This document shows, piece after piece, positions 1-64,000 of a DNA stretch of 64,000 nt (position 1 is its first letter; each line of letters starts with the position of its first letter). The translations under genes were made by a program, and so were the position numbers. This DNA is from an uncultured delta proteobacterium (GTDB lineage Bacteria > Myxococcota_A > Polyangia > Fen-1088). Where the stretch lies: contig CAVWIP010000006.1 of the NCBI GenBank assembly GCA_963755125.1, positions 96,001-160,000 of the forward strand, written 5' to 3'. The notes beneath the pieces were generated by a model. It worked only from the letters and a program-made list of their open reading frames with translations. It had not been told where the DNA came from and ran no database searches.

Positions 1-606
1 GACCGCGCGCACAGCCCAGGCCACCAGCTGGGCGGCATGAGAGGAGCCGGCCGTCACCTGCTCCACGCCCACCGGAATGTGGTTGTCGAGATCCAGTCGG
101 CCGATCTCGCCGGCGTCGTTGTCGATCACCGCCAGGCGCGTGCCAGCGCCGGTACCACACGCTGGCCGGTGCACTTCCACTCCGCTCTCGTCGACGAACC
201 AGCGGCCCGGGCTGGTGACCTCATCGAGGACCGACGGCCCCCGCGCGCGCCAGCGGGTCGCGCGCATGGGCAGGCAGCCGCGCAGATCCAGGGTCGGGGC
301 CAGACGCTGGCTGCCCACCTGGGCCGAGGCCAGGTAGCGCACGGCCATGCCGTCCGTCCGCAACCGGCGCTCACACTCCGCGCGCTCGAGGCCCGAGCCG
401 GCGCGCACCCGCGTCCAGTGCAGAGGGTGCCAGTCCAGCACCGGCTCGACCCGCAGGTCAGACGCAAGCTGGCCGAGCAGATCGGTGAGCCGGGCGGGGT
501 CGACGGGCCCCTCGCTGGCGAGGATCAGATCGTCGAGCCACGTGTCATCGTCCGGCGTGCCGGCGCTGACCGGCCGGTAATCGAAGTCCCAAGGCGGGCG
601 ATTCAT
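1..606 (-). CDS. S8 (subtilisin-like) serine peptidase, N-terminal part; runs off the window edge
   Basis: Not in the ORF track; manual translation from ATG 606, which overlaps the upstream stop (ATGA). Open to base 1: MNRPPWDFDY...GTGAGTRLAVIDND (Asp motif)...SSHAAQLVAW (His-like motif). The catalytic Ser would lie outside the window. Confidence 0.65.
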   Translation of the reverse strand, partial: MNRPPWDFDYRPVSAGTPDDDTWLDDLILASEGPVDPARLTDLLGQLASDLRVEPVLDWHPLHWTRVRAGSGLERAECERRLRTDGMAVRYLASAQVGSQRLAPTLDLRGCLPMRATRWRARGPSVLDEVTSPGRWFVDESGVEVHRPACGTGAGTRLAVIDNDAGEIGRLDLDNHIPVGVEQVTAGSSHAAQLVAWAVRAV

Positions 607-1565
607 GAGAGCACCTCCGTGGCCCAGTTTGAAAGCTTGTGCGCGCGCACCACGTAGCCGGCGCTGCCGCTCTCGCGTTCCGCGAGAGCGGCCTCGATGA
701 GTTCTTGTTCACGTGCCCAGTGGGACAGCCGCTCGGCTCCCAGCAGGCCCGCGAGCCGGGCCGCCAGACGGTAGCGCCATCTGGACATGGTCATCATGTT
801 GACCAGCACCCCGGATCGGTGCACCAGGCGGCGAACCAGTTCAATGTTGGGCTTCCCGTCGCGGGAAGCACTCTCTCGGACACCCAGGCCGCGGCTCAGG
901 CTGACCGCCCAGGCGCCGCCCTTGTTCCAGTCGTCTTCCCAGTCCAGCACGTCGTCGTGGAACTGCAGGCCAAGAACGATCCCGCGCAGCACGCGCTCGA
1001 TGGCGCGCTTGTGCCGGAGGGTTCCTCCCGCAGCCCGGCTCAGGGCCAGCGACGCGGGGAATGCCACCGCCTGCTTGGCCAGCGAGAGGTTGGCGTAGTC
1101 GGAGAACGAAAGGGCAATGCCGCGGTTGAGCAGAATGCGCTCGGTGTTTATGGCACAGAGCGCGCCGTATTCGGCGTCCTGGTAGGGCGATACCTCGCTG
1201 CCCGTCAGCTCGCAGATGGCCCGGTCACGTTCGAGGCGCACGTGGTCGAGCACGCGCAGCATCAGCGAATTGCTCTCGGCCTGGTGATCCAGCAGCCGGT
1301 CGGTGGCAAAGGCGGCGATCACGGCCAGCATGTGCGCGGTCGTCGCCGCCATAACCATCGGCTCGGTCGCCTGGGGCAAGGCGGAGGCGAACAGGGCCGG
1401 GGCAGCCAGCGTGACCTCGTTCCTGAAGATCTTGCTCCAGGGAACGTCCGGCAACGGGACCAGACCCAGGGCAAGAGCAAGCGTCCTCGCCTCGCCCTGC
1501 AGGTCGAGCGGCAGTTCGTCGCAGAAAGCAGTCCAGATGGCGTCGAGATTGCTTGAAACATCCAT
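603..1565 (-). CDS. Class I isoprenoid-synthase-fold protein (polyprenyl synthase/ComQ-like prenyltransferase)
   Basis: Helical 320 aa protein with ATDRLLD (first Asp-rich-like motif) and LGLQFHDDVLDWEDD (matches the GxxFQxxDDxxD second motif). Confidence 0.65.
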   Translation of the reverse strand: MDVSSNLDAIWTAFCDELPLDLQGEARTLALALGLVPLPDVPWSKIFRNEVTLAAPALFASALPQATEPMVMAATTAHMLAVIAAFATDRLLDHQAESNSLMLRVLDHVRLERDRAICELTGSEVSPYQDAEYGALCAINTERILLNRGIALSFSDYANLSLAKQAVAFPASLALSRAAGGTLRHKRAIERVLRGIVLGLQFHDDVLDWEDDWNKGGAWAVSLSRGLGVRESASRDGKPNIELVRRLVHRSGVLVNMMTMSRWRYRLAARLAGLLGAERLSHWAREQELIEAALAERESGSAGYVVRAHKLSNWATEVLS

Positions 1566-1628
1566 GGCGATACTTCTGTCACTCTGGGACCTCGCCGGGT
1601 GGCTGCGGTCCCAGGGCGACGGTTCGGG

Positions 1629-1940
1629 CTAGTAGTAGTTCGATTCTTTCCACGGGGAGAGCGCCACGTTGATGCGCTCGTCGATCAGGATGCCCCTCCA
1701 CATCTGGGTCTGTGACGAAGAGAGGCCTGCGAACGACGTTCCCGTCCATTCACGGATCCGCTGGTTCAGTTTCTGGCGAACTTCGGCGGCAGCGGCCGGC
1801 TCGCTCTCGTCCTCGCCCGAGGCGGCGGGGTACATCGACAGGAGCTGCTTGAATTCGTCGAAGTGTTCCTGCCGGGTGAGCAGGGACATGTACAAAGTTC
1901 TGAGCTGGGCGTGAGGGTCTGCGTGCTGTGCGGTTTGCAT
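1629..1940 (-). CDS. Small 103 aa protein, candidate peptide precursor (ComX-like)
   Basis: AGGAGA SD before ATG; first gene of the trio; C-terminus SFAGLSSSQTQMWRGILIDERINVALSPWKESNYY. Confidence 0.55.
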   Translation of the reverse strand: MQTAQHADPHAQLRTLYMSLLTRQEHFDEFKQLLSMYPAASGEDESEPAAAAEVRQKLNQRIREWTGTSFAGLSSSQTQMWRGILIDERINVALSPWKESNYY

Positions 1941-2242
1941 GGGTCTCCTTTGCGCGAGTTACCCCAGTCGACACCGATGCAGCGAGCCGCCGGGGCGGCC
2001 GAGGAAATTGCAATGACCGCGCCATCCCGGGATTCCAGCGAGAGTTCGCGTTTGTGCGGATTGGCCGCGCTAGCCGGTTTGAATAGTTGGTCGGATCCGC
2101 CCACTGGTTGCCCGGATCCGGCCAGCCGCCCTGGCCTTTCCCCGCGTGGCGCTGGCTTTGGCGCTGTGCACGGGGCTTGCAGACAGGGATACACGACTCG
2201 CTTCATGAAGACGCGTCAATCATCCGCCCAGCGAAAGCCATT

Positions 2243-2296
2243 GTGGGGCGACCTGCGGTCGCCCCTACAGATGCGGGCGCGGGCGGTCGTCCCTAC
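2243..2296 (-). repeat. Pair of GTAG-type REP-like palindromes
   Basis: Minus strand reads GTAGGGACGACCGCCCGCGCCC then GTAGGGGCGACCGCAGGTCGCCCCAC. A related palindrome is at 17552-17578. Confidence 0.6.
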
Positions 2297-2407
2297 CATC
2301 TTGCGTCTTGCGGTGATGGCGCACACACTTATACGTTCACTTGGGCGCAGGCCGGCATGGTTGTCGGCTGTGGATTGGGAGGGTGCATTCCGGGACAGGA
2401 GAGGCGC

Positions 2408-4567
2408 GTGAAGCAGGGTCGTTCGGCCGACGGAAACGGTGGCACTACGCGGTGGAGCTTGCTCTGGTCGCTGGGACTCTCCGGTCTGTGCGCGGCCTCG
2501 CTGGCTGGCGCGTGCCTGTATTTCTTCCTCGCCTACGTGCCTGGGCGGCGGGCGGCGGCCATCAAGCGGTGTCAGGAAGAACTGGGACTGCGCGCCGATT
2601 CGCACAGGGCGACTCTCGACCAGTGGATTGCCAGTGGCATGGCCGACGCCGAGGCCATGGCCAGCTATTCGGCCCCACTTGCCTCGCTTGCCGGCAGTGC
2701 TGGTGGGACGGCGCCCGGCTCGATCATCGCGGCGCCATCGAGCGAACTGGTCGAGCGGCTCATCCGGATCGGCACCTACGACCGCTTCGCGCTGCTCGAT
2801 GTCAGCTTGCGCATCACCGTCGAGGTCGGGAAGAAGGAACCGCTGGAGCCGTCTGTCCTGCGCGCCGCTGCCCAGGTGCTGGAGCGGGGAAAACCCGCGG
2901 TCGATTTCCACCGGCATGCCGACGGAACCGTGGCTGTCGCCTTCCTGGCCCGCGTGGGGACAGCCAGCGCGTCCCGGGCCGGCGAGCTAGCCGGCACGGC
3001 ACCGGCCTTGGTCCTGCTGGAAATCGATCCGAACCGTTGGCTCTATCCCTTCCTCGCCATGCGTCCCATCGCCGCGGCCTCTGCCGAGACCGTGCTTGTG
3101 CAAACCGCCGGCGACGACATCGTCTTCCTGAGCCCCTTGCTCCACAACCCCGCGCCCCCGCTGACCTTCCGGCGGCCGGCGAACGCCGCGCGCTTCGCAG
3201 CAGCGGCGGCCATCGAGGGACGTGGGGAATTCGACGCCTTCGTGGACTACCGGGGCGAGCCGGTGTTTGCCGCAGTGGCCCGGCTCGGTCGCGCGCCCTG
3301 GGGGATCGTGGTCAAGGTCGACCGGCGGGAAGTGCTGGCCGCCTTTCGGCAAGAGGCCCGCCACACGGGCGCAACAGCAGCCGTGGCAATCCTGAGCTTC
3401 TGGGCAGTGGCTTTCTTGCTGGTTCGTGCCTGGCGTCGGCGGGCCGAGGCAGCGCTGCGCGAGCGTGACCTCCGCTATCGTCTGCTGTTCGAGAACATGC
3501 AGGAGGGCTTCGCGTATTGTCGGATGCTCTACCGGGACGGCCGGCCAGACGACTTTGTCTACCTGGCGGTGAACCCGGCGTTCGAAAAGTTGACCGGGCT
3601 GAAGAACGTCGTCGGGAAAAAGGTGACCGAGGTCATACCCGGCATCCGGGAATCCAGCCCCGAATTGTTCGAGGCCTATGGACGCGTGGTCTCGACGGGC
3701 CGCCCGGAGAAGTTCGACATCTATCTGGGCGCTCTCGACATCTGGTTTTCGGTAGCCGTTCACAGTGTCGAGCAGGGTCACTTCGTCGCCGTGTTCGACA
3801 ACATCACCGAGCGAAAACGGGCCGAGGCGGAGCTGGCCGCCGCGCACAGCGAACTGGAGAAACGGGTGGCGGAACGCACCTCCGAGCTGTTGGTTTCCAA
3901 CCAGGAACTCGAGAGCTTCGCCTACGCGGTGTCGCACGACCTGCGCGCTCCTCTGCGCGGGATCGACGGATGGAGTCAGGCGGTGCTGGAAGATTGCGGC
4001 GCCCAGCTCGACGAACGGGGCCGCAGGTATCTCACAATGGTACGCGGCGAGACCCACCGGATGGACCAGCTCATCGACGATTTGCTGGAGCTGTCGCGCG
4101 TGACCCGCGCCCCGATGAGACGCGAGACGGTCGATCTGACCGCCATGGCGCAAGAACTGGAGGCCAGCCTGCGGGCCAACCAGCCCGAGCGCGTGGTGGA
4201 TTTCGTCGTGGCTCCGGGGATGGTGGCCCAGGGCGATGCGGTCCTGCTGCGCGCGGCGCTGCAGAACCTGTTGGGCAACGCCTGGAAGTTCACCGGAAAG
4301 CGGCCCTGGGCGCGCATCAAGGTGGGCTGCGTTTCTGAAGATGGGCGAACCGTGTATCATGTGCGCGACGATGGTGCGGGCTTCGACATGCGCTATGCGG
4401 GCAAGCTGTTCGCGCCCTTCCAGCGGCTGCACAGCCTGGATGAGTTTTCCGGGACCGGCATCGGTCTGGCCACGGTCCAGCGGATCATCCATCGCCATGG
4501 TGGCAAGGTTTGGGCCACGGCCGAGGTCGACCAGGGTGCGACTTTCTACTTCACCCTGACAGCGTGA
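2408..4567 (+). CDS. Membrane sensor histidine kinase (TM-Cache-like-TM-PAS-HisKA-HATPase)
   Basis: GTG 2408 after AGGAGAGG; H-box YAVSHDLRAPLR, N-box NLLGNAWKFT, DDGAGFDM, GTGIGLA. Confidence 0.9.
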   Translation: MKQGRSADGNGGTTRWSLLWSLGLSGLCAASLAGACLYFFLAYVPGRRAAAIKRCQEELGLRADSHRATLDQWIASGMADAEAMASYSAPLASLAGSAGGTAPGSIIAAPSSELVERLIRIGTYDRFALLDVSLRITVEVGKKEPLEPSVLRAAAQVLERGKPAVDFHRHADGTVAVAFLARVGTASASRAGELAGTAPALVLLEIDPNRWLYPFLAMRPIAAASAETVLVQTAGDDIVFLSPLLHNPAPPLTFRRPANAARFAAAAAIEGRGEFDAFVDYRGEPVFAAVARLGRAPWGIVVKVDRREVLAAFRQEARHTGATAAVAILSFWAVAFLLVRAWRRRAEAALRERDLRYRLLFENMQEGFAYCRMLYRDGRPDDFVYLAVNPAFEKLTGLKNVVGKKVTEVIPGIRESSPELFEAYGRVVSTGRPEKFDIYLGALDIWFSVAVHSVEQGHFVAVFDNITERKRAEAELAAAHSELEKRVAERTSELLVSNQELESFAYAVSHDLRAPLRGIDGWSQAVLEDCGAQLDERGRRYLTMVRGETHRMDQLIDDLLELSRVTRAPMRRETVDLTAMAQELEASLRANQPERVVDFVVAPGMVAQGDAVLLRAALQNLLGNAWKFTGKRPWARIKVGCVSEDGRTVYHVRDDGAGFDMRYAGKLFAPFQRLHSLDEFSGTGIGLATVQRIIHRHGGKVWATAEVDQGATFYFTLTA

Positions 4568-4576
4568 GAGAGGGGA

Positions 4577-5032
4577 ATGATGAAAGGACCACTGACGAAC
4601 AGAGCGATTCTGCTGGTGGAGGACAACCCGAGTGACGTCGATCTGACCAAGCGGGCTTTCGAGAAGAGAAACCTCGTCAACACGCTGGTGGTGGTCCGCG
4701 ACGGACAGGAGGCGCTCGATTACCTGTTCGGCGTTGGCGCGTACGCGGGACGGGATGTCGCCGACGTGCCTGCCTGCATCCTGCTGGATCTCAAGCTGCC
4801 CAAGGTGGACGGGGTGACGGTCCTGCAGACCATCAAGAGCGACGCACGAACGCGCATGATCCCGGTCATCGTCCTGACCTCGTCGAACGAGCCCCGGGAC
4901 ATCAAGGCGTGCTACGGCCTGGGAACCAACAGCTACATCCGCAAGCCGGTCGACTTCGACGAGTTCGTCGAGGCGGTCAGCCACCTGGGGCTGTACTGGC
5001 TGGTGCTCAACGAGCCGCCGCCCATGGCTTGA
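4577..5032 (+). CDS. Single-domain response regulator (Rcp-like)
   Basis: ILLVEDN, LLDLKLP, LTSS, YIRKP motifs. Confidence 0.92.
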
Positions 5033-5045
5033 AGCGGCGGGACCG

Positions 5046-8000
5046 ATGAAGAAGCCGTCGGAAAAGTCCCTGCGCGTCCTCCTGGTCGAGGACGTGCCAA
5101 GCGACGCCGAGCTGCTGGTCCGCCATCTGACCCGCTCCAAATTCGCGGTCGAGCACCGCCGGGTGGACAGCGCCGAGGCCATGCGCCAGGCCCTGGCCGA
5201 GGGGACATGGGATCTGATCCTCTGCGACTACAAGATGCCGGGGTTCGATGCGCCCGCGGCTTTGCGGATCTACCAGGAGTGCGACCTCGACATCCCCTTC
5301 ATCGTGGTTTCCGGCACCATCGGCGAGGAAACCGCGGTGGAGATGATGAAGGCCGGCGCGCACGACTACCTGCTCAAAGGCAACCTGGGCCGGCTGGTTC
5401 CGGTCGTCGAGCGCGAGCTGCGCGAAACCGTCACCCGACGCGAGCACCGCCAGGCCGGTGAGGCCTTGCGCGCGAGCGAGCGTCGTTTGCGCGCGTTCTA
5501 CGAATCAGGTGTCGTCGGCGTTACCTTCTGGAACGCGAGTGGCCAGATCACGGACGCGAACGACGAATTTCTGAACATGGTCGGCTACTCCCGGGACGAC
5601 CTTGTCGCCGGCAAGGTCGACTGGATCAAGATGACGCCACCCGAGTACGCCCATCTCAACGAACTCGCAATGGCGGAACTCCGTGCCACCGGGTCCATCA
5701 AGACACCCAATGAGAAGGAATTCATTCGCAAAGACGGGACGAGGATTCCCGTCACTTTGACTGCTGCGACCACTGACGAAGATCGCACGTGTGGCGTGGG
5801 ATTCGCCCTCGACATCACCGAACGCAGGCGGGCGGAAGATGAGCTGCGGAGGAGCGAATTGCGATTCCGAGCGCTGATTGAACAAGCGCCAGTCGCTATC
5901 AGCCTTTCGCGCAATGGGCTCGGACTGTACGCAAATCCAAAGTGGCAAGAAATATTCGGTTTGCAAAGCGCGGAGGAGACTTTCGGCCAAGCGGTTGCCA
6001 ACTATTTTGCGCCGCAAGCCCGGGAGGAAAGCAAGGAACGCACTCGGCGTCGCTCGCAGGGACTCCCGGTGCCGACCGAGTTTGAATCTATCGGGTTGCG
6101 CCGTGACGGCTCACAATTCCCCATGCAGGTGACTGTTGCGCAGGTCCAGCTTTCAGACGGATTAGCCAATATTGCTTTTTTGACTGACATCACGGAGCGC
6201 AAGCGGGCCGAGCATGTGCAAGCCCGGCGCCAGCGGGAGATGGCTGCGATCAATCAAGTCATGACGGCCACCACCTCCACGCTGGACCTGCAGCAAGTGC
6301 TGGACACTCTTCTTGACAATTTGCGTGCGCTTTCGGGCGCGGATCGCGCCAGCGTCATGCTGCTGGACCAGAAGACCGACCTTCTGATTTCGGCAGCGGC
6401 CCGGGGATCGGACGGTCCTCTGCCGGCGACCCTGCGCCTGGCCAGCGGGCAGGGCGCGGCCGGGCAGGTGATCGAGAACGCGAAGCCACTGATCATTCCC
6501 GACGTCCGGAAGTCCACGCAGTTCATTCCGTCGCGCGGGCCAGAGCCCGACCAGGGTTCGCGCGTCCCAGGCGCCCTGGGCTACGCCGGCTTTCCCCTGA
6601 TCTCGCGCGGCCGTATGATCGGCGTCGCGTCGCTCATCACCACCACGCCACGGGACTTTTTGCCCGAGGAGATGACTTTTATCGAGACCATCTGCGGCGC
6701 CGCGGCCGTGAGCATCGACAATGCGCTGGCCCACCGCGAGATCCGTCGCCGCGCGGAGGCGCTGTCCAGCGAGTTCGCGATCCACAGGGACTACGCCGGG
6801 AACGTTCTGCGCAGCATTTCCGACGGAGTGGTCACCGTGGATGCGGCGAGGCGGATCGAGTCCTGGAGTCAGGGCGCGGAGGCCATCACGGGCTACACCG
6901 CACAGGAAGTGATAGGCAAGCTCTGCGGCGAGGTTTTCCAGGAGCTTGGCGCGGACGGGAAGCCCGTTCTCTGCCACACCAAGGATTGTCCGTTCGACGA
7001 GATCGAGCGCACCCGGAAGCCCTACCCCGCGCGCGAGATGGCTTGCATCCACAAAAACGGACAGCAGATCGCCATCGGCATGAGCGCCGCGCCGCTTTAC
7101 GACGACAAGGGCGAGTTCCAGGGCATCGTGAGGATCTTCCGTGACGTGTCCCGCGAGCGAGCGCTGATCGACGGCATCCGGCGCGCCGGCCAGGCCAAGA
7201 GCGTGTTTCTGGCCAACATGTCGCACGAGATCCGCACGCCCATGAACGCGATCCTTGGCTTCTCGCAGATCCTGCTCAAGGATCCGGCGCTGGCCGCGAG
7301 CCAGCGGCAGCACCTGGAGGTCATCTCCCGCAGCGGTGAGCACCTGCTGGAGTTGATCGACGACATCCTGGAGATGTCCAAGATCGAAGCAGGCCGCACC
7401 CCGCTGGCTCCTGCCAGTTTCAACCTGCGCGGGCTGATCACCGACCTGACCAGCATGTTCCGGATGCGCGCGGAGAGCAAAGGTCTGGATTTCGCCGTCA
7501 CAGTGGCCCCGGACGGGCCGGCGGTGCTGCTGGCCGACGAGAAGAAGCTGCGCCAGATCCTGATCAACCTGCTGGGCAACGCCATCAAGTTCACCGACAA
7601 GGGCTCGGTCCGCTGTGCCGTCGCGATCCGGCGGGAAGCGGACGGGGCACTGCGGCTGACTGTCGACGTGGAAGACACCGGTCCGGGAGTGGCAGCCATC
7701 GACGCCGAGCGCATCTTCCAGGCCTTCGAGCAGACCGAGGCCGGGGTCGGCGCCGGAGGCACCGGGCTGGGCCTGGCCATCAGCCGCCAGTTCGCCCGCC
7801 TGATGGGGGGAGACATCACCCTCGAGAGCGAGATCGGCCGGGGCAGCCGTTTCCGGCTCGACGTTCCCGTGGTGGTGGGAACCTCCGGCGGAACCACGCC
7901 CTCGGAGTTGCGCCGGCGCGTGGTCGGGATCAAGACGGGTCTGGGCGCCTTCCACGTGCTGGTGGTTGACGATGAGCCCGCGAACCGCCTCTTGCTGGTG

Positions 8001-8573
8001 GAGATGCTCAAAGCGGTCGGGTTCGGGACGCGAGAGGCCGCCAGCGGGGAGGAGGCCCTTGCCCTGGCGACCGAATGGCCGCCTGATGCGATCTTGATGG
8101 ACGTGCGCATGCCGGGCGGAAGCGGCCTGGACGCCATCCGGCGCTTGCGCGCGCGCGAGGCACAGCGGCGCATTCCCATCATCGCCGTCTCGGCCAGCAC
8201 CTTCGCGGAGGACCGCGGGCAAGCCCTGGCTGCCGGCGCCAGCGACTTTTTGGGCAAGCCCTTCCGCGAATCCGAGCTGCTGGAGAAGCTGCGCGCCGGT
8301 CTGGGCGTCGAATACGTGTACCTGGCAGCCACGCCGCGCGAGGATGGCGAGCCTGCCGGTGTGCCGGCTGGCCCCGGCCGGCTGCTCTTGGCGGCCAAGA
8401 CCGCCGAGCAGTTGCGCCAGGCGGCCGGTAGCGCCGATTACGGACGCATCATCGAGATCCTCGATGCCCTGGCCGGCACGGCCCCCGAGGCGGCGACTGC
8501 CCTGCGCGAGATTGTCGATCGCTTCGACTATCCCGCGCTGCTCGACCGCATCGGTGTTAAGGATGGTGCATGA
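5046..8573 (+). CDS. Hybrid histidine kinase REC-PAS-PAS-GAF-PAS-HisKA-HATPase-REC
   Basis: FLANMSHEIRTPMN, NLLGNAIKFT, DTGPG, GTGLGLAI; two REC domains; DITERR/DITERK PAC ends. Confidence 0.92.
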   Translation: MKKPSEKSLRVLLVEDVPSDAELLVRHLTRSKFAVEHRRVDSAEAMRQALAEGTWDLILCDYKMPGFDAPAALRIYQECDLDIPFIVVSGTIGEETAVEMMKAGAHDYLLKGNLGRLVPVVERELRETVTRREHRQAGEALRASERRLRAFYESGVVGVTFWNASGQITDANDEFLNMVGYSRDDLVAGKVDWIKMTPPEYAHLNELAMAELRATGSIKTPNEKEFIRKDGTRIPVTLTAATTDEDRTCGVGFALDITERRRAEDELRRSELRFRALIEQAPVAISLSRNGLGLYANPKWQEIFGLQSAEETFGQAVANYFAPQAREESKERTRRRSQGLPVPTEFESIGLRRDGSQFPMQVTVAQVQLSDGLANIAFLTDITERKRAEHVQARRQREMAAINQVMTATTSTLDLQQVLDTLLDNLRALSGADRASVMLLDQKTDLLISAAARGSDGPLPATLRLASGQGAAGQVIENAKPLIIPDVRKSTQFIPSRGPEPDQGSRVPGALGYAGFPLISRGRMIGVASLITTTPRDFLPEEMTFIETICGAAAVSIDNALAHREIRRRAEALSSEFAIHRDYAGNVLRSISDGVVTVDAARRIESWSQGAEAITGYTAQEVIGKLCGEVFQELGADGKPVLCHTKDCPFDEIERTRKPYPAREMACIHKNGQQIAIGMSAAPLYDDKGEFQGIVRIFRDVSRERALIDGIRRAGQAKSVFLANMSHEIRTPMNAILGFSQILLKDPALAASQRQHLEVISRSGEHLLELIDDILEMSKIEAGRTPLAPASFNLRGLITDLTSMFRMRAESKGLDFAVTVAPDGPAVLLADEKKLRQILINLLGNAIKFTDKGSVRCAVAIRREADGALRLTVDVEDTGPGVAAIDAERIFQAFEQTEAGVGAGGTGLGLAISRQFARLMGGDITLESEIGRGSRFRLDVPVVVGTSGGTTPSELRRRVVGIKTGLGAFHVLVVDDEPANRLLLVEMLKAVGFGTREAASGEEALALATEWPPDAILMDVRMPGGSGLDAIRRLRAREAQRRIPIIAVSASTFAEDRGQALAAGASDFLGKPFRESELLEKLRAGLGVEYVYLAATPREDGEPAGVPAGPGRLLLAAKTAEQLRQAAGSADYGRIIEILDALAGTAPEAATALREIVDRFDYPALLDRIGVKDGA

Positions 8574-9697
8574 GCGAAGCGGCACCCCGGAAGGATGCGG
8601 CCGGCATCCTGATGGTCGACGACAACCCGGTCAACCTGCAGGTGCTGACCAGCATGCTCAAGCAGTCCGGCTGGCGGCCACGGCCGGTAACCAGCGGCCG
8701 TCTCGGGCTGCAGGCGGCACGCAACGAGCCGCCTGACCTGATCCTGCTCGACGTGAACATGCCTGAGATGAATGGGTACGAGGTCTGCGAGGCGCTCAAG
8801 GCCGACGCCCGACTGGCAGAGATTCCCGTGATCTTCGTCAGTGCGCTGGGCGAGACCATGGACAAAGTGAAAGGTTTCGCAGTGGGCGGCGTCGACTACG
8901 TCACCAAGCCTTTCCAGCTCGACGAGGTCAGGGCGCGGGTGACGGCCCACCTGGAAGTACGCCGCCAGCAGCGCGAGCTGCAGGCCAGTTATGAGAAGCT
9001 ACGCGAGACCGAACGTCTGCGCGACAACCTCGTACACATGATCGTCCACGATCTGCGCTCGCCGCTCACCGCGATCTCAGCCTACTTGGAGATGTTCGCG
9101 CAGGAGGCGAAGCAGAAGCTGGGGGCCGAGACCCAGCAGGACATCGCCAGTGCGATGCAGGCCACGCGCAACATGACCCGCATGATCAATGGAATCCTGG
9201 ACGTGAGCAAGATGGAGGCGCAGATGATGAAGCTCGATCTGCGCGAGTGCGATCTGGTGCAGGTGGTCGGGGCCAGCATGAACGATCTCGATTCGCTGGT
9301 GGGCGCTCGCCGCCTGGCCTTCGAGCGGCCGGCGGAACCGGTCCGGGTGCTCGCGGATCAGGAGATCGTCGCGCGCATCGTGCAGAATTTTCTGGCCAAT
9401 GCCCTGCGCTTCACCCCGGCCTCGGGCGAGATCCGCGTGGGCATCGTGGTCGAGGTGGACCACGTCCGGGTGTTCGTGGCCGACACCGGCCCTGGCATCG
9501 CTCCGGATTTCCACCGCAGCATCTTCGATAAGTTCGTGCAGGTGGGTGCCTCGGCGTTGGCAAGGAACCGCAGCACCGGGCTGGGCCTGGCCTTCTGCAA
9601 GATGGCGGTCGAGGCCCACGGCGGTCGCATCGGCGTGGACAGCGAGCTGGGCAAAGGGAGCAATTTCTGGTTCACCCTGCCGCAGCGGCAAGCGTAG
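8570..9697 (+). CDS. Hybrid REC-HisKA-HATPase kinase
   Basis: N-terminal REC, IVHDLRSPL, DTGPG, STGLGLAFC; ATGA overlap with the previous gene. Confidence 0.92.
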   Translation: MSEAAPRKDAAGILMVDDNPVNLQVLTSMLKQSGWRPRPVTSGRLGLQAARNEPPDLILLDVNMPEMNGYEVCEALKADARLAEIPVIFVSALGETMDKVKGFAVGGVDYVTKPFQLDEVRARVTAHLEVRRQQRELQASYEKLRETERLRDNLVHMIVHDLRSPLTAISAYLEMFAQEAKQKLGAETQQDIASAMQATRNMTRMINGILDVSKMEAQMMKLDLRECDLVQVVGASMNDLDSLVGARRLAFERPAEPVRVLADQEIVARIVQNFLANALRFTPASGEIRVGIVVEVDHVRVFVADTGPGIAPDFHRSIFDKFVQVGASALARNRSTGLGLAFCKMAVEAHGGRIGVDSELGKGSNFWFTLPQRQA

Positions 9698-9702
9698 TCA
9701 GC

Positions 9703-9776
9703 CGTAGTCGTGGTCGTGGTCGTGGACGATTGGTGATCACCGACCACGACTACGACTACGACCTATGCGGCTATCG
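9703..9776. repeat. Hexamer (GTCGTG/CACGAC) inverted-repeat element between convergent genes; possible terminator
   Basis: gtagtcgtggtcgtggtcg pairs with cgaccacgactacgactac (one G-U), followed by cgacctatgcggctatcg. Confidence 0.65.
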
Positions 9777-11007
9777 TGGGATCGTGCTCGACCACCTCGG
9801 TGGGGGGACTCGGCTGTTCGGGCATGGGGGCCGGGCGGGCGAAGAGGAAGCCCTGCATGAGATCGACACCGAGCCCGACCAGGGTGTCGCGTTCCGATTC
9901 GGTTTCGACGCCTTCGGCGACCACGTTCACGTTCATCTCAGCGAAAAAGGATGTCATCGCGGCTATGACCTTGCGCCGGGTGGGCGAGCTGTCGACTCCG
10001 CGGACCAGAGACATGTCGTATTTCACGATGGTGGGCTGCAAGGCGGAGAAGCTGGAGAGATCCGCATCGCCGGCCCCCAGGTTGTCGATCGCAATGCCGA
10101 AGCCCAGGGCGCGCAGGCGCGCGACGCGAGCCTTGATGTCCGGCAACGACGAGAGGCAGGCCCGTTCGCTCAATTCGAGCACCACGCGATTCGCCACCTT
10201 GGAGAGTGCCGAGCCGGGGTCGAACAGGTGCTCATCGAGCAGATCGCTGCCGTGCAGGTTGACGAAGATGAAGCGCGCGGGCGCGCTCGGCACCTCGGCC
10301 GCCACCTGGTCACGCACGATGCGGCCCACCTCCGCCATGCGGTTCAGACGCTCGGCCGCGGAGAGAAACACGCAGGGGTTGGCCATGGTCGGCTCATCGG
10401 TGCGCAGCAACGCCTCGTAGGAGAAGATCCGTTGTTCCTTGCACGAGTAGACCGGCTGATAGGCCATCCAGATGGACTGCAGGGCGCGCTCGAACAGGTG
10501 CCTGAGGCTGTTGCGATCCTCGGCCGGGCTCCACGTGGCGCTCGCCAGATCGACCGCCATGCGGCGAAGCACCAGAACCCGGTGCATCTGCACCGAATCG
10601 ATGACGGCGTCTTGGAGTTGTGCCAGGGACAGGGGCTTGAGCAGATAGCGGAAGGCCGCGTGCTCTGCGGCGGTGCTGGCCGGGTCGAGGCGGGAGGTGC
10701 CGGTGATGAGAACCACCGGCATGTCGGGATCGCACCTCTGCGCAGCCTGCAACACACCCACTCCGTCCACGCAGGGCAGGTTGATGTCGGAAACAACCGC
10801 GTCGTAGGGATTGGCGAGCAGGAGACTGACAGCCTCCTCGCCGTTCGCGGCGCGGTCGACCTCGAATCCCGCGGCACCCAGGGCGCGCGCATAGGCACGC
10901 AACAGCAGATCGTCGTCCTCGGCGATGAGAACGCGGGATCCGACCGGGGCGGAGCGAGTGTCTTGGACTGTGCTCTCGACGGACACGGGGGCGGCAGTTG
11001 GGTTCAT
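9763..11007 (-). CDS. REC-EAL domain protein (c-di-GMP phosphodiesterase family, partly degenerate)
   Basis: YEALLR, FVNL, AEGVE and MQG present; the DDFGTG motif reads DNLGAG. Confidence 0.9.
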   Translation of the reverse strand: MNPTAAPVSVESTVQDTRSAPVGSRVLIAEDDDLLLRAYARALGAAGFEVDRAANGEEAVSLLLANPYDAVVSDINLPCVDGVGVLQAAQRCDPDMPVVLITGTSRLDPASTAAEHAAFRYLLKPLSLAQLQDAVIDSVQMHRVLVLRRMAVDLASATWSPAEDRNSLRHLFERALQSIWMAYQPVYSCKEQRIFSYEALLRTDEPTMANPCVFLSAAERLNRMAEVGRIVRDQVAAEVPSAPARFIFVNLHGSDLLDEHLFDPGSALSKVANRVVLELSERACLSSLPDIKARVARLRALGFGIAIDNLGAGDADLSSFSALQPTIVKYDMSLVRGVDSSPTRRKVIAAMTSFFAEMNVNVVAEGVETESERDTLVGLGVDLMQGFLFARPAPMPEQPSPPTEVVEHDPTIAA

Positions 11008-11147
11008 GCTTTCGGGGAGAGCAAGGCTCGTGCCGACGCACGCAGGGAATTCGCGGGCCGGAACTGCCAGGGAGTTTGGCCGGCCGGGAAGAAAGGTTGT
11101 CGTCGTTCCGTCGTGCCGAGGGGGCGAAACAGGACGGAATTCCGGCG

Positions 11148-11200
11148 GCCACGACCACGACCACGTCTACGACCACGACCTCCTGCGGCTATCGCGGGAT
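11148..11200 (+). repeat. Second copy of the hexamer element
   Basis: cacgaccacgaccacgtctacgaccacgacctcctgcggctatcgcgggat; a direct repeat of 9741-9782. Confidence 0.65.
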
Positions 11201-11346
11201 TGCGGCGCGTCGGTTGCGTTGCGCGTTGTGGTGAACGGGAGTAGTCTTGCTCTTCAGGCTGGGCGGATGGCGTCTCTTCCCTTGCATCGGGGTGAGGGGA
11301 AGGCGGCGCGAGTACCTGGCGAAGGGCAGCGAACAGGGAGAACACC

Positions 11347-14019
11347 GTGAAGAAGAGGAATCCCGCGTGGCCAGCCAACGGGGTGAAAGCGCAGCGGCGC
11401 GATGCGCGTGTCCATGCGGGCAAAGCCGGCCATGCGCCCGAACCGGTGCGGCTGCGCGGATCCGGGGCGGCTTCCGCGAAACCCGCCGCCTTCCCCATCA
11501 TCGGTATCGGCGCCTCGGCAGGCGGGCTGGAAGCCCTCGATCAGTTCTTCCGCCACGTGCCCGACCGGAGCGGGCTGGCCTTCGTCGTGGTCCAGCACCT
11601 GGACCCGACCCACAAAGACATGATGGTGGAGCTGCTCGCGCGCGCCACCCCGATGAAGGTGGTCCAGGTCAAAGATCGCCTGATGGTCGAGCCCGATCAC
11701 GTCTACGTGATTCCCCCGAACAAGAATCTGTCCATCCTGCACGGGGTGCTGCACCTGCTCGCGCCCGCGGCGCCGCGCGGGCTGCGCCTGCCCATCGACT
11801 TCTTCTTCCGCGCCCTGGCCGCTGATCTGCGTGACCGCAGCGTCGGCGTGATTCTCTCGGGCATGGGATCGGACGGCACCCTGGGCCTGCGGGCCATCAA
11901 GGAGCAGGCGGGGGCTGTGTTCGTGCAGGCGCCAGCCTCGGCCAAGTTCGACGCCATGCCTCGCAGCGCGATCGACGCCGGGGTGGCCGACGTGGTGGCG
12001 CCGGCCGAGGAGCTGGCGGGCAAGATCGTGGCCTATCTGGCGCACACTCCGACCGGCGTCCGGCCGGAGCTGGCCCTGGCCTCGAAAACCCAGAGCGCCA
12101 TCGAGAAGATCTGCATCCTGCTGCGCAGCCAGACCGGCAACGATTTTTCGCAATACAAGCGCAGCACCATCTACCGCCGCATCGAACGGCGCATGGGCTT
12201 GCACCAGCTCGACAGCATCGCCGGCTACGTGAGCTACCTGCAGGAAAGCCCGCAGGAAGCGGCGCTGCTCTTCAAGGAACTGCTCATCGGCGTGACCAGC
12301 TTCTTCCGCGATCCACCAGCCTGGGAACAGCTTACGAAAAAGGCGATCCCCGCGCTGCTGGCGGAGCGCGGCCCGGGCACAGCCTTGCGCGCCTGGGTTC
12401 CGGGATGTTCGACCGGCGAGGAGGCCTACGCGCTGGCCATCGCGTTCAAGGAGGCGCTGGCCGGGTCGCGACCCACCGGCCGCCTGTCCCTGCAGATTTT
12501 CGCCACCGACCTGGACAAGGACGCCATCGAAAGGGCGCGCCAGGGAAACTATCCCGCGAACATCGCGGGTGATGTTTCGGCGGATCGGCTGCGCCGGTTC
12601 TTCGTCGAGGAAGAGCACGGCTGGCGTGTGGGCCCCGAGATCCGCGAGATGGTGGTCTTCGCCACCCAGAACATCATCATGGATCCGCCCTTCACCAAGC
12701 TCGACATGCTGAGCTGCCGCAACCTGCTCATCTACCTGACGCCCGAGCTGCAGAAGCAGCTGCTGCCGCTGTTTCACTACAGCCTCAATCCCGGCGGGCT
12801 TCTCTTCCTGGGCAGCGCGGAGTCGCTGGGCGCGGCTGCCGAGCTGTTCTCGCCGGTGGACGGCCGGGCGCGCATCTACCGCCGGCTGGATGTCACGGGG
12901 CCAGCCGAACCGGTCGAGTTTCCAGCCGCGTTCCACGCCCGTCCGTCCGCGGTGGAACCCAGCGCCGCCGGCAAGGCGCCCGCGCCCAACCTGAGCGCGC
13001 TGGCCGATCGGCTCCTGCTGCAACGCTTTTCGCCGGCCGCGGTGCTGACCAACCAGCAGGGCGACATCCTGCATATCTGCGGTCGCACCGGCAAGTACCT
13101 GGAGCCGGCGGCGGGCAAGGCCAACTGGAACGTCCATGCGATGGCGCGCGAGGGGTTGCGCCACGAGTTGGGCAGCGCATTCCAGAAAGTGCTGCGCGAG
13201 AGACGGCCGGTGGTCCGGGCGGGCGTGAAGATGGGGAGCAACGGGGCCGTGCAGTCCGTGGATATCACCGTGGAGCCGTTGCTAGAACCCGAGGGGCTGC
13301 GCGGGATGGTGCTGATCGCGTTTGCCGATGCGGCCGTGCCCCCGGCGGTCGAGCGGGTGGGCAAGAGCAGGCCGGCCCCCGCGGCGCTGGCCAGGACGGA
13401 GCGGGAACTGCGCCAGGCGCGCGAGGAACTGCAGACCACGCGCGAGCAGATGCAGACCTCGCAGGAGGAACTCAAGTCAGCCAACGAGGAGCTGCAGTCG
13501 ACCAACGAGGAGTTGCAGAGCACCAACGAGGAGCTGACCACCTCCAAGGAGGAGATGCAGTCGCTCAACGAGGAGCTGCAGACCCTGAACCACGAGCTGC
13601 AGGCCAAGGTGGACGATCTGTCGCGCGCCAACGATGACATGCGCAACCTGCTCGACAGCACCGACATCGCCACCCTGTTCCTCGACGCCCGGCTGAATGT
13701 ACGGCGCTTCACCGCCCAGATGACCAAGATCATCAAGCTGATCCCGGGCGACGTCGATCGGCCCATCACCGACCTGGCCTCTGACCTCGTCTATCCCGAG
13801 CTGCCCGCCGACGCGCGCATGGTGCTGCAGACCCTGGCGTTCAAGGAGACCCAGGTCACCACCGTCGACGGGCGCTGGTTCTCGGTGCGCATAATGCCCT
13901 ACCGCACGATGGACAACCGGATCGACGGGCTCGTGATCACCTTCGTCAACGTCACCGCCGCCAAGCTCCTGGAGGCGACCTTGCGCAGCAGGCAGGCGGA
14001 GCCGGAGAGGGCTGAATGA
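11347..14019 (+). CDS. cheB: CheB methylesterase-CheR methyltransferase fusion with coiled coil and PAS
   Basis: IGASAGG, VQHL, GSDG (CheB); GVTSFFRD, GCSTGEE, CRNLLIY (CheR); ELQSTNEEL heptad repeats. Confidence 0.93.
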   Translation: MKKRNPAWPANGVKAQRRDARVHAGKAGHAPEPVRLRGSGAASAKPAAFPIIGIGASAGGLEALDQFFRHVPDRSGLAFVVVQHLDPTHKDMMVELLARATPMKVVQVKDRLMVEPDHVYVIPPNKNLSILHGVLHLLAPAAPRGLRLPIDFFFRALAADLRDRSVGVILSGMGSDGTLGLRAIKEQAGAVFVQAPASAKFDAMPRSAIDAGVADVVAPAEELAGKIVAYLAHTPTGVRPELALASKTQSAIEKICILLRSQTGNDFSQYKRSTIYRRIERRMGLHQLDSIAGYVSYLQESPQEAALLFKELLIGVTSFFRDPPAWEQLTKKAIPALLAERGPGTALRAWVPGCSTGEEAYALAIAFKEALAGSRPTGRLSLQIFATDLDKDAIERARQGNYPANIAGDVSADRLRRFFVEEEHGWRVGPEIREMVVFATQNIIMDPPFTKLDMLSCRNLLIYLTPELQKQLLPLFHYSLNPGGLLFLGSAESLGAAAELFSPVDGRARIYRRLDVTGPAEPVEFPAAFHARPSAVEPSAAGKAPAPNLSALADRLLLQRFSPAAVLTNQQGDILHICGRTGKYLEPAAGKANWNVHAMAREGLRHELGSAFQKVLRERRPVVRAGVKMGSNGAVQSVDITVEPLLEPEGLRGMVLIAFADAAVPPAVERVGKSRPAPAALARTERELRQAREELQTTREQMQTSQEELKSANEELQSTNEELQSTNEELTTSKEEMQSLNEELQTLNHELQAKVDDLSRANDDMRNLLDSTDIATLFLDARLNVRRFTAQMTKIIKLIPGDVDRPITDLASDLVYPELPADARMVLQTLAFKETQVTTVDGRWFSVRIMPYRTMDNRIDGLVITFVNVTAAKLLEATLRSRQAEPERAE

Positions 14020-14753
14020 CGAAAAAGACTGGCACCAGGGATCCGGGCGAGCTGCGCCGCCAGGCCGAGAAGCGGCTTCCCAGGATCCGCGACGGTGCCG
14101 TCGCGGCGGCCGCGGTGCCGGAATCCGCGGGCCTGGTCCACGAGCTGCAGGTCCACCAGGTCGAGCTGGAGATGCAGAACGAGGAACTGCAACAGGTCCG
14201 CGCAGACCTGGAGGAGTCGCTCTCGCGCTTCACCAATCTGTACGAGTCCGCGCCGGTGGGTTACCTGACCCTCGGCCGTGACGGCACCATCCGTCAGGTG
14301 AATCTGACCGGCGCGCGCCTGCTGGGCCTGGAGCGCACGCACCTGGTCGGCAGGCGCATGGGCGTTCTGCTCGCCGCCGGATCACGCCCGGTCTTCGACA
14401 CGTTCCTTGGCAAAGTGTGGGGCAGTGAGAGCAAGGAAGCCTGCGAGGTCGTGTTGCACGCGGAAGGAGCGCCGTCGCTCGCTCTGGAACTCACCGGCAC
14501 GGCCGGGGAGGGCGGCCAAGAGTGCCGGGTGGTCGCGTCCGACATCTCCGAGCGCAAGCGCGCGGAAGAACGGATCAAGGCCCAGGTCGAGGAACTCCAG
14601 CGCTGGCACGACGTGATGCTGGGCCGCGAGGACCGCGTGCAGGAACTCAAGCGTGAGGTCAACCAACTGTGCCACCGCCTGGGCGAGCCCGCGCGTTATC
14701 CCAGCCAGCAAGGCGACCCGGCTAAGGTTCCGGCCAGGAAGCCTGGGTCATGA
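14016..14753 (+). CDS. PAS-domain protein (usual partner of CheB/CheR fusions)
   Basis: HELQVHQVELEMQNEEL coil, PAS (YESAPVGY), GREDRVQELKREVN tail. Confidence 0.85.
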   Translation: MTKKTGTRDPGELRRQAEKRLPRIRDGAVAAAAVPESAGLVHELQVHQVELEMQNEELQQVRADLEESLSRFTNLYESAPVGYLTLGRDGTIRQVNLTGARLLGLERTHLVGRRMGVLLAAGSRPVFDTFLGKVWGSESKEACEVVLHAEGAPSLALELTGTAGEGGQECRVVASDISERKRAEERIKAQVEELQRWHDVMLGREDRVQELKREVNQLCHRLGEPARYPSQQGDPAKVPARKPGS

Positions 14754-17080
14754 GCGGGGAGCGCAAATACGAGCCGGCCTCCATCCTGGCGGTCGACGAC
14801 ACCTCCGCGGTGCTCAGGGTGCTGGTCGAAATCCTCAGCCGGGAGGGCTATCGGGTGCGGCGCGCGGACAGCGGCGAGGCGGCATTGGCGGCGGTGGCAG
14901 CCAGCCCGCCCGACCTGATCCTTCTCGACGTGCGGATGAAGGGGATAGACGGGATCGAGGTGTGCCGGCGGCTCAAGGCCAGCGAGGATTCGCGGAACAT
15001 TCCCATCATCCTGATGAGTGGGTTCACCGAGGTCGAGGAATGGGTGGCGGGCCTGCAGGCGGGCGCCGTGGACTATCTGTACAAGCCGTTCCGCAGCGAG
15101 GAGATCCTGACTCGGGTCAGGACCCATCTGGACCTGAAGCGCGCGAAGGCCGAGATCGAGCAGAAGGTCGTTTCCCTCCGCCGGACCAACGATCACCTGG
15201 AGACCGAGATTGCCGAGCGCCAACAAGTGGAGGTCGAGCTTCGTCGCAGCCTCGACCATGCCGAGCGCTCCCGCCTGGCGCTGCTCGGCGCGCTGGAGGA
15301 CCAGAAGCGGGCCGAGACCGAGCGCGAGCGGCTGACCATGGCCATCGAGCAGGCCGCCGAGATGGTGCTGGTCACGGACATCCACGGCGCGATCCAGTAC
15401 GTCAATCCGGCCTTCGAGTCCGTGACCGGCTACACGCGCGCCGAGGCCATCGGCCGCAACCCGAGCCTGGTCAAGAGCGGCGTACAGGATCAGGCCTTCT
15501 ATCGCGGGCTCTGGGAGACCATCACGGCCGGCAAGACCTGGCGCGGGAGGATGGTCAACAAGAAGAAAGACGGCACTCTCTACACGGAGGAGTCGACCAT
15601 TTCGCCGGTGCGCGATGCGGCCGGGGTGGTCACCAGCTACGTCGCGGTCAACCGGGACATCACCCACGATCTCGACCTGGAGGCGCAGTTCCTCCAGTCG
15701 CAGAAGATGGAGAGCATCGGGCGGCTGGCCGGCGGCGTGGCGCACGACTTCAACAATTGCTTGAACGTCATCCAGGGCTTCACCCAGCTTTGCCTGGGCA
15801 GGCTGCGCGAGGACGATCCGCTGGCCAGCGATCTCGGGCAGGTGGCGAAGGCGAGCGAGCGTGCGGCCGGGCTCACGCGCCAGTTGCTCGCGTTCGGTCG
15901 CAAGCAGGTCTTGCAGCCCGAGCAGATCAACCTCAACCAGACCATCGCCGACATGGAGAAGATGTTGCGCCGGATCATTGGCGAGGACGTCGATCTGGTA
16001 CTGGTCCTGGCGCCCAATTTGGGCCTGGTCAAGGCCGACCCGGGCCAGATCGGCCAGGTGATCATGAACCTGGCGGTCAACGCGCGCGACGCCATGCCCA
16101 AGGGGGGCACGCTCACCATCGTAACCGGCAACCTGGAACTGGACGCGGAGCACGCGGCAAGGCACGAGGGAATAGAGCCAGGGCACCACGTCGTGGTCGC
16201 AATCACCGATTCCGGGATCGGCATGGACGGCCAGACCATGGCGCGGCTGTTCGAGCCGTTCTTCACCACCAAGGAACAAGGAAAGGGCAGCGGCCTCGGG
16301 CTGTCAACCGCCTACGGCATCGTCAAGCAGAGCGGCGGCAGCATCTTCGTCCGCAGCGAGGTCGGCAGGGGGACGACCTTCGAGGTCTATCTGCGGCGCG
16401 ACCTTTCGGCCCCGGCCGCGACCCGCGCCAGGCCACGGACAATCCCCCGTCGGGCGAAAGGGGACGAAACCATCCTGGTGGTCGAGGACGAGGAGGCCCT
16501 GCGCCGGCTGGCGACAAGGCTGCTGGAAACCGCCGGCTACACGGTGCTGTCCGCCGCCGACGGGGAGCAGGCGCTTATCACCTGCGAACGGCACGCGGGC
16601 AAGATCGATCTGCTTCTGACCGACGTGGTGATGCCGCGGATGAGCGGAAAGCGGCTGGCCGAGCGGCTGGCGACGACGAGACCGACCCTCAAGATCCTCT
16701 ATATGTCGGGTTACACCGACGATGCGATCGTTCAGCACGGCGTGCTGGATGCGGATACGCACTTCATCGCCAAACCGTTCAGTGAGGCCGATCTGACGCG
16801 GAAGATCCGGGCAGTGCTGGACGGGGGCGTCTGCACTTCCGGCACCGACTGGCCTGCGATCGAGGACGAGATCGAGCAGCAACCGCTCGACCGGGACGCG
16901 CTGCGGGCGCTTCCCCAGGACGTTCTGGCAAGGCTTGGCGCAGCCGCAGTCGCCGCGAACTACGACGAGATCGTGGCGATCGTCGAAATCATCGCGCGCA
17001 CGCAACCAGATGCGGCTGCCGCGCTTCGGCGCATGGCGGATCGCTTCGACTACGGCGGGATGCAGGAGTTTCTGATCTGA
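14750..17080 (+). CDS. Hybrid kinase REC-PAS-HisKA-HATPase-REC (CckA-like)
   Basis: LAGGVAHDFNN, NARDAMP, EPFFTTK, GSGLGL; two REC domains. Confidence 0.92.
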   Translation: MSGERKYEPASILAVDDTSAVLRVLVEILSREGYRVRRADSGEAALAAVAASPPDLILLDVRMKGIDGIEVCRRLKASEDSRNIPIILMSGFTEVEEWVAGLQAGAVDYLYKPFRSEEILTRVRTHLDLKRAKAEIEQKVVSLRRTNDHLETEIAERQQVEVELRRSLDHAERSRLALLGALEDQKRAETERERLTMAIEQAAEMVLVTDIHGAIQYVNPAFESVTGYTRAEAIGRNPSLVKSGVQDQAFYRGLWETITAGKTWRGRMVNKKKDGTLYTEESTISPVRDAAGVVTSYVAVNRDITHDLDLEAQFLQSQKMESIGRLAGGVAHDFNNCLNVIQGFTQLCLGRLREDDPLASDLGQVAKASERAAGLTRQLLAFGRKQVLQPEQINLNQTIADMEKMLRRIIGEDVDLVLVLAPNLGLVKADPGQIGQVIMNLAVNARDAMPKGGTLTIVTGNLELDAEHAARHEGIEPGHHVVVAITDSGIGMDGQTMARLFEPFFTTKEQGKGSGLGLSTAYGIVKQSGGSIFVRSEVGRGTTFEVYLRRDLSAPAATRARPRTIPRRAKGDETILVVEDEEALRRLATRLLETAGYTVLSAADGEQALITCERHAGKIDLLLTDVVMPRMSGKRLAERLATTRPTLKILYMSGYTDDAIVQHGVLDADTHFIAKPFSEADLTRKIRAVLDGGVCTSGTDWPAIEDEIEQQPLDRDALRALPQDVLARLGAAAVAANYDEIVAIVEIIARTQPDAAAALRRMADRFDYGGMQEFLI

Positions 17081-17094
17081 TCGAGAGGAACGAG

Positions 17095-17514
17095 ATGGAA
17101 GACGACGTGCAAGGCAGTAAGATTCTCATGGTGGACGATTCCGTCGACAACCTGCGGCTTCTGACCGCGGTCCTCAAGCGCGGCGGCCTGGTGCCCCGGC
17201 CGGTCACCAGCGGCAGGCTGGCCATCAAGGCGGCGGAGGCGGACCCGCCCGATCTCGTCCTGCTGGACATGCGCATGCCCGAGATGTCCGGGGTTGAGGT
17301 GTGCCGGTGTTTCAAGCAGAACGAGCGGCTGCGCGACATTCCCATCATCTTCATCAGCGGGGTGCAGGGCAGCGAAGACAAGGTCGAGTGTTTCCGCGCC
17401 GGTGGGGCGGATTTCGTCCCCAAGCCGTTCGTCGAGGAGGAGGTGCTTGCGCGCATCAAGACGCACCTGCGCTTGCGACGGTTGGAGGCGGAACGGACGT
17501 CGCACAGGCGGTGA
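17095..17514 (+). CDS. Single-domain response regulator
   Basis: ILMVDD, LLDMRMP, FVPKPF. Confidence 0.88.
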   Translation: MEDDVQGSKILMVDDSVDNLRLLTAVLKRGGLVPRPVTSGRLAIKAAEADPPDLVLLDMRMPEMSGVEVCRCFKQNERLRDIPIIFISGVQGSEDKVECFRAGGADFVPKPFVEEEVLARIKTHLRLRRLEAERTSHRR

Positions 17515-17551
17515 CTCGGTCGACGGGTCGGCGAGTCGAAACGCACCGCCT

Positions 17552-17578
17552 CGTGGGGCGATCTGCGGTCGCCCCACG
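17552..17578. repeat. REP-like palindrome between convergent genes
   Basis: cgtggggcgatctgcggtcgccccacg; nearly identical to 2243-2268. Confidence 0.6.
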
Positions 17579-17600
17579 CGATCGGCGATATCGGCGACCT

Positions 17601-18986
17601 TCACGCGGCTATCGCGGGGTCGGGGGAATCCTGCGTGGCCTTGTCGCCAGCGGCGCTGATTTGGCCTTGGGCTTGAGCCATGGGCATGTGGATGACGAAG
17701 GATGAGGGCCAGCCCTCGCAAGTTTCCACGGCCAGGCTGCCCCCGTGCGCATGGGCGGCCATCCGGCAGAAATACAGACCCTGGCCCCAGCCTGACAGGC
17801 GGCGCGTGCCGTGATCCCCGGGCTGGAACTTGTCGAAGGTGGTTTCGCGCTGCTCGGGCGGGATCTTGGCCGCCGTGCAGTGGACCGCGAGCCACGCCTC
17901 GTCGGCGCGCCGGGTGGCTTCTAGCAGGATGCGGCCTCCGTTGGGCGTGCGGCGAATGGAAGCGGTGATCAGGCTTTGCAGGAGCCGGAGGAAGAGGCGC
18001 GCATCCGCCGCGACCGGCAGCGAATCCTCCGCGTCCAGTTCGATCCTGATGGACTTGCTGCGCGCGTGTGTGGCGGTGCTGTCACGGGCTTTCTCCAAGA
18101 GATCCCGCGCTTCGAGGTTCGCGAGATTGAGGTTGATGCGGCCGTTTTCCAGCGTCGTGGTGTCCAGGATCTGCGCAATCATCTCGGACACGTCACCGGA
18201 GCCGGCCAGGGCCTCCTCGACCGCTTCCAGCCAGGGCTTGCTGACCGGATGGCGTCTCATCTCCAGGTCCAAATACTCCAGCGAGAGCATGGTGGTGCCC
18301 ACCGGGGAGCGCATGTCGTGCACGATGACTCGCACCAGGCTGTCCTTCTCCTGCTGAAGGTTGCCCAGCTTTTCGCACTGGTCACGTGTCTCGGCCAGCA
18401 TGCGCCGGGTGACCTCGGCCTCGGCGGTCTCGCGCGCCAGCTTGCTGCTGGCCGCGGCGAGCAGCAGCACCGCAACCGCAGTGAGCATGGGCAGCGCGTT
18501 CAGATCGGCCTGCTGCATGAGCGACAGCTCGCACAGGGTTGCCAGCAGCGTCACCAGCACCAGGCAGCGGGTGCGAAAGGCGAGCCCGCCCACGGCGATG
18601 GGCAGCACGAAGACGCCCACACTGAGACCGGCGATAGTTTGGGCGCCCATGCTGCCGACCAGCAGCGCGGTCCGCAACACGGCATAGACGAAGCCCACGT
18701 CGAGCACAGGCTGGATCCACGCCAGCCGCAGCATCACGGTGCGCCCCTGTGTCGCGAAGGTGATCGAGGCCAGGGTGCCGTAGGCGATTAAGAGGGGGAC
18801 TTGTCGGCCCCACTCGGCGTCGCCCGAGCCCTTCCACAGGACGATGGAAACGACCAGGAACATCACCGAGCCGACCAGTCGCAGGCTGGCCGCCGCAGAT
18901 AGGATGCGGCTGCGTTGGCTGCTGGCGGCATCTCCCAGAACGCCGCTCCCGGAAGCAGGCACAGGCCGTTTCGAATCGAGCAGCAC
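17601..18986 (-). CDS. Multi-TM histidine kinase-like protein with degenerate ATP-binding domain
   Basis: About 6 TM segments and H-box VHDMRSP; N and G1 boxes altered. Start uncertain (GTG 18986 chosen; ORF extends to 19037). Confidence 0.8.
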   Translation of the reverse strand: MLLDSKRPVPASGSGVLGDAASSQRSRILSAAASLRLVGSVMFLVVSIVLWKGSGDAEWGRQVPLLIAYGTLASITFATQGRTVMLRLAWIQPVLDVGFVYAVLRTALLVGSMGAQTIAGLSVGVFVLPIAVGGLAFRTRCLVLVTLLATLCELSLMQQADLNALPMLTAVAVLLLAAASSKLARETAEAEVTRRMLAETRDQCEKLGNLQQEKDSLVRVIVHDMRSPVGTTMLSLEYLDLEMRRHPVSKPWLEAVEEALAGSGDVSEMIAQILDTTTLENGRINLNLANLEARDLLEKARDSTATHARSKSIRIELDAEDSLPVAADARLFLRLLQSLITASIRRTPNGGRILLEATRRADEAWLAVHCTAAKIPPEQRETTFDKFQPGDHGTRRLSGWGQGLYFCRMAAHAHGGSLAVETCEGWPSSFVIHMPMAQAQGQISAAGDKATQDSPDPAIAA

Positions 18987-18996
18987 GGCGTGGCCC

Positions 18997-20310
18997 CTAG
19001 AAGCGTGGTTCCGGCAGCGGAAAATCGGGCCGGGCAAACAGATAGCCCTGCATCAGATCCCCGCCGTTGGCCGCGAAGCTATCGCGTTCAGCCTCGGTTT
19101 CCACGCCCTCGGCGATGAGCGGCAGGTTCATTTCCTGGCAGAAATTCACCACCGTGCGCATCAGCTTCCGCCTGACCGCGACGTTCTCGATCTGGCGGAA
19201 CAGTGACATCTCGAGCTTGACCACGTCGGGCTCCAGCACCGCCAGACGGCCCAGGCCCGAGGAGCCCCCGGCCACGTCGCAGACCGCGATCTTGTAGCCG
19301 AGCGAACGCAGCCGCCTGGTCCGGGCCAAGAAGTCTCGGGTGTCGTGCACGGCGATTTGCTGGGTGATCTCGAAGTGGATCTGCTTGGCGAACGCCGCCA
19401 GCGGAGCCGCGGGATCGAAGAGACTCTCGTCGAGGAGTTCCAGGGCGTGCAGGTTGACGAACATGGGCGATGGGTGGGCACACGCGCTCATGACCGACGC
19501 CACGTGACGGCGGATGCGCTGTCCGAGCAGGCCGATCTGCTTGAGATCTTCCGCAGTCTTCAGTAGGTCGAGCGGAGTGGACAGAGAGGGCTCGTTGGTC
19601 CGGACCAGCGCCTCGTACCCCACGATGCTTTTTTGCGACCACGAGACGATGGGTTGGAAGGCCATCCACAGGCAGCCCAGTGCCCGCGAGAACCGTTCGC
19701 TGGCGCTCTCCTGCGCCTTCTCCTGGTCCTCCACGATGTGCATCCGGCTGCTGGTCCGTCGTCTGTGCAAGGCGCGGTCGAGCTCGCGATCGAGCTGCGC
19801 GGCCGACACCGGCTTGAGCAGGTAGCTGATCGCGCCCCACTCTACCGCCGCGCGCGCGGTGTCCAGATCGGGGCAGCCCGTGACCAGGATGACCGGCATG
19901 TCCTTGTCGGTCCTGCGGATCTCCTGCAGGACCTGGATGCCATTCTGGTCGGGCAGATTGATGTCGGTCACCATGGCGTCGAAGTGTTGCTCGGCGGCCA
20001 GCCTGGCCGCCGACCAGCCATCGTTGGCGACGCGGACCGCATAGCCAGAGGCATCCAGCATGCGCGCGCAGGTCTGCGCGAAAGCGCCATCGTCGTCGAC
20101 CACTAGCACGCGGCCGCGCGAGGTGCCCGGTTCGGCGGCGTCCAGAGCGCTGGCATCGAATCCGAAGCGGCAGAAGCGCAGGGATTCGGGCTCGGCCGCG
20201 GCCGGCTCGCTCGCAAGAAGTTGCATCTCGTCGCCGTCATCGAAAACATCGTGGTCATCGGCGCCTGCGGGAACCTCGTCCAACCGGAAATCGCAACGTT
20301 CAGACTGCAT
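18997..20310 (-). CDS. REC-EAL domain protein (degenerate)
   Basis: YEALVR, AEGVE and MQGY present; the DDFGTG motif reads CDVAGG. Confidence 0.88.
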   Translation of the reverse strand: MQSERCDFRLDEVPAGADDHDVFDDGDEMQLLASEPAAAEPESLRFCRFGFDASALDAAEPGTSRGRVLVVDDDGAFAQTCARMLDASGYAVRVANDGWSAARLAAEQHFDAMVTDINLPDQNGIQVLQEIRRTDKDMPVILVTGCPDLDTARAAVEWGAISYLLKPVSAAQLDRELDRALHRRRTSSRMHIVEDQEKAQESASERFSRALGCLWMAFQPIVSWSQKSIVGYEALVRTNEPSLSTPLDLLKTAEDLKQIGLLGQRIRRHVASVMSACAHPSPMFVNLHALELLDESLFDPAAPLAAFAKQIHFEITQQIAVHDTRDFLARTRRLRSLGYKIAVCDVAGGSSGLGRLAVLEPDVVKLEMSLFRQIENVAVRRKLMRTVVNFCQEMNLPLIAEGVETEAERDSFAANGGDLMQGYLFARPDFPLPEPRF

Positions 20311-20627
20311 GGTGTCCCTCCTGGGATTTGGGTTGCCCTACCCGGCCTCTTCCCGTGACGCGTTCGTGGAAAGGAGAAACCCAAACGCGGCTCGGGAAGA
20401 GGAGGGCTCGGGAGGCGGTCAACCTGTGTCGGGACAAAGCAAGCGCAGGGCCACCCGCAAAATGGCGTTGCGCCGCCGGTTGTCCGCCCGGACCGTCGGT
20501 CACCGGACGCAGCCGCGGCAAATCGCGCGTCGGCACCCCGACAGACGACACCTACCTACAGCGTTCCGGCCGGCGCGGCGAAGGGGTGGATTTCCAAAAT
20601 GGAGGCGCGCATCGAATAGGAGCGATC

Positions 20628-20665
20628 GGTGGTGGTCGTAGACGTGGTCTTGGTCGACGTCGACC
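20628..20665 (-). repeat. Hexamer element copy in the opposite orientation
   Basis: ggtggtggtcgtagacgtggtcttggtcg closely matches the reverse complement of 11150-11180. Confidence 0.55.
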
Positions 20666-20849
20666 GCTCCAACGCTATCGCCATCAATCGTCGTCTTTTC
20701 GGCGTCCCTCCCATCTAGCTGCTGACGGGCCGCCGTCCTTTCTTCCGGCACCCAGGCGTGATCGTCCGGCTTTTCCACTGGCCCTGGGGTTGCATCTCCT
20801 GTTTGGCGTGATGCTGAGATCCAAGAAAACCGATTCGAGGAGGAATGTC

Positions 20850-22541
20850 ATGAAGAACCTGGCGTGGTTGCTCTCTCTTGTTGTTGGAGCTGCGCTATTC
20901 ACGCTGTCGTCGTCCGGCTGCTCGGAACGCACGAACGCCCCGGCATTTGGCGGGGCGCGAGTGAGGACGTATGTGCAACTCCCAGCAGACGGCAACTACA
21001 CGGTCACGGTCACCATCACCGGGGATGGAATAACGGATCCTATCGTAGTTCCACTAACCGAGGTCGGGAACCAGTGGGTCGCCAACCTCAACGACATCCC
21101 GGCAGGAACGAATCGCACGTTCACGCTCTCCGTCCTCGACGCTTCCGGCACAGTGATCTACAGCGGCGTGGCCACCGGGGTTACGATCACCTCCGGCCAG
21201 ACGGCGTCGGTATCGATCGGCGGCCAGCAGACGAATGCGCCGCCCGCGACCGATGGTGCGTCGCCGGTGATCGATGCCCTGATCGCGTCGTCGGTAACCG
21301 TCAGCGACGGAGCGACAGTCGCCTTGTCAGTAAGCGCCCATGATCCGAATGCAAACAATACGCTCTCGTACCTGTGGACCTCACCCAGCGGGACGTTCGA
21401 CTCGGCAAACACATCCTCGACCAACTGGACCGCGCCAGGGACGGACGGGATCTACCGGATCACGGTTCAGGTCCAGAACAATCAGGGAGCACAGACGACC
21501 ATGTCCGTTGACATCACGGTCTGCACGCAGACTGATGCCGGCAGCACCGCGACCATCGCGGTCACTCTCAACAACTGGCCCGTGGTGAGCGGCGTGACCT
21601 CGACGCAAGGTCGCATCGACGTTGGTGGCACGACGGCGCTGGACTGCACGGCAACCGACGCTGACGGCGACCCGCTGACCTATTCCTGGTCCACGGACAG
21701 TGGCTGTGTCGGGACGTTCAGCGCGTCGAACGTCAAGAGCCCGACCTTCACCTTGGGCAACACCTTGCCCGCGCTCGGTACCTGCACATTCACGGTGACC
21801 GTGTCCGACGGCCGCGGCGGCACCGGCGCAGGCTCGCTGACCATCACCGCCGCCCCGGCACCGCCGGTCATCTCGCCGCCGCAGATCGTGAGTTCCAGCC
21901 AGTCCGCCCAGTCGGTGGTGGCCGGCCAGACGGTAACCCTGTCGGTGGTGGCGACCGATCCGCAAAGCACGGCCATGACTTTCGCGTGGAGCGCCCCGCG
22001 GGGCACCTTCGGGACGCCGGTCGACTTGGGCGCTGGCAGTGAGCAGGTGGTGTGGACTGCGCCGCTCAACTTCGTGGAGGAGATGCAGATCCAGGCGACG
22101 ATCACCGATGCGGGGGGGGCATCGACAGTGCAGAGCTTCACCATCGGAAAGACCCCGCCTCCTTCGGACTGGATTGCCGACCCGAGCTTCTACGGAGCGG
22201 GTGACGGCTGTGATTGTGGCGACGGTTCCTGGGATCCGGATTGCGCCCTTCCCGGTCAGGCACTGTACAACTGCAGCAACGGGCAAGCCTGCGTTCAGTC
22301 CGGTCAGGCCGGTGTCTGCCAGACCATGATGACGCCTTCGATGCCCGACCCCGCGCCGCCCTCGACGCCGCCCGCGGGATGGATCTGCGACCCGACTTAC
22401 TACAACGCTGGCGACGGCTGCGACTGTCTGTGCGGCGCCTTCGATCCCGACTGTGCAGGGTCGAATCAGAGGTTGTACGGTTGCAATGAGGGGCAATACT
22501 GCGGGCAATCAGGCACCTGCGAAAGTTTGCCCAGCCAGTAG
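20850..22541 (+). CDS. Secreted lipoprotein with Ig/PKD-like beta domains and two C-terminal Cys-rich repeats
   Basis: GAGGAGG SD; signal ending SSSGC; repeated DPxxxxLxYxW domains; WxxDPxxYxAGDGCDCxxGxxDPDC twice. Confidence 0.8.
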   Translation: MKNLAWLLSLVVGAALFTLSSSGCSERTNAPAFGGARVRTYVQLPADGNYTVTVTITGDGITDPIVVPLTEVGNQWVANLNDIPAGTNRTFTLSVLDASGTVIYSGVATGVTITSGQTASVSIGGQQTNAPPATDGASPVIDALIASSVTVSDGATVALSVSAHDPNANNTLSYLWTSPSGTFDSANTSSTNWTAPGTDGIYRITVQVQNNQGAQTTMSVDITVCTQTDAGSTATIAVTLNNWPVVSGVTSTQGRIDVGGTTALDCTATDADGDPLTYSWSTDSGCVGTFSASNVKSPTFTLGNTLPALGTCTFTVTVSDGRGGTGAGSLTITAAPAPPVISPPQIVSSSQSAQSVVAGQTVTLSVVATDPQSTAMTFAWSAPRGTFGTPVDLGAGSEQVVWTAPLNFVEEMQIQATITDAGGASTVQSFTIGKTPPPSDWIADPSFYGAGDGCDCGDGSWDPDCALPGQALYNCSNGQACVQSGQAGVCQTMMTPSMPDPAPPSTPPAGWICDPTYYNAGDGCDCLCGAFDPDCAGSNQRLYGCNEGQYCGQSGTCESLPSQ

Positions 22542-22634
22542 TTCAGACCGGGAACAGACGTCCCGAGAGCCTCGTTGATGGCCAGGCCATCGTTGAGGCT
22601 CTTGGGATTTTTGCGTTGTGGCCTGTACCGCTGG

Positions 22635-25600
22635 CTACTGGAGTCTCGTCGTGGGATCGCCGAGCAGGATCCAGGTGCGGCGGACGTCGAGGTCGCTGGT
22701 CGCGGCCTTGGCCGCGGCGACTGCCTGCCCGATGGTCGGCTTCTTCGCCGCGAACAGTAGCTGCATGAAGGCCGCGTCCATGGTCTGTTGCCCGGCCGAC
22801 TCGGTCATACCCGACGAGGCCCATACCGCGATGGCCCCGCCCTGCGGCGTCTTGAGCAACGATTCGCCCAGGGTTTCGCCATAGGGGTCGGCAAACCAGC
22901 CGGTCCAGCAGGTCATGCTGGACACGAAGGGCAGCTTCGCCCCGTTGGTCAGCAGGGGAACGTCGTCCATGCTCAGCAGATTGCCGTCCCAGGCGGTTTC
23001 CGACGAGTGGCCCATGTAGTTCACCAGCAGCGCGCCCTGGTCGAACGCACCCACCACCGCCGCGTGCGCCGCCGTATCGTCGGCAAAATCGCCGCGGAAT
23101 ATCTGCGTGAGAAACATGCTGGTCGGGATCTGCGCGGCCACGGCGGTGCTGGCGGCCGGGAAGTCGAAGTCGCTGGTGGCGGTGTCAGACACCAGCACAG
23201 CCGTCCTTCGCCAGTCAGCGCCAGCCGTGCCGGCGTATCCCACCAGCTTCTGCACCACTGCCGCGGCCTGGGTGGAATCGCGCACCGGCAGGCGGCCGAT
23301 GGCCAGATCGGGCAGTCCATCGTTGTTGAAGTCGACCAACCAGTCATCCGACGCGGCATAGTTGTACGTAGCGTCGACGAATTCCGTCGGCACCAGATCG
23401 AAATCCCCGTAGCCGAGGAAATTGCGCGGGTCAGCGCTGGCGGAGCCGGCCAGCAGCACGAAGCCGGGCCGTTTGCGCCAGGTCGACGATGCCAAAGCCA
23501 GGAAGTCGCGCAGCGCCTGCGGTGTCTTGTTGCCAAAGCTGAACTCGTCGTACACGTCTTCCACGTCGACAACTGCGACCACGTATCCCTGCCCCTGGCG
23601 AAGCTGAACCAGTGGAGCGAGCGCGCCCGCCACGGCAGCGTTGGTCAGCACCACCAGATTCGCCGCCTTGTCAGCCGAGTGCCAGCTTGACGGGCTGTTG
23701 GTCTCCAGGCTGTCCGGCGACGCGATCGCCCCGTCACTGAAGGCCAGCAGATTGCGCACACCCGCGCCGGCCACGTTGATTGCCACGGAATAGCCCGAAG
23801 TTCCATCGCTCTGCACCGCTGCGGAAAGCTCGTACGGGTTTTCCGTGTCGGTCACGTCCATCACGCGGATGTTCGGCGACTTGAAGCCGCTGACCACCAG
23901 CCGGCTGTCACCCGGTGCGGTCATGGACAGGGTGTCGCCGTCTGCAACGTACTTGCGCCAGTAGGTCAATCCGACCGATGCCACCAGGCTGAGATCCAAA
24001 TCGCCACCCTCGGCCCACAGAGAGATCTGGTTGGACCCTTCGATCAGCGAAGTCGACTGGTCGAGCAGCAGGTGCGCGGTGCCAAGCTCCTGGCTGTCGA
24101 ACTGGACCTGGCCCACCTGGGTGCCGTTGAGCAGGACGGCCACAACGTGGGCGCCATCCATCACGCCCTGCACCGCCACGTCCAGCGCCGCCTGGCCCGC
24201 CGGGGCCGCATCCGGGTTGATCACGTCGAGTGCGAGCGTGGTCGGCGCCGTCGCGTCGGTGGACACGATCGGCCCAAAATACTTGTTGTCCGGGTTGCCG
24301 TTCATCAGCGCCGGGAAGTAGATCACTTTCGGCGCGGACGCGACAGTGAAGGCGAAGCTGGCGGGCGCGGCATCGCTGGCCTCTGCGCTGACCTTGCCGA
24401 CCCGTTTGCCGGCGCTGGTCCCGGCCGCCAGCCAGTAGCTTCGCTCGCCGGTCCACTGGCTGTCGATCCCGGTGGCGTAGAACTCGACGGTGCTTTGCGG
24501 AACCAAACTGCGGCTGCGCGCCAGGCCTCTGATGACCAACGGAATCTGCTGGCCGTCGGCGAAAAGTTGGAGCCGGGTCGGATCGACATTGCCCAAACCA
24601 TGGTCAATCAGGTTCTGCCCGGTCACCTGATACCAGCCGGCCTGCGAGATTCCGATCTTGAGTGCTCGGCTGGAAGCCAGCGTCCATTGCACTGCGGTCG
24701 CGGTCAGCGTGGTCGGCGCCAGGCCGCGAAGAACCCGTCCCGCTGGCCCGCCCTGCACACTGGATCCCGGCGAGGCGCCCGATCCGGTCAGTCCAGCAAG
24801 TTGTTGCATGTGGGGCGCATTACGCACCTCGGGTGGAGGGTCATTCGACGGCTGGGGAACGACGGGCCCGTGGAAGGTCTGCCCACCGCGCAGATCTACG
24901 TCCGCCAGCCAGTAGCGCGTGGTGCGGGCATCGGCGCCGGCAGGCAAGTCATCCCACCAGACATAGGACCGGCCGCCGGACACGGTGGCGCGCAGACCCG
25001 CCATCAGGGCCGAGCCCGAGATCAAATGGGGCGTGACCGGGGACGAGGCATCGCCGGCCTCGCGGTATAGCCGGAAGCCGATGTTGTTGGTTTCCATGGC
25101 CGTCTGCCATTTCAGCAGAACCCGGCTGCCGTGAACTGTTGCCGTGAAGCTGACCAGGCGGACCGCTGTGGGAGAGGGCGCGCCCGTACAGGTAGCATTT
25201 AAAGTGAACCCGGTATCACCACCGGTACTCGTGGCGTTGAAGGCGGTGATAGTGCCGCCGACCTGGTTGTTTTGGTTCTTCAGCGTGACGTTTACGAGTT
25301 GAAAGGATCCAGTTCCGGTCCAGGTCTGCACAGCCACCGAGGTGATCGTCGCGCGCGTGGTGCCGCCGCATGTCCCGCCGTTGCCCCCCACCAGGAAAGT
25401 TCCGTTGTTGGTGAGGCCACCGTTAAGGGTGAGGGTGCCCGTGCCAGTGTTGGTAAAGGCACCTCCGCTTGCGACCGTCATCAAGCCGCCCGAACTCAGG
25501 GTGTTGGTGGTGGACCCCTGATCGAGCGTCGTCCCACCGCCCACGTTGACAGCACCGGTTGTAGTCACGTTCCCCGCCAAGCTCTTGGTCCCGCTACCGC

Positions 25601-27185
25601 TGGTGTTCAGAATGCCGTAGGTACCGCCGCACACGGTCTGGTCGCCAAGCGCCGTGTAGCTCACGGTTCCGGTCGCGCCACTGGTGATGGTGCTGCCACA
25701 GGTGACAGTCCCGGCCGCAGTTACCGAGCCCGTGCCCACGGAAAGCGTACCCGCGGTCAGCGTCAGGGGACCATTCGCGGTGAGCACGTTTCCACCCGTG
25801 GCCAGGGTACCCCCACTCAGCGTCAGGGTGCCGTTCGCTGTCACGTTTCCTTGCATGGTCGAGGTGCCGCCGCCAGAAACTGTCAGGTTGTTGAAGGTGA
25901 ACGCAGGGATGTTCTGCGCTGACGTCCTGTTGAAGTTGACCGTGCTGCCGGTCACGGTGGTGGTCCCGCTCCCGGGTGTGAAGGTTCCCGCGATGCCAAT
26001 CGTGCCCGTCGCTGCCAGGGTGTGGTCGGAGTTGCCTAGCGTCAGGTTGCCGTAGTTTCCGGCGCATACGTTCTGGTTCTGGCCCACGGGCCCGTTGTAG
26101 CTGACGGTTCCGCCATTGCCGCTCGTGATGGTGGTGCTGCCACAGGTGACGGTCCCATTCGCGGTTACCGAGCCCGTGGTCACGGAAAGGGTGCCCGCGG
26201 TCAGCGTCAGGGGACCGGCCGCGGTTACCGAGCCCGTGGTCACGGAAAAAGTGCCTGCAGTCAGCGTCAGCGGACCGTTCGCGTTCAGCGTTCTCGCGCC
26301 CACGGCAAGAGTGCCCGATGTCAGCGACAGGGTTCCGCTCACTGTCGTGGTGCCGGCCGCCAGGGTCGCGGTGCTGGTACTGGAGATATCCAGATTGTTG
26401 TAAGTGATCGCAGGAATGTTCTGCGCGGCCGTCCCGTTGAAGCTGATGGTGCCGGTGGCTAGAACGGTGTTCGCGGTTCCGGGCGTGAAGGTTGCAGCGA
26501 TGCCGACGACGCCGGTCGATGGCAGGGTCTTGGCGTAGGCGCTGAACGTGAGGCTGCCGTAGTTTCCAGCACACACATTCTGGCCGGCGGCCGCCTGGTT
26601 GTAGGTAAAGGTTGTTCCGACCGCGCTGATGGTGCTGGCGCAGGTGATGGCGCCGTTAACCGTCACGTTCGCGGTTGCGGTCACGGGGCTGGCTGCCGAA
26701 AGAGTCAGGTTGTTAAAGGACGTCGCGGCCGTTCCGCCTATCGAGGTGCCGCTCAGCGTGACATCGATGCGCGGAGTGACCGCGCTGCCCGTGCCGGCCG
26801 TGAAAGTCGCGTTATTCACCCATCTCCCGCCAACTGCGATCGAGTTCACCTGGGTTTCGCCTGCGGAGTTCTGTATGGTTCCGCCGTTCACCAGATCTCC
26901 CTTCACCAGAAGGGTTCCAGCACCATTCGCGCTTCCCAGGTCGAGCACGCCACCAGCGTTGACGGTCAGGCTTGCCAAGTTCGGCGTGGCGACATCGAGC
27001 GTCACGGTGTTGGCAATGGTAACGTCATCGCCGGCGACTGGCACATGACCGCACGACCAAGTGATGGTGCTCCAGTTGCCTGACCCACTACTGCTACAAG
27101 CCGCCGCCAGCGCTGGTCTTGGGCAAAGCAAGAGAGCCATTCCCAGCAGCGCCAGCAGCCCGACACACCGGAGTTGCGGTCGCAT
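22635..27185 (-). CDS. Large secreted protein A: beta-repeat N-terminus plus C25 (gingipain/PorU-like) cysteine peptidase
   Basis: GAGGAGGA SD before ATG 27185; signal peptide; IGRLP, NYMGHS (His), SMTCWTG (Cys), LLGDP end. Confidence 0.88.
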   Translation of the reverse strand: MRPQLRCVGLLALLGMALLLCPRPALAAACSSSGSGNWSTITWSCGHVPVAGDDVTIANTVTLDVATPNLASLTVNAGGVLDLGSANGAGTLLVKGDLVNGGTIQNSAGETQVNSIAVGGRWVNNATFTAGTGSAVTPRIDVTLSGTSIGGTAATSFNNLTLSAASPVTATANVTVNGAITCASTISAVGTTFTYNQAAAGQNVCAGNYGSLTFSAYAKTLPSTGVVGIAATFTPGTANTVLATGTISFNGTAAQNIPAITYNNLDISSTSTATLAAGTTTVSGTLSLTSGTLAVGARTLNANGPLTLTAGTFSVTTGSVTAAGPLTLTAGTLSVTTGSVTANGTVTCGSTTITSGNGGTVSYNGPVGQNQNVCAGNYGNLTLGNSDHTLAATGTIGIAGTFTPGSGTTTVTGSTVNFNRTSAQNIPAFTFNNLTVSGGGTSTMQGNVTANGTLTLSGGTLATGGNVLTANGPLTLTAGTLSVGTGSVTAAGTVTCGSTITSGATGTVSYTALGDQTVCGGTYGILNTSGSGTKSLAGNVTTTGAVNVGGGTTLDQGSTTNTLSSGGLMTVASGGAFTNTGTGTLTLNGGLTNNGTFLVGGNGGTCGGTTRATITSVAVQTWTGTGSFQLVNVTLKNQNNQVGGTITAFNATSTGGDTGFTLNATCTGAPSPTAVRLVSFTATVHGSRVLLKWQTAMETNNIGFRLYREAGDASSPVTPHLISGSALMAGLRATVSGGRSYVWWDDLPAGADARTTRYWLADVDLRGGQTFHGPVVPQPSNDPPPEVRNAPHMQQLAGLTGSGASPGSSVQGGPAGRVLRGLAPTTLTATAVQWTLASSRALKIGISQAGWYQVTGQNLIDHGLGNVDPTRLQLFADGQQIPLVIRGLARSRSLVPQSTVEFYATGIDSQWTGERSYWLAAGTSAGKRVGKVSAEASDAAPASFAFTVASAPKVIYFPALMNGNPDNKYFGPIVSTDATAPTTLALDVINPDAAPAGQAALDVAVQGVMDGAHVVAVLLNGTQVGQVQFDSQELGTAHLLLDQSTSLIEGSNQISLWAEGGDLDLSLVASVGLTYWRKYVADGDTLSMTAPGDSRLVVSGFKSPNIRVMDVTDTENPYELSAAVQSDGTSGYSVAINVAGAGVRNLLAFSDGAIASPDSLETNSPSSWHSADKAANLVVLTNAAVAGALAPLVQLRQGQGYVVAVVDVEDVYDEFSFGNKTPQALRDFLALASSTWRKRPGFVLLAGSASADPRNFLGYGDFDLVPTEFVDATYNYAASDDWLVDFNNDGLPDLAIGRLPVRDSTQAAAVVQKLVGYAGTAGADWRRTAVLVSDTATSDFDFPAASTAVAAQIPTSMFLTQIFRGDFADDTAAHAAVVGAFDQGALLVNYMGHSSETAWDGNLLSMDDVPLLTNGAKLPFVSSMTCWTGWFADPYGETLGESLLKTPQGGAIAVWASSGMTESAGQQTMDAAFMQLLFAAKKPTIGQAVAAAKAATSDLDVRRTWILLGDPTTRLQ

Positions 27186-29868
27186 CAGAATCCTCCTCGG
27201 CCCGGTGCCCGCACAGCCGCCCAGCGCGCGCATATCGTCGGGAAATTCATTTCAGTCCTCCTGGCAGCTGTGTTCCGGATACTTGTGAAAAGAACCAGGG
27301 TGGCCTTCTTATGCGCTCGGCCCCGGCTGCGATCTATTGGAGTTTGGTGGTGGGATCGCCGAGCAAGATCCAGGTGCGGCGGACGTCGAGGTCGCTGGTC
27401 GCGGCCTTGGCCGCGGCGACTGCCTGCCCGATGGTCGGTTTCTTCGCCGCGAACAGTAGCTGCACGAAGGCCGTGTCCATGGTCTGTTGCCCGGCCGGCT
27501 CGGTCAGGCCTGAGCCGGCCCATACCGCGATGGCCCCGCCCTGCGGGGTCTTGAGCAGCGATTCGCCCAGGGTTTCGCCATAGGGGTCGGCAAACCAGCC
27601 GGTCCAGCAGGTCATGCTGGACACGAAGGGCAGCTTCGCCCCGTTGGTCAGCAGGGGAACGTCGTCCATGCTCAGCAGATTGCCGTCCCAGGCGGTTTCC
27701 GACGAGTGGCCCATGTAGTTGACCAGCAGCGCGCCCTGGTCGAACGCACCCACCACCGCCGCGTGCGCCGCCGTATCGTCGGCAAAATCGCCGCGGAATA
27801 TCTGCGTGAGAAACATGCTGGTCGGGATCTGCGCGGCCACGGCGGTGCTGGAGGCCGGGAAGTCGAAGTCGCTGGTGGCGGTGTCGGACACCAGCACGGC
27901 CGTCCTTCGCCAGACAGCGCCAGCCGTGCCAGCGTATCCCACCAGCTTCTGCACCACTGCCGCGGCCTGGGTGGAATCGCGCACGGGCAGGCGGCCGATG
28001 GCCAGTTCGGGCAGCCCATCGTTGTTGAAGTCGACCAACCAATCATCCGACGGGGCGTCGCTGTACGTCGCCTCGACGAATTCCGTCGGAACCAGGTCGA
28101 AATCCCCGTAGCCGAGGAAGTTGCGCGGGTCAGCGCTGGCCGAGCCGGCCAGCAGCACGAAGCCCGGCCGCTTGCGCCAGGTCGACGATGCCAAAGCCAG
28201 GAAGTCGCGCAGTGCCTGCGGTGTCTTGTTGCCAAAGCTGAACTCGTCGTACACGTCTTCCACGTCGACAACTGCGACCACGTAGCCCTGTCCCTGGCGC
28301 AGCTTGACCAGCGGTTGCAGTGCACCTGTCACGGCAGCGTTGGTCAGCACCACCAGATTGGCCGCCTTGTCAGCCGAGTGCCAGCTTGACGGGCTGTTGG
28401 TCTCCAAACTGTCCGGCGACGCGATCGCCCCGTCACTGAAGGCCAGCAGATTGTGCACGCCCGCGCCGGCCACGTTGGTCGTCACGGAATAGCCCGAAGT
28501 TCCATCGCTCTGCACCGCCGCGGAAAGCTCGTACGGGTTTTCCGTGTCGGTCACGTCCATCACGCGGATGTTCGGCGAGTTGAAGCCGCTGACCACCAGC
28601 CGGCTGTCACCCGGTGCGGTCATGGACAGGGTGTCGCCGTCCGCAACGTACTTGCGCCAGTAGGTCAACCCGACCGACGCCACCAGGCTGAGATCCAAAT
28701 CGCCACCCTCGGCCCACAGAGAGATCTGGTTGGACCCTTCGATCAGCGAAGTCGACTGGTCGAGCAGCAGGTGCGCGGTGCCAAGCTCCTGGCTGTCGAA
28801 CTGGACCTGGCCCACCTGGGTGCCGTTGAGCAGGACGGCCACAACGTGGGCGCCATCCATCACGCCCTGCACCGCCACGTCCAGCGCCGCCTGGCCCGCC
28901 GGGGCCGCATCCGGGTTGATCACGTCGAGTGCGAGCGTGGTCGGCGCCGTCGCGTCGGTGGACACGATCGGCCCAAAATACTTGTCCGGGTTGCCGTTCA
29001 TCAGCGCCGGGAAGTAGATCACTTTCGGCGCGGACGCGACAGTGAAGGCGAAGCTGGCGGGCGCAGCATCGCTGGCCTCTGCGCTGACCTTGCCGACCCG
29101 TTTGCCGGCGCTGGTCCCGGCCGCCAGCCAGTAGCTTCGCTCGCCGGTCCACTGGCTGTCGATTCCGGTGGCGTAGAACTCGGCGGTGCTTTGCGGAACC
29201 AGGCCGCGGCTGCGCGCCAGGCCTCTGATGACCAACGGAATCTGCTGGCCGTCGGTGAAAAGCTGGAGCCGGGTCGGATCGGCAGTGCCCAAACCATGGT
29301 CAATCAGGTCCTGCCCGGTCACCTGATACCAGCCGGCCTGCGAGATTCCGATCTTGAGTGCTCGGCTGGAAGCCAGCGTCCATTGCACTGCGGTCGCGGT
29401 CGGCGTGGTCGGCGCCAGGCCGCGAAAGACCCGTCCCGCTGGCCCGCCCTGCACACTGGATCCCGGCGAGGCGCCCGATCCGGTCAGTCCAGCAAGTTGT
29501 TGCATGTGGGGCGCATTACGCACCTCGGGTGGAGGGTCATTCGACGGCTGGGGAACGACGGGCCCGTGGAAGGTCTGCCCACCGCGCAGATCTACGTCCG
29601 CTAGCCAGTAGCGCGTGGTGCGGGCATCGGCGCCGGCAGGCAAGTCATCCCACCAGACATAGGACCGGCCGCCGGACACGGTGGCGCGCAGACCCGCCAT
29701 CAGGGCCGAGCCCGAGATCAAATGGGGCGTGACCGGGGACGAGGCATCGCCGGCCTCGCGGTATAGCCGGAAGCCGATGTTGTTGGTTTCCATGGCCGTC
29801 TGCCATTTCAGCAGAACCCGGCTGCCGTGAACCGTCGCCGTGAAGCTGACCAGGCGCACCGCCGTCGG
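22635..29868 (-). repeat. About 2.5 kb near-identical duplication (22635-25172 vs 27334-29868)
   Basis: From PTAVRLVSF to the stop the copies are 2538 and 2535 nt, differing by one codon (PDNKY/PDKY) plus scattered substitutions. Confidence 0.95.
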
Positions 29869-32100
29869 GTCGCTGGCGCAGGTGGCACCGGTCGTGGTGT
29901 TGAAATTCGAGCTGCCGGTCTGGGTGGAATTGAAGGCGGTGATGGCGCCGCCGGTCTGGTTGTTCTGGTTATTCAGCGCAACGTCCGTTAGCTGGAAGGA
30001 TCCACTTCCCGTCCAGGTCTGCGCAGCGCCCGAGGTGATCGTCTCTTTCGAGGCACTGCCGCAGCCCGTGCCCCCGCCGTCCACCTTGAACGTACCGTTG
30101 TTGGTGAGACCGGCGGTGAGGGTGATAGTTCCCGAGCTGGTGCTGGTGAAGGCGCCATTGACCGTCATACGGCCGGTCGAGGTCAGGGTGTAGCTGCCAG
30201 ATTGGCTGAGGGTCGTCCCAGCGTTCACGGTGATGGTACCGTTTGCCGTGACATTCCCGCCCAAGGCCGTGGTGCCGCTGCCCGCTGTTTGCAGGTTGTT
30301 GAACGTGAACGCAGGGATCGTCTGTCCGCTGCCGTTGAAGCTGACCGTGCTGCCGGTGACCGTGGTGGCGATGCCTCCTGGCGTGAAGGTTCCCGCGATA
30401 CCGATGGTGCCCCCATTGATCAGGGTCTTGGTGCCTCCGCTGAACGTCAGGTTGTTGTAGTTGAAGGCAGGAACGGTCTGACCCACTGCCGCTTGGCTGA
30501 AGGTCACCGTGCTGCCGGTCACGACGTTTCCGGTCGCGGCTCCCGGTGTAAAGGCTCCTGCGATGGTGATCGCACCGTTGAGAGTCTTGGTGTTGGTGAA
30601 TGTCAGGCCCGCGTAGGTCCCGGGACACACGTTCTGCAGCGCGGCCCCGGTGTAGCTGACGAGTCCGCCCGTACTCGTGATCGTCCCGCCGTTGCAGTTC
30701 ACGGTCCCGCTCGCGGTCAGCGTGTTTGCGGCCACGGCAAGGGCGCCTGATGTGAGCGTCAGGGTGCCGCTCACGGTCTCGCTGCTCGTCAGTGTCACCC
30801 CAGTCGAATTGTTGATCTGCAGGGCACCAGTGATGGTGGTAGGTAGGCCGGTCCCCGTAGTTTGAGCGGCGGTCCCATTGTAGACGTAAGTGGCACCAGG
30901 GTCGAAGCTACTTGTCCCGGTGGTCGTGATGTTGCCCGGGATTCCGGTTGCCGAACCGATGCCGAGAGTTCCGCCGGAGGCCAGCGTGAAGGGACCCTGC
31001 ATGGATACGATGTTGGTGCCCGTGTTGAGCGTGCCGCCGCTGGCCACGGTGAGTGAATTTATATCTGTTGTTGCCGCCATGGGCAGAGGGAATGCGCTGC
31101 TGAGCGTCAGGGAGGCGCCATTCGCCACGACAAAGCTCACGTTGCTCTGCACCGCGATGCCACATGTGAACTCGAGCCAACCAGTTGCAGACTCCGAGAA
31201 GGTCTTGCCAGACCCAGTGAAATTGACGGTCGAGGGTGTCGCTCCGCCTGCCGAGTTCTGGGAAGCAAAGTACAACCCCGTGAAATTGAAGTTGCCTCCG
31301 AGATTGAGAACAGTAGTGCCACTGGCTGTGCCATTGCCTATGTTCAGATTGATGCTCGATGTACCCGTAACGTTGAAGTCACCGCCGATGTTGATAGTGG
31401 TGGTCCCCGAGGCGCGGTCGGCCAGCACGAGGCTGTGGGTGCCAGGACAGGCGCTGGAATTGGAAGTCGAGGACACCGTGAAGGTGCCATTGATCGTCGT
31501 GAGCGCTCCCGCCAGGTCGATCCTCGCGGTTTGAGCACTGGCCCACGTGAAGTTTCCGAAGGCTTGTCCCAGGCCGCCAGGAGTCGTCGCTGTCACGCCA
31601 GTGACCTGAACCATTGAATTTGGATCCCACGTTGCGGTTGGAATCGTTCCACCGTCCTGGGCGTGAGTGTATGTGCCCTTGCTAGCGAAGGTGAGTGTGC
31701 CAGTGATTGTTCCCGTGCCTGTCCGGCTGAGTGTGCCAGCCGAATTTACGGCGATGCTGGCGCCAGTTATCGTTCCCGTGGCTTGATTGATGGTCCCGCT
31801 CACGGATATAGCGCCAGACGATGACACATTGAATGTGGTGATGGTCAGTGTGGCGCCAGAAGCCACACTGAGGCTGCCTAGATTTGCCGTGGCCACATCG
31901 ACCGTCACCGTGTTGGGACTGACAATGGTGACGATGTCGCCAACAGCAGGCACATGACCACACGACCAAGTGATGGTACTCCAGTTGCCCGTTCCACCGC
32001 TGTTGCAAGTCGCCGCTAGAGCCGGTTTCGGCGCAATGAATAGCGCCAATGCGGGCAGCGCAACAGCCAGAAGCCCAATCGGGCCGTGTCTTTGTTTCAT
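27334..32100 (-). CDS. Large secreted protein B: paralog of A with C25 peptidase
   Basis: AGAGGA SD before ATG 32100; signal peptide; the same C25 motifs. Confidence 0.88.
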   Translation of the reverse strand: MKQRHGPIGLLAVALPALALFIAPKPALAATCNSGGTGNWSTITWSCGHVPAVGDIVTIVSPNTVTVDVATANLGSLSVASGATLTITTFNVSSSGAISVSGTINQATGTITGASIAVNSAGTLSRTGTGTITGTLTFASKGTYTHAQDGGTIPTATWDPNSMVQVTGVTATTPGGLGQAFGNFTWASAQTARIDLAGALTTINGTFTVSSTSNSSACPGTHSLVLADRASGTTTINIGGDFNVTGTSSINLNIGNGTASGTTVLNLGGNFNFTGLYFASQNSAGGATPSTVNFTGSGKTFSESATGWLEFTCGIAVQSNVSFVVANGASLTLSSAFPLPMAATTDINSLTVASGGTLNTGTNIVSMQGPFTLASGGTLGIGSATGIPGNITTTGTSSFDPGATYVYNGTAAQTTGTGLPTTITGALQINNSTGVTLTSSETVSGTLTLTSGALAVAANTLTASGTVNCNGGTITSTGGLVSYTGAALQNVCPGTYAGLTFTNTKTLNGAITIAGAFTPGAATGNVVTGSTVTFSQAAVGQTVPAFNYNNLTFSGGTKTLINGGTIGIAGTFTPGGIATTVTGSTVSFNGSGQTIPAFTFNNLQTAGSGTTALGGNVTANGTITVNAGTTLSQSGSYTLTSTGRMTVNGAFTSTSSGTITLTAGLTNNGTFKVDGGGTGCGSASKETITSGAAQTWTGSGSFQLTDVALNNQNNQTGGAITAFNSTQTGSSNFNTTTGATCASDPTAVRLVSFTATVHGSRVLLKWQTAMETNNIGFRLYREAGDASSPVTPHLISGSALMAGLRATVSGGRSYVWWDDLPAGADARTTRYWLADVDLRGGQTFHGPVVPQPSNDPPPEVRNAPHMQQLAGLTGSGASPGSSVQGGPAGRVFRGLAPTTPTATAVQWTLASSRALKIGISQAGWYQVTGQDLIDHGLGTADPTRLQLFTDGQQIPLVIRGLARSRGLVPQSTAEFYATGIDSQWTGERSYWLAAGTSAGKRVGKVSAEASDAAPASFAFTVASAPKVIYFPALMNGNPDKYFGPIVSTDATAPTTLALDVINPDAAPAGQAALDVAVQGVMDGAHVVAVLLNGTQVGQVQFDSQELGTAHLLLDQSTSLIEGSNQISLWAEGGDLDLSLVASVGLTYWRKYVADGDTLSMTAPGDSRLVVSGFNSPNIRVMDVTDTENPYELSAAVQSDGTSGYSVTTNVAGAGVHNLLAFSDGAIASPDSLETNSPSSWHSADKAANLVVLTNAAVTGALQPLVKLRQGQGYVVAVVDVEDVYDEFSFGNKTPQALRDFLALASSTWRKRPGFVLLAGSASADPRNFLGYGDFDLVPTEFVEATYSDAPSDDWLVDFNNDGLPELAIGRLPVRDSTQAAAVVQKLVGYAGTAGAVWRRTAVLVSDTATSDFDFPASSTAVAAQIPTSMFLTQIFRGDFADDTAAHAAVVGAFDQGALLVNYMGHSSETAWDGNLLSMDDVPLLTNGAKLPFVSSMTCWTGWFADPYGETLGESLLKTPQGGAIAVWAGSGLTEPAGQQTMDTAFVQLLFAAKKPTIGQAVAAAKAATSDLDVRRTWILLGDPTTKLQ

Positions 32101-32133
32101 AGGTATTCTTCCTCTTCGGGCAAACGATCGCAT

Positions 32134-32328
32134 CTAGGTGGCAATCTCGACGCCACAGAGCCGGCACGCGCCTGCCGATGGACCGGCTGTTGTCGATGTC
32201 TTGCAGGCGCCCAGAACGGCCTCTTCCGGCCTGAGCTTGATGCTTGTCAGCTTGGGCGGCGCATAGGGCTTCCTGCGCGCTGGCTTGGTCGATGTGGTCG
32301 CTGTCTTGCTGTCTTCACTGTTTTGCAC
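32134..32328 (-). CDS. RiPP precursor peptide 1 (64 aa)
   Basis: GGAGGAG SD 6 nt before GTG 32328; KPYAPPKL leader motif, LRPEEAVLGACK, and a core with 3 Cys; overlaps the rSAM gene stop. Confidence 0.8.
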   Translation of the reverse strand: MQNSEDSKTATTSTKPARRKPYAPPKLTSIKLRPEEAVLGACKTSTTAGPSAGACRLCGVEIAT

Positions 32329-33478
32329 TGAGATCTCCTCCACCAATCTGCTGACAGTACTGGCACTCCCCATGTGGCTGCACCGAAACGTCCAGAGCAC
32401 GCGCCCGCAGGTGGGCCACCTCGCAGTAGAAAGCGGGCGAAGCTTCCGGGTCGCCATGTTCCAGCTCGCCGTTGGGCGGGCAGACCCCGCACAGGTGCCG
32501 GATCGAACAGTCCAGGCACTTCGTCACACGCGAAACCTTCCTGCGCCGCTCCGCCAGAACAGCGCCTTCCCAGCCCGTCAGGAAGCGCCCGCTGCGCAGA
32601 TCGTATTTTGCGCCAGGCGAAAACAGGCACAGGTTCATGCCGCCGTACGCGTCGATGGCAAAGGCGTTGATGCCGGCCTTGCAGAAGTAGATCTCGCGCT
32701 TGGGATGAAGCGCGGGGAAACAGCCGCCGAACTCCCTGTCCAGATCCTTCCACTCGGCCGCCTGCTTGGGGTTGCGCATCTCCAGGTCCACTACGGTGTT
32801 GGCGGAAACCCGGAAGAGAAGCGGCCGCTGCGACAGGTCGAGACGGGGGTTGACCATGGGATCGAGCCTGAAAACCAGCCCGAGTTCCTTCTCCACCAGA
32901 TCTCTCATCCGTTCGACCTCGTGCTGGTTGACAGTCAGAACGATGGTCTTGAGGCTGAGCGGGATCTTGCGGTCGCACAGCAGGCGGATCGCTCGCATGC
33001 ACTTGTCATGGGAACCCGGAACGCGCGTGACACTCTCGTGGGTTTCTCGGGTGCTGCCGTAGATCGTGATCTCGACCGCGTAGGGGCGCCAGGCGGCCAG
33101 GTGGTCCGCGATGCGCGGGGTGATGAGCGAGCCGCCGGTAAACAGAGTGACCAGCAGCCCCTTCTTCTTCGCGTGGGTGAAGATGTCGAGAAAGTCCCCG
33201 CGCGCGAAGATCTCGCCCCCCGTATAGGTGAGCCACAGGCAGCCGGCCTCGACGATTTCATCGATGATGCGGATGTGCTCGGCAGTGCTCAGTTCCCGGC
33301 GGGCGTTTTCCTCGTCGCGCAGCGGGAGGTTGTTGTAGCAGTGTACGCAGTCGAGCGGGCAGCGTCGGGTGACCTCGATCATCCCATGGACGGGCAGACG
33401 CTTGCTGCACCACACGTCCTGCACTTTCGTGTGGAAGTCACGGTATGAGATGCTTTCGATCACTAATTGTGGCTCCAT
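32315..33478 (-). CDS. Radical SAM/SPASM peptide maturase
   Basis: CPLDCVHC, TGGE; SPASM-type CKAG...LC...CLDCSIRHLCGVC...YC. Start uncertain (33463-33523). Confidence 0.9.
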   Translation of the reverse strand: MEPQLVIESISYRDFHTKVQDVWCSKRLPVHGMIEVTRRCPLDCVHCYNNLPLRDEENARRELSTAEHIRIIDEIVEAGCLWLTYTGGEIFARGDFLDIFTHAKKKGLLVTLFTGGSLITPRIADHLAAWRPYAVEITIYGSTRETHESVTRVPGSHDKCMRAIRLLCDRKIPLSLKTIVLTVNQHEVERMRDLVEKELGLVFRLDPMVNPRLDLSQRPLLFRVSANTVVDLEMRNPKQAAEWKDLDREFGGCFPALHPKREIYFCKAGINAFAIDAYGGMNLCLFSPGAKYDLRSGRFLTGWEGAVLAERRRKVSRVTKCLDCSIRHLCGVCPPNGELEHGDPEASPAFYCEVAHLRARALDVSVQPHGECQYCQQIGGGDLSAKQ

Positions 33479-33614
33479 TCCAGGCTGACGCTGAACGCCA
33501 TGACCGTCGTAGCTGCTAGACACAATAATTTACAATATCCTGCGTCGTCATCTGAGATTATTACGCGCATGTAGGTCGAAATCTCACCTTGGCCGCGACA
33601 ACAAGTTCTGGCGA

Positions 33615-34556
33615 ATGAGTAAAGCCCAACCTCCCTGGAATGGCCGTCGCTGGTTCCAGATCGGTGGAATCACGATTCAGGTTGATGCCGATCGGCCCAT
33701 CACGTCGCAGACTTTCGCGCCCAAGTTCGAGGCATTCGCTGTCGACGGCCCCGGCAGCGACACCGTCTTCATCCACCACCGCTTCGGCCTCCCTGATCTG
33801 CAAGGCCGCAACCTCGGCCGCCAGGTGTACCGGAAGACACCGTGGGCAGTGTTCGAGAGGCCGGATGCGTGGTTCTACCTGGGCATCGCGATGGATCCCG
33901 ACGATACGCGGCTGTTCGCCTTCGCTGAGTTCGACCGGGAGCACAGCCGCGGCACGATCTGGAGCCCCACCGATGGCAGGTTCGTGCAAGGTGGACTGAA
34001 CTCCCTGACCACGTTCCCCACCGATCAGATCGTGCTGGCGCGCGTGCTGGCCGACCGCCGCGCGTGCTACCTGCACTCCTCCGCCGGCATCGTCAAGGGC
34101 GCGGGCCTGTTGTTCCTCGGTCATTCCGAGGCGGGCAAATCGACCACTGCGGGCATGCTCGACGGGTACGCCGAGATCCTGTGCGACGACCGCAACATCG
34201 TGCGCCGGTGGCCCGATGGCTTCCGCGTCCACGGCACCTGGAGCCACGGCGAGATCCCGCGCGTGTCTGCGGCCTCGGCTCCCCTGGCCGCGATTTTTCT
34301 TCTGAGCAAGGCCGAGGAAAATCGCCTGGTGAAGGTCACAGATCGCGTGCGCCTTGCGACCGTGCTGGCGGCGTGCATGATCAAGCCGGTGGTGGATGTG
34401 GGCTGGTGGGAGAAGAGTCTGGACCTGATTGAAACCATGATGAACGAGATCCCCTGCTACGAGATGCGATTCGACAAGAGCGGCGCGATCGTGCCCGCGC
34501 TGCTCGACCTGGCGCGGAGTTTTTCGCCCACGACACGAGCCGAGGGCGCGCCATGA
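33615..34556 (+). CDS. HPr-kinase-like P-loop protein (ScmC-like/RiPP-associated kinase)
   Basis: LHSSAG, GHSEAGKST (Walker A), ILCDD, GTWSHGE. Confidence 0.75.
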   Translation: MSKAQPPWNGRRWFQIGGITIQVDADRPITSQTFAPKFEAFAVDGPGSDTVFIHHRFGLPDLQGRNLGRQVYRKTPWAVFERPDAWFYLGIAMDPDDTRLFAFAEFDREHSRGTIWSPTDGRFVQGGLNSLTTFPTDQIVLARVLADRRACYLHSSAGIVKGAGLLFLGHSEAGKSTTAGMLDGYAEILCDDRNIVRRWPDGFRVHGTWSHGEIPRVSAASAPLAAIFLLSKAEENRLVKVTDRVRLATVLAACMIKPVVDVGWWEKSLDLIETMMNEIPCYEMRFDKSGAIVPALLDLARSFSPTTRAEGAP

Positions 34557-34855
34557 GCCCATCGCTTGCCCCGGATGTGCGGGTCCGCCATTCGGACGAC
34601 GTGGTCGCGCGGCTGATCGAAGGCGAGCTCCTCATCGTTCCGCTGATGTCCGGCGTGGGCGATCTGGAGGACGAGCTGTACACGCTCAACGAGACGGGCA
34701 GGGCGATCTGGGAAAAGCTGGACGGCAGCCGAACCATTGATGACGTGGCCCGCGAGATGGCGCGCGAGTTCGACGTCGCCGAGGAAACCGCCCGGCTGGA
34801 CGTCGCCAATCTGGTGGAAGAACTGCTGGGAAGGAAGATCCTGGTTGCCGGCTGA
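34553..34855 (+). CDS. PqqD-family RiPP recognition element (RRE)
   Basis: LYTLNETGRAIWEKLDGSRTIDDV; 100 aa. Confidence 0.9.
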   Translation: MSPSLAPDVRVRHSDDVVARLIEGELLIVPLMSGVGDLEDELYTLNETGRAIWEKLDGSRTIDDVAREMAREFDVAEETARLDVANLVEELLGRKILVAG

Positions 34856-35357
34856 CGGCGCGCCGCCCGATTCGCATTTCGCCGCCGGCAATGCCCTGGA
34901 GATCTCCGGGGAGCAATTGCAGGAGTTGCTGGACGCCGTTCTTTCCCGGGGCCGCCCGCTGCGCTTCCGGGCGCGCGGGTTCAGCATGGGCCCGCTGGTG
35001 CAGGACCGCGACGTGATCACCATCTCGCCCCTGGCCGGCCGGCGGCCCGGCACCGGCGACATCATCGCCTGCCGCCTTCGCCCGAGCAGGCGCCTGGTCG
35101 TCCATCGTGTGCGCGCGGTCAGGTCCGACGGCTTGCTGGTCCAGGGCGACAGCGCGTTCCTGCCCGACGGAATGATCCCGCTTGGCGACGTGCTGGGACT
35201 GCTCACCCTCGCCGAGCGCGACGGCGTGGTGATTTATCGAACACGGCACAACCATCCCGCGACTGTCCGTCACCTGGCGTGGATCGTCCGGCGCTGGAGG
35301 AACCGGGCCGCCGGTGTCGCCCATCGGCTGAGAGAGCGCTGGTTTTCGCCTGGGTGA
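34845..35357 (+). CDS. S24/S26-family peptidase (putative leader peptidase)
   Basis: RGFSMGP, GDII, VVHRV and QGD motifs; TTG start inferred. Confidence 0.78.
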   Translation: MPADGAPPDSHFAAGNALEISGEQLQELLDAVLSRGRPLRFRARGFSMGPLVQDRDVITISPLAGRRPGTGDIIACRLRPSRRLVVHRVRAVRSDGLLVQGDSAFLPDGMIPLGDVLGLLTLAERDGVVIYRTRHNHPATVRHLAWIVRRWRNRAAGVAHRLRERWFSPG

Positions 35358-35531
35358 TGGGCGTCCCGCTAAGGAGCCGCGAAAAGATAACTTGTGCAAA
35401 GAGCGCGGCCGAGGCGCCCGGATGGCAAGAAGCGAGGAGCGAGCATACCCGTCGGTATGTGAGCGACGAGCGACGCAGCCAGCCGGGATGGATCGGCCGC
35501 GCGCCTGCTAGAGTTATCTTTGAGCGGCGAC

Positions 35532-37052
35532 TTAGTCTCGCGCCTGCCAGATCTCGCGCTGGAAACGGTAGGGCGGGGCGTCCGGCTTCCAGAAATGCTT
35601 GAGCGCATAGTGCGGGGTCGCGCCGAAGGGCGTCGCTCCGGTGCGCACGCAAAGACCGCGCAGCAGATCGCGGACGCGATTCTGGGTCTCGGCCAGCGAC
35701 GACGTGGTGCTCATGGTCAGCAGGAATACGCGATTGGCCGCGGGCAGGCGCTGGCGTAGCGGCGCAAGCTGCGCATCGGCGTCGGGGAAGATGCGGATCG
35801 AGTCGACCGCGGCGATGGCGGCCGACGGCGCACAGGTGCGCGCGACGAGCTCGGCCAGCCGAGGGTAGGGCGCGACGATGAGATCCCGCGCGCCGGCGTC
35901 GCGCACGACGCTGCACGAGGCGCTGTCCAGGCGGTTGAGATCGGCCTTGTAGAAACCGCGCCCCAGCAGGGTCAGCGCCAGCGCAACCAACAGTTGCGCG
36001 GAGGCGAGCCCGGCAATCCCGCGCCACCGGCCTGCAAGCGCCGCGCCCACCATCAACGTGAGAGCCAGCCAGACCTCCAGGCTGTAGCGCGGGTGCCAGA
36101 TCCCGAACGGCGCCAGGCACAGCCACGCGAGCGCATCGGTCGCGAGAAAGAGCGCGTACGGGCGCGAACCTTTCTCGCGCACCAGCGTCGCGAACCCGAG
36201 CGCCGCCGCGGCGGCCACCGCCAGGCCGAGCAAGGGGAAAGGAAAAGGCAGCGCAGCCTCGCCGGCAACTCCCAGCACCAGCCAGGTGACCACCTGGGAC
36301 AGCACAGGGTGAAACTGGCCGTACGCCAGTGACGCATGAGCCGCGGCGATGGGCGAGGCAAAGCGCAACCCGATGAGAGCGGCCAGCGACAGCAGCGCGA
36401 TCAGGCCCAGGTTGCGACGGGCGTGCGGCTGGCCGGCGCTGCGCAGGTGCAACCAGACGAGATCGAGCAGCACGAAGGGCGGCTCGACATAGCCCGCCGC
36501 CAGGCCGAGCGTCGCGCCGGTCACGAAGATTGCGCCCGAGCGCGCGCGGCCGGGCGCCATGCCCCAGATGGAAAGTGCGCGCAGGGCATGCGCGAGAAAC
36601 AGGAACGGATACCAGCGCGCCGCGCCCGCGTACATGAACACGATCGGGTGCAGGGCCGCGAGCCACACATAGACGCGCGCAAGACCGAACTGCCGGAGCA
36701 CCAGATTCGCCGTGATCCACAGCGCGCCCGCCGAGGCCAGCACGCGCGCCAGGTTGATGATCCAGCGGGCGCCGGTGGCGGCCAGCAGCGCGCGGTCGAG
36801 CAACGCCACCCAGGGCGGGTGCACGTCCGCCGCCAGCGCGGCCCAGAAGCGGCCGGCATCCCGCTGCCCCGCCAACCCGAGCGAGAACCACTCGTCGTCA
36901 AAGGGGGTGCGCAGGGCCGCGAACAGCAGGGCGGCCGCGCCCCACGCCAGCGGCAACCACAAGGCGCGATCGCGCGGCTGCGCGGCCACGGTGGGCCGCG
37001 CCGGTGTGTCCCCTGTCTTCAGGCCCGCCGGCAGCATTTCAGCAACGGGCAC
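35532..37052 (-). CDS. Multi-TM GT-C-fold glycosyltransferase-like protein
   Basis: First-loop FDDEWFS, DVHPP and ARWY; many hydrophobic segments. Confidence 0.6.
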   Translation of the reverse strand: MPVAEMLPAGLKTGDTPARPTVAAQPRDRALWLPLAWGAAALLFAALRTPFDDEWFSLGLAGQRDAGRFWAALAADVHPPWVALLDRALLAATGARWIINLARVLASAGALWITANLVLRQFGLARVYVWLAALHPIVFMYAGAARWYPFLFLAHALRALSIWGMAPGRARSGAIFVTGATLGLAAGYVEPPFVLLDLVWLHLRSAGQPHARRNLGLIALLSLAALIGLRFASPIAAAHASLAYGQFHPVLSQVVTWLVLGVAGEAALPFPFPLLGLAVAAAAALGFATLVREKGSRPYALFLATDALAWLCLAPFGIWHPRYSLEVWLALTLMVGAALAGRWRGIAGLASAQLLVALALTLLGRGFYKADLNRLDSASCSVVRDAGARDLIVAPYPRLAELVARTCAPSAAIAAVDSIRIFPDADAQLAPLRQRLPAANRVFLLTMSTTSSLAETQNRVRDLLRGLCVRTGATPFGATPHYALKHFWKPDAPPYRFQREIWQARD

Positions 37053-37123
37053 AGCCTACCCTATCGCGCTTTCTCAGCGGCAACTTCGCCGAGTTTCTTG
37101 TGTGGATGAACCGGAAAGAGGGT

Positions 37124-37160
37124 TGGCATGGATTGCACTTTTGATTGGCAATCCATGCCA
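37124..37160. promoter_or_regulatory. Perfect 13 bp inverted repeat (operator-like)
   Basis: TGGCATGGATTGC-N11-GCAATCCATGCCA. Confidence 0.55.
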
Positions 37161-37228
37161 GCGTCGCGAGCCAATGTCACGGTTGGCAGTCAAGGCGCGC
37201 CTTTTCGGGAAACGGCTACACTTGCCTC

Positions 37229-37360
37229 ATGGCCTTACCTTCGGCGAAGTCCCGGCCAGCCACCTATGAGGACATCCTCCGCCTGCCGGAGCACGTCGTG
37301 GGTGAGATCGTCGACGGGGAGTTGATCGTTTCGCCGCGGCCGGCACCCCGGCATGCGAAT
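37229..37360 (+). pseudogene. Uma2-family endonuclease N-terminal fragment
   Basis: ATYEDILRLPEHVVGEIVDGELIVSPRPAPRH is a typical Uma2 start; similarity stops where the convergent ATPase gene ends. Confidence 0.75.
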
Positions 37361-37375
37361 CGAAGAAGGGACGGC

Positions 37376-38554
37376 CTACACCAATCCGGCCAAGAACCGC
37401 TCGTAGTGAAGCACGCGAAGGTCGCTTGCCGGGTAGGAGCGATCGTAGCCGGGCCGCGTGACCAACTGAAACGCGCGCGGCTTGCCCAGCTTCTCACGGA
37501 AATACAGCAGGGCAGGGGTCGGGTCGACGTCACCCGACTTGCACTCGACCAACCACCAGGGCCTGCCGTCGCGTACAACCAGAAAGTCCACCTCTCGCTG
37601 CTCTTTGTCGCGGACGAAGTGCAGGTCGAATGTTCCTTGCGCCGTATCGCTCCAGTAGTGGCACGCCTTCAGCAGGTGCAGCGCAGTCAGGTTTTCGAGC
37701 CGAGCCGCCGCGGCCTGCGCCGGGATGCGGAGAATGTCGAACAAGTAGAGCTTGGGCGCGGTGCGGACCGCGCGGGCCAATCGCTTGGTGAAGGGGCGCA
37801 CGGTGAAACAGTGATACAGCGCCTCGAACACCGACAGCCAGCCAGCCACCGTGCCGTAGGCAACGCCCACGTCCTCGCGCAGCGAGTTCACTGACAACAG
37901 GCTGCCCACGCGATCAGGGAGCAAGTCGGCCAGCACGCGCAGACCAGCGATGTCGGACACGGCACGCAAGTCGCGCACGTCCTCTGCCAGCAGCCGTTCG
38001 ACGCACAGTCGGCTCCAGCGACCAGCCTTCGCCTCGCTGCCGCCGATGAGAGGCTCGGGAAACCCGCCCAGGCGCAGCAGGTCGTCGAGGCGCCAGCGCG
38101 GCTTGACCGTGCCAAGCACGGCGTCTGGCGCCGGGGGAGCCTCAACCTCCCCCGCCGTGAAGGGGTGCAAACGATAGGGCAAGAAACGGCCGAGCAAGCT
38201 GTCGCCGCCCCGGCGATAGAGGTCGAGGCGCGCGCTGCCGGTCACGATCATGCCCTCGGCTGCGCCCTCGACATCGTACACGCCCTTGAGGCGCGCCTTC
38301 CAATGCCGATCCTTGTGGATCTCGTCGAGTACGATCGGCCCTGGTCCGCGATCCGCCAGCGCGGCTCGCGGTGATCGGCTCCAGGCCTTGCGAAACTCGG
38401 TGTCATCCCAGTTGCGGTAGTTGTCTGGGGAGGTGAGCAGACTCTTGGCCAGGGTGGTCTTGCCCACCTGGCGTGGGCCGGAGATGAATGCCATCTTCCC
38501 CGAGGGCAGGGCGTCGTTCTTGATCTGGAGGGCCAGATAGCGTGCCGAAACCAT
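37376..38554 (-). CDS. AAA_14 + DUF4143 ATP-binding protein
   Basis: GPRQVGKTT, LDEIHK, TGSARL, GGFPE, KLYLFD, EVDF...VECK. Confidence 0.9.
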   Translation of the reverse strand: MVSARYLALQIKNDALPSGKMAFISGPRQVGKTTLAKSLLTSPDNYRNWDDTEFRKAWSRSPRAALADRGPGPIVLDEIHKDRHWKARLKGVYDVEGAAEGMIVTGSARLDLYRRGGDSLLGRFLPYRLHPFTAGEVEAPPAPDAVLGTVKPRWRLDDLLRLGGFPEPLIGGSEAKAGRWSRLCVERLLAEDVRDLRAVSDIAGLRVLADLLPDRVGSLLSVNSLREDVGVAYGTVAGWLSVFEALYHCFTVRPFTKRLARAVRTAPKLYLFDILRIPAQAAAARLENLTALHLLKACHYWSDTAQGTFDLHFVRDKEQREVDFLVVRDGRPWWLVECKSGDVDPTPALLYFREKLGKPRAFQLVTRPGYDRSYPASDLRVLHYERFLAGLV

Positions 38555-38555
38555 G

Positions 38556-38621
38556 CTGGCCAGTTTACACCAGATTGCAAACTGGACATGGCCAATTTTC
38601 TCTTTGGTGAAAACTGGCCAG
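38556..38621. promoter_or_regulatory. 17 bp inverted repeat over the ATPase promoter
   Basis: ctggccagtttacacca...tggtgaaaactggccag (1 mismatch); TAAACT 7 nt before ATG and no SD. Confidence 0.6.
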
Positions 38622-38779
38622 GGGGCAGGATGGAACGCCCAGGCGCTGGGATTCACAGTCCTCCCGTCCGCAAACTGACGGCCTGTCCGCGCGTGGCCGG
38701 ATTACCCTACCCTTGCGAGAAGGCGCGGTGAAAAATGTAGTGGCCTCTTCCCCGAGCCGACGGCACAATTCCGGCCTGC

Positions 38780-40318
38780 ATGAAAACTGCTGGCCGGTAT
38801 CTTGCGACGCTTTCGCTGCTGCTCGGTTGCAGTTCGGGCGGACATGGGGCTGGCCGCGCGGAGGTTGGCGCGGCCCTTGATTCGCCGGTTGTCACCGGGG
38901 CCGAGGCTGGCCCGGTGGTGCCGGACGCTGGCGCGGTTGCCGATTCGTCTGCGACCGTTGCGGAGACGGGCTCGGCGCAGCCGGATGCCGGCGCCGCCGT
39001 GGAGGCAGGCCCGCTTCGCAACGTGGTGATGGTGGTGGACGATGGCTTCGACCCCAGCGTGTCCGAGCTGGTCGGCAAGGTCGTGGCCAGCCACACCATC
39101 GTGTGCGCCCAGTCGAGCGGGGACGCAGGCGTCGAGGCAGGCGCGGATCCGCTGGCCGAGGGCGCGGATCCCGACTTCGCCCAGGCCAAGAGCAATCTGA
39201 TCGCGGCTCTGCAGCAGCCCGATCACTCGTGCCAGCTCACCGACGGTTTGCAGCCCTACGATCAGTCCTGGCTCACCAGCGTCGACAGCTATCGCGATCG
39301 CTGGAACGCCGCCCTGCGCTCCGACACGCCTCTCACCCAGGCATTCACCCCCGCCGAGTATGCGACGATCACCACCGCGCTTCAGACCGAGCCGCAGGAC
39401 GCGCGCGTACACGGCACTTCGGTGGCCGGGGTGCTGGCGTATGAGAATCCCGACTTGCTCCTGGTGCTGGTGCAGTACCCCCTGCTTTCGACTGCCGAGG
39501 TCACGGCGCAGGTCCAGTGCATCAGCCAGGCCACCATCGACCAAGCCATGGCCCTGTTGGCTGACCCCGACGTGCGGGCTGCCTACATCAGCCGGCCGCG
39601 CGGCGATCTGGACCGCGGGCTGGACGACGCCATTTCCCGGAACAACGTCGGCTCGTTGAATCTCAGCCTTGGCGACCTGTCCACCAAGGCGGTCGAGGAC
39701 GCCATGGTGGCCCAGGGCTGCGCGGATGTGGATCTCGGGCCGTGGCAGGCGCGGCTGACGGAACTGGACCAGGAACAGGATGCGGCGCAACCCCATCCCA
39801 GCGCTCTCTCGGTCCAGTCCGCCGGGAACGAAGGCGTCGAGATCGACAGCACGGCCGACTCCCCTGATTGCGAGCAGGGCGACCCGACCCACATGCTGGT
39901 GGGGGCGTACGGCGTGGACGGCGCGCTGGCGAGTTTCTCCAACTACGGCCTGTGCGTGGACGTGCTGGCTCCTGGCGAGGACATTCTGGCTCCTGTGCCC
40001 GGCGATTGGCTGCTGCCCGAGGACGGCACCAGCTTCAGCGCGCCGCTGGTCACGCGGCTGGCCAGCATGGAGGCTCCGCTGCCCTTTGACCCGGGCCAGA
40101 CGCGAACCTGGCTGATTTCTCTGCGCGACAGCCAGAGCAGGATCCCGGTTGCCGAGTTCCCGCCGGATGTCGTGTACAACCCCACGCACGCGATCGGATC
40201 GAGCGCGCTGGCCCTCTTGCGACCAGGCGACGCAGGCAAGCCATCGGGTTTGCAGCGCACGAGTGCCGTGAAGCTGCACCGGCTCCTGTGGATCCTCGAT
40301 CGCCTGTCCGGCCGGTAG
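38780..40318 (+). CDS. S8 subtilisin-like peptidase, lipoprotein
   Basis: LLLGC lipobox; VVDDG, HGTSVAG, SAGNEG, GTSFSAP (full triad). Confidence 0.88.
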   Translation: MKTAGRYLATLSLLLGCSSGGHGAGRAEVGAALDSPVVTGAEAGPVVPDAGAVADSSATVAETGSAQPDAGAAVEAGPLRNVVMVVDDGFDPSVSELVGKVVASHTIVCAQSSGDAGVEAGADPLAEGADPDFAQAKSNLIAALQQPDHSCQLTDGLQPYDQSWLTSVDSYRDRWNAALRSDTPLTQAFTPAEYATITTALQTEPQDARVHGTSVAGVLAYENPDLLLVLVQYPLLSTAEVTAQVQCISQATIDQAMALLADPDVRAAYISRPRGDLDRGLDDAISRNNVGSLNLSLGDLSTKAVEDAMVAQGCADVDLGPWQARLTELDQEQDAAQPHPSALSVQSAGNEGVEIDSTADSPDCEQGDPTHMLVGAYGVDGALASFSNYGLCVDVLAPGEDILAPVPGDWLLPEDGTSFSAPLVTRLASMEAPLPFDPGQTRTWLISLRDSQSRIPVAEFPPDVVYNPTHAIGSSALALLRPGDAGKPSGLQRTSAVKLHRLLWILDRLSGR

Positions 40319-40577
40319 CGACCGTTCGCGCCGTATCTATTCCGTGTGAACGTCGGGCTGCGCAGTGGATCGTGGTCGGCACGCAGGGAGGGTGCGACCG
40401 CGAAACACGACAAGACACCCGACGCCGCCCGGGACGGTATGGATACCGATGCGCTGTCCATGCCTACGCCCTGGCTGAAGGCAAGCAGTCGCGCAAGGGC
40501 TGTCACGGAAGGCGGCTCAGCCATTGTCTAGGTGTTGGGGGTTGTGCGCCTTGGAGCGTGGGCCTATTTTGGTAGCT

Positions 40578-41051
40578 ATGAGAAGCATGGTGGTGCTGTT
40601 GTTCGCGGTGTCCCTCTACGGCTGCGGGGGCGGCGAGGATATCGAAGGGACGTGGGGCCTTGACCTGTCGATGCCCAACTACCCATCCACGGGCGCGAAC
40701 ACGCCGTGCACATATTTGGTGACATTCAAAGGCTCGGCCTTCGAGCAGGATCTGCTGTGCGGCAGCGGGAATGCGGAGGTGATGCAAACCTACGTCGGGA
40801 CATACTCGGTCACGGGGAATCAGCTCACAACAGTCGACACGAAAAGCACGTGTCCCGACCCGAATCCGACGAGCACGGTTACGTTCACCCTGGAAGGGGA
40901 CCAACTCACGATCGTGGAAACCAGCGGCGGCGTCCTAGTGTTCATCCGCGTGACGGTTCTCCCGGCAAGCAGATCTGATGCTCTCGCAACCTTAGGCTGC
41001 TTTTCCAGCGACGATACCACCTTCACGCCAGGGCCACTGAACCCGATCTAG
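40578..41051 (+). CDS. Small lipoprotein (lipocalin-like beta protein)
   Basis: SLYGC lipobox; IEGTW, GTYSVTGNQLT. Confidence 0.7.
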   Translation: MRSMVVLLFAVSLYGCGGGEDIEGTWGLDLSMPNYPSTGANTPCTYLVTFKGSAFEQDLLCGSGNAEVMQTYVGTYSVTGNQLTTVDTKSTCPDPNPTSTVTFTLEGDQLTIVETSGGVLVFIRVTVLPASRSDALATLGCFSSDDTTFTPGPLNPI

Positions 41052-41349
41052 CGGCCGAGCTGGCGCCGAAAGAACTGGATGTGGAAGGCGTGAGAACTCA
41101 GAAGGCTAGCAGCGAGCCCGTCATAAGAGGCGGCAGTCATTGGATGCGTTTGCACCTTGACCCAGGAGTAGGCGGTGGACAGTTGCAAGCCAGAAAAGGG
41201 GCAAATTTGCGCCGTTGACCGCGCGCTCCGTCGGAAAGTGACCGCACAGCCTCGCGGCCGGCGGGCGTTCTGCCTAGGCATGGGGAATACTAACCGGCCG
41301 CCGAAATCGCGTCTCGAAGTCCGCGGGTGACTGAGTCCTTTGACCGAAT

Positions 41350-42951
41350 GTGAGACATTCGGCTACGGTGCTCCCTGGCATGGGCCAGACTGGATTCATG
41401 GCAACGCTGCCGAAAGTCCCTGCGCGGACATACGCGCCGTTTGGCCTCGCTGTGTTGGTGGTGACGCTGTTTTCGGCATACACAGCCTATCGGTCCAGCG
41501 TCGTCATTGACCACGAACGGTATTTTTGGCTCGACGACGACCAGATGATCTCGATGCGCTATGCCCGCAACCTGGCCGAAGGGCAGGGGTTGGTCTGGAA
41601 CGCGGGCGAGCGGGTCGAGGGCTACTCGAATTTCGGCTGGGTTGTGGTGATGGCGGGCGTTCACCTGCTGCCTTTGTCGGATGCAAAGACCGCGCTGGTC
41701 ATCAGGATCATCAACTGGGGCCTGGTCATCGCCTTGCTGCTCCTGGCACGCCGGCTGCTGCGCCGGCTGCTTCCCGATAGCGGGCTGGAAGCAGCGATCC
41801 TGCTGCTCGTGCTTTCGGTCTGCGCGGACGTCGTGTTCTGGTCGGCGAACGGGACCGAATTCACGCTTATTGGCGTGTTGTTCCTGTGGGTGGTTGATCG
41901 GCTGTTCGAAGAATCCACGACCAAGCGTCCGCGCGTCGCGACCTACGCCGTGCTCGGCGTGCTCGTCTGCATCCGGGCCGATGGCCTGCACCTGTGGCTG
42001 GCGGCAGCCTTGCTGGCACTGGGCCTTTGGCGCAGTCGCCGCGGCTTGGCACTGCTCGCGCTTTCTCTGCTGCCCGTCGTCGCCCACCTGCTGTTTCGGC
42101 GTGCCTACTACGGGCTCTGGTTGCCTAACACCTACTACCTGAAGGTCGATTCGGTCCCCGGCAAGCTGCCGTCGGGCCTGGGCTACTCATTGGGATTCGC
42201 CATCCACTATTGTCTCCCGCTGCTCTTGGCGCTACTGGGCGCGATCATCAGCCGACAGCGCTGGCGTTGGCTGCTGTTGGGTGGCATCGGGATCTCACTC
42301 GCCTACGTCGTGGGCGTGGGCGACGTGTATCCGCACTTCCGTTTCCTGGCGCACGAGGTGCCGGTTTTGCTGGTGCTGGCGTTGGCCTGCACACGCGACA
42401 TGGGTGTACGGGCACGCCCCATCCGTGCCCTTCTCGGCGTCGGGCTGGCCTTGACGGTGATCCTGGCGACCGGGTTGCTGACCAGGAACTCGGTGATCTC
42501 GAAGAATGGCAATCCGCTGGTTGGCACGACCATCGGCGTGACCATCCGGAACAACGCCGGCGCGCAGGACCGGGTGGCTGTCCTGGCTGCCGGCGCTGTC
42601 GGCTATTTCAGCCGCCGCCCGATGATCGATCTGCTGGGCAAGAGCGATCCGCAGGTCGCCCGCCTGCCGGGCTTGCCCTTTGGCGGAGCTGGACACAACA
42701 AGTACGACCCTGGCTTCAGCTTCGGCCGCGGTGCCGACCTCTTGGTTTACGGTTTCGGCCCAGACGAGGCGCGCCAACTCACAGGCAGCGGATACAACGC
42801 TGCCGTCGCGCACGATCCGACGTTCGTTCGCGAGTTCCTACCCAACAGCCTGGCGGTGAGCGTGCTGTCGAGCCGGGGGTACATCTACTTCCGCGGATCG
42901 TCCGGGGCGGCGCGCAGGGATGCCTGGCGACTGCCCGTCATCGAGCGCTGA
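41350..42951 (+). CDS. GT-C-fold membrane glycosyltransferase (arabinofuranosyltransferase-like)
   Basis: DDDQMISMRYARNLAEGQGLVWNAGERVEGYSN, RADG, PNTYYLK, IDLLGKSD. Start may be 41380 or 41398. Confidence 0.75.
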   Translation: MRHSATVLPGMGQTGFMATLPKVPARTYAPFGLAVLVVTLFSAYTAYRSSVVIDHERYFWLDDDQMISMRYARNLAEGQGLVWNAGERVEGYSNFGWVVVMAGVHLLPLSDAKTALVIRIINWGLVIALLLLARRLLRRLLPDSGLEAAILLLVLSVCADVVFWSANGTEFTLIGVLFLWVVDRLFEESTTKRPRVATYAVLGVLVCIRADGLHLWLAAALLALGLWRSRRGLALLALSLLPVVAHLLFRRAYYGLWLPNTYYLKVDSVPGKLPSGLGYSLGFAIHYCLPLLLALLGAIISRQRWRWLLLGGIGISLAYVVGVGDVYPHFRFLAHEVPVLLVLALACTRDMGVRARPIRALLGVGLALTVILATGLLTRNSVISKNGNPLVGTTIGVTIRNNAGAQDRVAVLAAGAVGYFSRRPMIDLLGKSDPQVARLPGLPFGGAGHNKYDPGFSFGRGADLLVYGFGPDEARQLTGSGYNAAVAHDPTFVREFLPNSLAVSVLSSRGYIYFRGSSGAARRDAWRLPVIER

Positions 42952-42993
42952 CCACCAGGTAGCTGTTCCAGGCAGTAGTTACGCCGGCAGCTT

Positions 42994-43845
42994 TCAAGAT
43001 CCCGATAGCACGCGGCGGATGGCTTCGCGATCGATACCGTCGAGGGAGAAACCGAGTTCGTAGGCAGGCACCTTGCGGAACAGGCGGCCAAGGTTCCTGA
43101 TGGCCATGCCGTCGGAGGGAACGAACAGGCGCTGGAGGTTGTCCGCCTGCTCTGTCGCGCTTCGGATCAGGGCCTGCCGGGCGGTCAATGGTTGCAGCGA
43201 GAACGCAGCCTGTTTTCGCGGGAAGAAGATCGCACGCAACGGCGCCGAGCCTACGCCGTCGGACTCGCGACCAAGCGGCGTGGCGTGCAAGAGAGGTTGC
43301 GTGTCGATGTCAGTCACCGCGACCACATCGTCCGAAAGCAGCCGTTCCCCGCGAATGAGCCGGGCAGCGGTTGTCTTGCCAGCCTCGGACGGGCCGATGA
43401 CCGCGGCGGCGACTCCCTCCATGACGAAACCGGACCCATGCAGCATCACACCGTCGCTCGCGGAAAGAAGACTGCCAAGCAGACGAAAGAGCTGGCTACG
43501 CAGGCACTGGTCCTCGTCAGCAGACTCGAAAACGAAGGATTCCATCAACCAAGTGGAGCGTCGGACGAAATCGGCAACCCCGTAGCAGCACCAGAAAAGT
43601 TCATCCTTATCCACTCGCATTCGATGTGACAACTGACGCTGGACTACCTCCGGGTAGTCCCAGACGGGGCGGTCAGGATCAGGCTGAGGATCAGACACCA
43701 CCCTGATGACCAACCTCGCATCAAGTTGGGTGCCTTCCGACAAAAAGGGTCGATAGGGGAGCGTGTGCAGAAGCCGCTCGTACTTTTCGGGAAGGGTCAG
43801 ACCGACTTGCCGGCCACCAGTCGTGATCCCTGCGTCCACGTCCAT
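42994..43845 (-). CDS. HPr-kinase-like P-loop protein (ScmC-like)
   Basis: MLHGSG, GPSEAGKTT, LLSDD, ATPLG. Confidence 0.72.
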   Translation of the reverse strand: MDVDAGITTGGRQVGLTLPEKYERLLHTLPYRPFLSEGTQLDARLVIRVVSDPQPDPDRPVWDYPEVVQRQLSHRMRVDKDELFWCCYGVADFVRRSTWLMESFVFESADEDQCLRSQLFRLLGSLLSASDGVMLHGSGFVMEGVAAAVIGPSEAGKTTAARLIRGERLLSDDVVAVTDIDTQPLLHATPLGRESDGVGSAPLRAIFFPRKQAAFSLQPLTARQALIRSATEQADNLQRLFVPSDGMAIRNLGRLFRKVPAYELGFSLDGIDREAIRRVLSGS

Positions 43846-43916
43846 GAATCACGGTAGATCGAGGGCCACCCGGTGCTGAGCCATGGTGATCCCCGTTGCA
43901 CCAAACTCCTCAAGAG

Positions 43917-44180
43917 TCATCCGCCGAGGACCGTTGAGCCGCTGGAGCAGTGAACTCCGCTACCGGGGGAACATAGGTTGCCACCCGAGTCAGATGACCC
44001 GGTAACGCAAAGGCCGGACACGCCGGGACTGCTGCCATCAACGCAGCCGCCTGGCGACGCCGTGTACCCCGTGTGGCAAATACCCATGGGGCTCGCGTTC
44101 TTGTCCTCTGACAGCCAGCCAGCCCGAGCGGTTGGCAAAGACAGGTCCGTGAGGGTTGGCTTTTCGTAGGGTCGTTTCAT
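43917..44180 (-). CDS. RiPP precursor peptide 2 (87 aa, five CxxG repeats)
   Basis: GGAGGA SD; MKRPYEKPTL leader; CHTG, CVDG, CVTG, CSPG, CSSG. Confidence 0.85.
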   Translation of the reverse strand: MKRPYEKPTLTDLSLPTARAGWLSEDKNASPMGICHTGYTASPGGCVDGSSPGVSGLCVTGSSDSGGNLCSPGSGVHCSSGSTVLGG

Positions 44181-44205
44181 CTCGTCCTCCCTGATGCCTG
44201 CCGGG

Positions 44206-44481
44206 TCACACGGCGTCGCCCATCAGGCTCTTGCCCTTCAACGCGGTCAGGAATTCTTCCACGTCTTTTGCGGCTGCCTCCCGACTTCCGATGTCGTACT
44301 GGCGCATAAGACAATCTACCAGATCCTCGCGCGAGTGAGAACCGTCGAGCAGGCCGAAGAGAAAGGCGCCCGTGGTGTTCAGGATCTGCACCGCGCCGCT
44401 TTCAGGGTGAAAGAGCAAGGCACCGTCGTCTTCCTGGTCCACGGTGATCTCGGGGTTGGCGATGGGGCAGCCCGGCTTCAT
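44206..44481 (-). CDS. scmD: PqqD-family RRE (ScmD-like)
   Basis: EDDGALLFHPESGAVQILNTTGAFLFGLLDGSHS; ATGA overlap. Confidence 0.85.
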   Translation of the reverse strand: MKPGCPIANPEITVDQEDDGALLFHPESGAVQILNTTGAFLFGLLDGSHSREDLVDCLMRQYDIGSREAAAKDVEEFLTALKGKSLMGDAV

Positions 44482-45053
44482 GAAGGATCCTTGGTTGCGA
44501 TAGCTCGCAGCCGTCGCTCGACCGTAGTGTTCTTGAAGACCGGATGGATCCACATGGCATCCCCGCAGGCCTCGGTTCTGCGCCAAGCCACGAGCTTTTT
44601 CAAGAGATACAACCTCACGGTCTCGCGGCTGTCACTGGCCACGAAACGAACCGTCCGCAGTGGGACGGCAGCGCCGACCACGGGCGCCAGCAGCCTGGCG
44701 CTTAGCCGCAAGATGCCGCGCAGTCGGCGCAGCGGGCGGGCCGCGTGAAGCCAGAGGCGCTCCTGGGCCCGGGAGATGCCGCGCAACTGGTGTTTCTTCC
44801 AGCGCGCCACCACCTTGCCCACGATGCGCTCGGCTGGCACCACGCCGTCGGGGCACGGCAGGTTGTCGCCCTGGGTGACGATCCCGCGGCGGGTGGAAAT
44901 CACCCGGTGCACGACCGGCTGTCCGGCCTGGTCGTGGAAAACGATGACGTTGCCGACGCGGATGTCCCTGGGTGCAACCTGCTCGACAGCGGCCAGGCTT
45001 CCCGGCGGCAGGAAAGGCCGCATGCTGCTGCCGCGCACGAGCATCGGGGTCAC
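44478..45053 (-). CDS. S24/S26-family peptidase
   Basis: RGSSMRPFL, VVHRVI, TQGDN, IVGKV. Confidence 0.8.
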   Translation of the reverse strand: MTPMLVRGSSMRPFLPPGSLAAVEQVAPRDIRVGNVIVFHDQAGQPVVHRVISTRRGIVTQGDNLPCPDGVVPAERIVGKVVARWKKHQLRGISRAQERLWLHAARPLRRLRGILRLSARLLAPVVGAAVPLRTVRFVASDSRETVRLYLLKKLVAWRRTEACGDAMWIHPVFKNTTVERRLRAIATKDPS

Positions 45054-46159
45054 GGCGCAACCTCCGGGGCGCCTGGCTGGCTGCGCGGACGCAACAGGCG
45101 CCTGGGCGGGAACAGCCCGGCGTCAAGCGCCTGCTGGCAGAACTGGAAGCCCGCGAAGAGATCGCCGGTGGCCCAGAAGTTGTGCGCCAGGCACTTGCCC
45201 ATGCAGTGCCGGCGGAACACGCACCTGCCGCACACGCCGCCCAGGGCGTCGGGCAGGCGATCGCGAATGGCGAGCAGGGTGGGATTGCTCTCCCAGATGG
45301 TGCGCAGCCCGACCTCGAGCGGATTGCCGAAATCCAGGGCTGCCACGCGCTCGCCGATGCCGCACAGGCTGGCGCGGCCGGTGCTCAGGATGCCGAGGAT
45401 GGTCAGAATGCCGCAGCTACAGCCGGCCTGGGCGCGAATCTCGGCCAGGGACTTGAAAGCCGGCGGCACGTCGAAGAACACGCGTAGCTTGGTTCCCGCG
45501 GGAATCGACGGCGCCAGGCCGTGGTAGGCGTCCAGCACCTCGGCGACCGAGAGCAGCTCGCCCTGCCGTTGCATCTCGGCCGAGCGGCCCATCGAGTTCA
45601 CCACGTTGACCTTCAGACTGGCGACGCCCAGGTTTTCCGCGAGCCGCACCATGTCCGGCAGCACCTGCCGCGTGCCCCGGTGAAGGCAGGCGATGATCTG
45701 GAACGGCGGCCAGCCCTGCTTGGTCAGGCTTTCCACGCCGCGCAGGGCACGGTCGAACGCGCCCGGCACCCCGCGCAGCTCGTCGTGCAGCTTCGCGGTG
45801 GGGCCGTCGAGCGAGATCGACACATCGGTGCCGGTCTCGCGCAGCACCTCGGCCTGCTCGGCCCCGATGAGCGTGCCGTTGCTCTCCATGCGCAGCTTGA
45901 GGCCCATCTGGCGCAGCCCGCGCAGGATGTCGAGAATCTCGGGGTGCATGAAAGGCTCGCCGCCGGTCAGCTTGACCGCGCGCAGGCCCAGTTCCTGCGC
46001 CTGCACGAAGATCTTGCGCAGCTCGGACCAGGGTAAAAAGCGCTGCGACTCGGTCCCGAAGCCAGGATCGATCCAGCAGTGGCGGCAGCGCAGGTTGCAG
46101 GTGCCGGCGAGGTACAGATAGATCTCGGCCAGCGGCGGGGTTTCACAGGGCTGGGACAT
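45050..46159 (-). CDS. scmF: Radical SAM/SPASM protein, ScmF-like
   Basis: CNLRCRHCWIDP, LTGGEP, CGILTILGIL...LCGIG...CGRC...C...C; GGAGGG SD before ATG 46159. Confidence 0.82.
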   Translation of the reverse strand: MSQPCETPPLAEIYLYLAGTCNLRCRHCWIDPGFGTESQRFLPWSELRKIFVQAQELGLRAVKLTGGEPFMHPEILDILRGLRQMGLKLRMESNGTLIGAEQAEVLRETGTDVSISLDGPTAKLHDELRGVPGAFDRALRGVESLTKQGWPPFQIIACLHRGTRQVLPDMVRLAENLGVASLKVNVVNSMGRSAEMQRQGELLSVAEVLDAYHGLAPSIPAGTKLRVFFDVPPAFKSLAEIRAQAGCSCGILTILGILSTGRASLCGIGERVAALDFGNPLEVGLRTIWESNPTLLAIRDRLPDALGGVCGRCVFRRHCMGKCLAHNFWATGDLFAGFQFCQQALDAGLFPPRRLLRPRSQPGAPEVAP

Positions 46160-47531
46160 GACCACCCTCCGCCAGGAAGCGCCGGTAACAGTCCGCCAGG
46201 TGGGGGCTGCGCAAAGAGCCGGTGACGGCAAAGGGCACCGCCGGGCAGCTTCCGTTGCAGAAAGGCCTCCAGTCGCAGTCCTTGCACTCAGCCACGTCGT
46301 CCATGGGGATCTCGCGCCGCTCGCGCAGGGAGCGCAGGTGCGGGTGGCCGCGCCAGATGTCGCGGATGGGGGTTTCGCCGATGCGGCCCATCACCATGGT
46401 CGCCAGCATGTTGCAAGGGGTGATGGTCCCGTCGTGGTTGACCGCGATCTTGTCGAACACGCAACCGCAGGCGGTCAGGCGACCCATGAGCGGGGTGCGC
46501 GCGCCACCCGCGAAGCGGGCGGTTTCCATGGCGTGAAACATGCGCCAGCGGACAAGCGGGCCGGCCAGGGCGGTCACGCGGCCTGGGTAGCGTTGATCGA
46601 GACGGGCCAGGGTCAGCATGGCGGCGCGTTCCAACTCGGGCGGAAGCCGGATGCTGTCGGCGTGGCGGCAGGAACCCATCTCGACGGCATCGTTGGTGCT
46701 GAAGCCGCGCAGCCCGACGTCATTCAATAGCAGCTCGGCGATGCCTTCGAGATCGCCGACGTTGTGCCGGTTGATGGTGACCCGGCTGGTGACCGGCAGG
46801 CCGGCCTGCTTGAGCAGGCGCAGCCCACGCAGCGCCTTTTCGAAAGATCCGCGGCCGCGCGAGGCATCGTGGATCTCGGCGCACGAGCCGTCGATGGAAA
46901 CCTGGATGCTGTCCAGCCGGGTCCGGCGTTCCAGCAGCCGCGCCACGATGGCGTCGTCCACCAGGGTTCCGTTGCTGAGCAGCGAGTAGCGCATCCGGTT
47001 GTCGATCGCGCGGTCGATGAGTGTCCAGAGATCGGGGCGGGTGAACACCTCGCCGCCTGACAGGCAGACGCTGCGCACCGCCAGCGAGCCGAGTTCGTCG
47101 AAGAAGGCCAGCCATGCGTCGGCGGGCAGGTCGGGCCGCTGCTCCATCTCGTCGGCGTAGAAACAGTAGGTGCACTTGGCATTGCAGCGGCCGGTGACGG
47201 AAACGTCCACCTGTTTGGGGGCGTCATCAAAGTCGATCTGCGCGACGGGCGGCGCTGCGCTGGCGGGGGAGGGCTGCACGAACCCCTGGGCAGAAAGTTC
47301 GGCGGCGAACGTCTGCACGTCGCTTGCGGCTGACTCGGCGTCAATCCCCTCGAAGCCGTCAGCCATGTCGCCGGCGATCTGGTCCAGGCTGCGCGTGCCA
47401 TCCATCCGATCCCAGATGAAGGTGCCCGTCTCGTTGAGCAGGCGCTCGCGGCCCAGGTCAGCCTGGTAGAGCAGGGCACTGCCGCCGCCGACGCGCCTTG
47501 CGGACACGCAGCGAGCGCGGGCAACCGCCAT
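46143..47531 (-). CDS. scmE: PqqD-fused radical SAM/SPASM protein, ScmE-like
   Basis: N-terminal LNETGTFIWDRMDG (RRE); CNAKCTYC; LTACGC...TPCN...CKDCDWRPFCNGSC. Confidence 0.82.
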   Translation of the reverse strand: MAVARARCVSARRVGGGSALLYQADLGRERLLNETGTFIWDRMDGTRSLDQIAGDMADGFEGIDAESAASDVQTFAAELSAQGFVQPSPASAAPPVAQIDFDDAPKQVDVSVTGRCNAKCTYCFYADEMEQRPDLPADAWLAFFDELGSLAVRSVCLSGGEVFTRPDLWTLIDRAIDNRMRYSLLSNGTLVDDAIVARLLERRTRLDSIQVSIDGSCAEIHDASRGRGSFEKALRGLRLLKQAGLPVTSRVTINRHNVGDLEGIAELLLNDVGLRGFSTNDAVEMGSCRHADSIRLPPELERAAMLTLARLDQRYPGRVTALAGPLVRWRMFHAMETARFAGGARTPLMGRLTACGCVFDKIAVNHDGTITPCNMLATMVMGRIGETPIRDIWRGHPHLRSLRERREIPMDDVAECKDCDWRPFCNGSCPAVPFAVTGSLRSPHLADCYRRFLAEGGHVPAL

Positions 47532-47606
47532 GTTCGAGCAGGCCTGGCTCACAGGCCGAAAGCGTAGCACCGGTTGCGCAAGGACGCAGGCAAGTCGGGC
47601 GTAGCG

Positions 47607-47650
47607 GCCACGGCCGCGACCACGACCACGAGCACGACCTTCTGTGGCTG
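47607..47650 (+). repeat. Degenerate hexamer element copy
   Basis: gccacggccgcgaccacgaccacgagcacgaccttctgtggctg. Confidence 0.5.
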
Positions 47651-47681
47651 CCGCATCAATCTTCCTGCTAAATACAAGCAG

Positions 47682-48923
47682 CTACTTCGCGGCCTGCGCG
47701 AGATCCCGGTGCTCGAAGGCGCTGGCCATGCGGTCGAGCTCCTTCGGCTTGAGCCCATGCTTCTTCCCCGCCGAGCGCCAGGCCCGCACCGCGGCCGCTA
47801 CCTCATGCGCGATCTGGCGCGCCACTTTCGTGCCGAGACCAAACCTGGGCGCCACCTCCCGGACCGTGTCCATCGAGGCAGTCGCATCCGTCTCGCTGAT
47901 CGCCAGAGCGTGCACGCGAGGCCTGACGTCAGTGGGCATCGGATTGAGGTCATTGGCCGGCGCCAGCCGCCAGCCGACTCCGTCGTGGAGGAAGCCGTGG
48001 TTGCGCAGATGATCGTCGGTGTTCGACACTAGGACGTTGAACACCAGCCGGCGCCATAGCTCGCCCAGATCCTTCGCCGCCTGCGCGCCCTCGCGGCGCA
48101 GGGCATCGACGATATCGAGATAGCTGTGCATCTGGTTGTCGTCCGCCGCCACCGCGGTCATCGCTGACATGAAGGGAACGCGCGCCGCCCCGTCGCGGTC
48201 GAAGCGGCGCAACAGCAGCACGGGCTTCCGTGTCGCGAGCGCCAGACGGAAGACCGGCACATGAATCCCGGCCCGCTTTGCCAGTTCGAGCGCCGTCGCC
48301 TCCCAGCGCATGACCGGCCACTCGTCCGAGGCGGCGGGGAACTTGGCAACCAAGAGGCCGCCATCGCTGTCCCTCACCGAGGCTTTGGGGCGCGCCCCGC
48401 CCAGCGAGGTGCCGGGCGCGAGCACGAGCGCAAGATCCTCGTCGGTTTCCTCGTCGGCCATGATCCGGTCGGTCGCCGCCAGCAACTTGGACAGGGCGAT
48501 GACAGGCGGAACGCGCGTGCCGCCGGTCGAAAGGAAGGGGCCGCCGTCGGCCTCCGCATCACGAAAGCGGAGGACGCCCAGGCGAGTCTCGTCGTCCACC
48601 AGGGTGAGGAAATCGACCGCGGTGAGCGTGCGTGGGTTTCGGCCCTCGCGCCTGGCGCGGGCCCGCTCGGCACGGCGCAAGAGCATCTGGCCCCAGCGAT
48701 CCGGAGCAGGATCGGTGAAGGCGCGGAAGATGGGACGTCCGCTATGGAACGGTCCGGCCGCCAATGGCAACTCGGGATCAAGGGCAAAGCCGCGCCGGCT
48801 GGTGCGCCAGGCGAGGTCGTACTCGAAGGAGGCGCTCTCGTGCGGCGCACTCCGGGTCCACAGCCTGCCGCACAAGACCGGCTGGCCGCCGAGGTCGGCG
48901 TGGACCAGAAGCTCGCGGTTCAC
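47682..48923 (-). CDS. hipA: HipA-family toxin kinase
   Basis: PDRWG, GTSLGGARPKAS, NTDDHLRNHGF, LAPANDL. Confidence 0.92.
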   Translation of the reverse strand: MNRELLVHADLGGQPVLCGRLWTRSAPHESASFEYDLAWRTSRRGFALDPELPLAAGPFHSGRPIFRAFTDPAPDRWGQMLLRRAERARARREGRNPRTLTAVDFLTLVDDETRLGVLRFRDAEADGGPFLSTGGTRVPPVIALSKLLAATDRIMADEETDEDLALVLAPGTSLGGARPKASVRDSDGGLLVAKFPAASDEWPVMRWEATALELAKRAGIHVPVFRLALATRKPVLLLRRFDRDGAARVPFMSAMTAVAADDNQMHSYLDIVDALRREGAQAAKDLGELWRRLVFNVLVSNTDDHLRNHGFLHDGVGWRLAPANDLNPMPTDVRPRVHALAISETDATASMDTVREVAPRFGLGTKVARQIAHEVAAAVRAWRSAGKKHGLKPKELDRMASAFEHRDLAQAAK

Positions 48924-49264
48924 GCCGGGCCTCCCACGGGGCGCGGACGCGGCGGGCGTACCCGCCGGGGCAACCGCTCCGCCTCCAGCGCGCGACCGAG
49001 GTCATCGCTGCGCGGGTCCGCCAGCTCTCCGATGCGCTCGCCCATGCCCAGCACGAATAGCACGGTCGCGTAGATTCCCATGGACACGCCGGCGTCACCC
49101 TGCTCGACGCGGCCCAGGGTGGTCCGGCTGATCATCGCCCGCTCGGCCACCATGACCATGGTCAGCCGCCGACGCCGGCGGGCCGCGGAGATGTCCTGGC
49201 CCAGCTTGCGCAGGGCTCGCACGAGCGCGGCCGGGAGGGCGGGCAGGGCACGGGAGTTTTTCAT
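48920..49264 (-). CDS. XRE/HTH antitoxin (HipB-like)
   Basis: ARRRRRLT...VAERAMISRTTLGRVEQG; overlaps the hipA start. Confidence 0.88.
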   Translation of the reverse strand: MKNSRALPALPAALVRALRKLGQDISAARRRRRLTMVMVAERAMISRTTLGRVEQGDAGVSMGIYATVLFVLGMGERIGELADPRSDDLGRALEAERLPRRVRPPRPRPVGGPA

Positions 49265-49267
49265 AAC

Positions 49268-49314
49268 GACCTAAATAGTGTACCTTGACAAGGTATAAGT
49301 CCACTTTTTAGGTC
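49268..49314. promoter_or_regulatory. Nested palindromic operator of the TA module
   Basis: gacctaaatagtg/cactttttaggtc (1 mismatch) enclosing perfect TACCTTG-A-CAAGGTA; AT-rich. Confidence 0.7.
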
Positions 49315-49325
49315 ATAAAGTGTAA

Positions 49326-51161
49326 TCAGACGCCGCCGGCCCGCATCTGGCGTTGCCAGGCGCGGGCGTAGGCGCCGCCCTTGGCCAGCAGTTCCGCGTG
49401 CCCGCCGGACTCGATCACTCGTCCCTCGTCCATCACGTGAATGCGGTCGGCGTACATGGCGGTGGTGAAACGATGGGTGATGATCAGCGCGGTCCGTCCC
49501 TGGGCCAGCGCGCGGAATCGCGCCAGCCAGTCGGCCTCGGCCCAGGGGTCCATGGCGCTGGTGGGCTCGTCGAGGATGATGACCGGGGCGCGGCGCTGGA
49601 ACGCGCGCGCGAGCGCGATGCGCTGCCACTCGCCCACACTCAGGTCGTTGCCTCCCGCGAACCATTTCCCCAACAAAGTGCTGTCGCCCTCGGGCAGCCG
49701 GGTGACGATCTCCCTGGCCCCGGCTTCGTCGATGGCCTTGTCGATTGCGGCCTTGCCAGGGGCCGCATCGAGATCCCCGAGCGCGATGTTCTCGGCCACC
49801 GTGGCGCTGTACTGCACCGGCTCCTGCATCAGCACGGTGACCAGGCGCCGGATCTCGCGCAGCCGCATCTGGCGCAGGTCCACCCCGTCGATCTGGAGCG
49901 AGCCAGCGTCGGGATCGTACAGCCGGCAGAGCAGCTTCACCAGGGTGCTCTTACCCGCGCCGTTGCGGCCCACCACCGCGGTGATCTGGCCGGCGGGAAT
50001 GGCCAGGCTGAAGTCCTGCAGGGCCGCTCGCTTGCTCCCCGGGTAGCGGAAGGTGACCTTGTCGAGCGCGATGCCCTGGGTCGGGGGCGAGGGCGCGGGC
50101 AGCGCGCGGTCCTGGTCCACCACCTTGCGATCGAGCGACAGAAACGCGAACAGGTCAGCGAGAAACAGGCTGTTGCTGTACGCCTCGCCCACGCTGGCCA
50201 GCAGGGAGCCGGCCAGTCCCTGTCCCTGGTTGAAGGCCTGGAAGAAGAGCGCGAGATCCCCGAGGCTGGTCTGCTGCTGGGTCGTCCGCCACACCATCCA
50301 CAGCGCCGCGCAGGCGGTGACCAGCAGGCCGCACGCGCTCGCCGCGGCCTCGGCCAGCCCCTGGTCGCGGGCCAGTTTGCGCCGCTCGCCGCGAAGCTGT
50401 TTGCGCACCGCCTGGTAGGCCGACTGAAAGTGCCCGCCGAGATCCAGCAGGCGCAACTCGGCGGCGGGCTGGCGCGCGGTCAGCAGCCAGTCAAAGTACC
50501 AGCTCCGGCGCTCGGGCGCGGTCGCCAGCAGGCGCCAGCGGTACAGCCGCAGGCGATGGTGCAGCAGCACGAAGAAGGCGGGCAAGGTGCTGACCAGCAG
50601 CGCGGCGGGCAGCCACACGCCGTAGCGAAGCAGCACGGCCACCATGGCGACCAGGGTGATGCCGTGCTGGAGCATGCTGCCCAGGTTTTCCAGCAGCATC
50701 ATGGGCCGGAAGCTGGCCTCGCTCTGCGCGCGATGGAGATGATCGAAGTAGTCGGGCAGATCGTAGTAGGCCAGGTCGACCTCAACGGACTTGCGGTGAA
50801 TCAGGGTGCGGATGTGATCCTGGACCAGCTCGGACAGGGTGGCGCGCACCCAGCCGGCCGCGCTTCGCAGCACCCCGCCCACCAGCATGACAGCCGCCAT
50901 CAACCCGAGCGGCAGCAGGGTGGGCCGCAGGGTTTGCCAGGTGGCGCCCCGGCGCAGGACCGGCACCAGGCTGTCCACCACGGATCGGGTCAGCGTCACG
51001 GTGGCGACCGGGAGCAGCCCCTGCACGGCCAGCAGCACGACCCACGCGACGGTCCAGCCCGGAGCTGCGTGGCGGACCAGGCCCAGGGTGCGCGGGAAGT
51101 ACGGGAGCAGCGACAACGTCCGCCGGAGCTTGGCGGAGATGAGGTTCAGGCTACCCGGCAT
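49326..51161 (-). CDS. ABC exporter, fused permease/ATPase (peptide-exporter type)
   Basis: GRNGAGKST, LSVGEWQRIALARAF, ILDEPT; no N-terminal C39 domain. Confidence 0.9.
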   Translation of the reverse strand: MPGSLNLISAKLRRTLSLLPYFPRTLGLVRHAAPGWTVAWVVLLAVQGLLPVATVTLTRSVVDSLVPVLRRGATWQTLRPTLLPLGLMAAVMLVGGVLRSAAGWVRATLSELVQDHIRTLIHRKSVEVDLAYYDLPDYFDHLHRAQSEASFRPMMLLENLGSMLQHGITLVAMVAVLLRYGVWLPAALLVSTLPAFFVLLHHRLRLYRWRLLATAPERRSWYFDWLLTARQPAAELRLLDLGGHFQSAYQAVRKQLRGERRKLARDQGLAEAAASACGLLVTACAALWMVWRTTQQQTSLGDLALFFQAFNQGQGLAGSLLASVGEAYSNSLFLADLFAFLSLDRKVVDQDRALPAPSPPTQGIALDKVTFRYPGSKRAALQDFSLAIPAGQITAVVGRNGAGKSTLVKLLCRLYDPDAGSLQIDGVDLRQMRLREIRRLVTVLMQEPVQYSATVAENIALGDLDAAPGKAAIDKAIDEAGAREIVTRLPEGDSTLLGKWFAGGNDLSVGEWQRIALARAFQRRAPVIILDEPTSAMDPWAEADWLARFRALAQGRTALIITHRFTTAMYADRIHVMDEGRVIESGGHAELLAKGGAYARAWQRQMRAGGV

Positions 51162-51216
51162 GAGCAAGGCAAGAGTAGGCGAGCGGCGAGAAATTGGCCA
51201 GGGCGCCAGGCTGGGG

Positions 51217-51702
51217 CTACAGGCAGGTGTAGCTGCCCAGACCGCAGATGCAGCCGGTGGCAGAGCCACCCAAGCAAGTGGAAAGCGGTGACGTGCAACT
51301 GGTTCCCGTCGCTGCCCCGGGCGGGCACGTCGACGGCCCGGCCGCGGTGTTCAGCGGACAGAGGTAGGTGCCCGAGACGCAGGCGCAGAGGCCACCCAGG
51401 CTGGGAAGAACACAAGCCGGCAGTCCGCTGGAACAGGCCGCGCCCAGCCGAACCTGAGACCCGCACACGACCTGGCCGAGACCGCCATCGCCCAGCAGGG
51501 CTGCCAGCCCGCCGTCGGGGAGCTGAATTCCCAAGTCCCCGCCCAATCCGGGAATGCCGCCAACCGCGGGCGAACCACCGGTAGCCTGCGTGGCAGCGCG
51601 GCTTGCATCGGCTGCGGAAGGCGCCAGCAAGCCGTCGCGGCCGCAGGAAGCCAGCAGGAGGACTGCCGCGAAAACTGTCTGCGCGAGAGTTCTTTTTCGC
51701 AT
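51217..51702 (-). CDS. Small Cys-rich lipoprotein
   Basis: LLASC lipobox; two 6-Cys repeats ending CxCxxGxYxC. Confidence 0.7.
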   Translation of the reverse strand: MRKRTLAQTVFAAVLLLASCGRDGLLAPSAADASRAATQATGGSPAVGGIPGLGGDLGIQLPDGGLAALLGDGGLGQVVCGSQVRLGAACSSGLPACVLPSLGGLCACVSGTYLCPLNTAAGPSTCPPGAATGTSCTSPLSTCLGGSATGCICGLGSYTCL

Positions 51703-51895
51703 TTCAATATTGGCCTGCAGTCACTTCAGCTAACAGCCAACATATTGTGGGGTTCGGCGTCCACGAATGCAACCGTAGCAAAATCGCTGTGCCCGTCGCG
51801 ACCTCATGCGGCTATCGGCAGATGGTTGGCCACAGCGTGGGCTTGTAGTCAGAGCCGTGCTTGGGTAAAAGAAGGGGTCGAAAGGACAAGACACC

Positions 51896-52477
51896 GTGGA
51901 AAACGAACACGACGAGGCACAGCAGGCAGCACAGGCAGCACCCCAGGAAACCCCGGCGCCGGACACAGCAAGGGCCGGATCCTCGCGCGGAAGACTTCTG
52001 GTTGGATTGGTGATTGTCGCGGCCGTCATCGCGGCCGTCGTCATAGCTGTGTTGCGGACTTCCGCAACGGACGCCGGGGCCAAGACCACGCCAGCGGACA
52101 TCACCCTGGTGACCTCGGATCGCACCGACGTGGACTGCGTGTCTCTCAAGGGCGTCCGGGGCTACTACTGTGGATATTCCAACGAGATCGCAACCTGGCA
52201 GGGCGACGAGCAGAACAAGCTGAAGCCGTACTACACGACCGATCGTCACCTGTATCTGGTTCCGGGTCTCTTCCTTGAGCCGGCCATTCGCGTCCGCTAC
52301 CAGTCCGAGCTGCCCAACAAGCCGCGCGAGCAACTCAAGCGCTTCACCGCGCACTGCCAGATCAAGGTCATCGACAAGCTGCCCGGGGTGCGCGTGCACT
52401 GGATCGCGAATAGCGCCTGGTCGGACCCCCAGGAGGTCGAGGTGGGGTTGGTCTCGAATTGCAAGATCGAAGGCTGA
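51896..52477 (+). CDS. Membrane-anchored hypothetical protein
   Basis: AAGGA SD; one TM; 4 Cys in the soluble part. Confidence 0.7.
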   Translation: MENEHDEAQQAAQAAPQETPAPDTARAGSSRGRLLVGLVIVAAVIAAVVIAVLRTSATDAGAKTTPADITLVTSDRTDVDCVSLKGVRGYYCGYSNEIATWQGDEQNKLKPYYTTDRHLYLVPGLFLEPAIRVRYQSELPNKPREQLKRFTAHCQIKVIDKLPGVRVHWIANSAWSDPQEVEVGLVSNCKIEG

Positions 52478-52568
52478 CCTTCGAGCTTTGCTGGCGCGAC
52501 AGATCGTAGTGCGGAAAAACAGACGTTTGAGCGGGGCCAGGAGCGGACCAGGCGCCCAGGCCCGGTCC

Positions 52569-54233
52569 TCAAGAAGTGCTGTTTGCCAGGCGCTGGACGA
52601 TGAGCAAGGTCCGGTCGTCGGTGGCCTTTAGGCCGTTGGCGCGATCCACAGCATCGAAGATTTCCGCGCGCAGGGCGGTGGCTGTGCCGTTACCGCGCGA
52701 CTGCACGATGGTCACCAATTGGCGATCGGCCTCGTCCGCATCGGACCAGGAGTCGCTTATGCCGTCCGAGAATGCCAGCAGGCAGGCGCCCGGTTGCAGC
52801 ACCACCGTGCCTTGCTGATAGGTCGTCTCGGCGAAGGCGCCCAGCACGGTGCCGCCCACGTCCAGGCTTTGCCACTGCCCATCGGGCTGGATGAGCAAGG
52901 GCCGATTCTGGCCAGCGTTGACGTAGCTGAGAGCGCCGGTGCCGAGGTCCAGCCGTCCCAGGAAGAAGGTAGCGTACTTGTCGGGTGGAACGGTCTTGTG
53001 AAAGGTCCGATTGATACAGGCGGTGGCCTCGGACAGAGAGCCGTCGCGCCAGTTGGCGCGCACAGCGGCTTGCAGAGCTACCATCAGCATGGCTGCGCCG
53101 ATGCCCTTGCCCGACACGTCCGCCAGGGCCAGGTAAAGGTGCTGACCATCGTGTTCGAGATCGAAGTAGTCGCCACCCACCATGAGGCAGGGCTCGGTCA
53201 TTCCATCCACGCTGTAGCCTGCAATCTCGGGCGCCCTGCGGGGCAAAAGGTGGCACTGGATCTGTGCCGCCAGGCGCATGTCCTCCTCCAGCCGGCGCTT
53301 GTGCAAGTCTTCTTCCAGCAGCCGCGCGCTTTCGATCTTGGTGGCTGTGACATTGGCGAGCACGGTGAGGATCTGCAGATCCCGATAGGTCAGCGGCGGC
53401 TCGTCGCTTTGCGTGTCGAGGTAGACCAGCCCCAGCACGTGGCCAGGGCCGTCTCGGTTTGAACTTGACCAGAGGGGCGCGCACATGACGGAACGGATCG
53501 GATCGGTGCGCACGCTGTCTCGATCGCGCAGCCCGGGATCCTGGAACACGTCGGGCAGCAGGAAGGCGACGCGATCGTTGAGCGCCCGCTGGACGATGCC
53601 GTCGCTGACCTTCGCGATGTCAGGGCCGAAGCGCGTGCGCGTGGCCTTCAGGGTCGGCTGCGCGGGCCGCCCTTCCAGCAGCATGATGGCCGCGCGCTCG
53701 GCCGGAATTGCGTCGAGAATGGCCTCCAGAATCTTGTCGAAGAGGTCGGGCAACGGGTGGTGGACGACCAGGGAATTGGTGGCCTGGCAGAGCACGCCCA
53801 GCAGGCGGTCTTCGCCGACCAGATCGGTGACGTCGATAGCCTCCTTGGTGCGCAAGGTCATCTCGGGCACCACCTCGGCCTTCACCACCGCATCGCCCGG
53901 CCCCTCGCCAGCCCCGTCGGCCAGCGCAGCCTCGTGGAACACCAGGGAGATTCCGCCGACGGTGATGGTGTCACCCTCATGCAGAACTTGCTCGGCGAGG
54001 ACGCGGACATCGTTCACGAAGGTGCCGTTCGCGCTGTCCAGGTCCACCAGATAGCAGGCGCCGTCGCGCTGCTGGAACTCAGCATGGTGGCGGGACAGCA
54101 GCGAGTCGGCGAAGAAGATGTCGTTGTCCTCGGCGCGGCCCACCGTGGTGCGCAGACGCAGGCGTATGCGCCGGTACGCGCGCCCCTGGATGCTGCTCAC
54201 CGTGACTTCGGGAATGGTGTGTCTGAATTCCAT
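52569..54233 (-). CDS. FHA-GAF-PP2C (SpoIIE/RsbU-like) phosphatase
   Basis: VGR, SRHHA, SANGT (FHA); GGDYFD, DVSGKG, SDGI, DDRT. Confidence 0.9.
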   Translation of the reverse strand: MEFRHTIPEVTVSSIQGRAYRRIRLRLRTTVGRAEDNDIFFADSLLSRHHAEFQQRDGACYLVDLDSANGTFVNDVRVLAEQVLHEGDTITVGGISLVFHEAALADGAGEGPGDAVVKAEVVPEMTLRTKEAIDVTDLVGEDRLLGVLCQATNSLVVHHPLPDLFDKILEAILDAIPAERAAIMLLEGRPAQPTLKATRTRFGPDIAKVSDGIVQRALNDRVAFLLPDVFQDPGLRDRDSVRTDPIRSVMCAPLWSSSNRDGPGHVLGLVYLDTQSDEPPLTYRDLQILTVLANVTATKIESARLLEEDLHKRRLEEDMRLAAQIQCHLLPRRAPEIAGYSVDGMTEPCLMVGGDYFDLEHDGQHLYLALADVSGKGIGAAMLMVALQAAVRANWRDGSLSEATACINRTFHKTVPPDKYATFFLGRLDLGTGALSYVNAGQNRPLLIQPDGQWQSLDVGGTVLGAFAETTYQQGTVVLQPGACLLAFSDGISDSWSDADEADRQLVTIVQSRGNGTATALRAEIFDAVDRANGLKATDDRTLLIVQRLANSTS

Positions 54234-54423
54234 GGGACCCTGTGTGCCTTGTTCGTCACGTCTCTGATCGGGATGTGCAGAAACGTTCCGGGTCACGACA
54301 TCCCGAACCATGTTCCATCTCGCTGTCCCCGGATACCACGTGGCATGTGCATACTGCCGAAACTTACCGGACGCAATACGGCTGGCGGAACCCATGGCGC
54401 GGGTCGAGGGGCCAGGCGAAGGA

Positions 54424-55371
54424 TCAGGATCGAAAGGAAGGATGGCTCCGCTTGCGAATCAACTCGATTTGGCCATCGGCACGGTAGCTGGAACGGACCA
54501 GGGGCCCGGACTCCACATGGGCAAAGCCCAGGTCCAGCGCCTCCTGCTTGAGCCGGGCGAATTCTTCGGGCGGGACGTGGCGGGCTACCGGCAGGTGCTG
54601 GCGCGAAGGGCGCAGGTACTGACCCAGGGTGAGAATCTGGGCGCCGCTGGCTCGGGCTTCGCGCAGAACCGCGCGGACCTCGTCCAGGGTTTCGCCCAGA
54701 CCCAGCATCAGCCCGGTCTTGCTGAGAAACCCGCGTCCGCTGGCATGGGCCAGCACCGCACAGGAGCGGGAATAGCTGGCCTGCACGCGGACCTCGCGCG
54801 CCAGGCGGGGCACGGTTTCCAGGTTGTGGGAAAATACGTCAGGCCCGGCGTCGAGCACCTGATCCAGCGCGGTCAAATCGCCGGCAAAGTCGCCGGTCAA
54901 GGCTTCCAGCACCAGATGGGGACAGCGCTGCTTGACCGCGCGGATGGTGGCAGCCCAGTGGGTCGCGCCCCCGTCGGGCAGATCGTCGCGGTTCACGCAG
55001 GTGATGACGGCGTGGCGCAGGTCCAGGTCGGCCAGCAGGTTGGCCACGCGGTCGGGCTCGGCGGAATCCGGCGGCTGCGGCCGGCCGCTGGGAACGTCGC
55101 AGAATCGGCAGGACCGGGTGCACACGTCGCCCAGGATCATGATGGTCAACGATCGCCGGCTCCAGCATTCGCCGATGTTGGGGCACGATGCGCTTTCACA
55201 AACGGTGTGCACTCCTTGCGCACGCACGCGCGCGCGCAAGTCGAAGTAGGCCGCGCTGCTGGGCAGCTTCGTGCGAATCCACGACGGGTGCCGGGGCAAG
55301 GCGTCCCCGGTGGCACCGGTCGGGCGTGCCGCACGCAGGCGGCTGGATCGCGTGTCCACGACGCGGCTCAT
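54424..55371 (-). CDS. lipA: Lipoyl synthase
   Basis: CESASCPNIGECW, CTRSCRFC, HNLETV, GPLVRSSY. Confidence 0.96.
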   Translation of the reverse strand: MSRVVDTRSSRLRAARPTGATGDALPRHPSWIRTKLPSSAAYFDLRARVRAQGVHTVCESASCPNIGECWSRRSLTIMILGDVCTRSCRFCDVPSGRPQPPDSAEPDRVANLLADLDLRHAVITCVNRDDLPDGGATHWAATIRAVKQRCPHLVLEALTGDFAGDLTALDQVLDAGPDVFSHNLETVPRLAREVRVQASYSRSCAVLAHASGRGFLSKTGLMLGLGETLDEVRAVLREARASGAQILTLGQYLRPSRQHLPVARHVPPEEFARLKQEALDLGFAHVESGPLVRSSYRADGQIELIRKRSHPSFRS

Positions 55372-55475
55372 GCGGGCAATCTGGTCGAATCCCGCGCGGC
55401 CCGCAAGGCGGAAAAATCGAGGCGCACGGCACTTGCTTGTCGACGCGCTGGCATGGCCTATGATGAACCCGTCTC

Positions 55476-56144
55476 ATGCAACGGACCCTTGTCATCGGCG
55501 ACGTTCACGGCTGCCTGGACGAGCTGCAGGCACTCCTGCGCCAAGCGGGCGCGGGGCGCGGTGACCGCGTGGTTTTGGCCGGTGATCTTGTGGCCAAGGG
55601 GCCGGACTCGCGCGGCGTCGTGCACCTGGTGCGCGAAATCGGCGCGCTGGCCGTACTCGGCAATCACGATGCCTACAGCCTCGATGTGTGGCGCAGGCGC
55701 CGACAGGGCGAGACCAGGCATCCCCGTCGCTGGTTGCTCGACACGTTGGACGATTCGGATTGGGCTTTTCTTGAGAGCTTGCCGCTGTTTTTGCGGCTGG
55801 GCGCGGAACGCGAGGGCGGCCCGGAAGCCGCAGTGGTGCACGCCGGCGCGGTGCCCGGCATTGCGCTGGAAGATCAGGAACGCGACAACCTGCTCAGCCT
55901 GCGCAGCATGGTCGGGGGCACGGCCCCTACCAGACGCTTGCTCATGCGCTGGCCCTGGGCCGCAGCCTGGCGTGGCCCCGAGCACATCGTGTTCGGGCAC
56001 GATGCGGTTCGCGGACTGCAACAGTACCCACTGGCGACCGGCGTGGACACGGGGTGCGTGTATGGCCGCGCTCTCACTGCGCTGGAGCTTCCCTCGCGGC
56101 GCCTGTACACGGTGGCGGCGCGGCGGCGCTATGCCGCCGTCTGA
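55476..56144 (+). CDS. Metallophosphoesterase (ApaH/PrpE-like)
   Basis: GDVHG, GDLVAKG, GNHD, FGH, DTGCVYG. Confidence 0.88.
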   Translation: MQRTLVIGDVHGCLDELQALLRQAGAGRGDRVVLAGDLVAKGPDSRGVVHLVREIGALAVLGNHDAYSLDVWRRRRQGETRHPRRWLLDTLDDSDWAFLESLPLFLRLGAEREGGPEAAVVHAGAVPGIALEDQERDNLLSLRSMVGGTAPTRRLLMRWPWAAAWRGPEHIVFGHDAVRGLQQYPLATGVDTGCVYGRALTALELPSRRLYTVAARRRYAAV

Positions 56145-56181
56145 GTTTCCATGTGGATCGCATGCTAGGCTCGAAGTGCGC

Positions 56182-56550
56182 ATGATAGTCGAGCTGAAGA
56201 AGCAGTTTCTCTTCGAGGCGGCGCACCACCTGCCTCGTGTTCCGGCCGGGCACAAGTGTGCGCGCGTGCACGGACACAGCTATCGCGTGGAGGTGGGTTT
56301 GCGCGGGCCGGTCGATGCGCAGACAGGCTGGCTGGTGGATTTTGCGCTCATCGACGATGCCTGGTCGGCGCTGCAGCGGCGCTTCGACCATCACATGCTC
56401 AATGAGGTGGAGGGGCTGGAGAATCCCACTTGCGAGAATCTGTGCGGCTACATCTGGACCGCGCTGAAAGCGGGAATTCCCCAGCTTTGCGCCGTGACGG
56501 TATGGGAAACCGCGGATTCCTGCTGTACCTACCGGGGAGAGATGGGGTAA
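56182..56550 (+). CDS. queD: 6-carboxy-5,6,7,8-tetrahydropterin synthase
   Basis: FEAAHHLP...HKCARVHGHSY, NPTCENL, VWET. Confidence 0.93.
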   Translation: MIVELKKQFLFEAAHHLPRVPAGHKCARVHGHSYRVEVGLRGPVDAQTGWLVDFALIDDAWSALQRRFDHHMLNEVEGLENPTCENLCGYIWTALKAGIPQLCAVTVWETADSCCTYRGEMG

Positions 56551-56563
56551 TGAACAACCCATC

Positions 56564-57379
56564 GTGCGTGCCTTTCGCTGCTTGACCCTGAACCTGTGGG
56601 GAGCCGAGCCACCCCTGCAGCGTAGGATGGAACTGGTGACCGCTGCTCTGCGCGAACTTGCACCCGACGTGGTGGGATTTCAGGAGGTGCGCGAGGTGCC
56701 GGGCGAGCTTCCCAACCAGGCGGCAACCCTGGCGGCGGCCGCTGGCTTTCACCACGCCTTCGTGCCCGCCATGCCATTTGCCGGCGGTCAGGAAGGCCTA
56801 GCCATCCTTTCGCGCGAGCCCATCCTGGAGCACGTGGCCTTCGGCCTGCCCCACGCGGAAGCCGGCGAGCGCCGTATCTTGCTGTCGGCGCGGGTATCAT
56901 TCGAGAGCATCTCGGTCTGGGTTCACACCACGCACCTCAACTACCGGCTGGCCCATGGCAAGCAGCGCGAGGATCAGGTGCAGGCCATCGACTCCATCGT
57001 GGCGGCCCGTGCCGGCGACACGCCTTCGGTCCTGATGGGCGACTTCAACGCCCGGCCCGAGGCGGATGAGATCCGTTGGCTGCGCGGGCTGGTCACGCTG
57101 AGCGGCCGGCGCACCTACTACCAGGATGCCTGGGAACGGCTGCACCCCGACGGGCATGGCTGGACCTGGGCCCACGCCAACCCCTTCACCAAACCGCTGG
57201 CTTTTCTCGAGCCCGACCGCCGCATCGACTACATCTTCGTCACGCCCATGCGTCGGGACGGTCGCGCGACCATCCGGTCGTGTCGCATCGTCTTGGACCA
57301 GCCGGCCGCTGACGGCGTGTATGCCTCCGACCATTTTGGGTTGTTGGCCGAGATCCAGATGTCCGCCGGGGAATGCTAA
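56564..57379 (+). CDS. Endonuclease/exonuclease/phosphatase family protein
   Basis: TLN, FQEV, GDFN, RIDYIF, SDH. Confidence 0.88.
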   Translation: MRAFRCLTLNLWGAEPPLQRRMELVTAALRELAPDVVGFQEVREVPGELPNQAATLAAAAGFHHAFVPAMPFAGGQEGLAILSREPILEHVAFGLPHAEAGERRILLSARVSFESISVWVHTTHLNYRLAHGKQREDQVQAIDSIVAARAGDTPSVLMGDFNARPEADEIRWLRGLVTLSGRRTYYQDAWERLHPDGHGWTWAHANPFTKPLAFLEPDRRIDYIFVTPMRRDGRATIRSCRIVLDQPAADGVYASDHFGLLAEIQMSAGEC

Positions 57380-58269
57380 TGTTCCGGCTTGCCCATGTGA
57401 CCGATCTGCACGTCCGCAACTTTGCCGGCGCACGGGTGCGCGATTTTTTCGGCAAGCGGGCCATCGGCTCGCTCAACTTGGCGCTGGTTCGTCGGCGCAA
57501 GCACCGCATGGAGTTGCTGGCGGCACTGGGCGAGGATCTCCGGGCGCGGCCGCACGATCATCTGGTGGTGAGTGGCGATCTGGGTAACGTCTCGCTGCTT
57601 TCCGAGTGGCGCGCGGCCAGAAACTGGATCGAACGCACCGGCTCGTCGATCGACAACACGACCGTCATCCCGGGCAATCACGACACCTATGTGAAAGAGG
57701 TCGTGGCGAGCGGGGCTTTTGAACAACTCTTCGCGGCCTACCAGCGCGCGGATGTGCGTCTGGCCGCCGACCGCTATCCCTTCGCGCGGCTGCGCGGCGA
57801 GATTGCCATCGTGTGCGCCAACACCTGCGTGCCCACCGGGGATCTGGGAGCGTGGGGCCGCTTGGGCGAGGCCCAGTTGCAACGGGTGGAGGCCCTGCTG
57901 GCGGCGCCCGAGGTGCGCGAGCGATTTCGCGTGCTGGTCATCCACCACCCGCCAGTCATGCACCGGCCACCCGAGAACCGGAATCTGCGCGACCGCGCGA
58001 AACTGGCCGAGGTGCTGGGGCGCGTGGGGGCGGAGTTGGTTTTGCATGGACACGACCATCGCGACGAATTCGCCGATCTGCCCGGGCCGGACGGCCGACG
58101 CATTCCCGTCGTGGGTGCTGGCTCGGCGTCCTACGCCGGCGCGACCGACAAGTGGTCTCGCTACAACATCTACGAGATCGATGGCGCGCGCGTCGACGCG
58201 TTCACCTATGCACACGACAGCGCGACCGGCGCTTTCCGGGAAGTCCGCCGGCGGACGGTCGCTGGCTGA
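57379..58269 (+). CDS. Metallophosphoesterase (Icc/CpdA-like)
   Basis: DLH, GDLGN, PGNHD, HHPP, HGHDH. Confidence 0.88.
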   Translation: MFRLAHVTDLHVRNFAGARVRDFFGKRAIGSLNLALVRRRKHRMELLAALGEDLRARPHDHLVVSGDLGNVSLLSEWRAARNWIERTGSSIDNTTVIPGNHDTYVKEVVASGAFEQLFAAYQRADVRLAADRYPFARLRGEIAIVCANTCVPTGDLGAWGRLGEAQLQRVEALLAAPEVRERFRVLVIHHPPVMHRPPENRNLRDRAKLAEVLGRVGAELVLHGHDHRDEFADLPGPDGRRIPVVGAGSASYAGATDKWSRYNIYEIDGARVDAFTYAHDSATGAFREVRRRTVAG

Positions 58270-58499
58270 GCAGGTAGGTGGGGCTCTCCCGGCGCCCCTG
58301 ACTTCTCGAAGACCCTATGTCCCTTGGTGGACAGCCATGGGTCGAAAGCGCAGCCCGCTGCCCGTTTTTTTTGATGGCGAGCCAGCGGAGGGTACTCTCA
58401 CTGCCCAAGAGAGGTCGAACCCATCCAGCCACGTGCAACCGATACCATCTTCGGCAAGCGCGGCATGTCCCAACACGATCCAAAACCGGGAGGCTCCAA

Positions 58500-59357
58500 A
58501 TGAAGTCCAGTTACTGGTTGTCGATTTGCGCCGTTGGCGCGCTAGTAGGTGGTTTTGAAATCGGTGGCTGCTCATCGGATAGCGGCCTGCCGTCCGATGG
58601 CGGGACCAAAGATGCTGCAGTGACCACGACGGGCGGCTCAAGCGGCAGCCAGGGTGGACAAACCGGCAGCCAGGGTGGCAACACAGGGGCTGGCGGGAGC
58701 ACCGAAACCCAACCGGCTACCTCTGCCCCCGTCTACACCGGGCCGCCGGTAAGTACGAACACGGGTAACGGAACCGGGACAGACACCTTCGGCGGTGGAA
58801 CTGGCACGCGGACCCGCGGCGGCGGAACCGGGACAGACACCTTCGGCGGTGGCACCGGAACGAACACCTTCGGCGGTGGAACTGGCACGCGGACCCGCGG
58901 CGGCGGAACCGGGACAGACACCTTCGGCGGCGGAACCGGAACGAACACCTTCGGCGGTGGCACCGGAACGAACACCTTCGGCGGTGGAACTGGCACGCGG
59001 ACCCGCGGCGGCGGAACCGGGACAGACACCTTCGGCGGCGGAACCGGAACGAACACCTTCGGCGGTGGAACTGGTACGCGGACCCGCGGTGGCGGAACCG
59101 GGACAGACACCTTCGGCGGCGGAACCGGAACGAACACCTTCGGCGGTGGAACTGGCACGCGGACCCGCGGCGGCGGAACCGGGACAGACACCTTCGGCGG
59201 TGGCACCGGAACGAACACCTTCGGCGGTGGCACCGGAACCCGGACCCGAACTCGCACCGCGACTGGGACGAACACGTTCGGCGGTGGCACCGGGACCGTC
59301 ACGGAGAGTGCCACGGACACCGAGACGGACACCAGCACGGACACGACCACCGGCTAG
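58500..59357 (+). CDS. Lipoprotein with Gly/Thr 9-aa tandem repeats
   Basis: GGAGG SD; IGGC lipobox-like; GTGT(D/N)TFGG and GTGTRTRGG units. Confidence 0.75.
   Translation: MKSSYWLSICAVGALVGGFEIGGCSSDSGLPSDGGTKDAAVTTTGGSSGSQGGQTGSQGGNTGAGGSTETQPATSAPVYTGPPVSTNTGNGTGTDTFGGGTGTRTRGGGTGTDTFGGGTGTNTFGGGTGTRTRGGGTGTDTFGGGTGTNTFGGGTGTNTFGGGTGTRTRGGGTGTDTFGGGTGTNTFGGGTGTRTRGGGTGTDTFGGGTGTNTFGGGTGTRTRGGGTGTDTFGGGTGTNTFGGGTGTRTRTRTATGTNTFGGGTGTVTESATDTETDTSTDTTTG
58770..59296 (+). repeat. 27-nt coding tandem array with an 81-nt higher-order unit
   Basis: 17 full units in order D R D N R D N N R D N R D N R D N, plus degenerate ends. Confidence 0.9.
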
Positions 59358-59448
59358 TACCGCTGCCGCGGCAGAAGTGATCGCGATCATCCAAACAGTC
59401 AGCGACTGAACGAGCACTGCCCCGTAGCTGACCAAGGATCTGACCAGC

Positions 59449-59490
59449 ACCGTGAGTGAGAGGGAATGCCCTCTCACTCACGGTTTTTTT
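59449..59490 (+). terminator. Rho-independent terminator
   Basis: 16 bp stem accgtgagtgagaggg/ccctctcactcacggt, 4 nt loop, T-run. Confidence 0.9.
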
Positions 59491-59560
59491 GTCCCAGATA
59501 TAGCCGTTTCGTTCGTTGCCCCCGTGGTTCCGGGGTGGTATAGCCAGTGCAGGTATACAC

Positions 59561-59794
59561 ATGTTCGGCATAGGCGCGGGCGAATGGGTTCTCATTCTCG
59601 TAGTCATCATGGTGGTGTTTGGCGCAAACAAACTCCCCCAGCTCGGCGATGGTCTTGGTCGCGCCCTCAAGAACTTCAAGCGGGCCGTCGCGAGCGGAAA
59701 CGAGATTGAGGCGTCCGTGAAGAAGGCCGAGATCCCCGGCGAGCAGCCCAAGCCTGGTTCGGCCCAGTCCAGCGAGCAACCGCCCAAGCCGTAG
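59561..59794 (+). CDS. tatA: Twin-arginine translocase TatA/E
   Basis: MFGIGAGEW...VFGANKLPQLGDGLGRALKNFK. Confidence 0.93.
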   Translation: MFGIGAGEWVLILVVIMVVFGANKLPQLGDGLGRALKNFKRAVASGNEIEASVKKAEIPGEQPKPGSAQSSEQPPKP

Positions 59795-59981
59795 TTCTTG
59801 CAGACGGCCCAGCCGCAGCAGCGCCGCGCAGTGGCGAGGCCGAGCCGTGTGACCTGGCTGACGGCGTTTTGGGGTTCGCATCTCCCGCGACCAACGGGAG
59901 ATGCGCGTTGAATTGCCTACCAGCCGACGGGTTGGAATATGGTGGGCTTCGTCCCTGTGCCCCTCGTGGCCGAGGACTGGA

Positions 59982-62555
59982 TCACGACGGGCGACGTCGA
60001 CCCACGAAGCGGCGGCGAACCTTGCCCGCTAGCACCACGCCGAACACCAGCATCACGCCCCAAGGGGTGGCGCTGCGGTCGGCCCCGGCGAGACGACAGG
60101 TGCACCCTGAACTCCCAGTGGCATTCGTCGCGCTTGGAGTCGACGAACCCCCGGACGCAGATGGAGAACTGGTCGCGCCCGGAGTCGACGAGCCCCCGGA
60201 CGCGGACGGGGAACTGGTCGAGCCTGGAGTCGAGGAACCCCCGGACGCGGATGGGGAGCTGGTCGAACCTCGAGTGGAGGAACCCCCGGACGCAGACGGG
60301 GAGCTGGTCGAGCCTGGAGTCAGCGAACCCCCCGAAGCCGGCGGGGCACTCGTCGCGATACCGCCTGCTCCTCCCGCACCGCCGCTTGTCACGATGCCAC
60401 CTGTCGATCCGCCAATCGCGCCGCCGCTCGATCCGGCCGTCGTGCCGCCTCTGCCGCTCGTCGTGACGACGGTCGATCCACCCGCCGCGCCACCATTACC
60501 GCCGGACGCTCCGCCCGACGCCCCTCCTGTGCCCGCAGGAGTGCTGGTCGAACCCGTGGTTCCACCGGCGCCGCCGCCGGTTCCACCCGTGGGCGTGCCG
60601 CCCGTTGGAGGACTTGCTCCGTAATACTTGATGTTCGGCTGTGCCTCCGGCAGCGTCATGCCTGGGCCGATGTAGATCCCCGGCTCCGGGGGCTGGTTGT
60701 AGGCCACGTTCTCCGTGGCCACGCTCATCCGATAGATCGGGTCGTGCATCAACGTGTAGAGCCGGTTGGTGGTCGGCGTGGTGGTTGTATAGATTCGCAG
60801 AGCATCGCTGGCGGTGGTTCGATACACCACTTCTTCGCGCCAGTCGCCGAAGATGTCCGCGGTGAGTGCCGGATCTGATTTTGAGCCGTTGTTCGAGGCA
60901 CAGCCGGTTGCGTTCAAACCCGTACCGGCTGCGTTGCCATAAGGCGTGATCGACGTTCCATTTTCCAGGAAGCGAATTACGTCAGCGCCCCACCACATGG
61001 TGAAATTATCGGACGAAGGCACGGCCCCCACCGTCTTTTCGGTAGAGTCAAAGAGCCCTCCGTTTTCGGCTGACCACACCTGCCAGCCCGTGGTGCCGGC
61101 AATGAGTGGTCCGGTGCAACCACGTCCATTGTCGGTCGTGCCTGTTTGCTCCCACCAAATCTTGCCGTCCGCAGCGCTTCGGAAGTCCGTGGAAATCCCG
61201 CCGTTCTCGGTCACTTGCTCGTGCACCATCCAGATTTCCAGTCCTGGCGTGGTGGGGTCCAGATCCGACAAATGCAGGGCATCTCCGTGCCTTAGCCCCG
61301 TTGACCAAAGACCCTGGCCGTCATGGTCGACCGCCATGGAGCCATAAACAATCTCATCGAATCCGTCGCCATCAATATCGCCTTGGCGCAAGCTGTGCGA
61401 CCCCTGGCTTTCATATCCCGATGAAGAATGGAGAGGCTTTCCATCCTTCCCTGTGCCGCCATTGAGCGTGTCGAACAACCAGCGTTGGGTGAGCTGGCCG
61501 TTGCGCCAGTCGAGCGCCCAGAGAGCCGTTCGCCAGTAGTAGCCGCGGCATGGGATCAGGCTCGGCCGTTCCCCGTCAAGATAGGCAACGCTGGCCAGGT
61601 GCCGGTCGACGAAATTATAGACGTCATCGTTGCCCCAGCCCATGTCCTCGGCAACGGCCACGCCCTGCTGTGCTCCCCAGATGCCTTCGGCGCCTCGCCC
61701 CGGCTGGTAATTGATGGTAGCGAGTTCAGCTCCGGTCTTGCCGGCGAAAACCGTGTACCATTCAGGCCCGCTTATGATCTTTCCTGCGGTCAACGCGGCG
61801 GTGCTGACATAATTCGCGGTGTTGTCGGCGCCAGCCGCGTCTCCCGTTTGCAGGAAATTGCCGGTGCCGTCCTTGGTGCCAGGGGCGGTCTTCATGGCCA
61901 CTTCGGCCATTCCATCACCGTCGAAGTCATACACCAGGAACTGGGTATAGTGCGCGCCAGCGCGGATGTTCGGTCCAAGATCTATCCGCCACAACTTGGT
62001 CCCGTCCAGTTTGTAGGCATCAAGAATCACATTGCCCGTGTACCCTGTCATCTCGTTGTCCCTGGAGTCCGACGGATCCCACTTCAAAACGATTTCATAT
62101 TGGCCATCGCCGTCTAGATCGCCGACGCTGGCATCATTGGCCGAGTAGGTGTACGCGCCGCCCAGATCAGTCCCTCCGGGCGGCGGGGTGATGGGGATGT
62201 TGAGGTAGCCAGCATCGATGACCAGGGCGTTCTCGGAAGTCTCGCCCTCAACGCCATTTGTCACCGCCTTGACCGTGTAGGTCCCGGTGCCGGTGCTGTT
62301 GTCCTGATAGTTCGTGGAGTTGGTGATCACCGTCGCGTTGAGCTTGGTGGTGCCCTTGTAGACATTGAACCCGAAGCTGGTGTCCTGGGGATCGGTTCCG
62401 AAGAGCCGCCAGCTCAGGAAATACCCGCTGCCGGACTTGACGGCGATGAGCCCGCGGTCGAGTTTTTCCATGTATCGCTGGGCTTTCGCGGGCCCCGCAA
62501 TCATCGATATCGCCCCGATCAGCATCGCGGCAACCACCATAGTTCTGCACTTCAT
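59982..62555 (-). CDS. Rhamnogalacturonan lyase (PL11, YesW-like) with G/S/T linker and MYXO-CTERM-like anchor
   Basis: MEKLDRGLIAV, ANDASVGDLDGDGQYEIVLKWDP, NIRAGAHYT, HGDALH, YNQPP; tail SGCTC-TM-RRR. Confidence 0.92.
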   Translation of the reverse strand: MKCRTMVVAAMLIGAISMIAGPAKAQRYMEKLDRGLIAVKSGSGYFLSWRLFGTDPQDTSFGFNVYKGTTKLNATVITNSTNYQDNSTGTGTYTVKAVTNGVEGETSENALVIDAGYLNIPITPPPGGTDLGGAYTYSANDASVGDLDGDGQYEIVLKWDPSDSRDNEMTGYTGNVILDAYKLDGTKLWRIDLGPNIRAGAHYTQFLVYDFDGDGMAEVAMKTAPGTKDGTGNFLQTGDAAGADNTANYVSTAALTAGKIISGPEWYTVFAGKTGAELATINYQPGRGAEGIWGAQQGVAVAEDMGWGNDDVYNFVDRHLASVAYLDGERPSLIPCRGYYWRTALWALDWRNGQLTQRWLFDTLNGGTGKDGKPLHSSSGYESQGSHSLRQGDIDGDGFDEIVYGSMAVDHDGQGLWSTGLRHGDALHLSDLDPTTPGLEIWMVHEQVTENGGISTDFRSAADGKIWWEQTGTTDNGRGCTGPLIAGTTGWQVWSAENGGLFDSTEKTVGAVPSSDNFTMWWGADVIRFLENGTSITPYGNAAGTGLNATGCASNNGSKSDPALTADIFGDWREEVVYRTTASDALRIYTTTTPTTNRLYTLMHDPIYRMSVATENVAYNQPPEPGIYIGPGMTLPEAQPNIKYYGASPPTGGTPTGGTGGGAGGTTGSTSTPAGTGGASGGASGGNGGAAGGSTVVTTSGRGGTTAGSSGGAIGGSTGGIVTSGGAGGAGGIATSAPPASGGSLTPGSTSSPSASGGSSTRGSTSSPSASGGSSTPGSTSSPSASGGSSTPGATSSPSASGGSSTPSATNATGSSGCTCRLAGADRSATPWGVMLVFGVVLAGKVRRRFVGRRRPS

Positions 62556-62753
62556 ACGGAGCCTCCTCTGTGTCTAAGAGTCCAACTGCGAATTTCAGTT
62601 CACGATCAACTGTTGAAGAAAGAAAAGCCCAGGGCTCTAGGCCAGCGACAGCATCATTAACATGCGATTGTCGCCGCCGACAAGGCGACGAAATCTGCAT
62701 GTCTGGTAGACAAGCACGGCCTTCGCCTACCAGACATCAGGGTTACGACCGGA

Positions 62754-64000
62754 TCACGAGGACTTGTCATCGCCGCTCATAAGGCGGCGAAGCTTTTCGG
62801 CCAGCACTGCGCCGAACGCCAGCATCGCGCCCCCGCGAGTCGCCTTGCGGTCGACCCCGGCGACGCTGCAGCCTCCCGACCCTGAGTTGCGGCTGCTGGC
62901 GGAGCCCGTGGGTTGGGTAGTTCCGGGGCTGCTGGTACTTCCGCCCGCCGCGCTGGCGGTCGTCGCGGCTCCAGTGGTGGATCCGCCGGTCGCCGTGGAG
63001 CCCCCCGATGCCGACGGGCTGCTGGTCGCCGGAGCGGACGATCCGCCCGCGGCGCTGCTGGTCGGGGTGCTTTCTGCAGTCGATCCGCCTGCGGCGCTGC
63101 TGGTCGGGGTGCTATCCGCGGACGATCCGCCCGCGGCAGTGCTGGCAGAACCGCCAGTGGCGGAGGCTCTGCCAGCGGAAGAGCTTCCACCCGCGCTGGT
63201 TGAGCCGCCCTTGCCCGTCGAGCCACCCGCGCCGGTCGAACCGCCCGCGCCGGTCGAGCCACCCGCAGAGGTCGAGCCACCCGCACCGGTCGAGCCGCCG
63301 GTGCCGGTCGTGCCTCCGCTTCCAGTCGTGCAGCCGTTTCCAGCCGTGCCGCCAGTTATGGCGGGCGGACTGGCGGCTTCGTATGCAATCCAATCCGGGT
63401 CCGTGGTTGTATAGCCAAAGTTCGTGAGGAACATGGGAAGGACCGTGGCCGCGTTGGTCACTCCCAGCGCTGGCATGGGAGAGGTGGCCATGATGGTTGA
63501 GTTGAGAAGGATGTTGGTTGCCGCGAGGTAGTCCACGATGGGGGCAAAGGTGCCCATGACCAGACGGTCGGTACGGTTGTCCCACGCCCCGCCGGGACCG
63601 CTGGCGCCGTTGGACAGCAGGGCATCCACGATGCAGAGCTGCTGACGGACAGGATTGCCGCCGAGGATGGCAGAATGCTTGTTTATCTCGAAGAGAGCCA
63701 GCGGAGCCGGCGGAGGCGAAGCACCGCCGTTGCCGACGTGCAGGTTATCCGAATGTGACGCTTCCGAGCCATCGGTGAAGGTGCCGAAATGGTTCTTCAT
63801 GCACAAAGTACAACTGCCGTAGTTGTAATGGCCGCCTGTGCCATTGTGCATCTTGCACGCGGCTACGCTCACCAAGATGTCGATGGCGCCGCTGAGAATG
63901 TCGGCGGCAACGGAGATGCCTGTGGCATTGGTGAGGGTGACCGCCGTGAACCCGCCCAGGCCCGCCGCCCTGACGCTCACCTGGGCTGCGCGAATCTTGG
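62754..64000 (-). CDS. DUF362-domain protein with MYXO-CTERM-like anchor (5' end outside the window)
   Basis: CKMH...TLCMKNHFG, IVDAL...GPG; G/S/T linker; GGCSVAG-TM-KLRR. Confidence 0.65.
   Translation of the reverse strand, partial: KIRAAQVSVRAAGLGGFTAVTLTNATGISVAADILSGAIDILVSVAACKMHNGTGGHYNYGSCTLCMKNHFGTFTDGSEASHSDNLHVGNGGASPPPAPLALFEINKHSAILGGNPVRQQLCIVDALLSNGASGPGGAWDNRTDRLVMGTFAPIVDYLAATNILLNSTIMATSPMPALGVTNAATVLPMFLTNFGYTTTDPDWIAYEAASPPAITGGTAGNGCTTGSGGTTGTGGSTGAGGSTSAGGSTGAGGSTGAGGSTGKGGSTSAGGSSSAGRASATGGSASTAAGGSSADSTPTSSAAGGSTAESTPTSSAAGGSSAPATSSPSASGGSTATGGSTTGAATTASAAGGSTSSPGTTQPTGSASSRNSGSGGCSVAGVDRKATRGGAMLAFGAVLAEKLRRLMSGDDKSS

What the first reader, a model, noticed from the sequence alone, without database searches (positions are those of the whole stretch)
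22635..51161. Island coupling two radical-SAM peptide cassettes to secreted C25 (gingipain/PorU-like) proteins and GT-C transferases
Seen: precursor 1 lies 33 nt upstream of C25 protein B, in one same-strand run (rSAM > precursor > C25-B > C25-A). Two cassettes share one parts list (YxxPxL-leader Cys peptide, RRE, rSAM/SPASM, S24/S26 peptidase, HPr-kinase-like protein), each ends convergent on a GT-C-type gene, and one ABC exporter is present. Known: C25 enzymes include the transpeptidase PorU, which attaches cargo to the cell surface; rSAM/SPASM plus RRE modify ribosomal peptides. Inference: the peptides may not be diffusible antibiotics but could be processed or ligated by C25 enzymes into a glycosylated surface structure. 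I know of no characterised pathway like this.
Basis: partly seen in the sequence, partly recalled or inferred. Interest (0 to 1): 0.9.

Follow-up and report, generated by a model that had tools for sequence, protein, structure and literature searches.

The report
Peptide cassette coupled to PorU-like sortase
A gene set for a small cysteine-containing peptide and its modifying enzymes travels with, and is sometimes fused to, giant PorU-like proteases in many uncultured bacteria, and the modified peptide likely serves as the anchor to which the protease would attach its surface cargo; the second peptide cassette and the two predicted sugar-transferase genes here are not conserved partners.

Summary
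All genes are real. Only cassette 1 is tied to C25, and that tie is strong. 20 of 39 homologous radical-SAM genes have C25 within 15 kb (0.92 expected). In 39 new genomes, all 9 with the rSAM carry the C25 cargo domain. The two trees share deep clades, and the S24 peptidase is fused in frame to the C25 protein in 7 loci. The C25s are cargo-fused PorU relatives with an intact His/Cys dyad and an FN3-like domain that also precedes a T9SS signal. Likely mechanism (0.4, untested): the crosslinked, tail-phosphorylated peptide is the amine acceptor for C25 transpeptidation. Cassette 2 is SynChlorMet-like, owns the ABC exporter, and has no C25 nearby in 9 of 9 other loci. The GT-C neighbours are not conserved; nucleotidyltransferase and polysaccharide genes recur instead. 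The closest known systems are the LPP peptides and PorU. The scan noted the cassette-C25 link and the cargo domain before, on other DNA.

The parts
22635..27185 (-). C25-A, 1516 aa: signal peptide, variable cargo, FN3-like junction domain, PorU-like region, C25 domain (His1393, Cys1426)
24855..25172 (-). FN3-like junction domain of C25-A, beginning at PTAV (Thr673)
27334..32100 (-). C25-B, 1588 aa, tandem duplicate with a different cargo (His1465, Cys1498)
29551..29868 (-). FN3-like junction domain of C25-B (Thr746)
32134..32328 (-). precursor 1, 64 aa: YxxPxL leader, EEAVLGxCK, two more Cys, terminal Thr
32315..33478 (-). rSAM1, radical SAM with SPASM-type Cys; no NCBIfam family over cut-off among the best 25 shown
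33615..34556 (+). HPr-kinase-like protein 1 (Walker A motif)
34553..34855 (+). RRE 1 (PqqD, PF05402)
34845..35357 (+). S24/S26 peptidase 1 (start uncertain)
35532..37037 (-). GT-C-like membrane protein 1; neighbour, not a conserved part
41401..42951 (+). GT-C-like membrane protein 2 (AftB-like, two paralogs elsewhere in the genome); neighbour, not a conserved part
42994..43845 (-). cassette 2: HPr-kinase-like (ScmC-like) protein
43917..44180 (-). cassette 2: precursor 2, 87 aa, CxxG repeats, no CK, no terminal Ser
44206..44481 (-). cassette 2: RRE (ScmD-like)
44478..45053 (-). cassette 2: S24/S26 peptidase (TIGR02228 over cut-off)
45050..46159 (-). cassette 2: ScmF-like rSAM/SPASM (340 bits, cut-off 400)
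46143..47570 (-). cassette 2: RRE-fused ScmE rSAM/SPASM (402.5 bits, cut-off 400; start uncertain)
47682..49264 (-). HipA-like toxin and HTH antitoxin pair, found at 91% or more identity on its own in two relatives
49326..51161 (-). MsbA-like ABC exporter that goes with ScmE cassettes

Best explanation
Cassette 1 and the C25 genes form one conserved unit, in which the peptide is likely crosslinked, tail-phosphorylated, freed of its leader and exported, and the PorU-like C25 domain would then cut its own cargo off at the FN3-like junction domain and likely join it to the peptide as a surface anchor. Shown: gene linkage, S24-C25 fusions, PorU-like architecture, intact dyad, conserved peptide motifs. 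Inferred by homology to LPP and pseudomycoidin: RRE binding of YxxPxL, S24 cleavage at EEA|VLG, HPrK phosphorylation of the last residue. Inferred from PorU: cleavage in the linker just before the junction domain (PT|AV) and transpeptidation. Speculative: that the acceptor amine is on the peptide (N-terminus or the Lys of CK), and that the phosphorylated tail is tied to a surface glycan. Cassette 2, HipA/HTH and the two GT-C genes are separate acquisitions or chance neighbours.
For: Linkage: 20 of 39 rSAM hits have C25 within 15 kb against 0.92 expected. C25 runs straight into the RRE or rSAM gene in L121-L123, L126, L128 and L130, and sits inside the cassette in L026. Prospective profile in 39 genomes: both 9, rSAM only 0, junction domain only 2, neither 28; same contig within about 5 kb in 8 of 9. 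Reverse test: 7 of 8 fetched genomes without a strict rSAM hit have a divergent rSAM within 8 kb of C25. Trees: 39 pairs, Spearman 0.64, 0 of 2000 permutations, matching deep clades. Fusion: S24 lies in one stop-free frame with the C25 protein in L063, L083, L090, L107, L108, L115 and L148. Enzyme: profile positions 156-850 align to PorU 6ZA2 residues 12-785 (E 7e-48), gingipain only over the catalytic part; His and Cys are invariant in 27 of 27. Junction domain: it begins where a low-confidence linker ends, precedes the T9SS signal in a Hymenobacter protein, and ends stand-alone cargo genes beside C25s that lack it (L178, L181 twice, L182). PorU cuts X/(GSA) and ligates cargo to free amines, peptides included (PMC4560394, passages). 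Peptide: 74 of 77 homologs end in Ser, the residue phosphorylated and then hexosylated in pseudomycoidin (PMC6993621, passages). NTP_transf_5 occurs in 12 loci and Wzy_C in 9.
Against: No biochemical or binding evidence exists. 4 of 33 genomes with the rSAM have no intact C25. Many PorU-like C25 genes have no cassette within 8 kb, though most of their genomes hold one elsewhere. The residue after the junction Thr varies (A, I, L, E, S, K, F, R), stand-alone cargo lack PTAV, and the predicted core N-terminus (Val; Ser or Arg in distant clades) does not match PorU's (GS)(VLI) preference. This genome has no NTP_transf_5, and its peptide ends in Thr, which LppK did not accept (PMC13381572, passages). 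How a 1500-aa protein crosses the outer membrane without a T9SS is unexplained. Kin are not independent, so the tree correlation shows shared history, not contact. CK was part of my precursor filter, so its invariance is partly built in.
Confidence: 0.4

Rival explanations
1. The modified peptide regulates the C25 protein, as an inhibitor, activator or latency switch, and is not ligated to cargo.
For: It explains the same linkage, fusion and tree congruence. One cassette can serve several scattered C25 genes. The solved PorU is titled a latent dimer.
Against: It does not explain the conserved terminal Ser or the recurring nucleotidyltransferase and polysaccharide genes.
Confidence: 0.2
2. C25 ligates its cargo to a glycan amine as PorU does, and the peptide is a separate phosphorylated product serving the same surface or capsule process, co-expressed without contact.
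For: LPP and paeninodin clusters sit in capsule loci, and the LPP paper never mentions C25 (PMC13381572, sections 6 and 12). 4 of 33 genomes keep the cassette without C25. Wzy_C and sugar transferases recur.
Against: Repeated S24-C25 fusions, overlapping genes and co-divergence across deep clades are more than loose co-regulation usually gives.
Confidence: 0.2
3. C25 is the extracellular maturation enzyme of the peptide: it trims or cyclises it, as other clan CD enzymes do for plant cyclic peptides (recalled), and the product is diffusible.
For: Intact dyad; a conserved xGS tail in 52 of 77 precursors.
Against: A leader peptidase already exists. The huge, variable cargo and the junction domain would have no role. 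Some genomes hold many C25 genes for one peptide.
Confidence: 0.15
4. One reading: both cassettes, both GT-C genes, the ABC exporter and both C25s form one pathway to a glycosylated surface structure.
For: All lie within 29 kb, and both cassettes end on a GT-C-like gene. ScmE cassettes lie beside relatives of cassette 1 in 3 other genomes.
Against: ScmE is in 0 of 40 relatives, and 0 of 9 other ScmE loci show C25. The GT-C genes found no tblastn hit in the related loci tested, are unrelated to each other, and the genome has 22 other PMT_2 matches. The middle of the island is a patchwork among 10 congeners.
Confidence: 0.05

Closest known systems
LPP (linear polyphosphorylated peptide) pathway of Bacillota, Popov et al. 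2026, PMC13381572 (read: abstract, sections 6, 11, 12, passages)
   Same: Discrete RRE, YxxPxL leader, SpI-like S24/S26 leader peptidase, HprK kinase; often an NTP transferase and polysaccharide genes. The FET|S site recurs in distant precursors (L141, L150).
   Different: Adds a radical SAM/SPASM enzyme, Cys-rich cores and a C25 partner. The predicted phosphosite is the last residue, not core Ser3. No NTP transferase in this genome. Found outside Bacillota.
PorU, sortase of the type IX secretion system (PDB 6ZA2; PMC4560394 and PMC4804311, passages)
   Same: N-terminal domains plus C25 catalytic domain with His/Cys dyad; an Ig-like domain follows a linker at the end of the cargo.
   Different: Cargo and junction domain are fused in front of the enzyme; no T9SS signal; below the NF033707 cut-off (201-210 of 420); genetically tied to a peptide cassette.
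Phosphorylated lasso peptides (pseudomycoidin, paeninodin; PMC6993621, passages)
   Same: HprK kinase and a conserved C-terminal Ser; NTP-transferase neighbours.
   Different: No lasso cyclase or B2 peptidase among the genes scanned; rSAM instead.
SynChlorMet cassette (NCBIfam TIGR04248-TIGR04251; known to me from the models, no paper found)
   Same: Cassette 2 has ScmE over cut-off and ScmF, ScmD and ScmC as best hits.
   Different: ScmE has an RRE fused in front; ScmF, ScmD and ScmC fall below cut-off; function unknown.

Membership tests
LPP | discrete RRE and YxxPxL leader | tested here: met
   PF05402 E 2e-17; YAPPKL
LPP | SpI-like peptidase with Ser, His and Asp motifs | tested here: met
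   GxSM, VVHR and QGD motifs in both; peptidase 1 below the TIGR02228 cut-off, peptidase 2 above
LPP | HprK-like kinase | tested here: met
   Walker A motif; weak ScmC/HprK hits only
LPP | NTP transferase | tested here: not met
   PF14907: 0 in this genome, control rang in 2 of 14; present beside 12 homologous loci
LPP | Ser at core position 3 | tested here: not met
   the predicted core starts VLG; the hydroxyl residue is terminal; the cleavage site is inferred
LPP | MsbA-like exporter of its own | tested here: inconclusive
   the one ABC gene goes with ScmE loci; an ABC gene lies near some cassette 1 homologs
LPP | phosphorylation and leader cleavage shown | not testable with these tools
   needs mass spectrometry
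PorU | C25 domain with catalytic His and Cys | tested here: met
PorU | PorU-type N-terminal region | tested here: met
   aligned to 6ZA2 residues 12-785; top fold match
PorU | NF033707 cut-off | tested here: not met
   210 and 202 bits against 420
PorU | own T9SS signal and a T9SS host | tested here: inconclusive
   both proteins end with the C25 domain; TIGR04183 had 0 hits but no control rang; other T9SS genes not searched
PorU | transpeptidase activity | not testable with these tools
   needs an assay
SynChlorMet (cassette 2) | ScmE, TIGR04250 | tested here: met
   402.5 against 400
SynChlorMet (cassette 2) | ScmF, ScmD and ScmC cut-offs | tested here: not met
   340/400, 47/100, 17/125; each is the best NCBIfam hit
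GT-C glycosyltransferase (two neighbours) | multi-TM protein with an acidic motif after the first helix and PMT-clan similarity | tested here: inconclusive
   DDE invariant in 9 of 9 GTC1 homologs; Atlas leads; no Pfam pass; not folded

The most novel reading that the evidence does not exclude
A widespread, T9SS-independent surface-display system in which a cargo-fused PorU-like sortase cuts itself and ligates its cargo to a ribosomally made, radical-SAM-crosslinked phosphopeptide that links the protein to a surface glycan, so that a RiPP does the job of A-LPS.
Probability: 0.3. Interest if true: 0.95.

Novelty: new variant of a known kind. Interest (0 to 1): 0.78.

Why it matters
The roles of LPP and paeninodin-type phosphopeptides are stated to be unknown (PMC13381572, Discussion), and PorU relatives outside Bacteroidota have no known substrate in the papers I could search. 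This unit ties the two questions together and gives a short test: one peptide, four enzymes, one self-contained C25 fragment. If the peptide is the acceptor, it is a structural role for a RiPP and a new single-chain protein ligase. Each half is a variant of a known system; the coupling would be categorically new if ligation is shown.

Tried and rejected
Complex prediction of C25 with the core peptide was not available, so nothing was folded and there is no verdict.

RNA contigs of 3 runs covered scattered pieces of both cassettes and both C25 genes. No listed piece bridged 32100-32330, and the tables were cut, so co-transcription is untested. The promoter and terminator scan was near shuffle level.

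I considered that a core starting AVL mimics the PT|AV leaving group. Rejected: LPP spacing puts the cut after EEA, and the junction residue varies while AVL stays fixed.

The genome-contig scan with a single protein gave 1 locus. ScmF found no plasmid match. The junction domain folds as a generic FN3/Ig sandwich (best Z 10.2, rmsd 2.2 over 95 residues, about 1 above the FN3 rows). No T9SS signal structure was listed, which does not exclude kinship.

Paper searches: SynChlorMet 0; peptidase C25 + RiPP + radical SAM 0; PorU + Chloroflexi + C25 terms 0. Searches (12 of 279 listed; 4 listed) showed nothing relevant by title and abstract start. The library lacks most subscription papers. Passages of PMC12860637 and PMC11611037 gave no cleavage data for the junction domain. 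No supplements were read; those of PMC13381572 may list rSAM-bearing clusters.
Full report
Observation. Precursor 1 (32134-32328) overlaps the end of rSAM1 and stops 33 nt before the C25-B start. C25-A and C25-B are a tandem duplicate with different cargo; a congener has a single copy in the same layout (L012). DNA contigs of an independent run cover the junctions. Same-family relatives are labelled Polyangia or Myxococcales, and the holders are peat, wetland and soil metagenomes.

Cassette 1 is widespread. rSAM1 has 3394 homologs at E 1e-60 among 8000 scored candidates. Of 77 distinct precursors from related loci, 74 end in Ser, 62 match E[AS]VLxxCK and 73 have three or more Cys. My filter required CK but not the terminal Ser. 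This window's peptide ends in Thr.

The link to C25 is real. In a 251-genome sample of the phylum of a Thermoanaerobaculia genome (Acidobacteriota, recalled), 33 genomes gave 39 rSAM hits. I compared their coordinates with C25 hits by hand: 20 of 39, in 17 of 33 genomes, lie within 15 kb, against 0.92 expected. G439, with the two genes at opposite ends of one contig, was not counted. Among 25 genomes of the window's family, the same 8 carry a strong rSAM and a strong C25; those thresholds were set after seeing the data, and 4 genomes have weaker C25 hits alone. I therefore tested 39 further genomes: junction domain 11, rSAM 9, both 9, rSAM alone 0. Of 20 control genomes without a strict rSAM hit, 9 had C25; I fetched 8, and 7 had a divergent rSAM beside it. 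rSAM and C25 identities correlate over 39 pairs, with matching deep clades apart from single misplaced tips; kinship inflates this. Against: 4 of 33 genomes have the rSAM but no intact C25, and many C25 genes stand apart from a cassette. In the window's own phylum only 3 of 251 sampled genomes had the rSAM.

Fusions. In 7 loci the S24 domain, a basic linker, a signal peptide, the cargo and the junction domain lie in one stop-free frame (L063, L083, L090, L107, L108, L115, L148). Six of these reach the PorU-like part; L063 ends at the contig edge. L085, L099 and L101 are partial cases. L148 is from a same-family relative. After signal cleavage the peptidase would stay tethered on the cytoplasmic side (inference). 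An internal Met before the signal in some loci leaves separate initiation possible. Other S24 fusions are to a nucleotidyltransferase (L112) and a GNAT-like domain (L118, read from sequence).

What the C25 protein is. The last 860 residues form a confident model (pLDDT 85) whose best match is PorU. The profile aligns to PorU residues 12-785 but to gingipains only over the catalytic part. The dyad is invariant in 27 of 27. Between cargo and enzyme lies an FN3-like domain that starts right after a conserved Thr, at the end of a low-confidence linker. Its homologs lie directly before the T9SS signal in Hymenobacter WP_244678451.1 (E 5e-5), at the C-terminus of Herpetosiphon Haur_5066 (E 1e-6), and at the C-terminus of cargo genes beside C25s that lack it. 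In this genome only the two C25 proteins carry it. PorU cuts a linker before an Ig-like domain in a sequence-independent way and ligates cargo to amines (PMC4804311 and PMC4560394, passages). I infer a cargo, tag and sortase in one chain.

What the peptide likely is. The LPP pathway (PMC13381572; sections 6, 11, 12 and passages read) shows RRE-assisted cleavage by an SpI-like peptidase after F-E-T and phosphorylation by HprK. Distant precursors here keep FET|S, and spacing to the first Cys puts the cut at EEA|VLG. In pseudomycoidin the terminal Ser is phosphorylated and then hexosylated, dependent on an NTP transferase (PMC6993621, passages). NTP_transf_5 was found in 12 loci (82 of 125 candidate neighbours plus L112 scanned), but not in this genome. 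A peptide with a free amine at one end and a phospho-linkable tail at the other fits a linker role. This step is inferred, and regulation, maturation or mere co-expression remain open.

GT-C genes. Both are GT-C-like by Atlas features only and are unrelated to each other. Of 57 of 60 multi-TM neighbours scanned, 4 hit PMT_2, GT87 or TMEM260, in 4 of 78 loci of 6 kb or more (some loci duplicate each other); none is placed as here. 9 hit Wzy_C, 3 hit TPR only and 8 hit nothing, so some GT-C may be missed. The genome has 22 PMT_2 matches, 14 over cut-off. I did not run a background count for Wzy_C.

Cassette 2. It is SynChlorMet-like. ScmE is in 0 of 40 relatives, 1 of 250 phylum genomes and 8 of 251 in the other sample. 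None of these 9 loci shows C25 or either GT-C, though four contigs are under 15 kb, and 6 of 9 show an ABC gene. Its peptide lacks CK and the terminal Ser. The HipA/HTH pair occurs alone in two congeners.

Verdict. The finding is half right, and the right half is strong: a radical-SAM, LPP-like peptide pathway is coupled to a cargo-fused PorU-like enzyme (linkage about 0.95). The ligation mechanism is my best reading at 0.4. The searches listed found no paper on the coupling. Earlier scan notes reported the link and the cargo domain on other DNA; I tested those claims here and add the fusions, the prospective profile and the exclusion of cassette 2 and the GT-C genes.

Noticed in passing
window 43380-44089: In run X7 a strain replaces 708 nt with 683 other letters, spanning the core of precursor 2 and the N-terminal half of HPrK2. 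Peptide and kinase domain may be swapped as one module.
   Followed up: no
window 33615-35357; L138-L140: HPrK1, RRE1 and S24 are closer to three-rSAM cassettes with an rSAM-HPrK fusion (HPrK E about 1e-90) than to most cassette 1 homologs (E about 1e-10 to 1e-24), so the divergent operon may have been recruited.
   Followed up: partly
L138, L140, L151: ScmE cassettes lie beside relatives of cassette 1 in three other genomes, forming multi-rSAM peptide islands without C25 nearby.
   Followed up: partly
L016, L017, L024, L026, L029, L030, L068: Several C25 proteins, most from same-family relatives, end in a hydrophobic, Arg-rich tail resembling a myxosortase signal (label recalled); the window's two lack it.
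   Followed up: no
G294, G312, G328: Three genomes hold 14 to 24 C25 matches each; the two loci fetched lack the junction domain.
   Followed up: partly
window about 35400-35500, 37190-37360 and 47605-47650: Short repeats with many copies in congener genomes flank the modules of the island.
   Followed up: no
window 20850-22541: A PKD/Ig-domain protein with a lipoprotein-like N-terminus is convergent on C25-A and conserved in that position in a congener.
   Followed up: partly
window 37376-41051: An AAA_14/DUF4143 ATPase, an S8 peptidase and a lipocalin-like protein lie between the cassettes; none is conserved beside homologous cassettes in the loci tested.
   Followed up: partly
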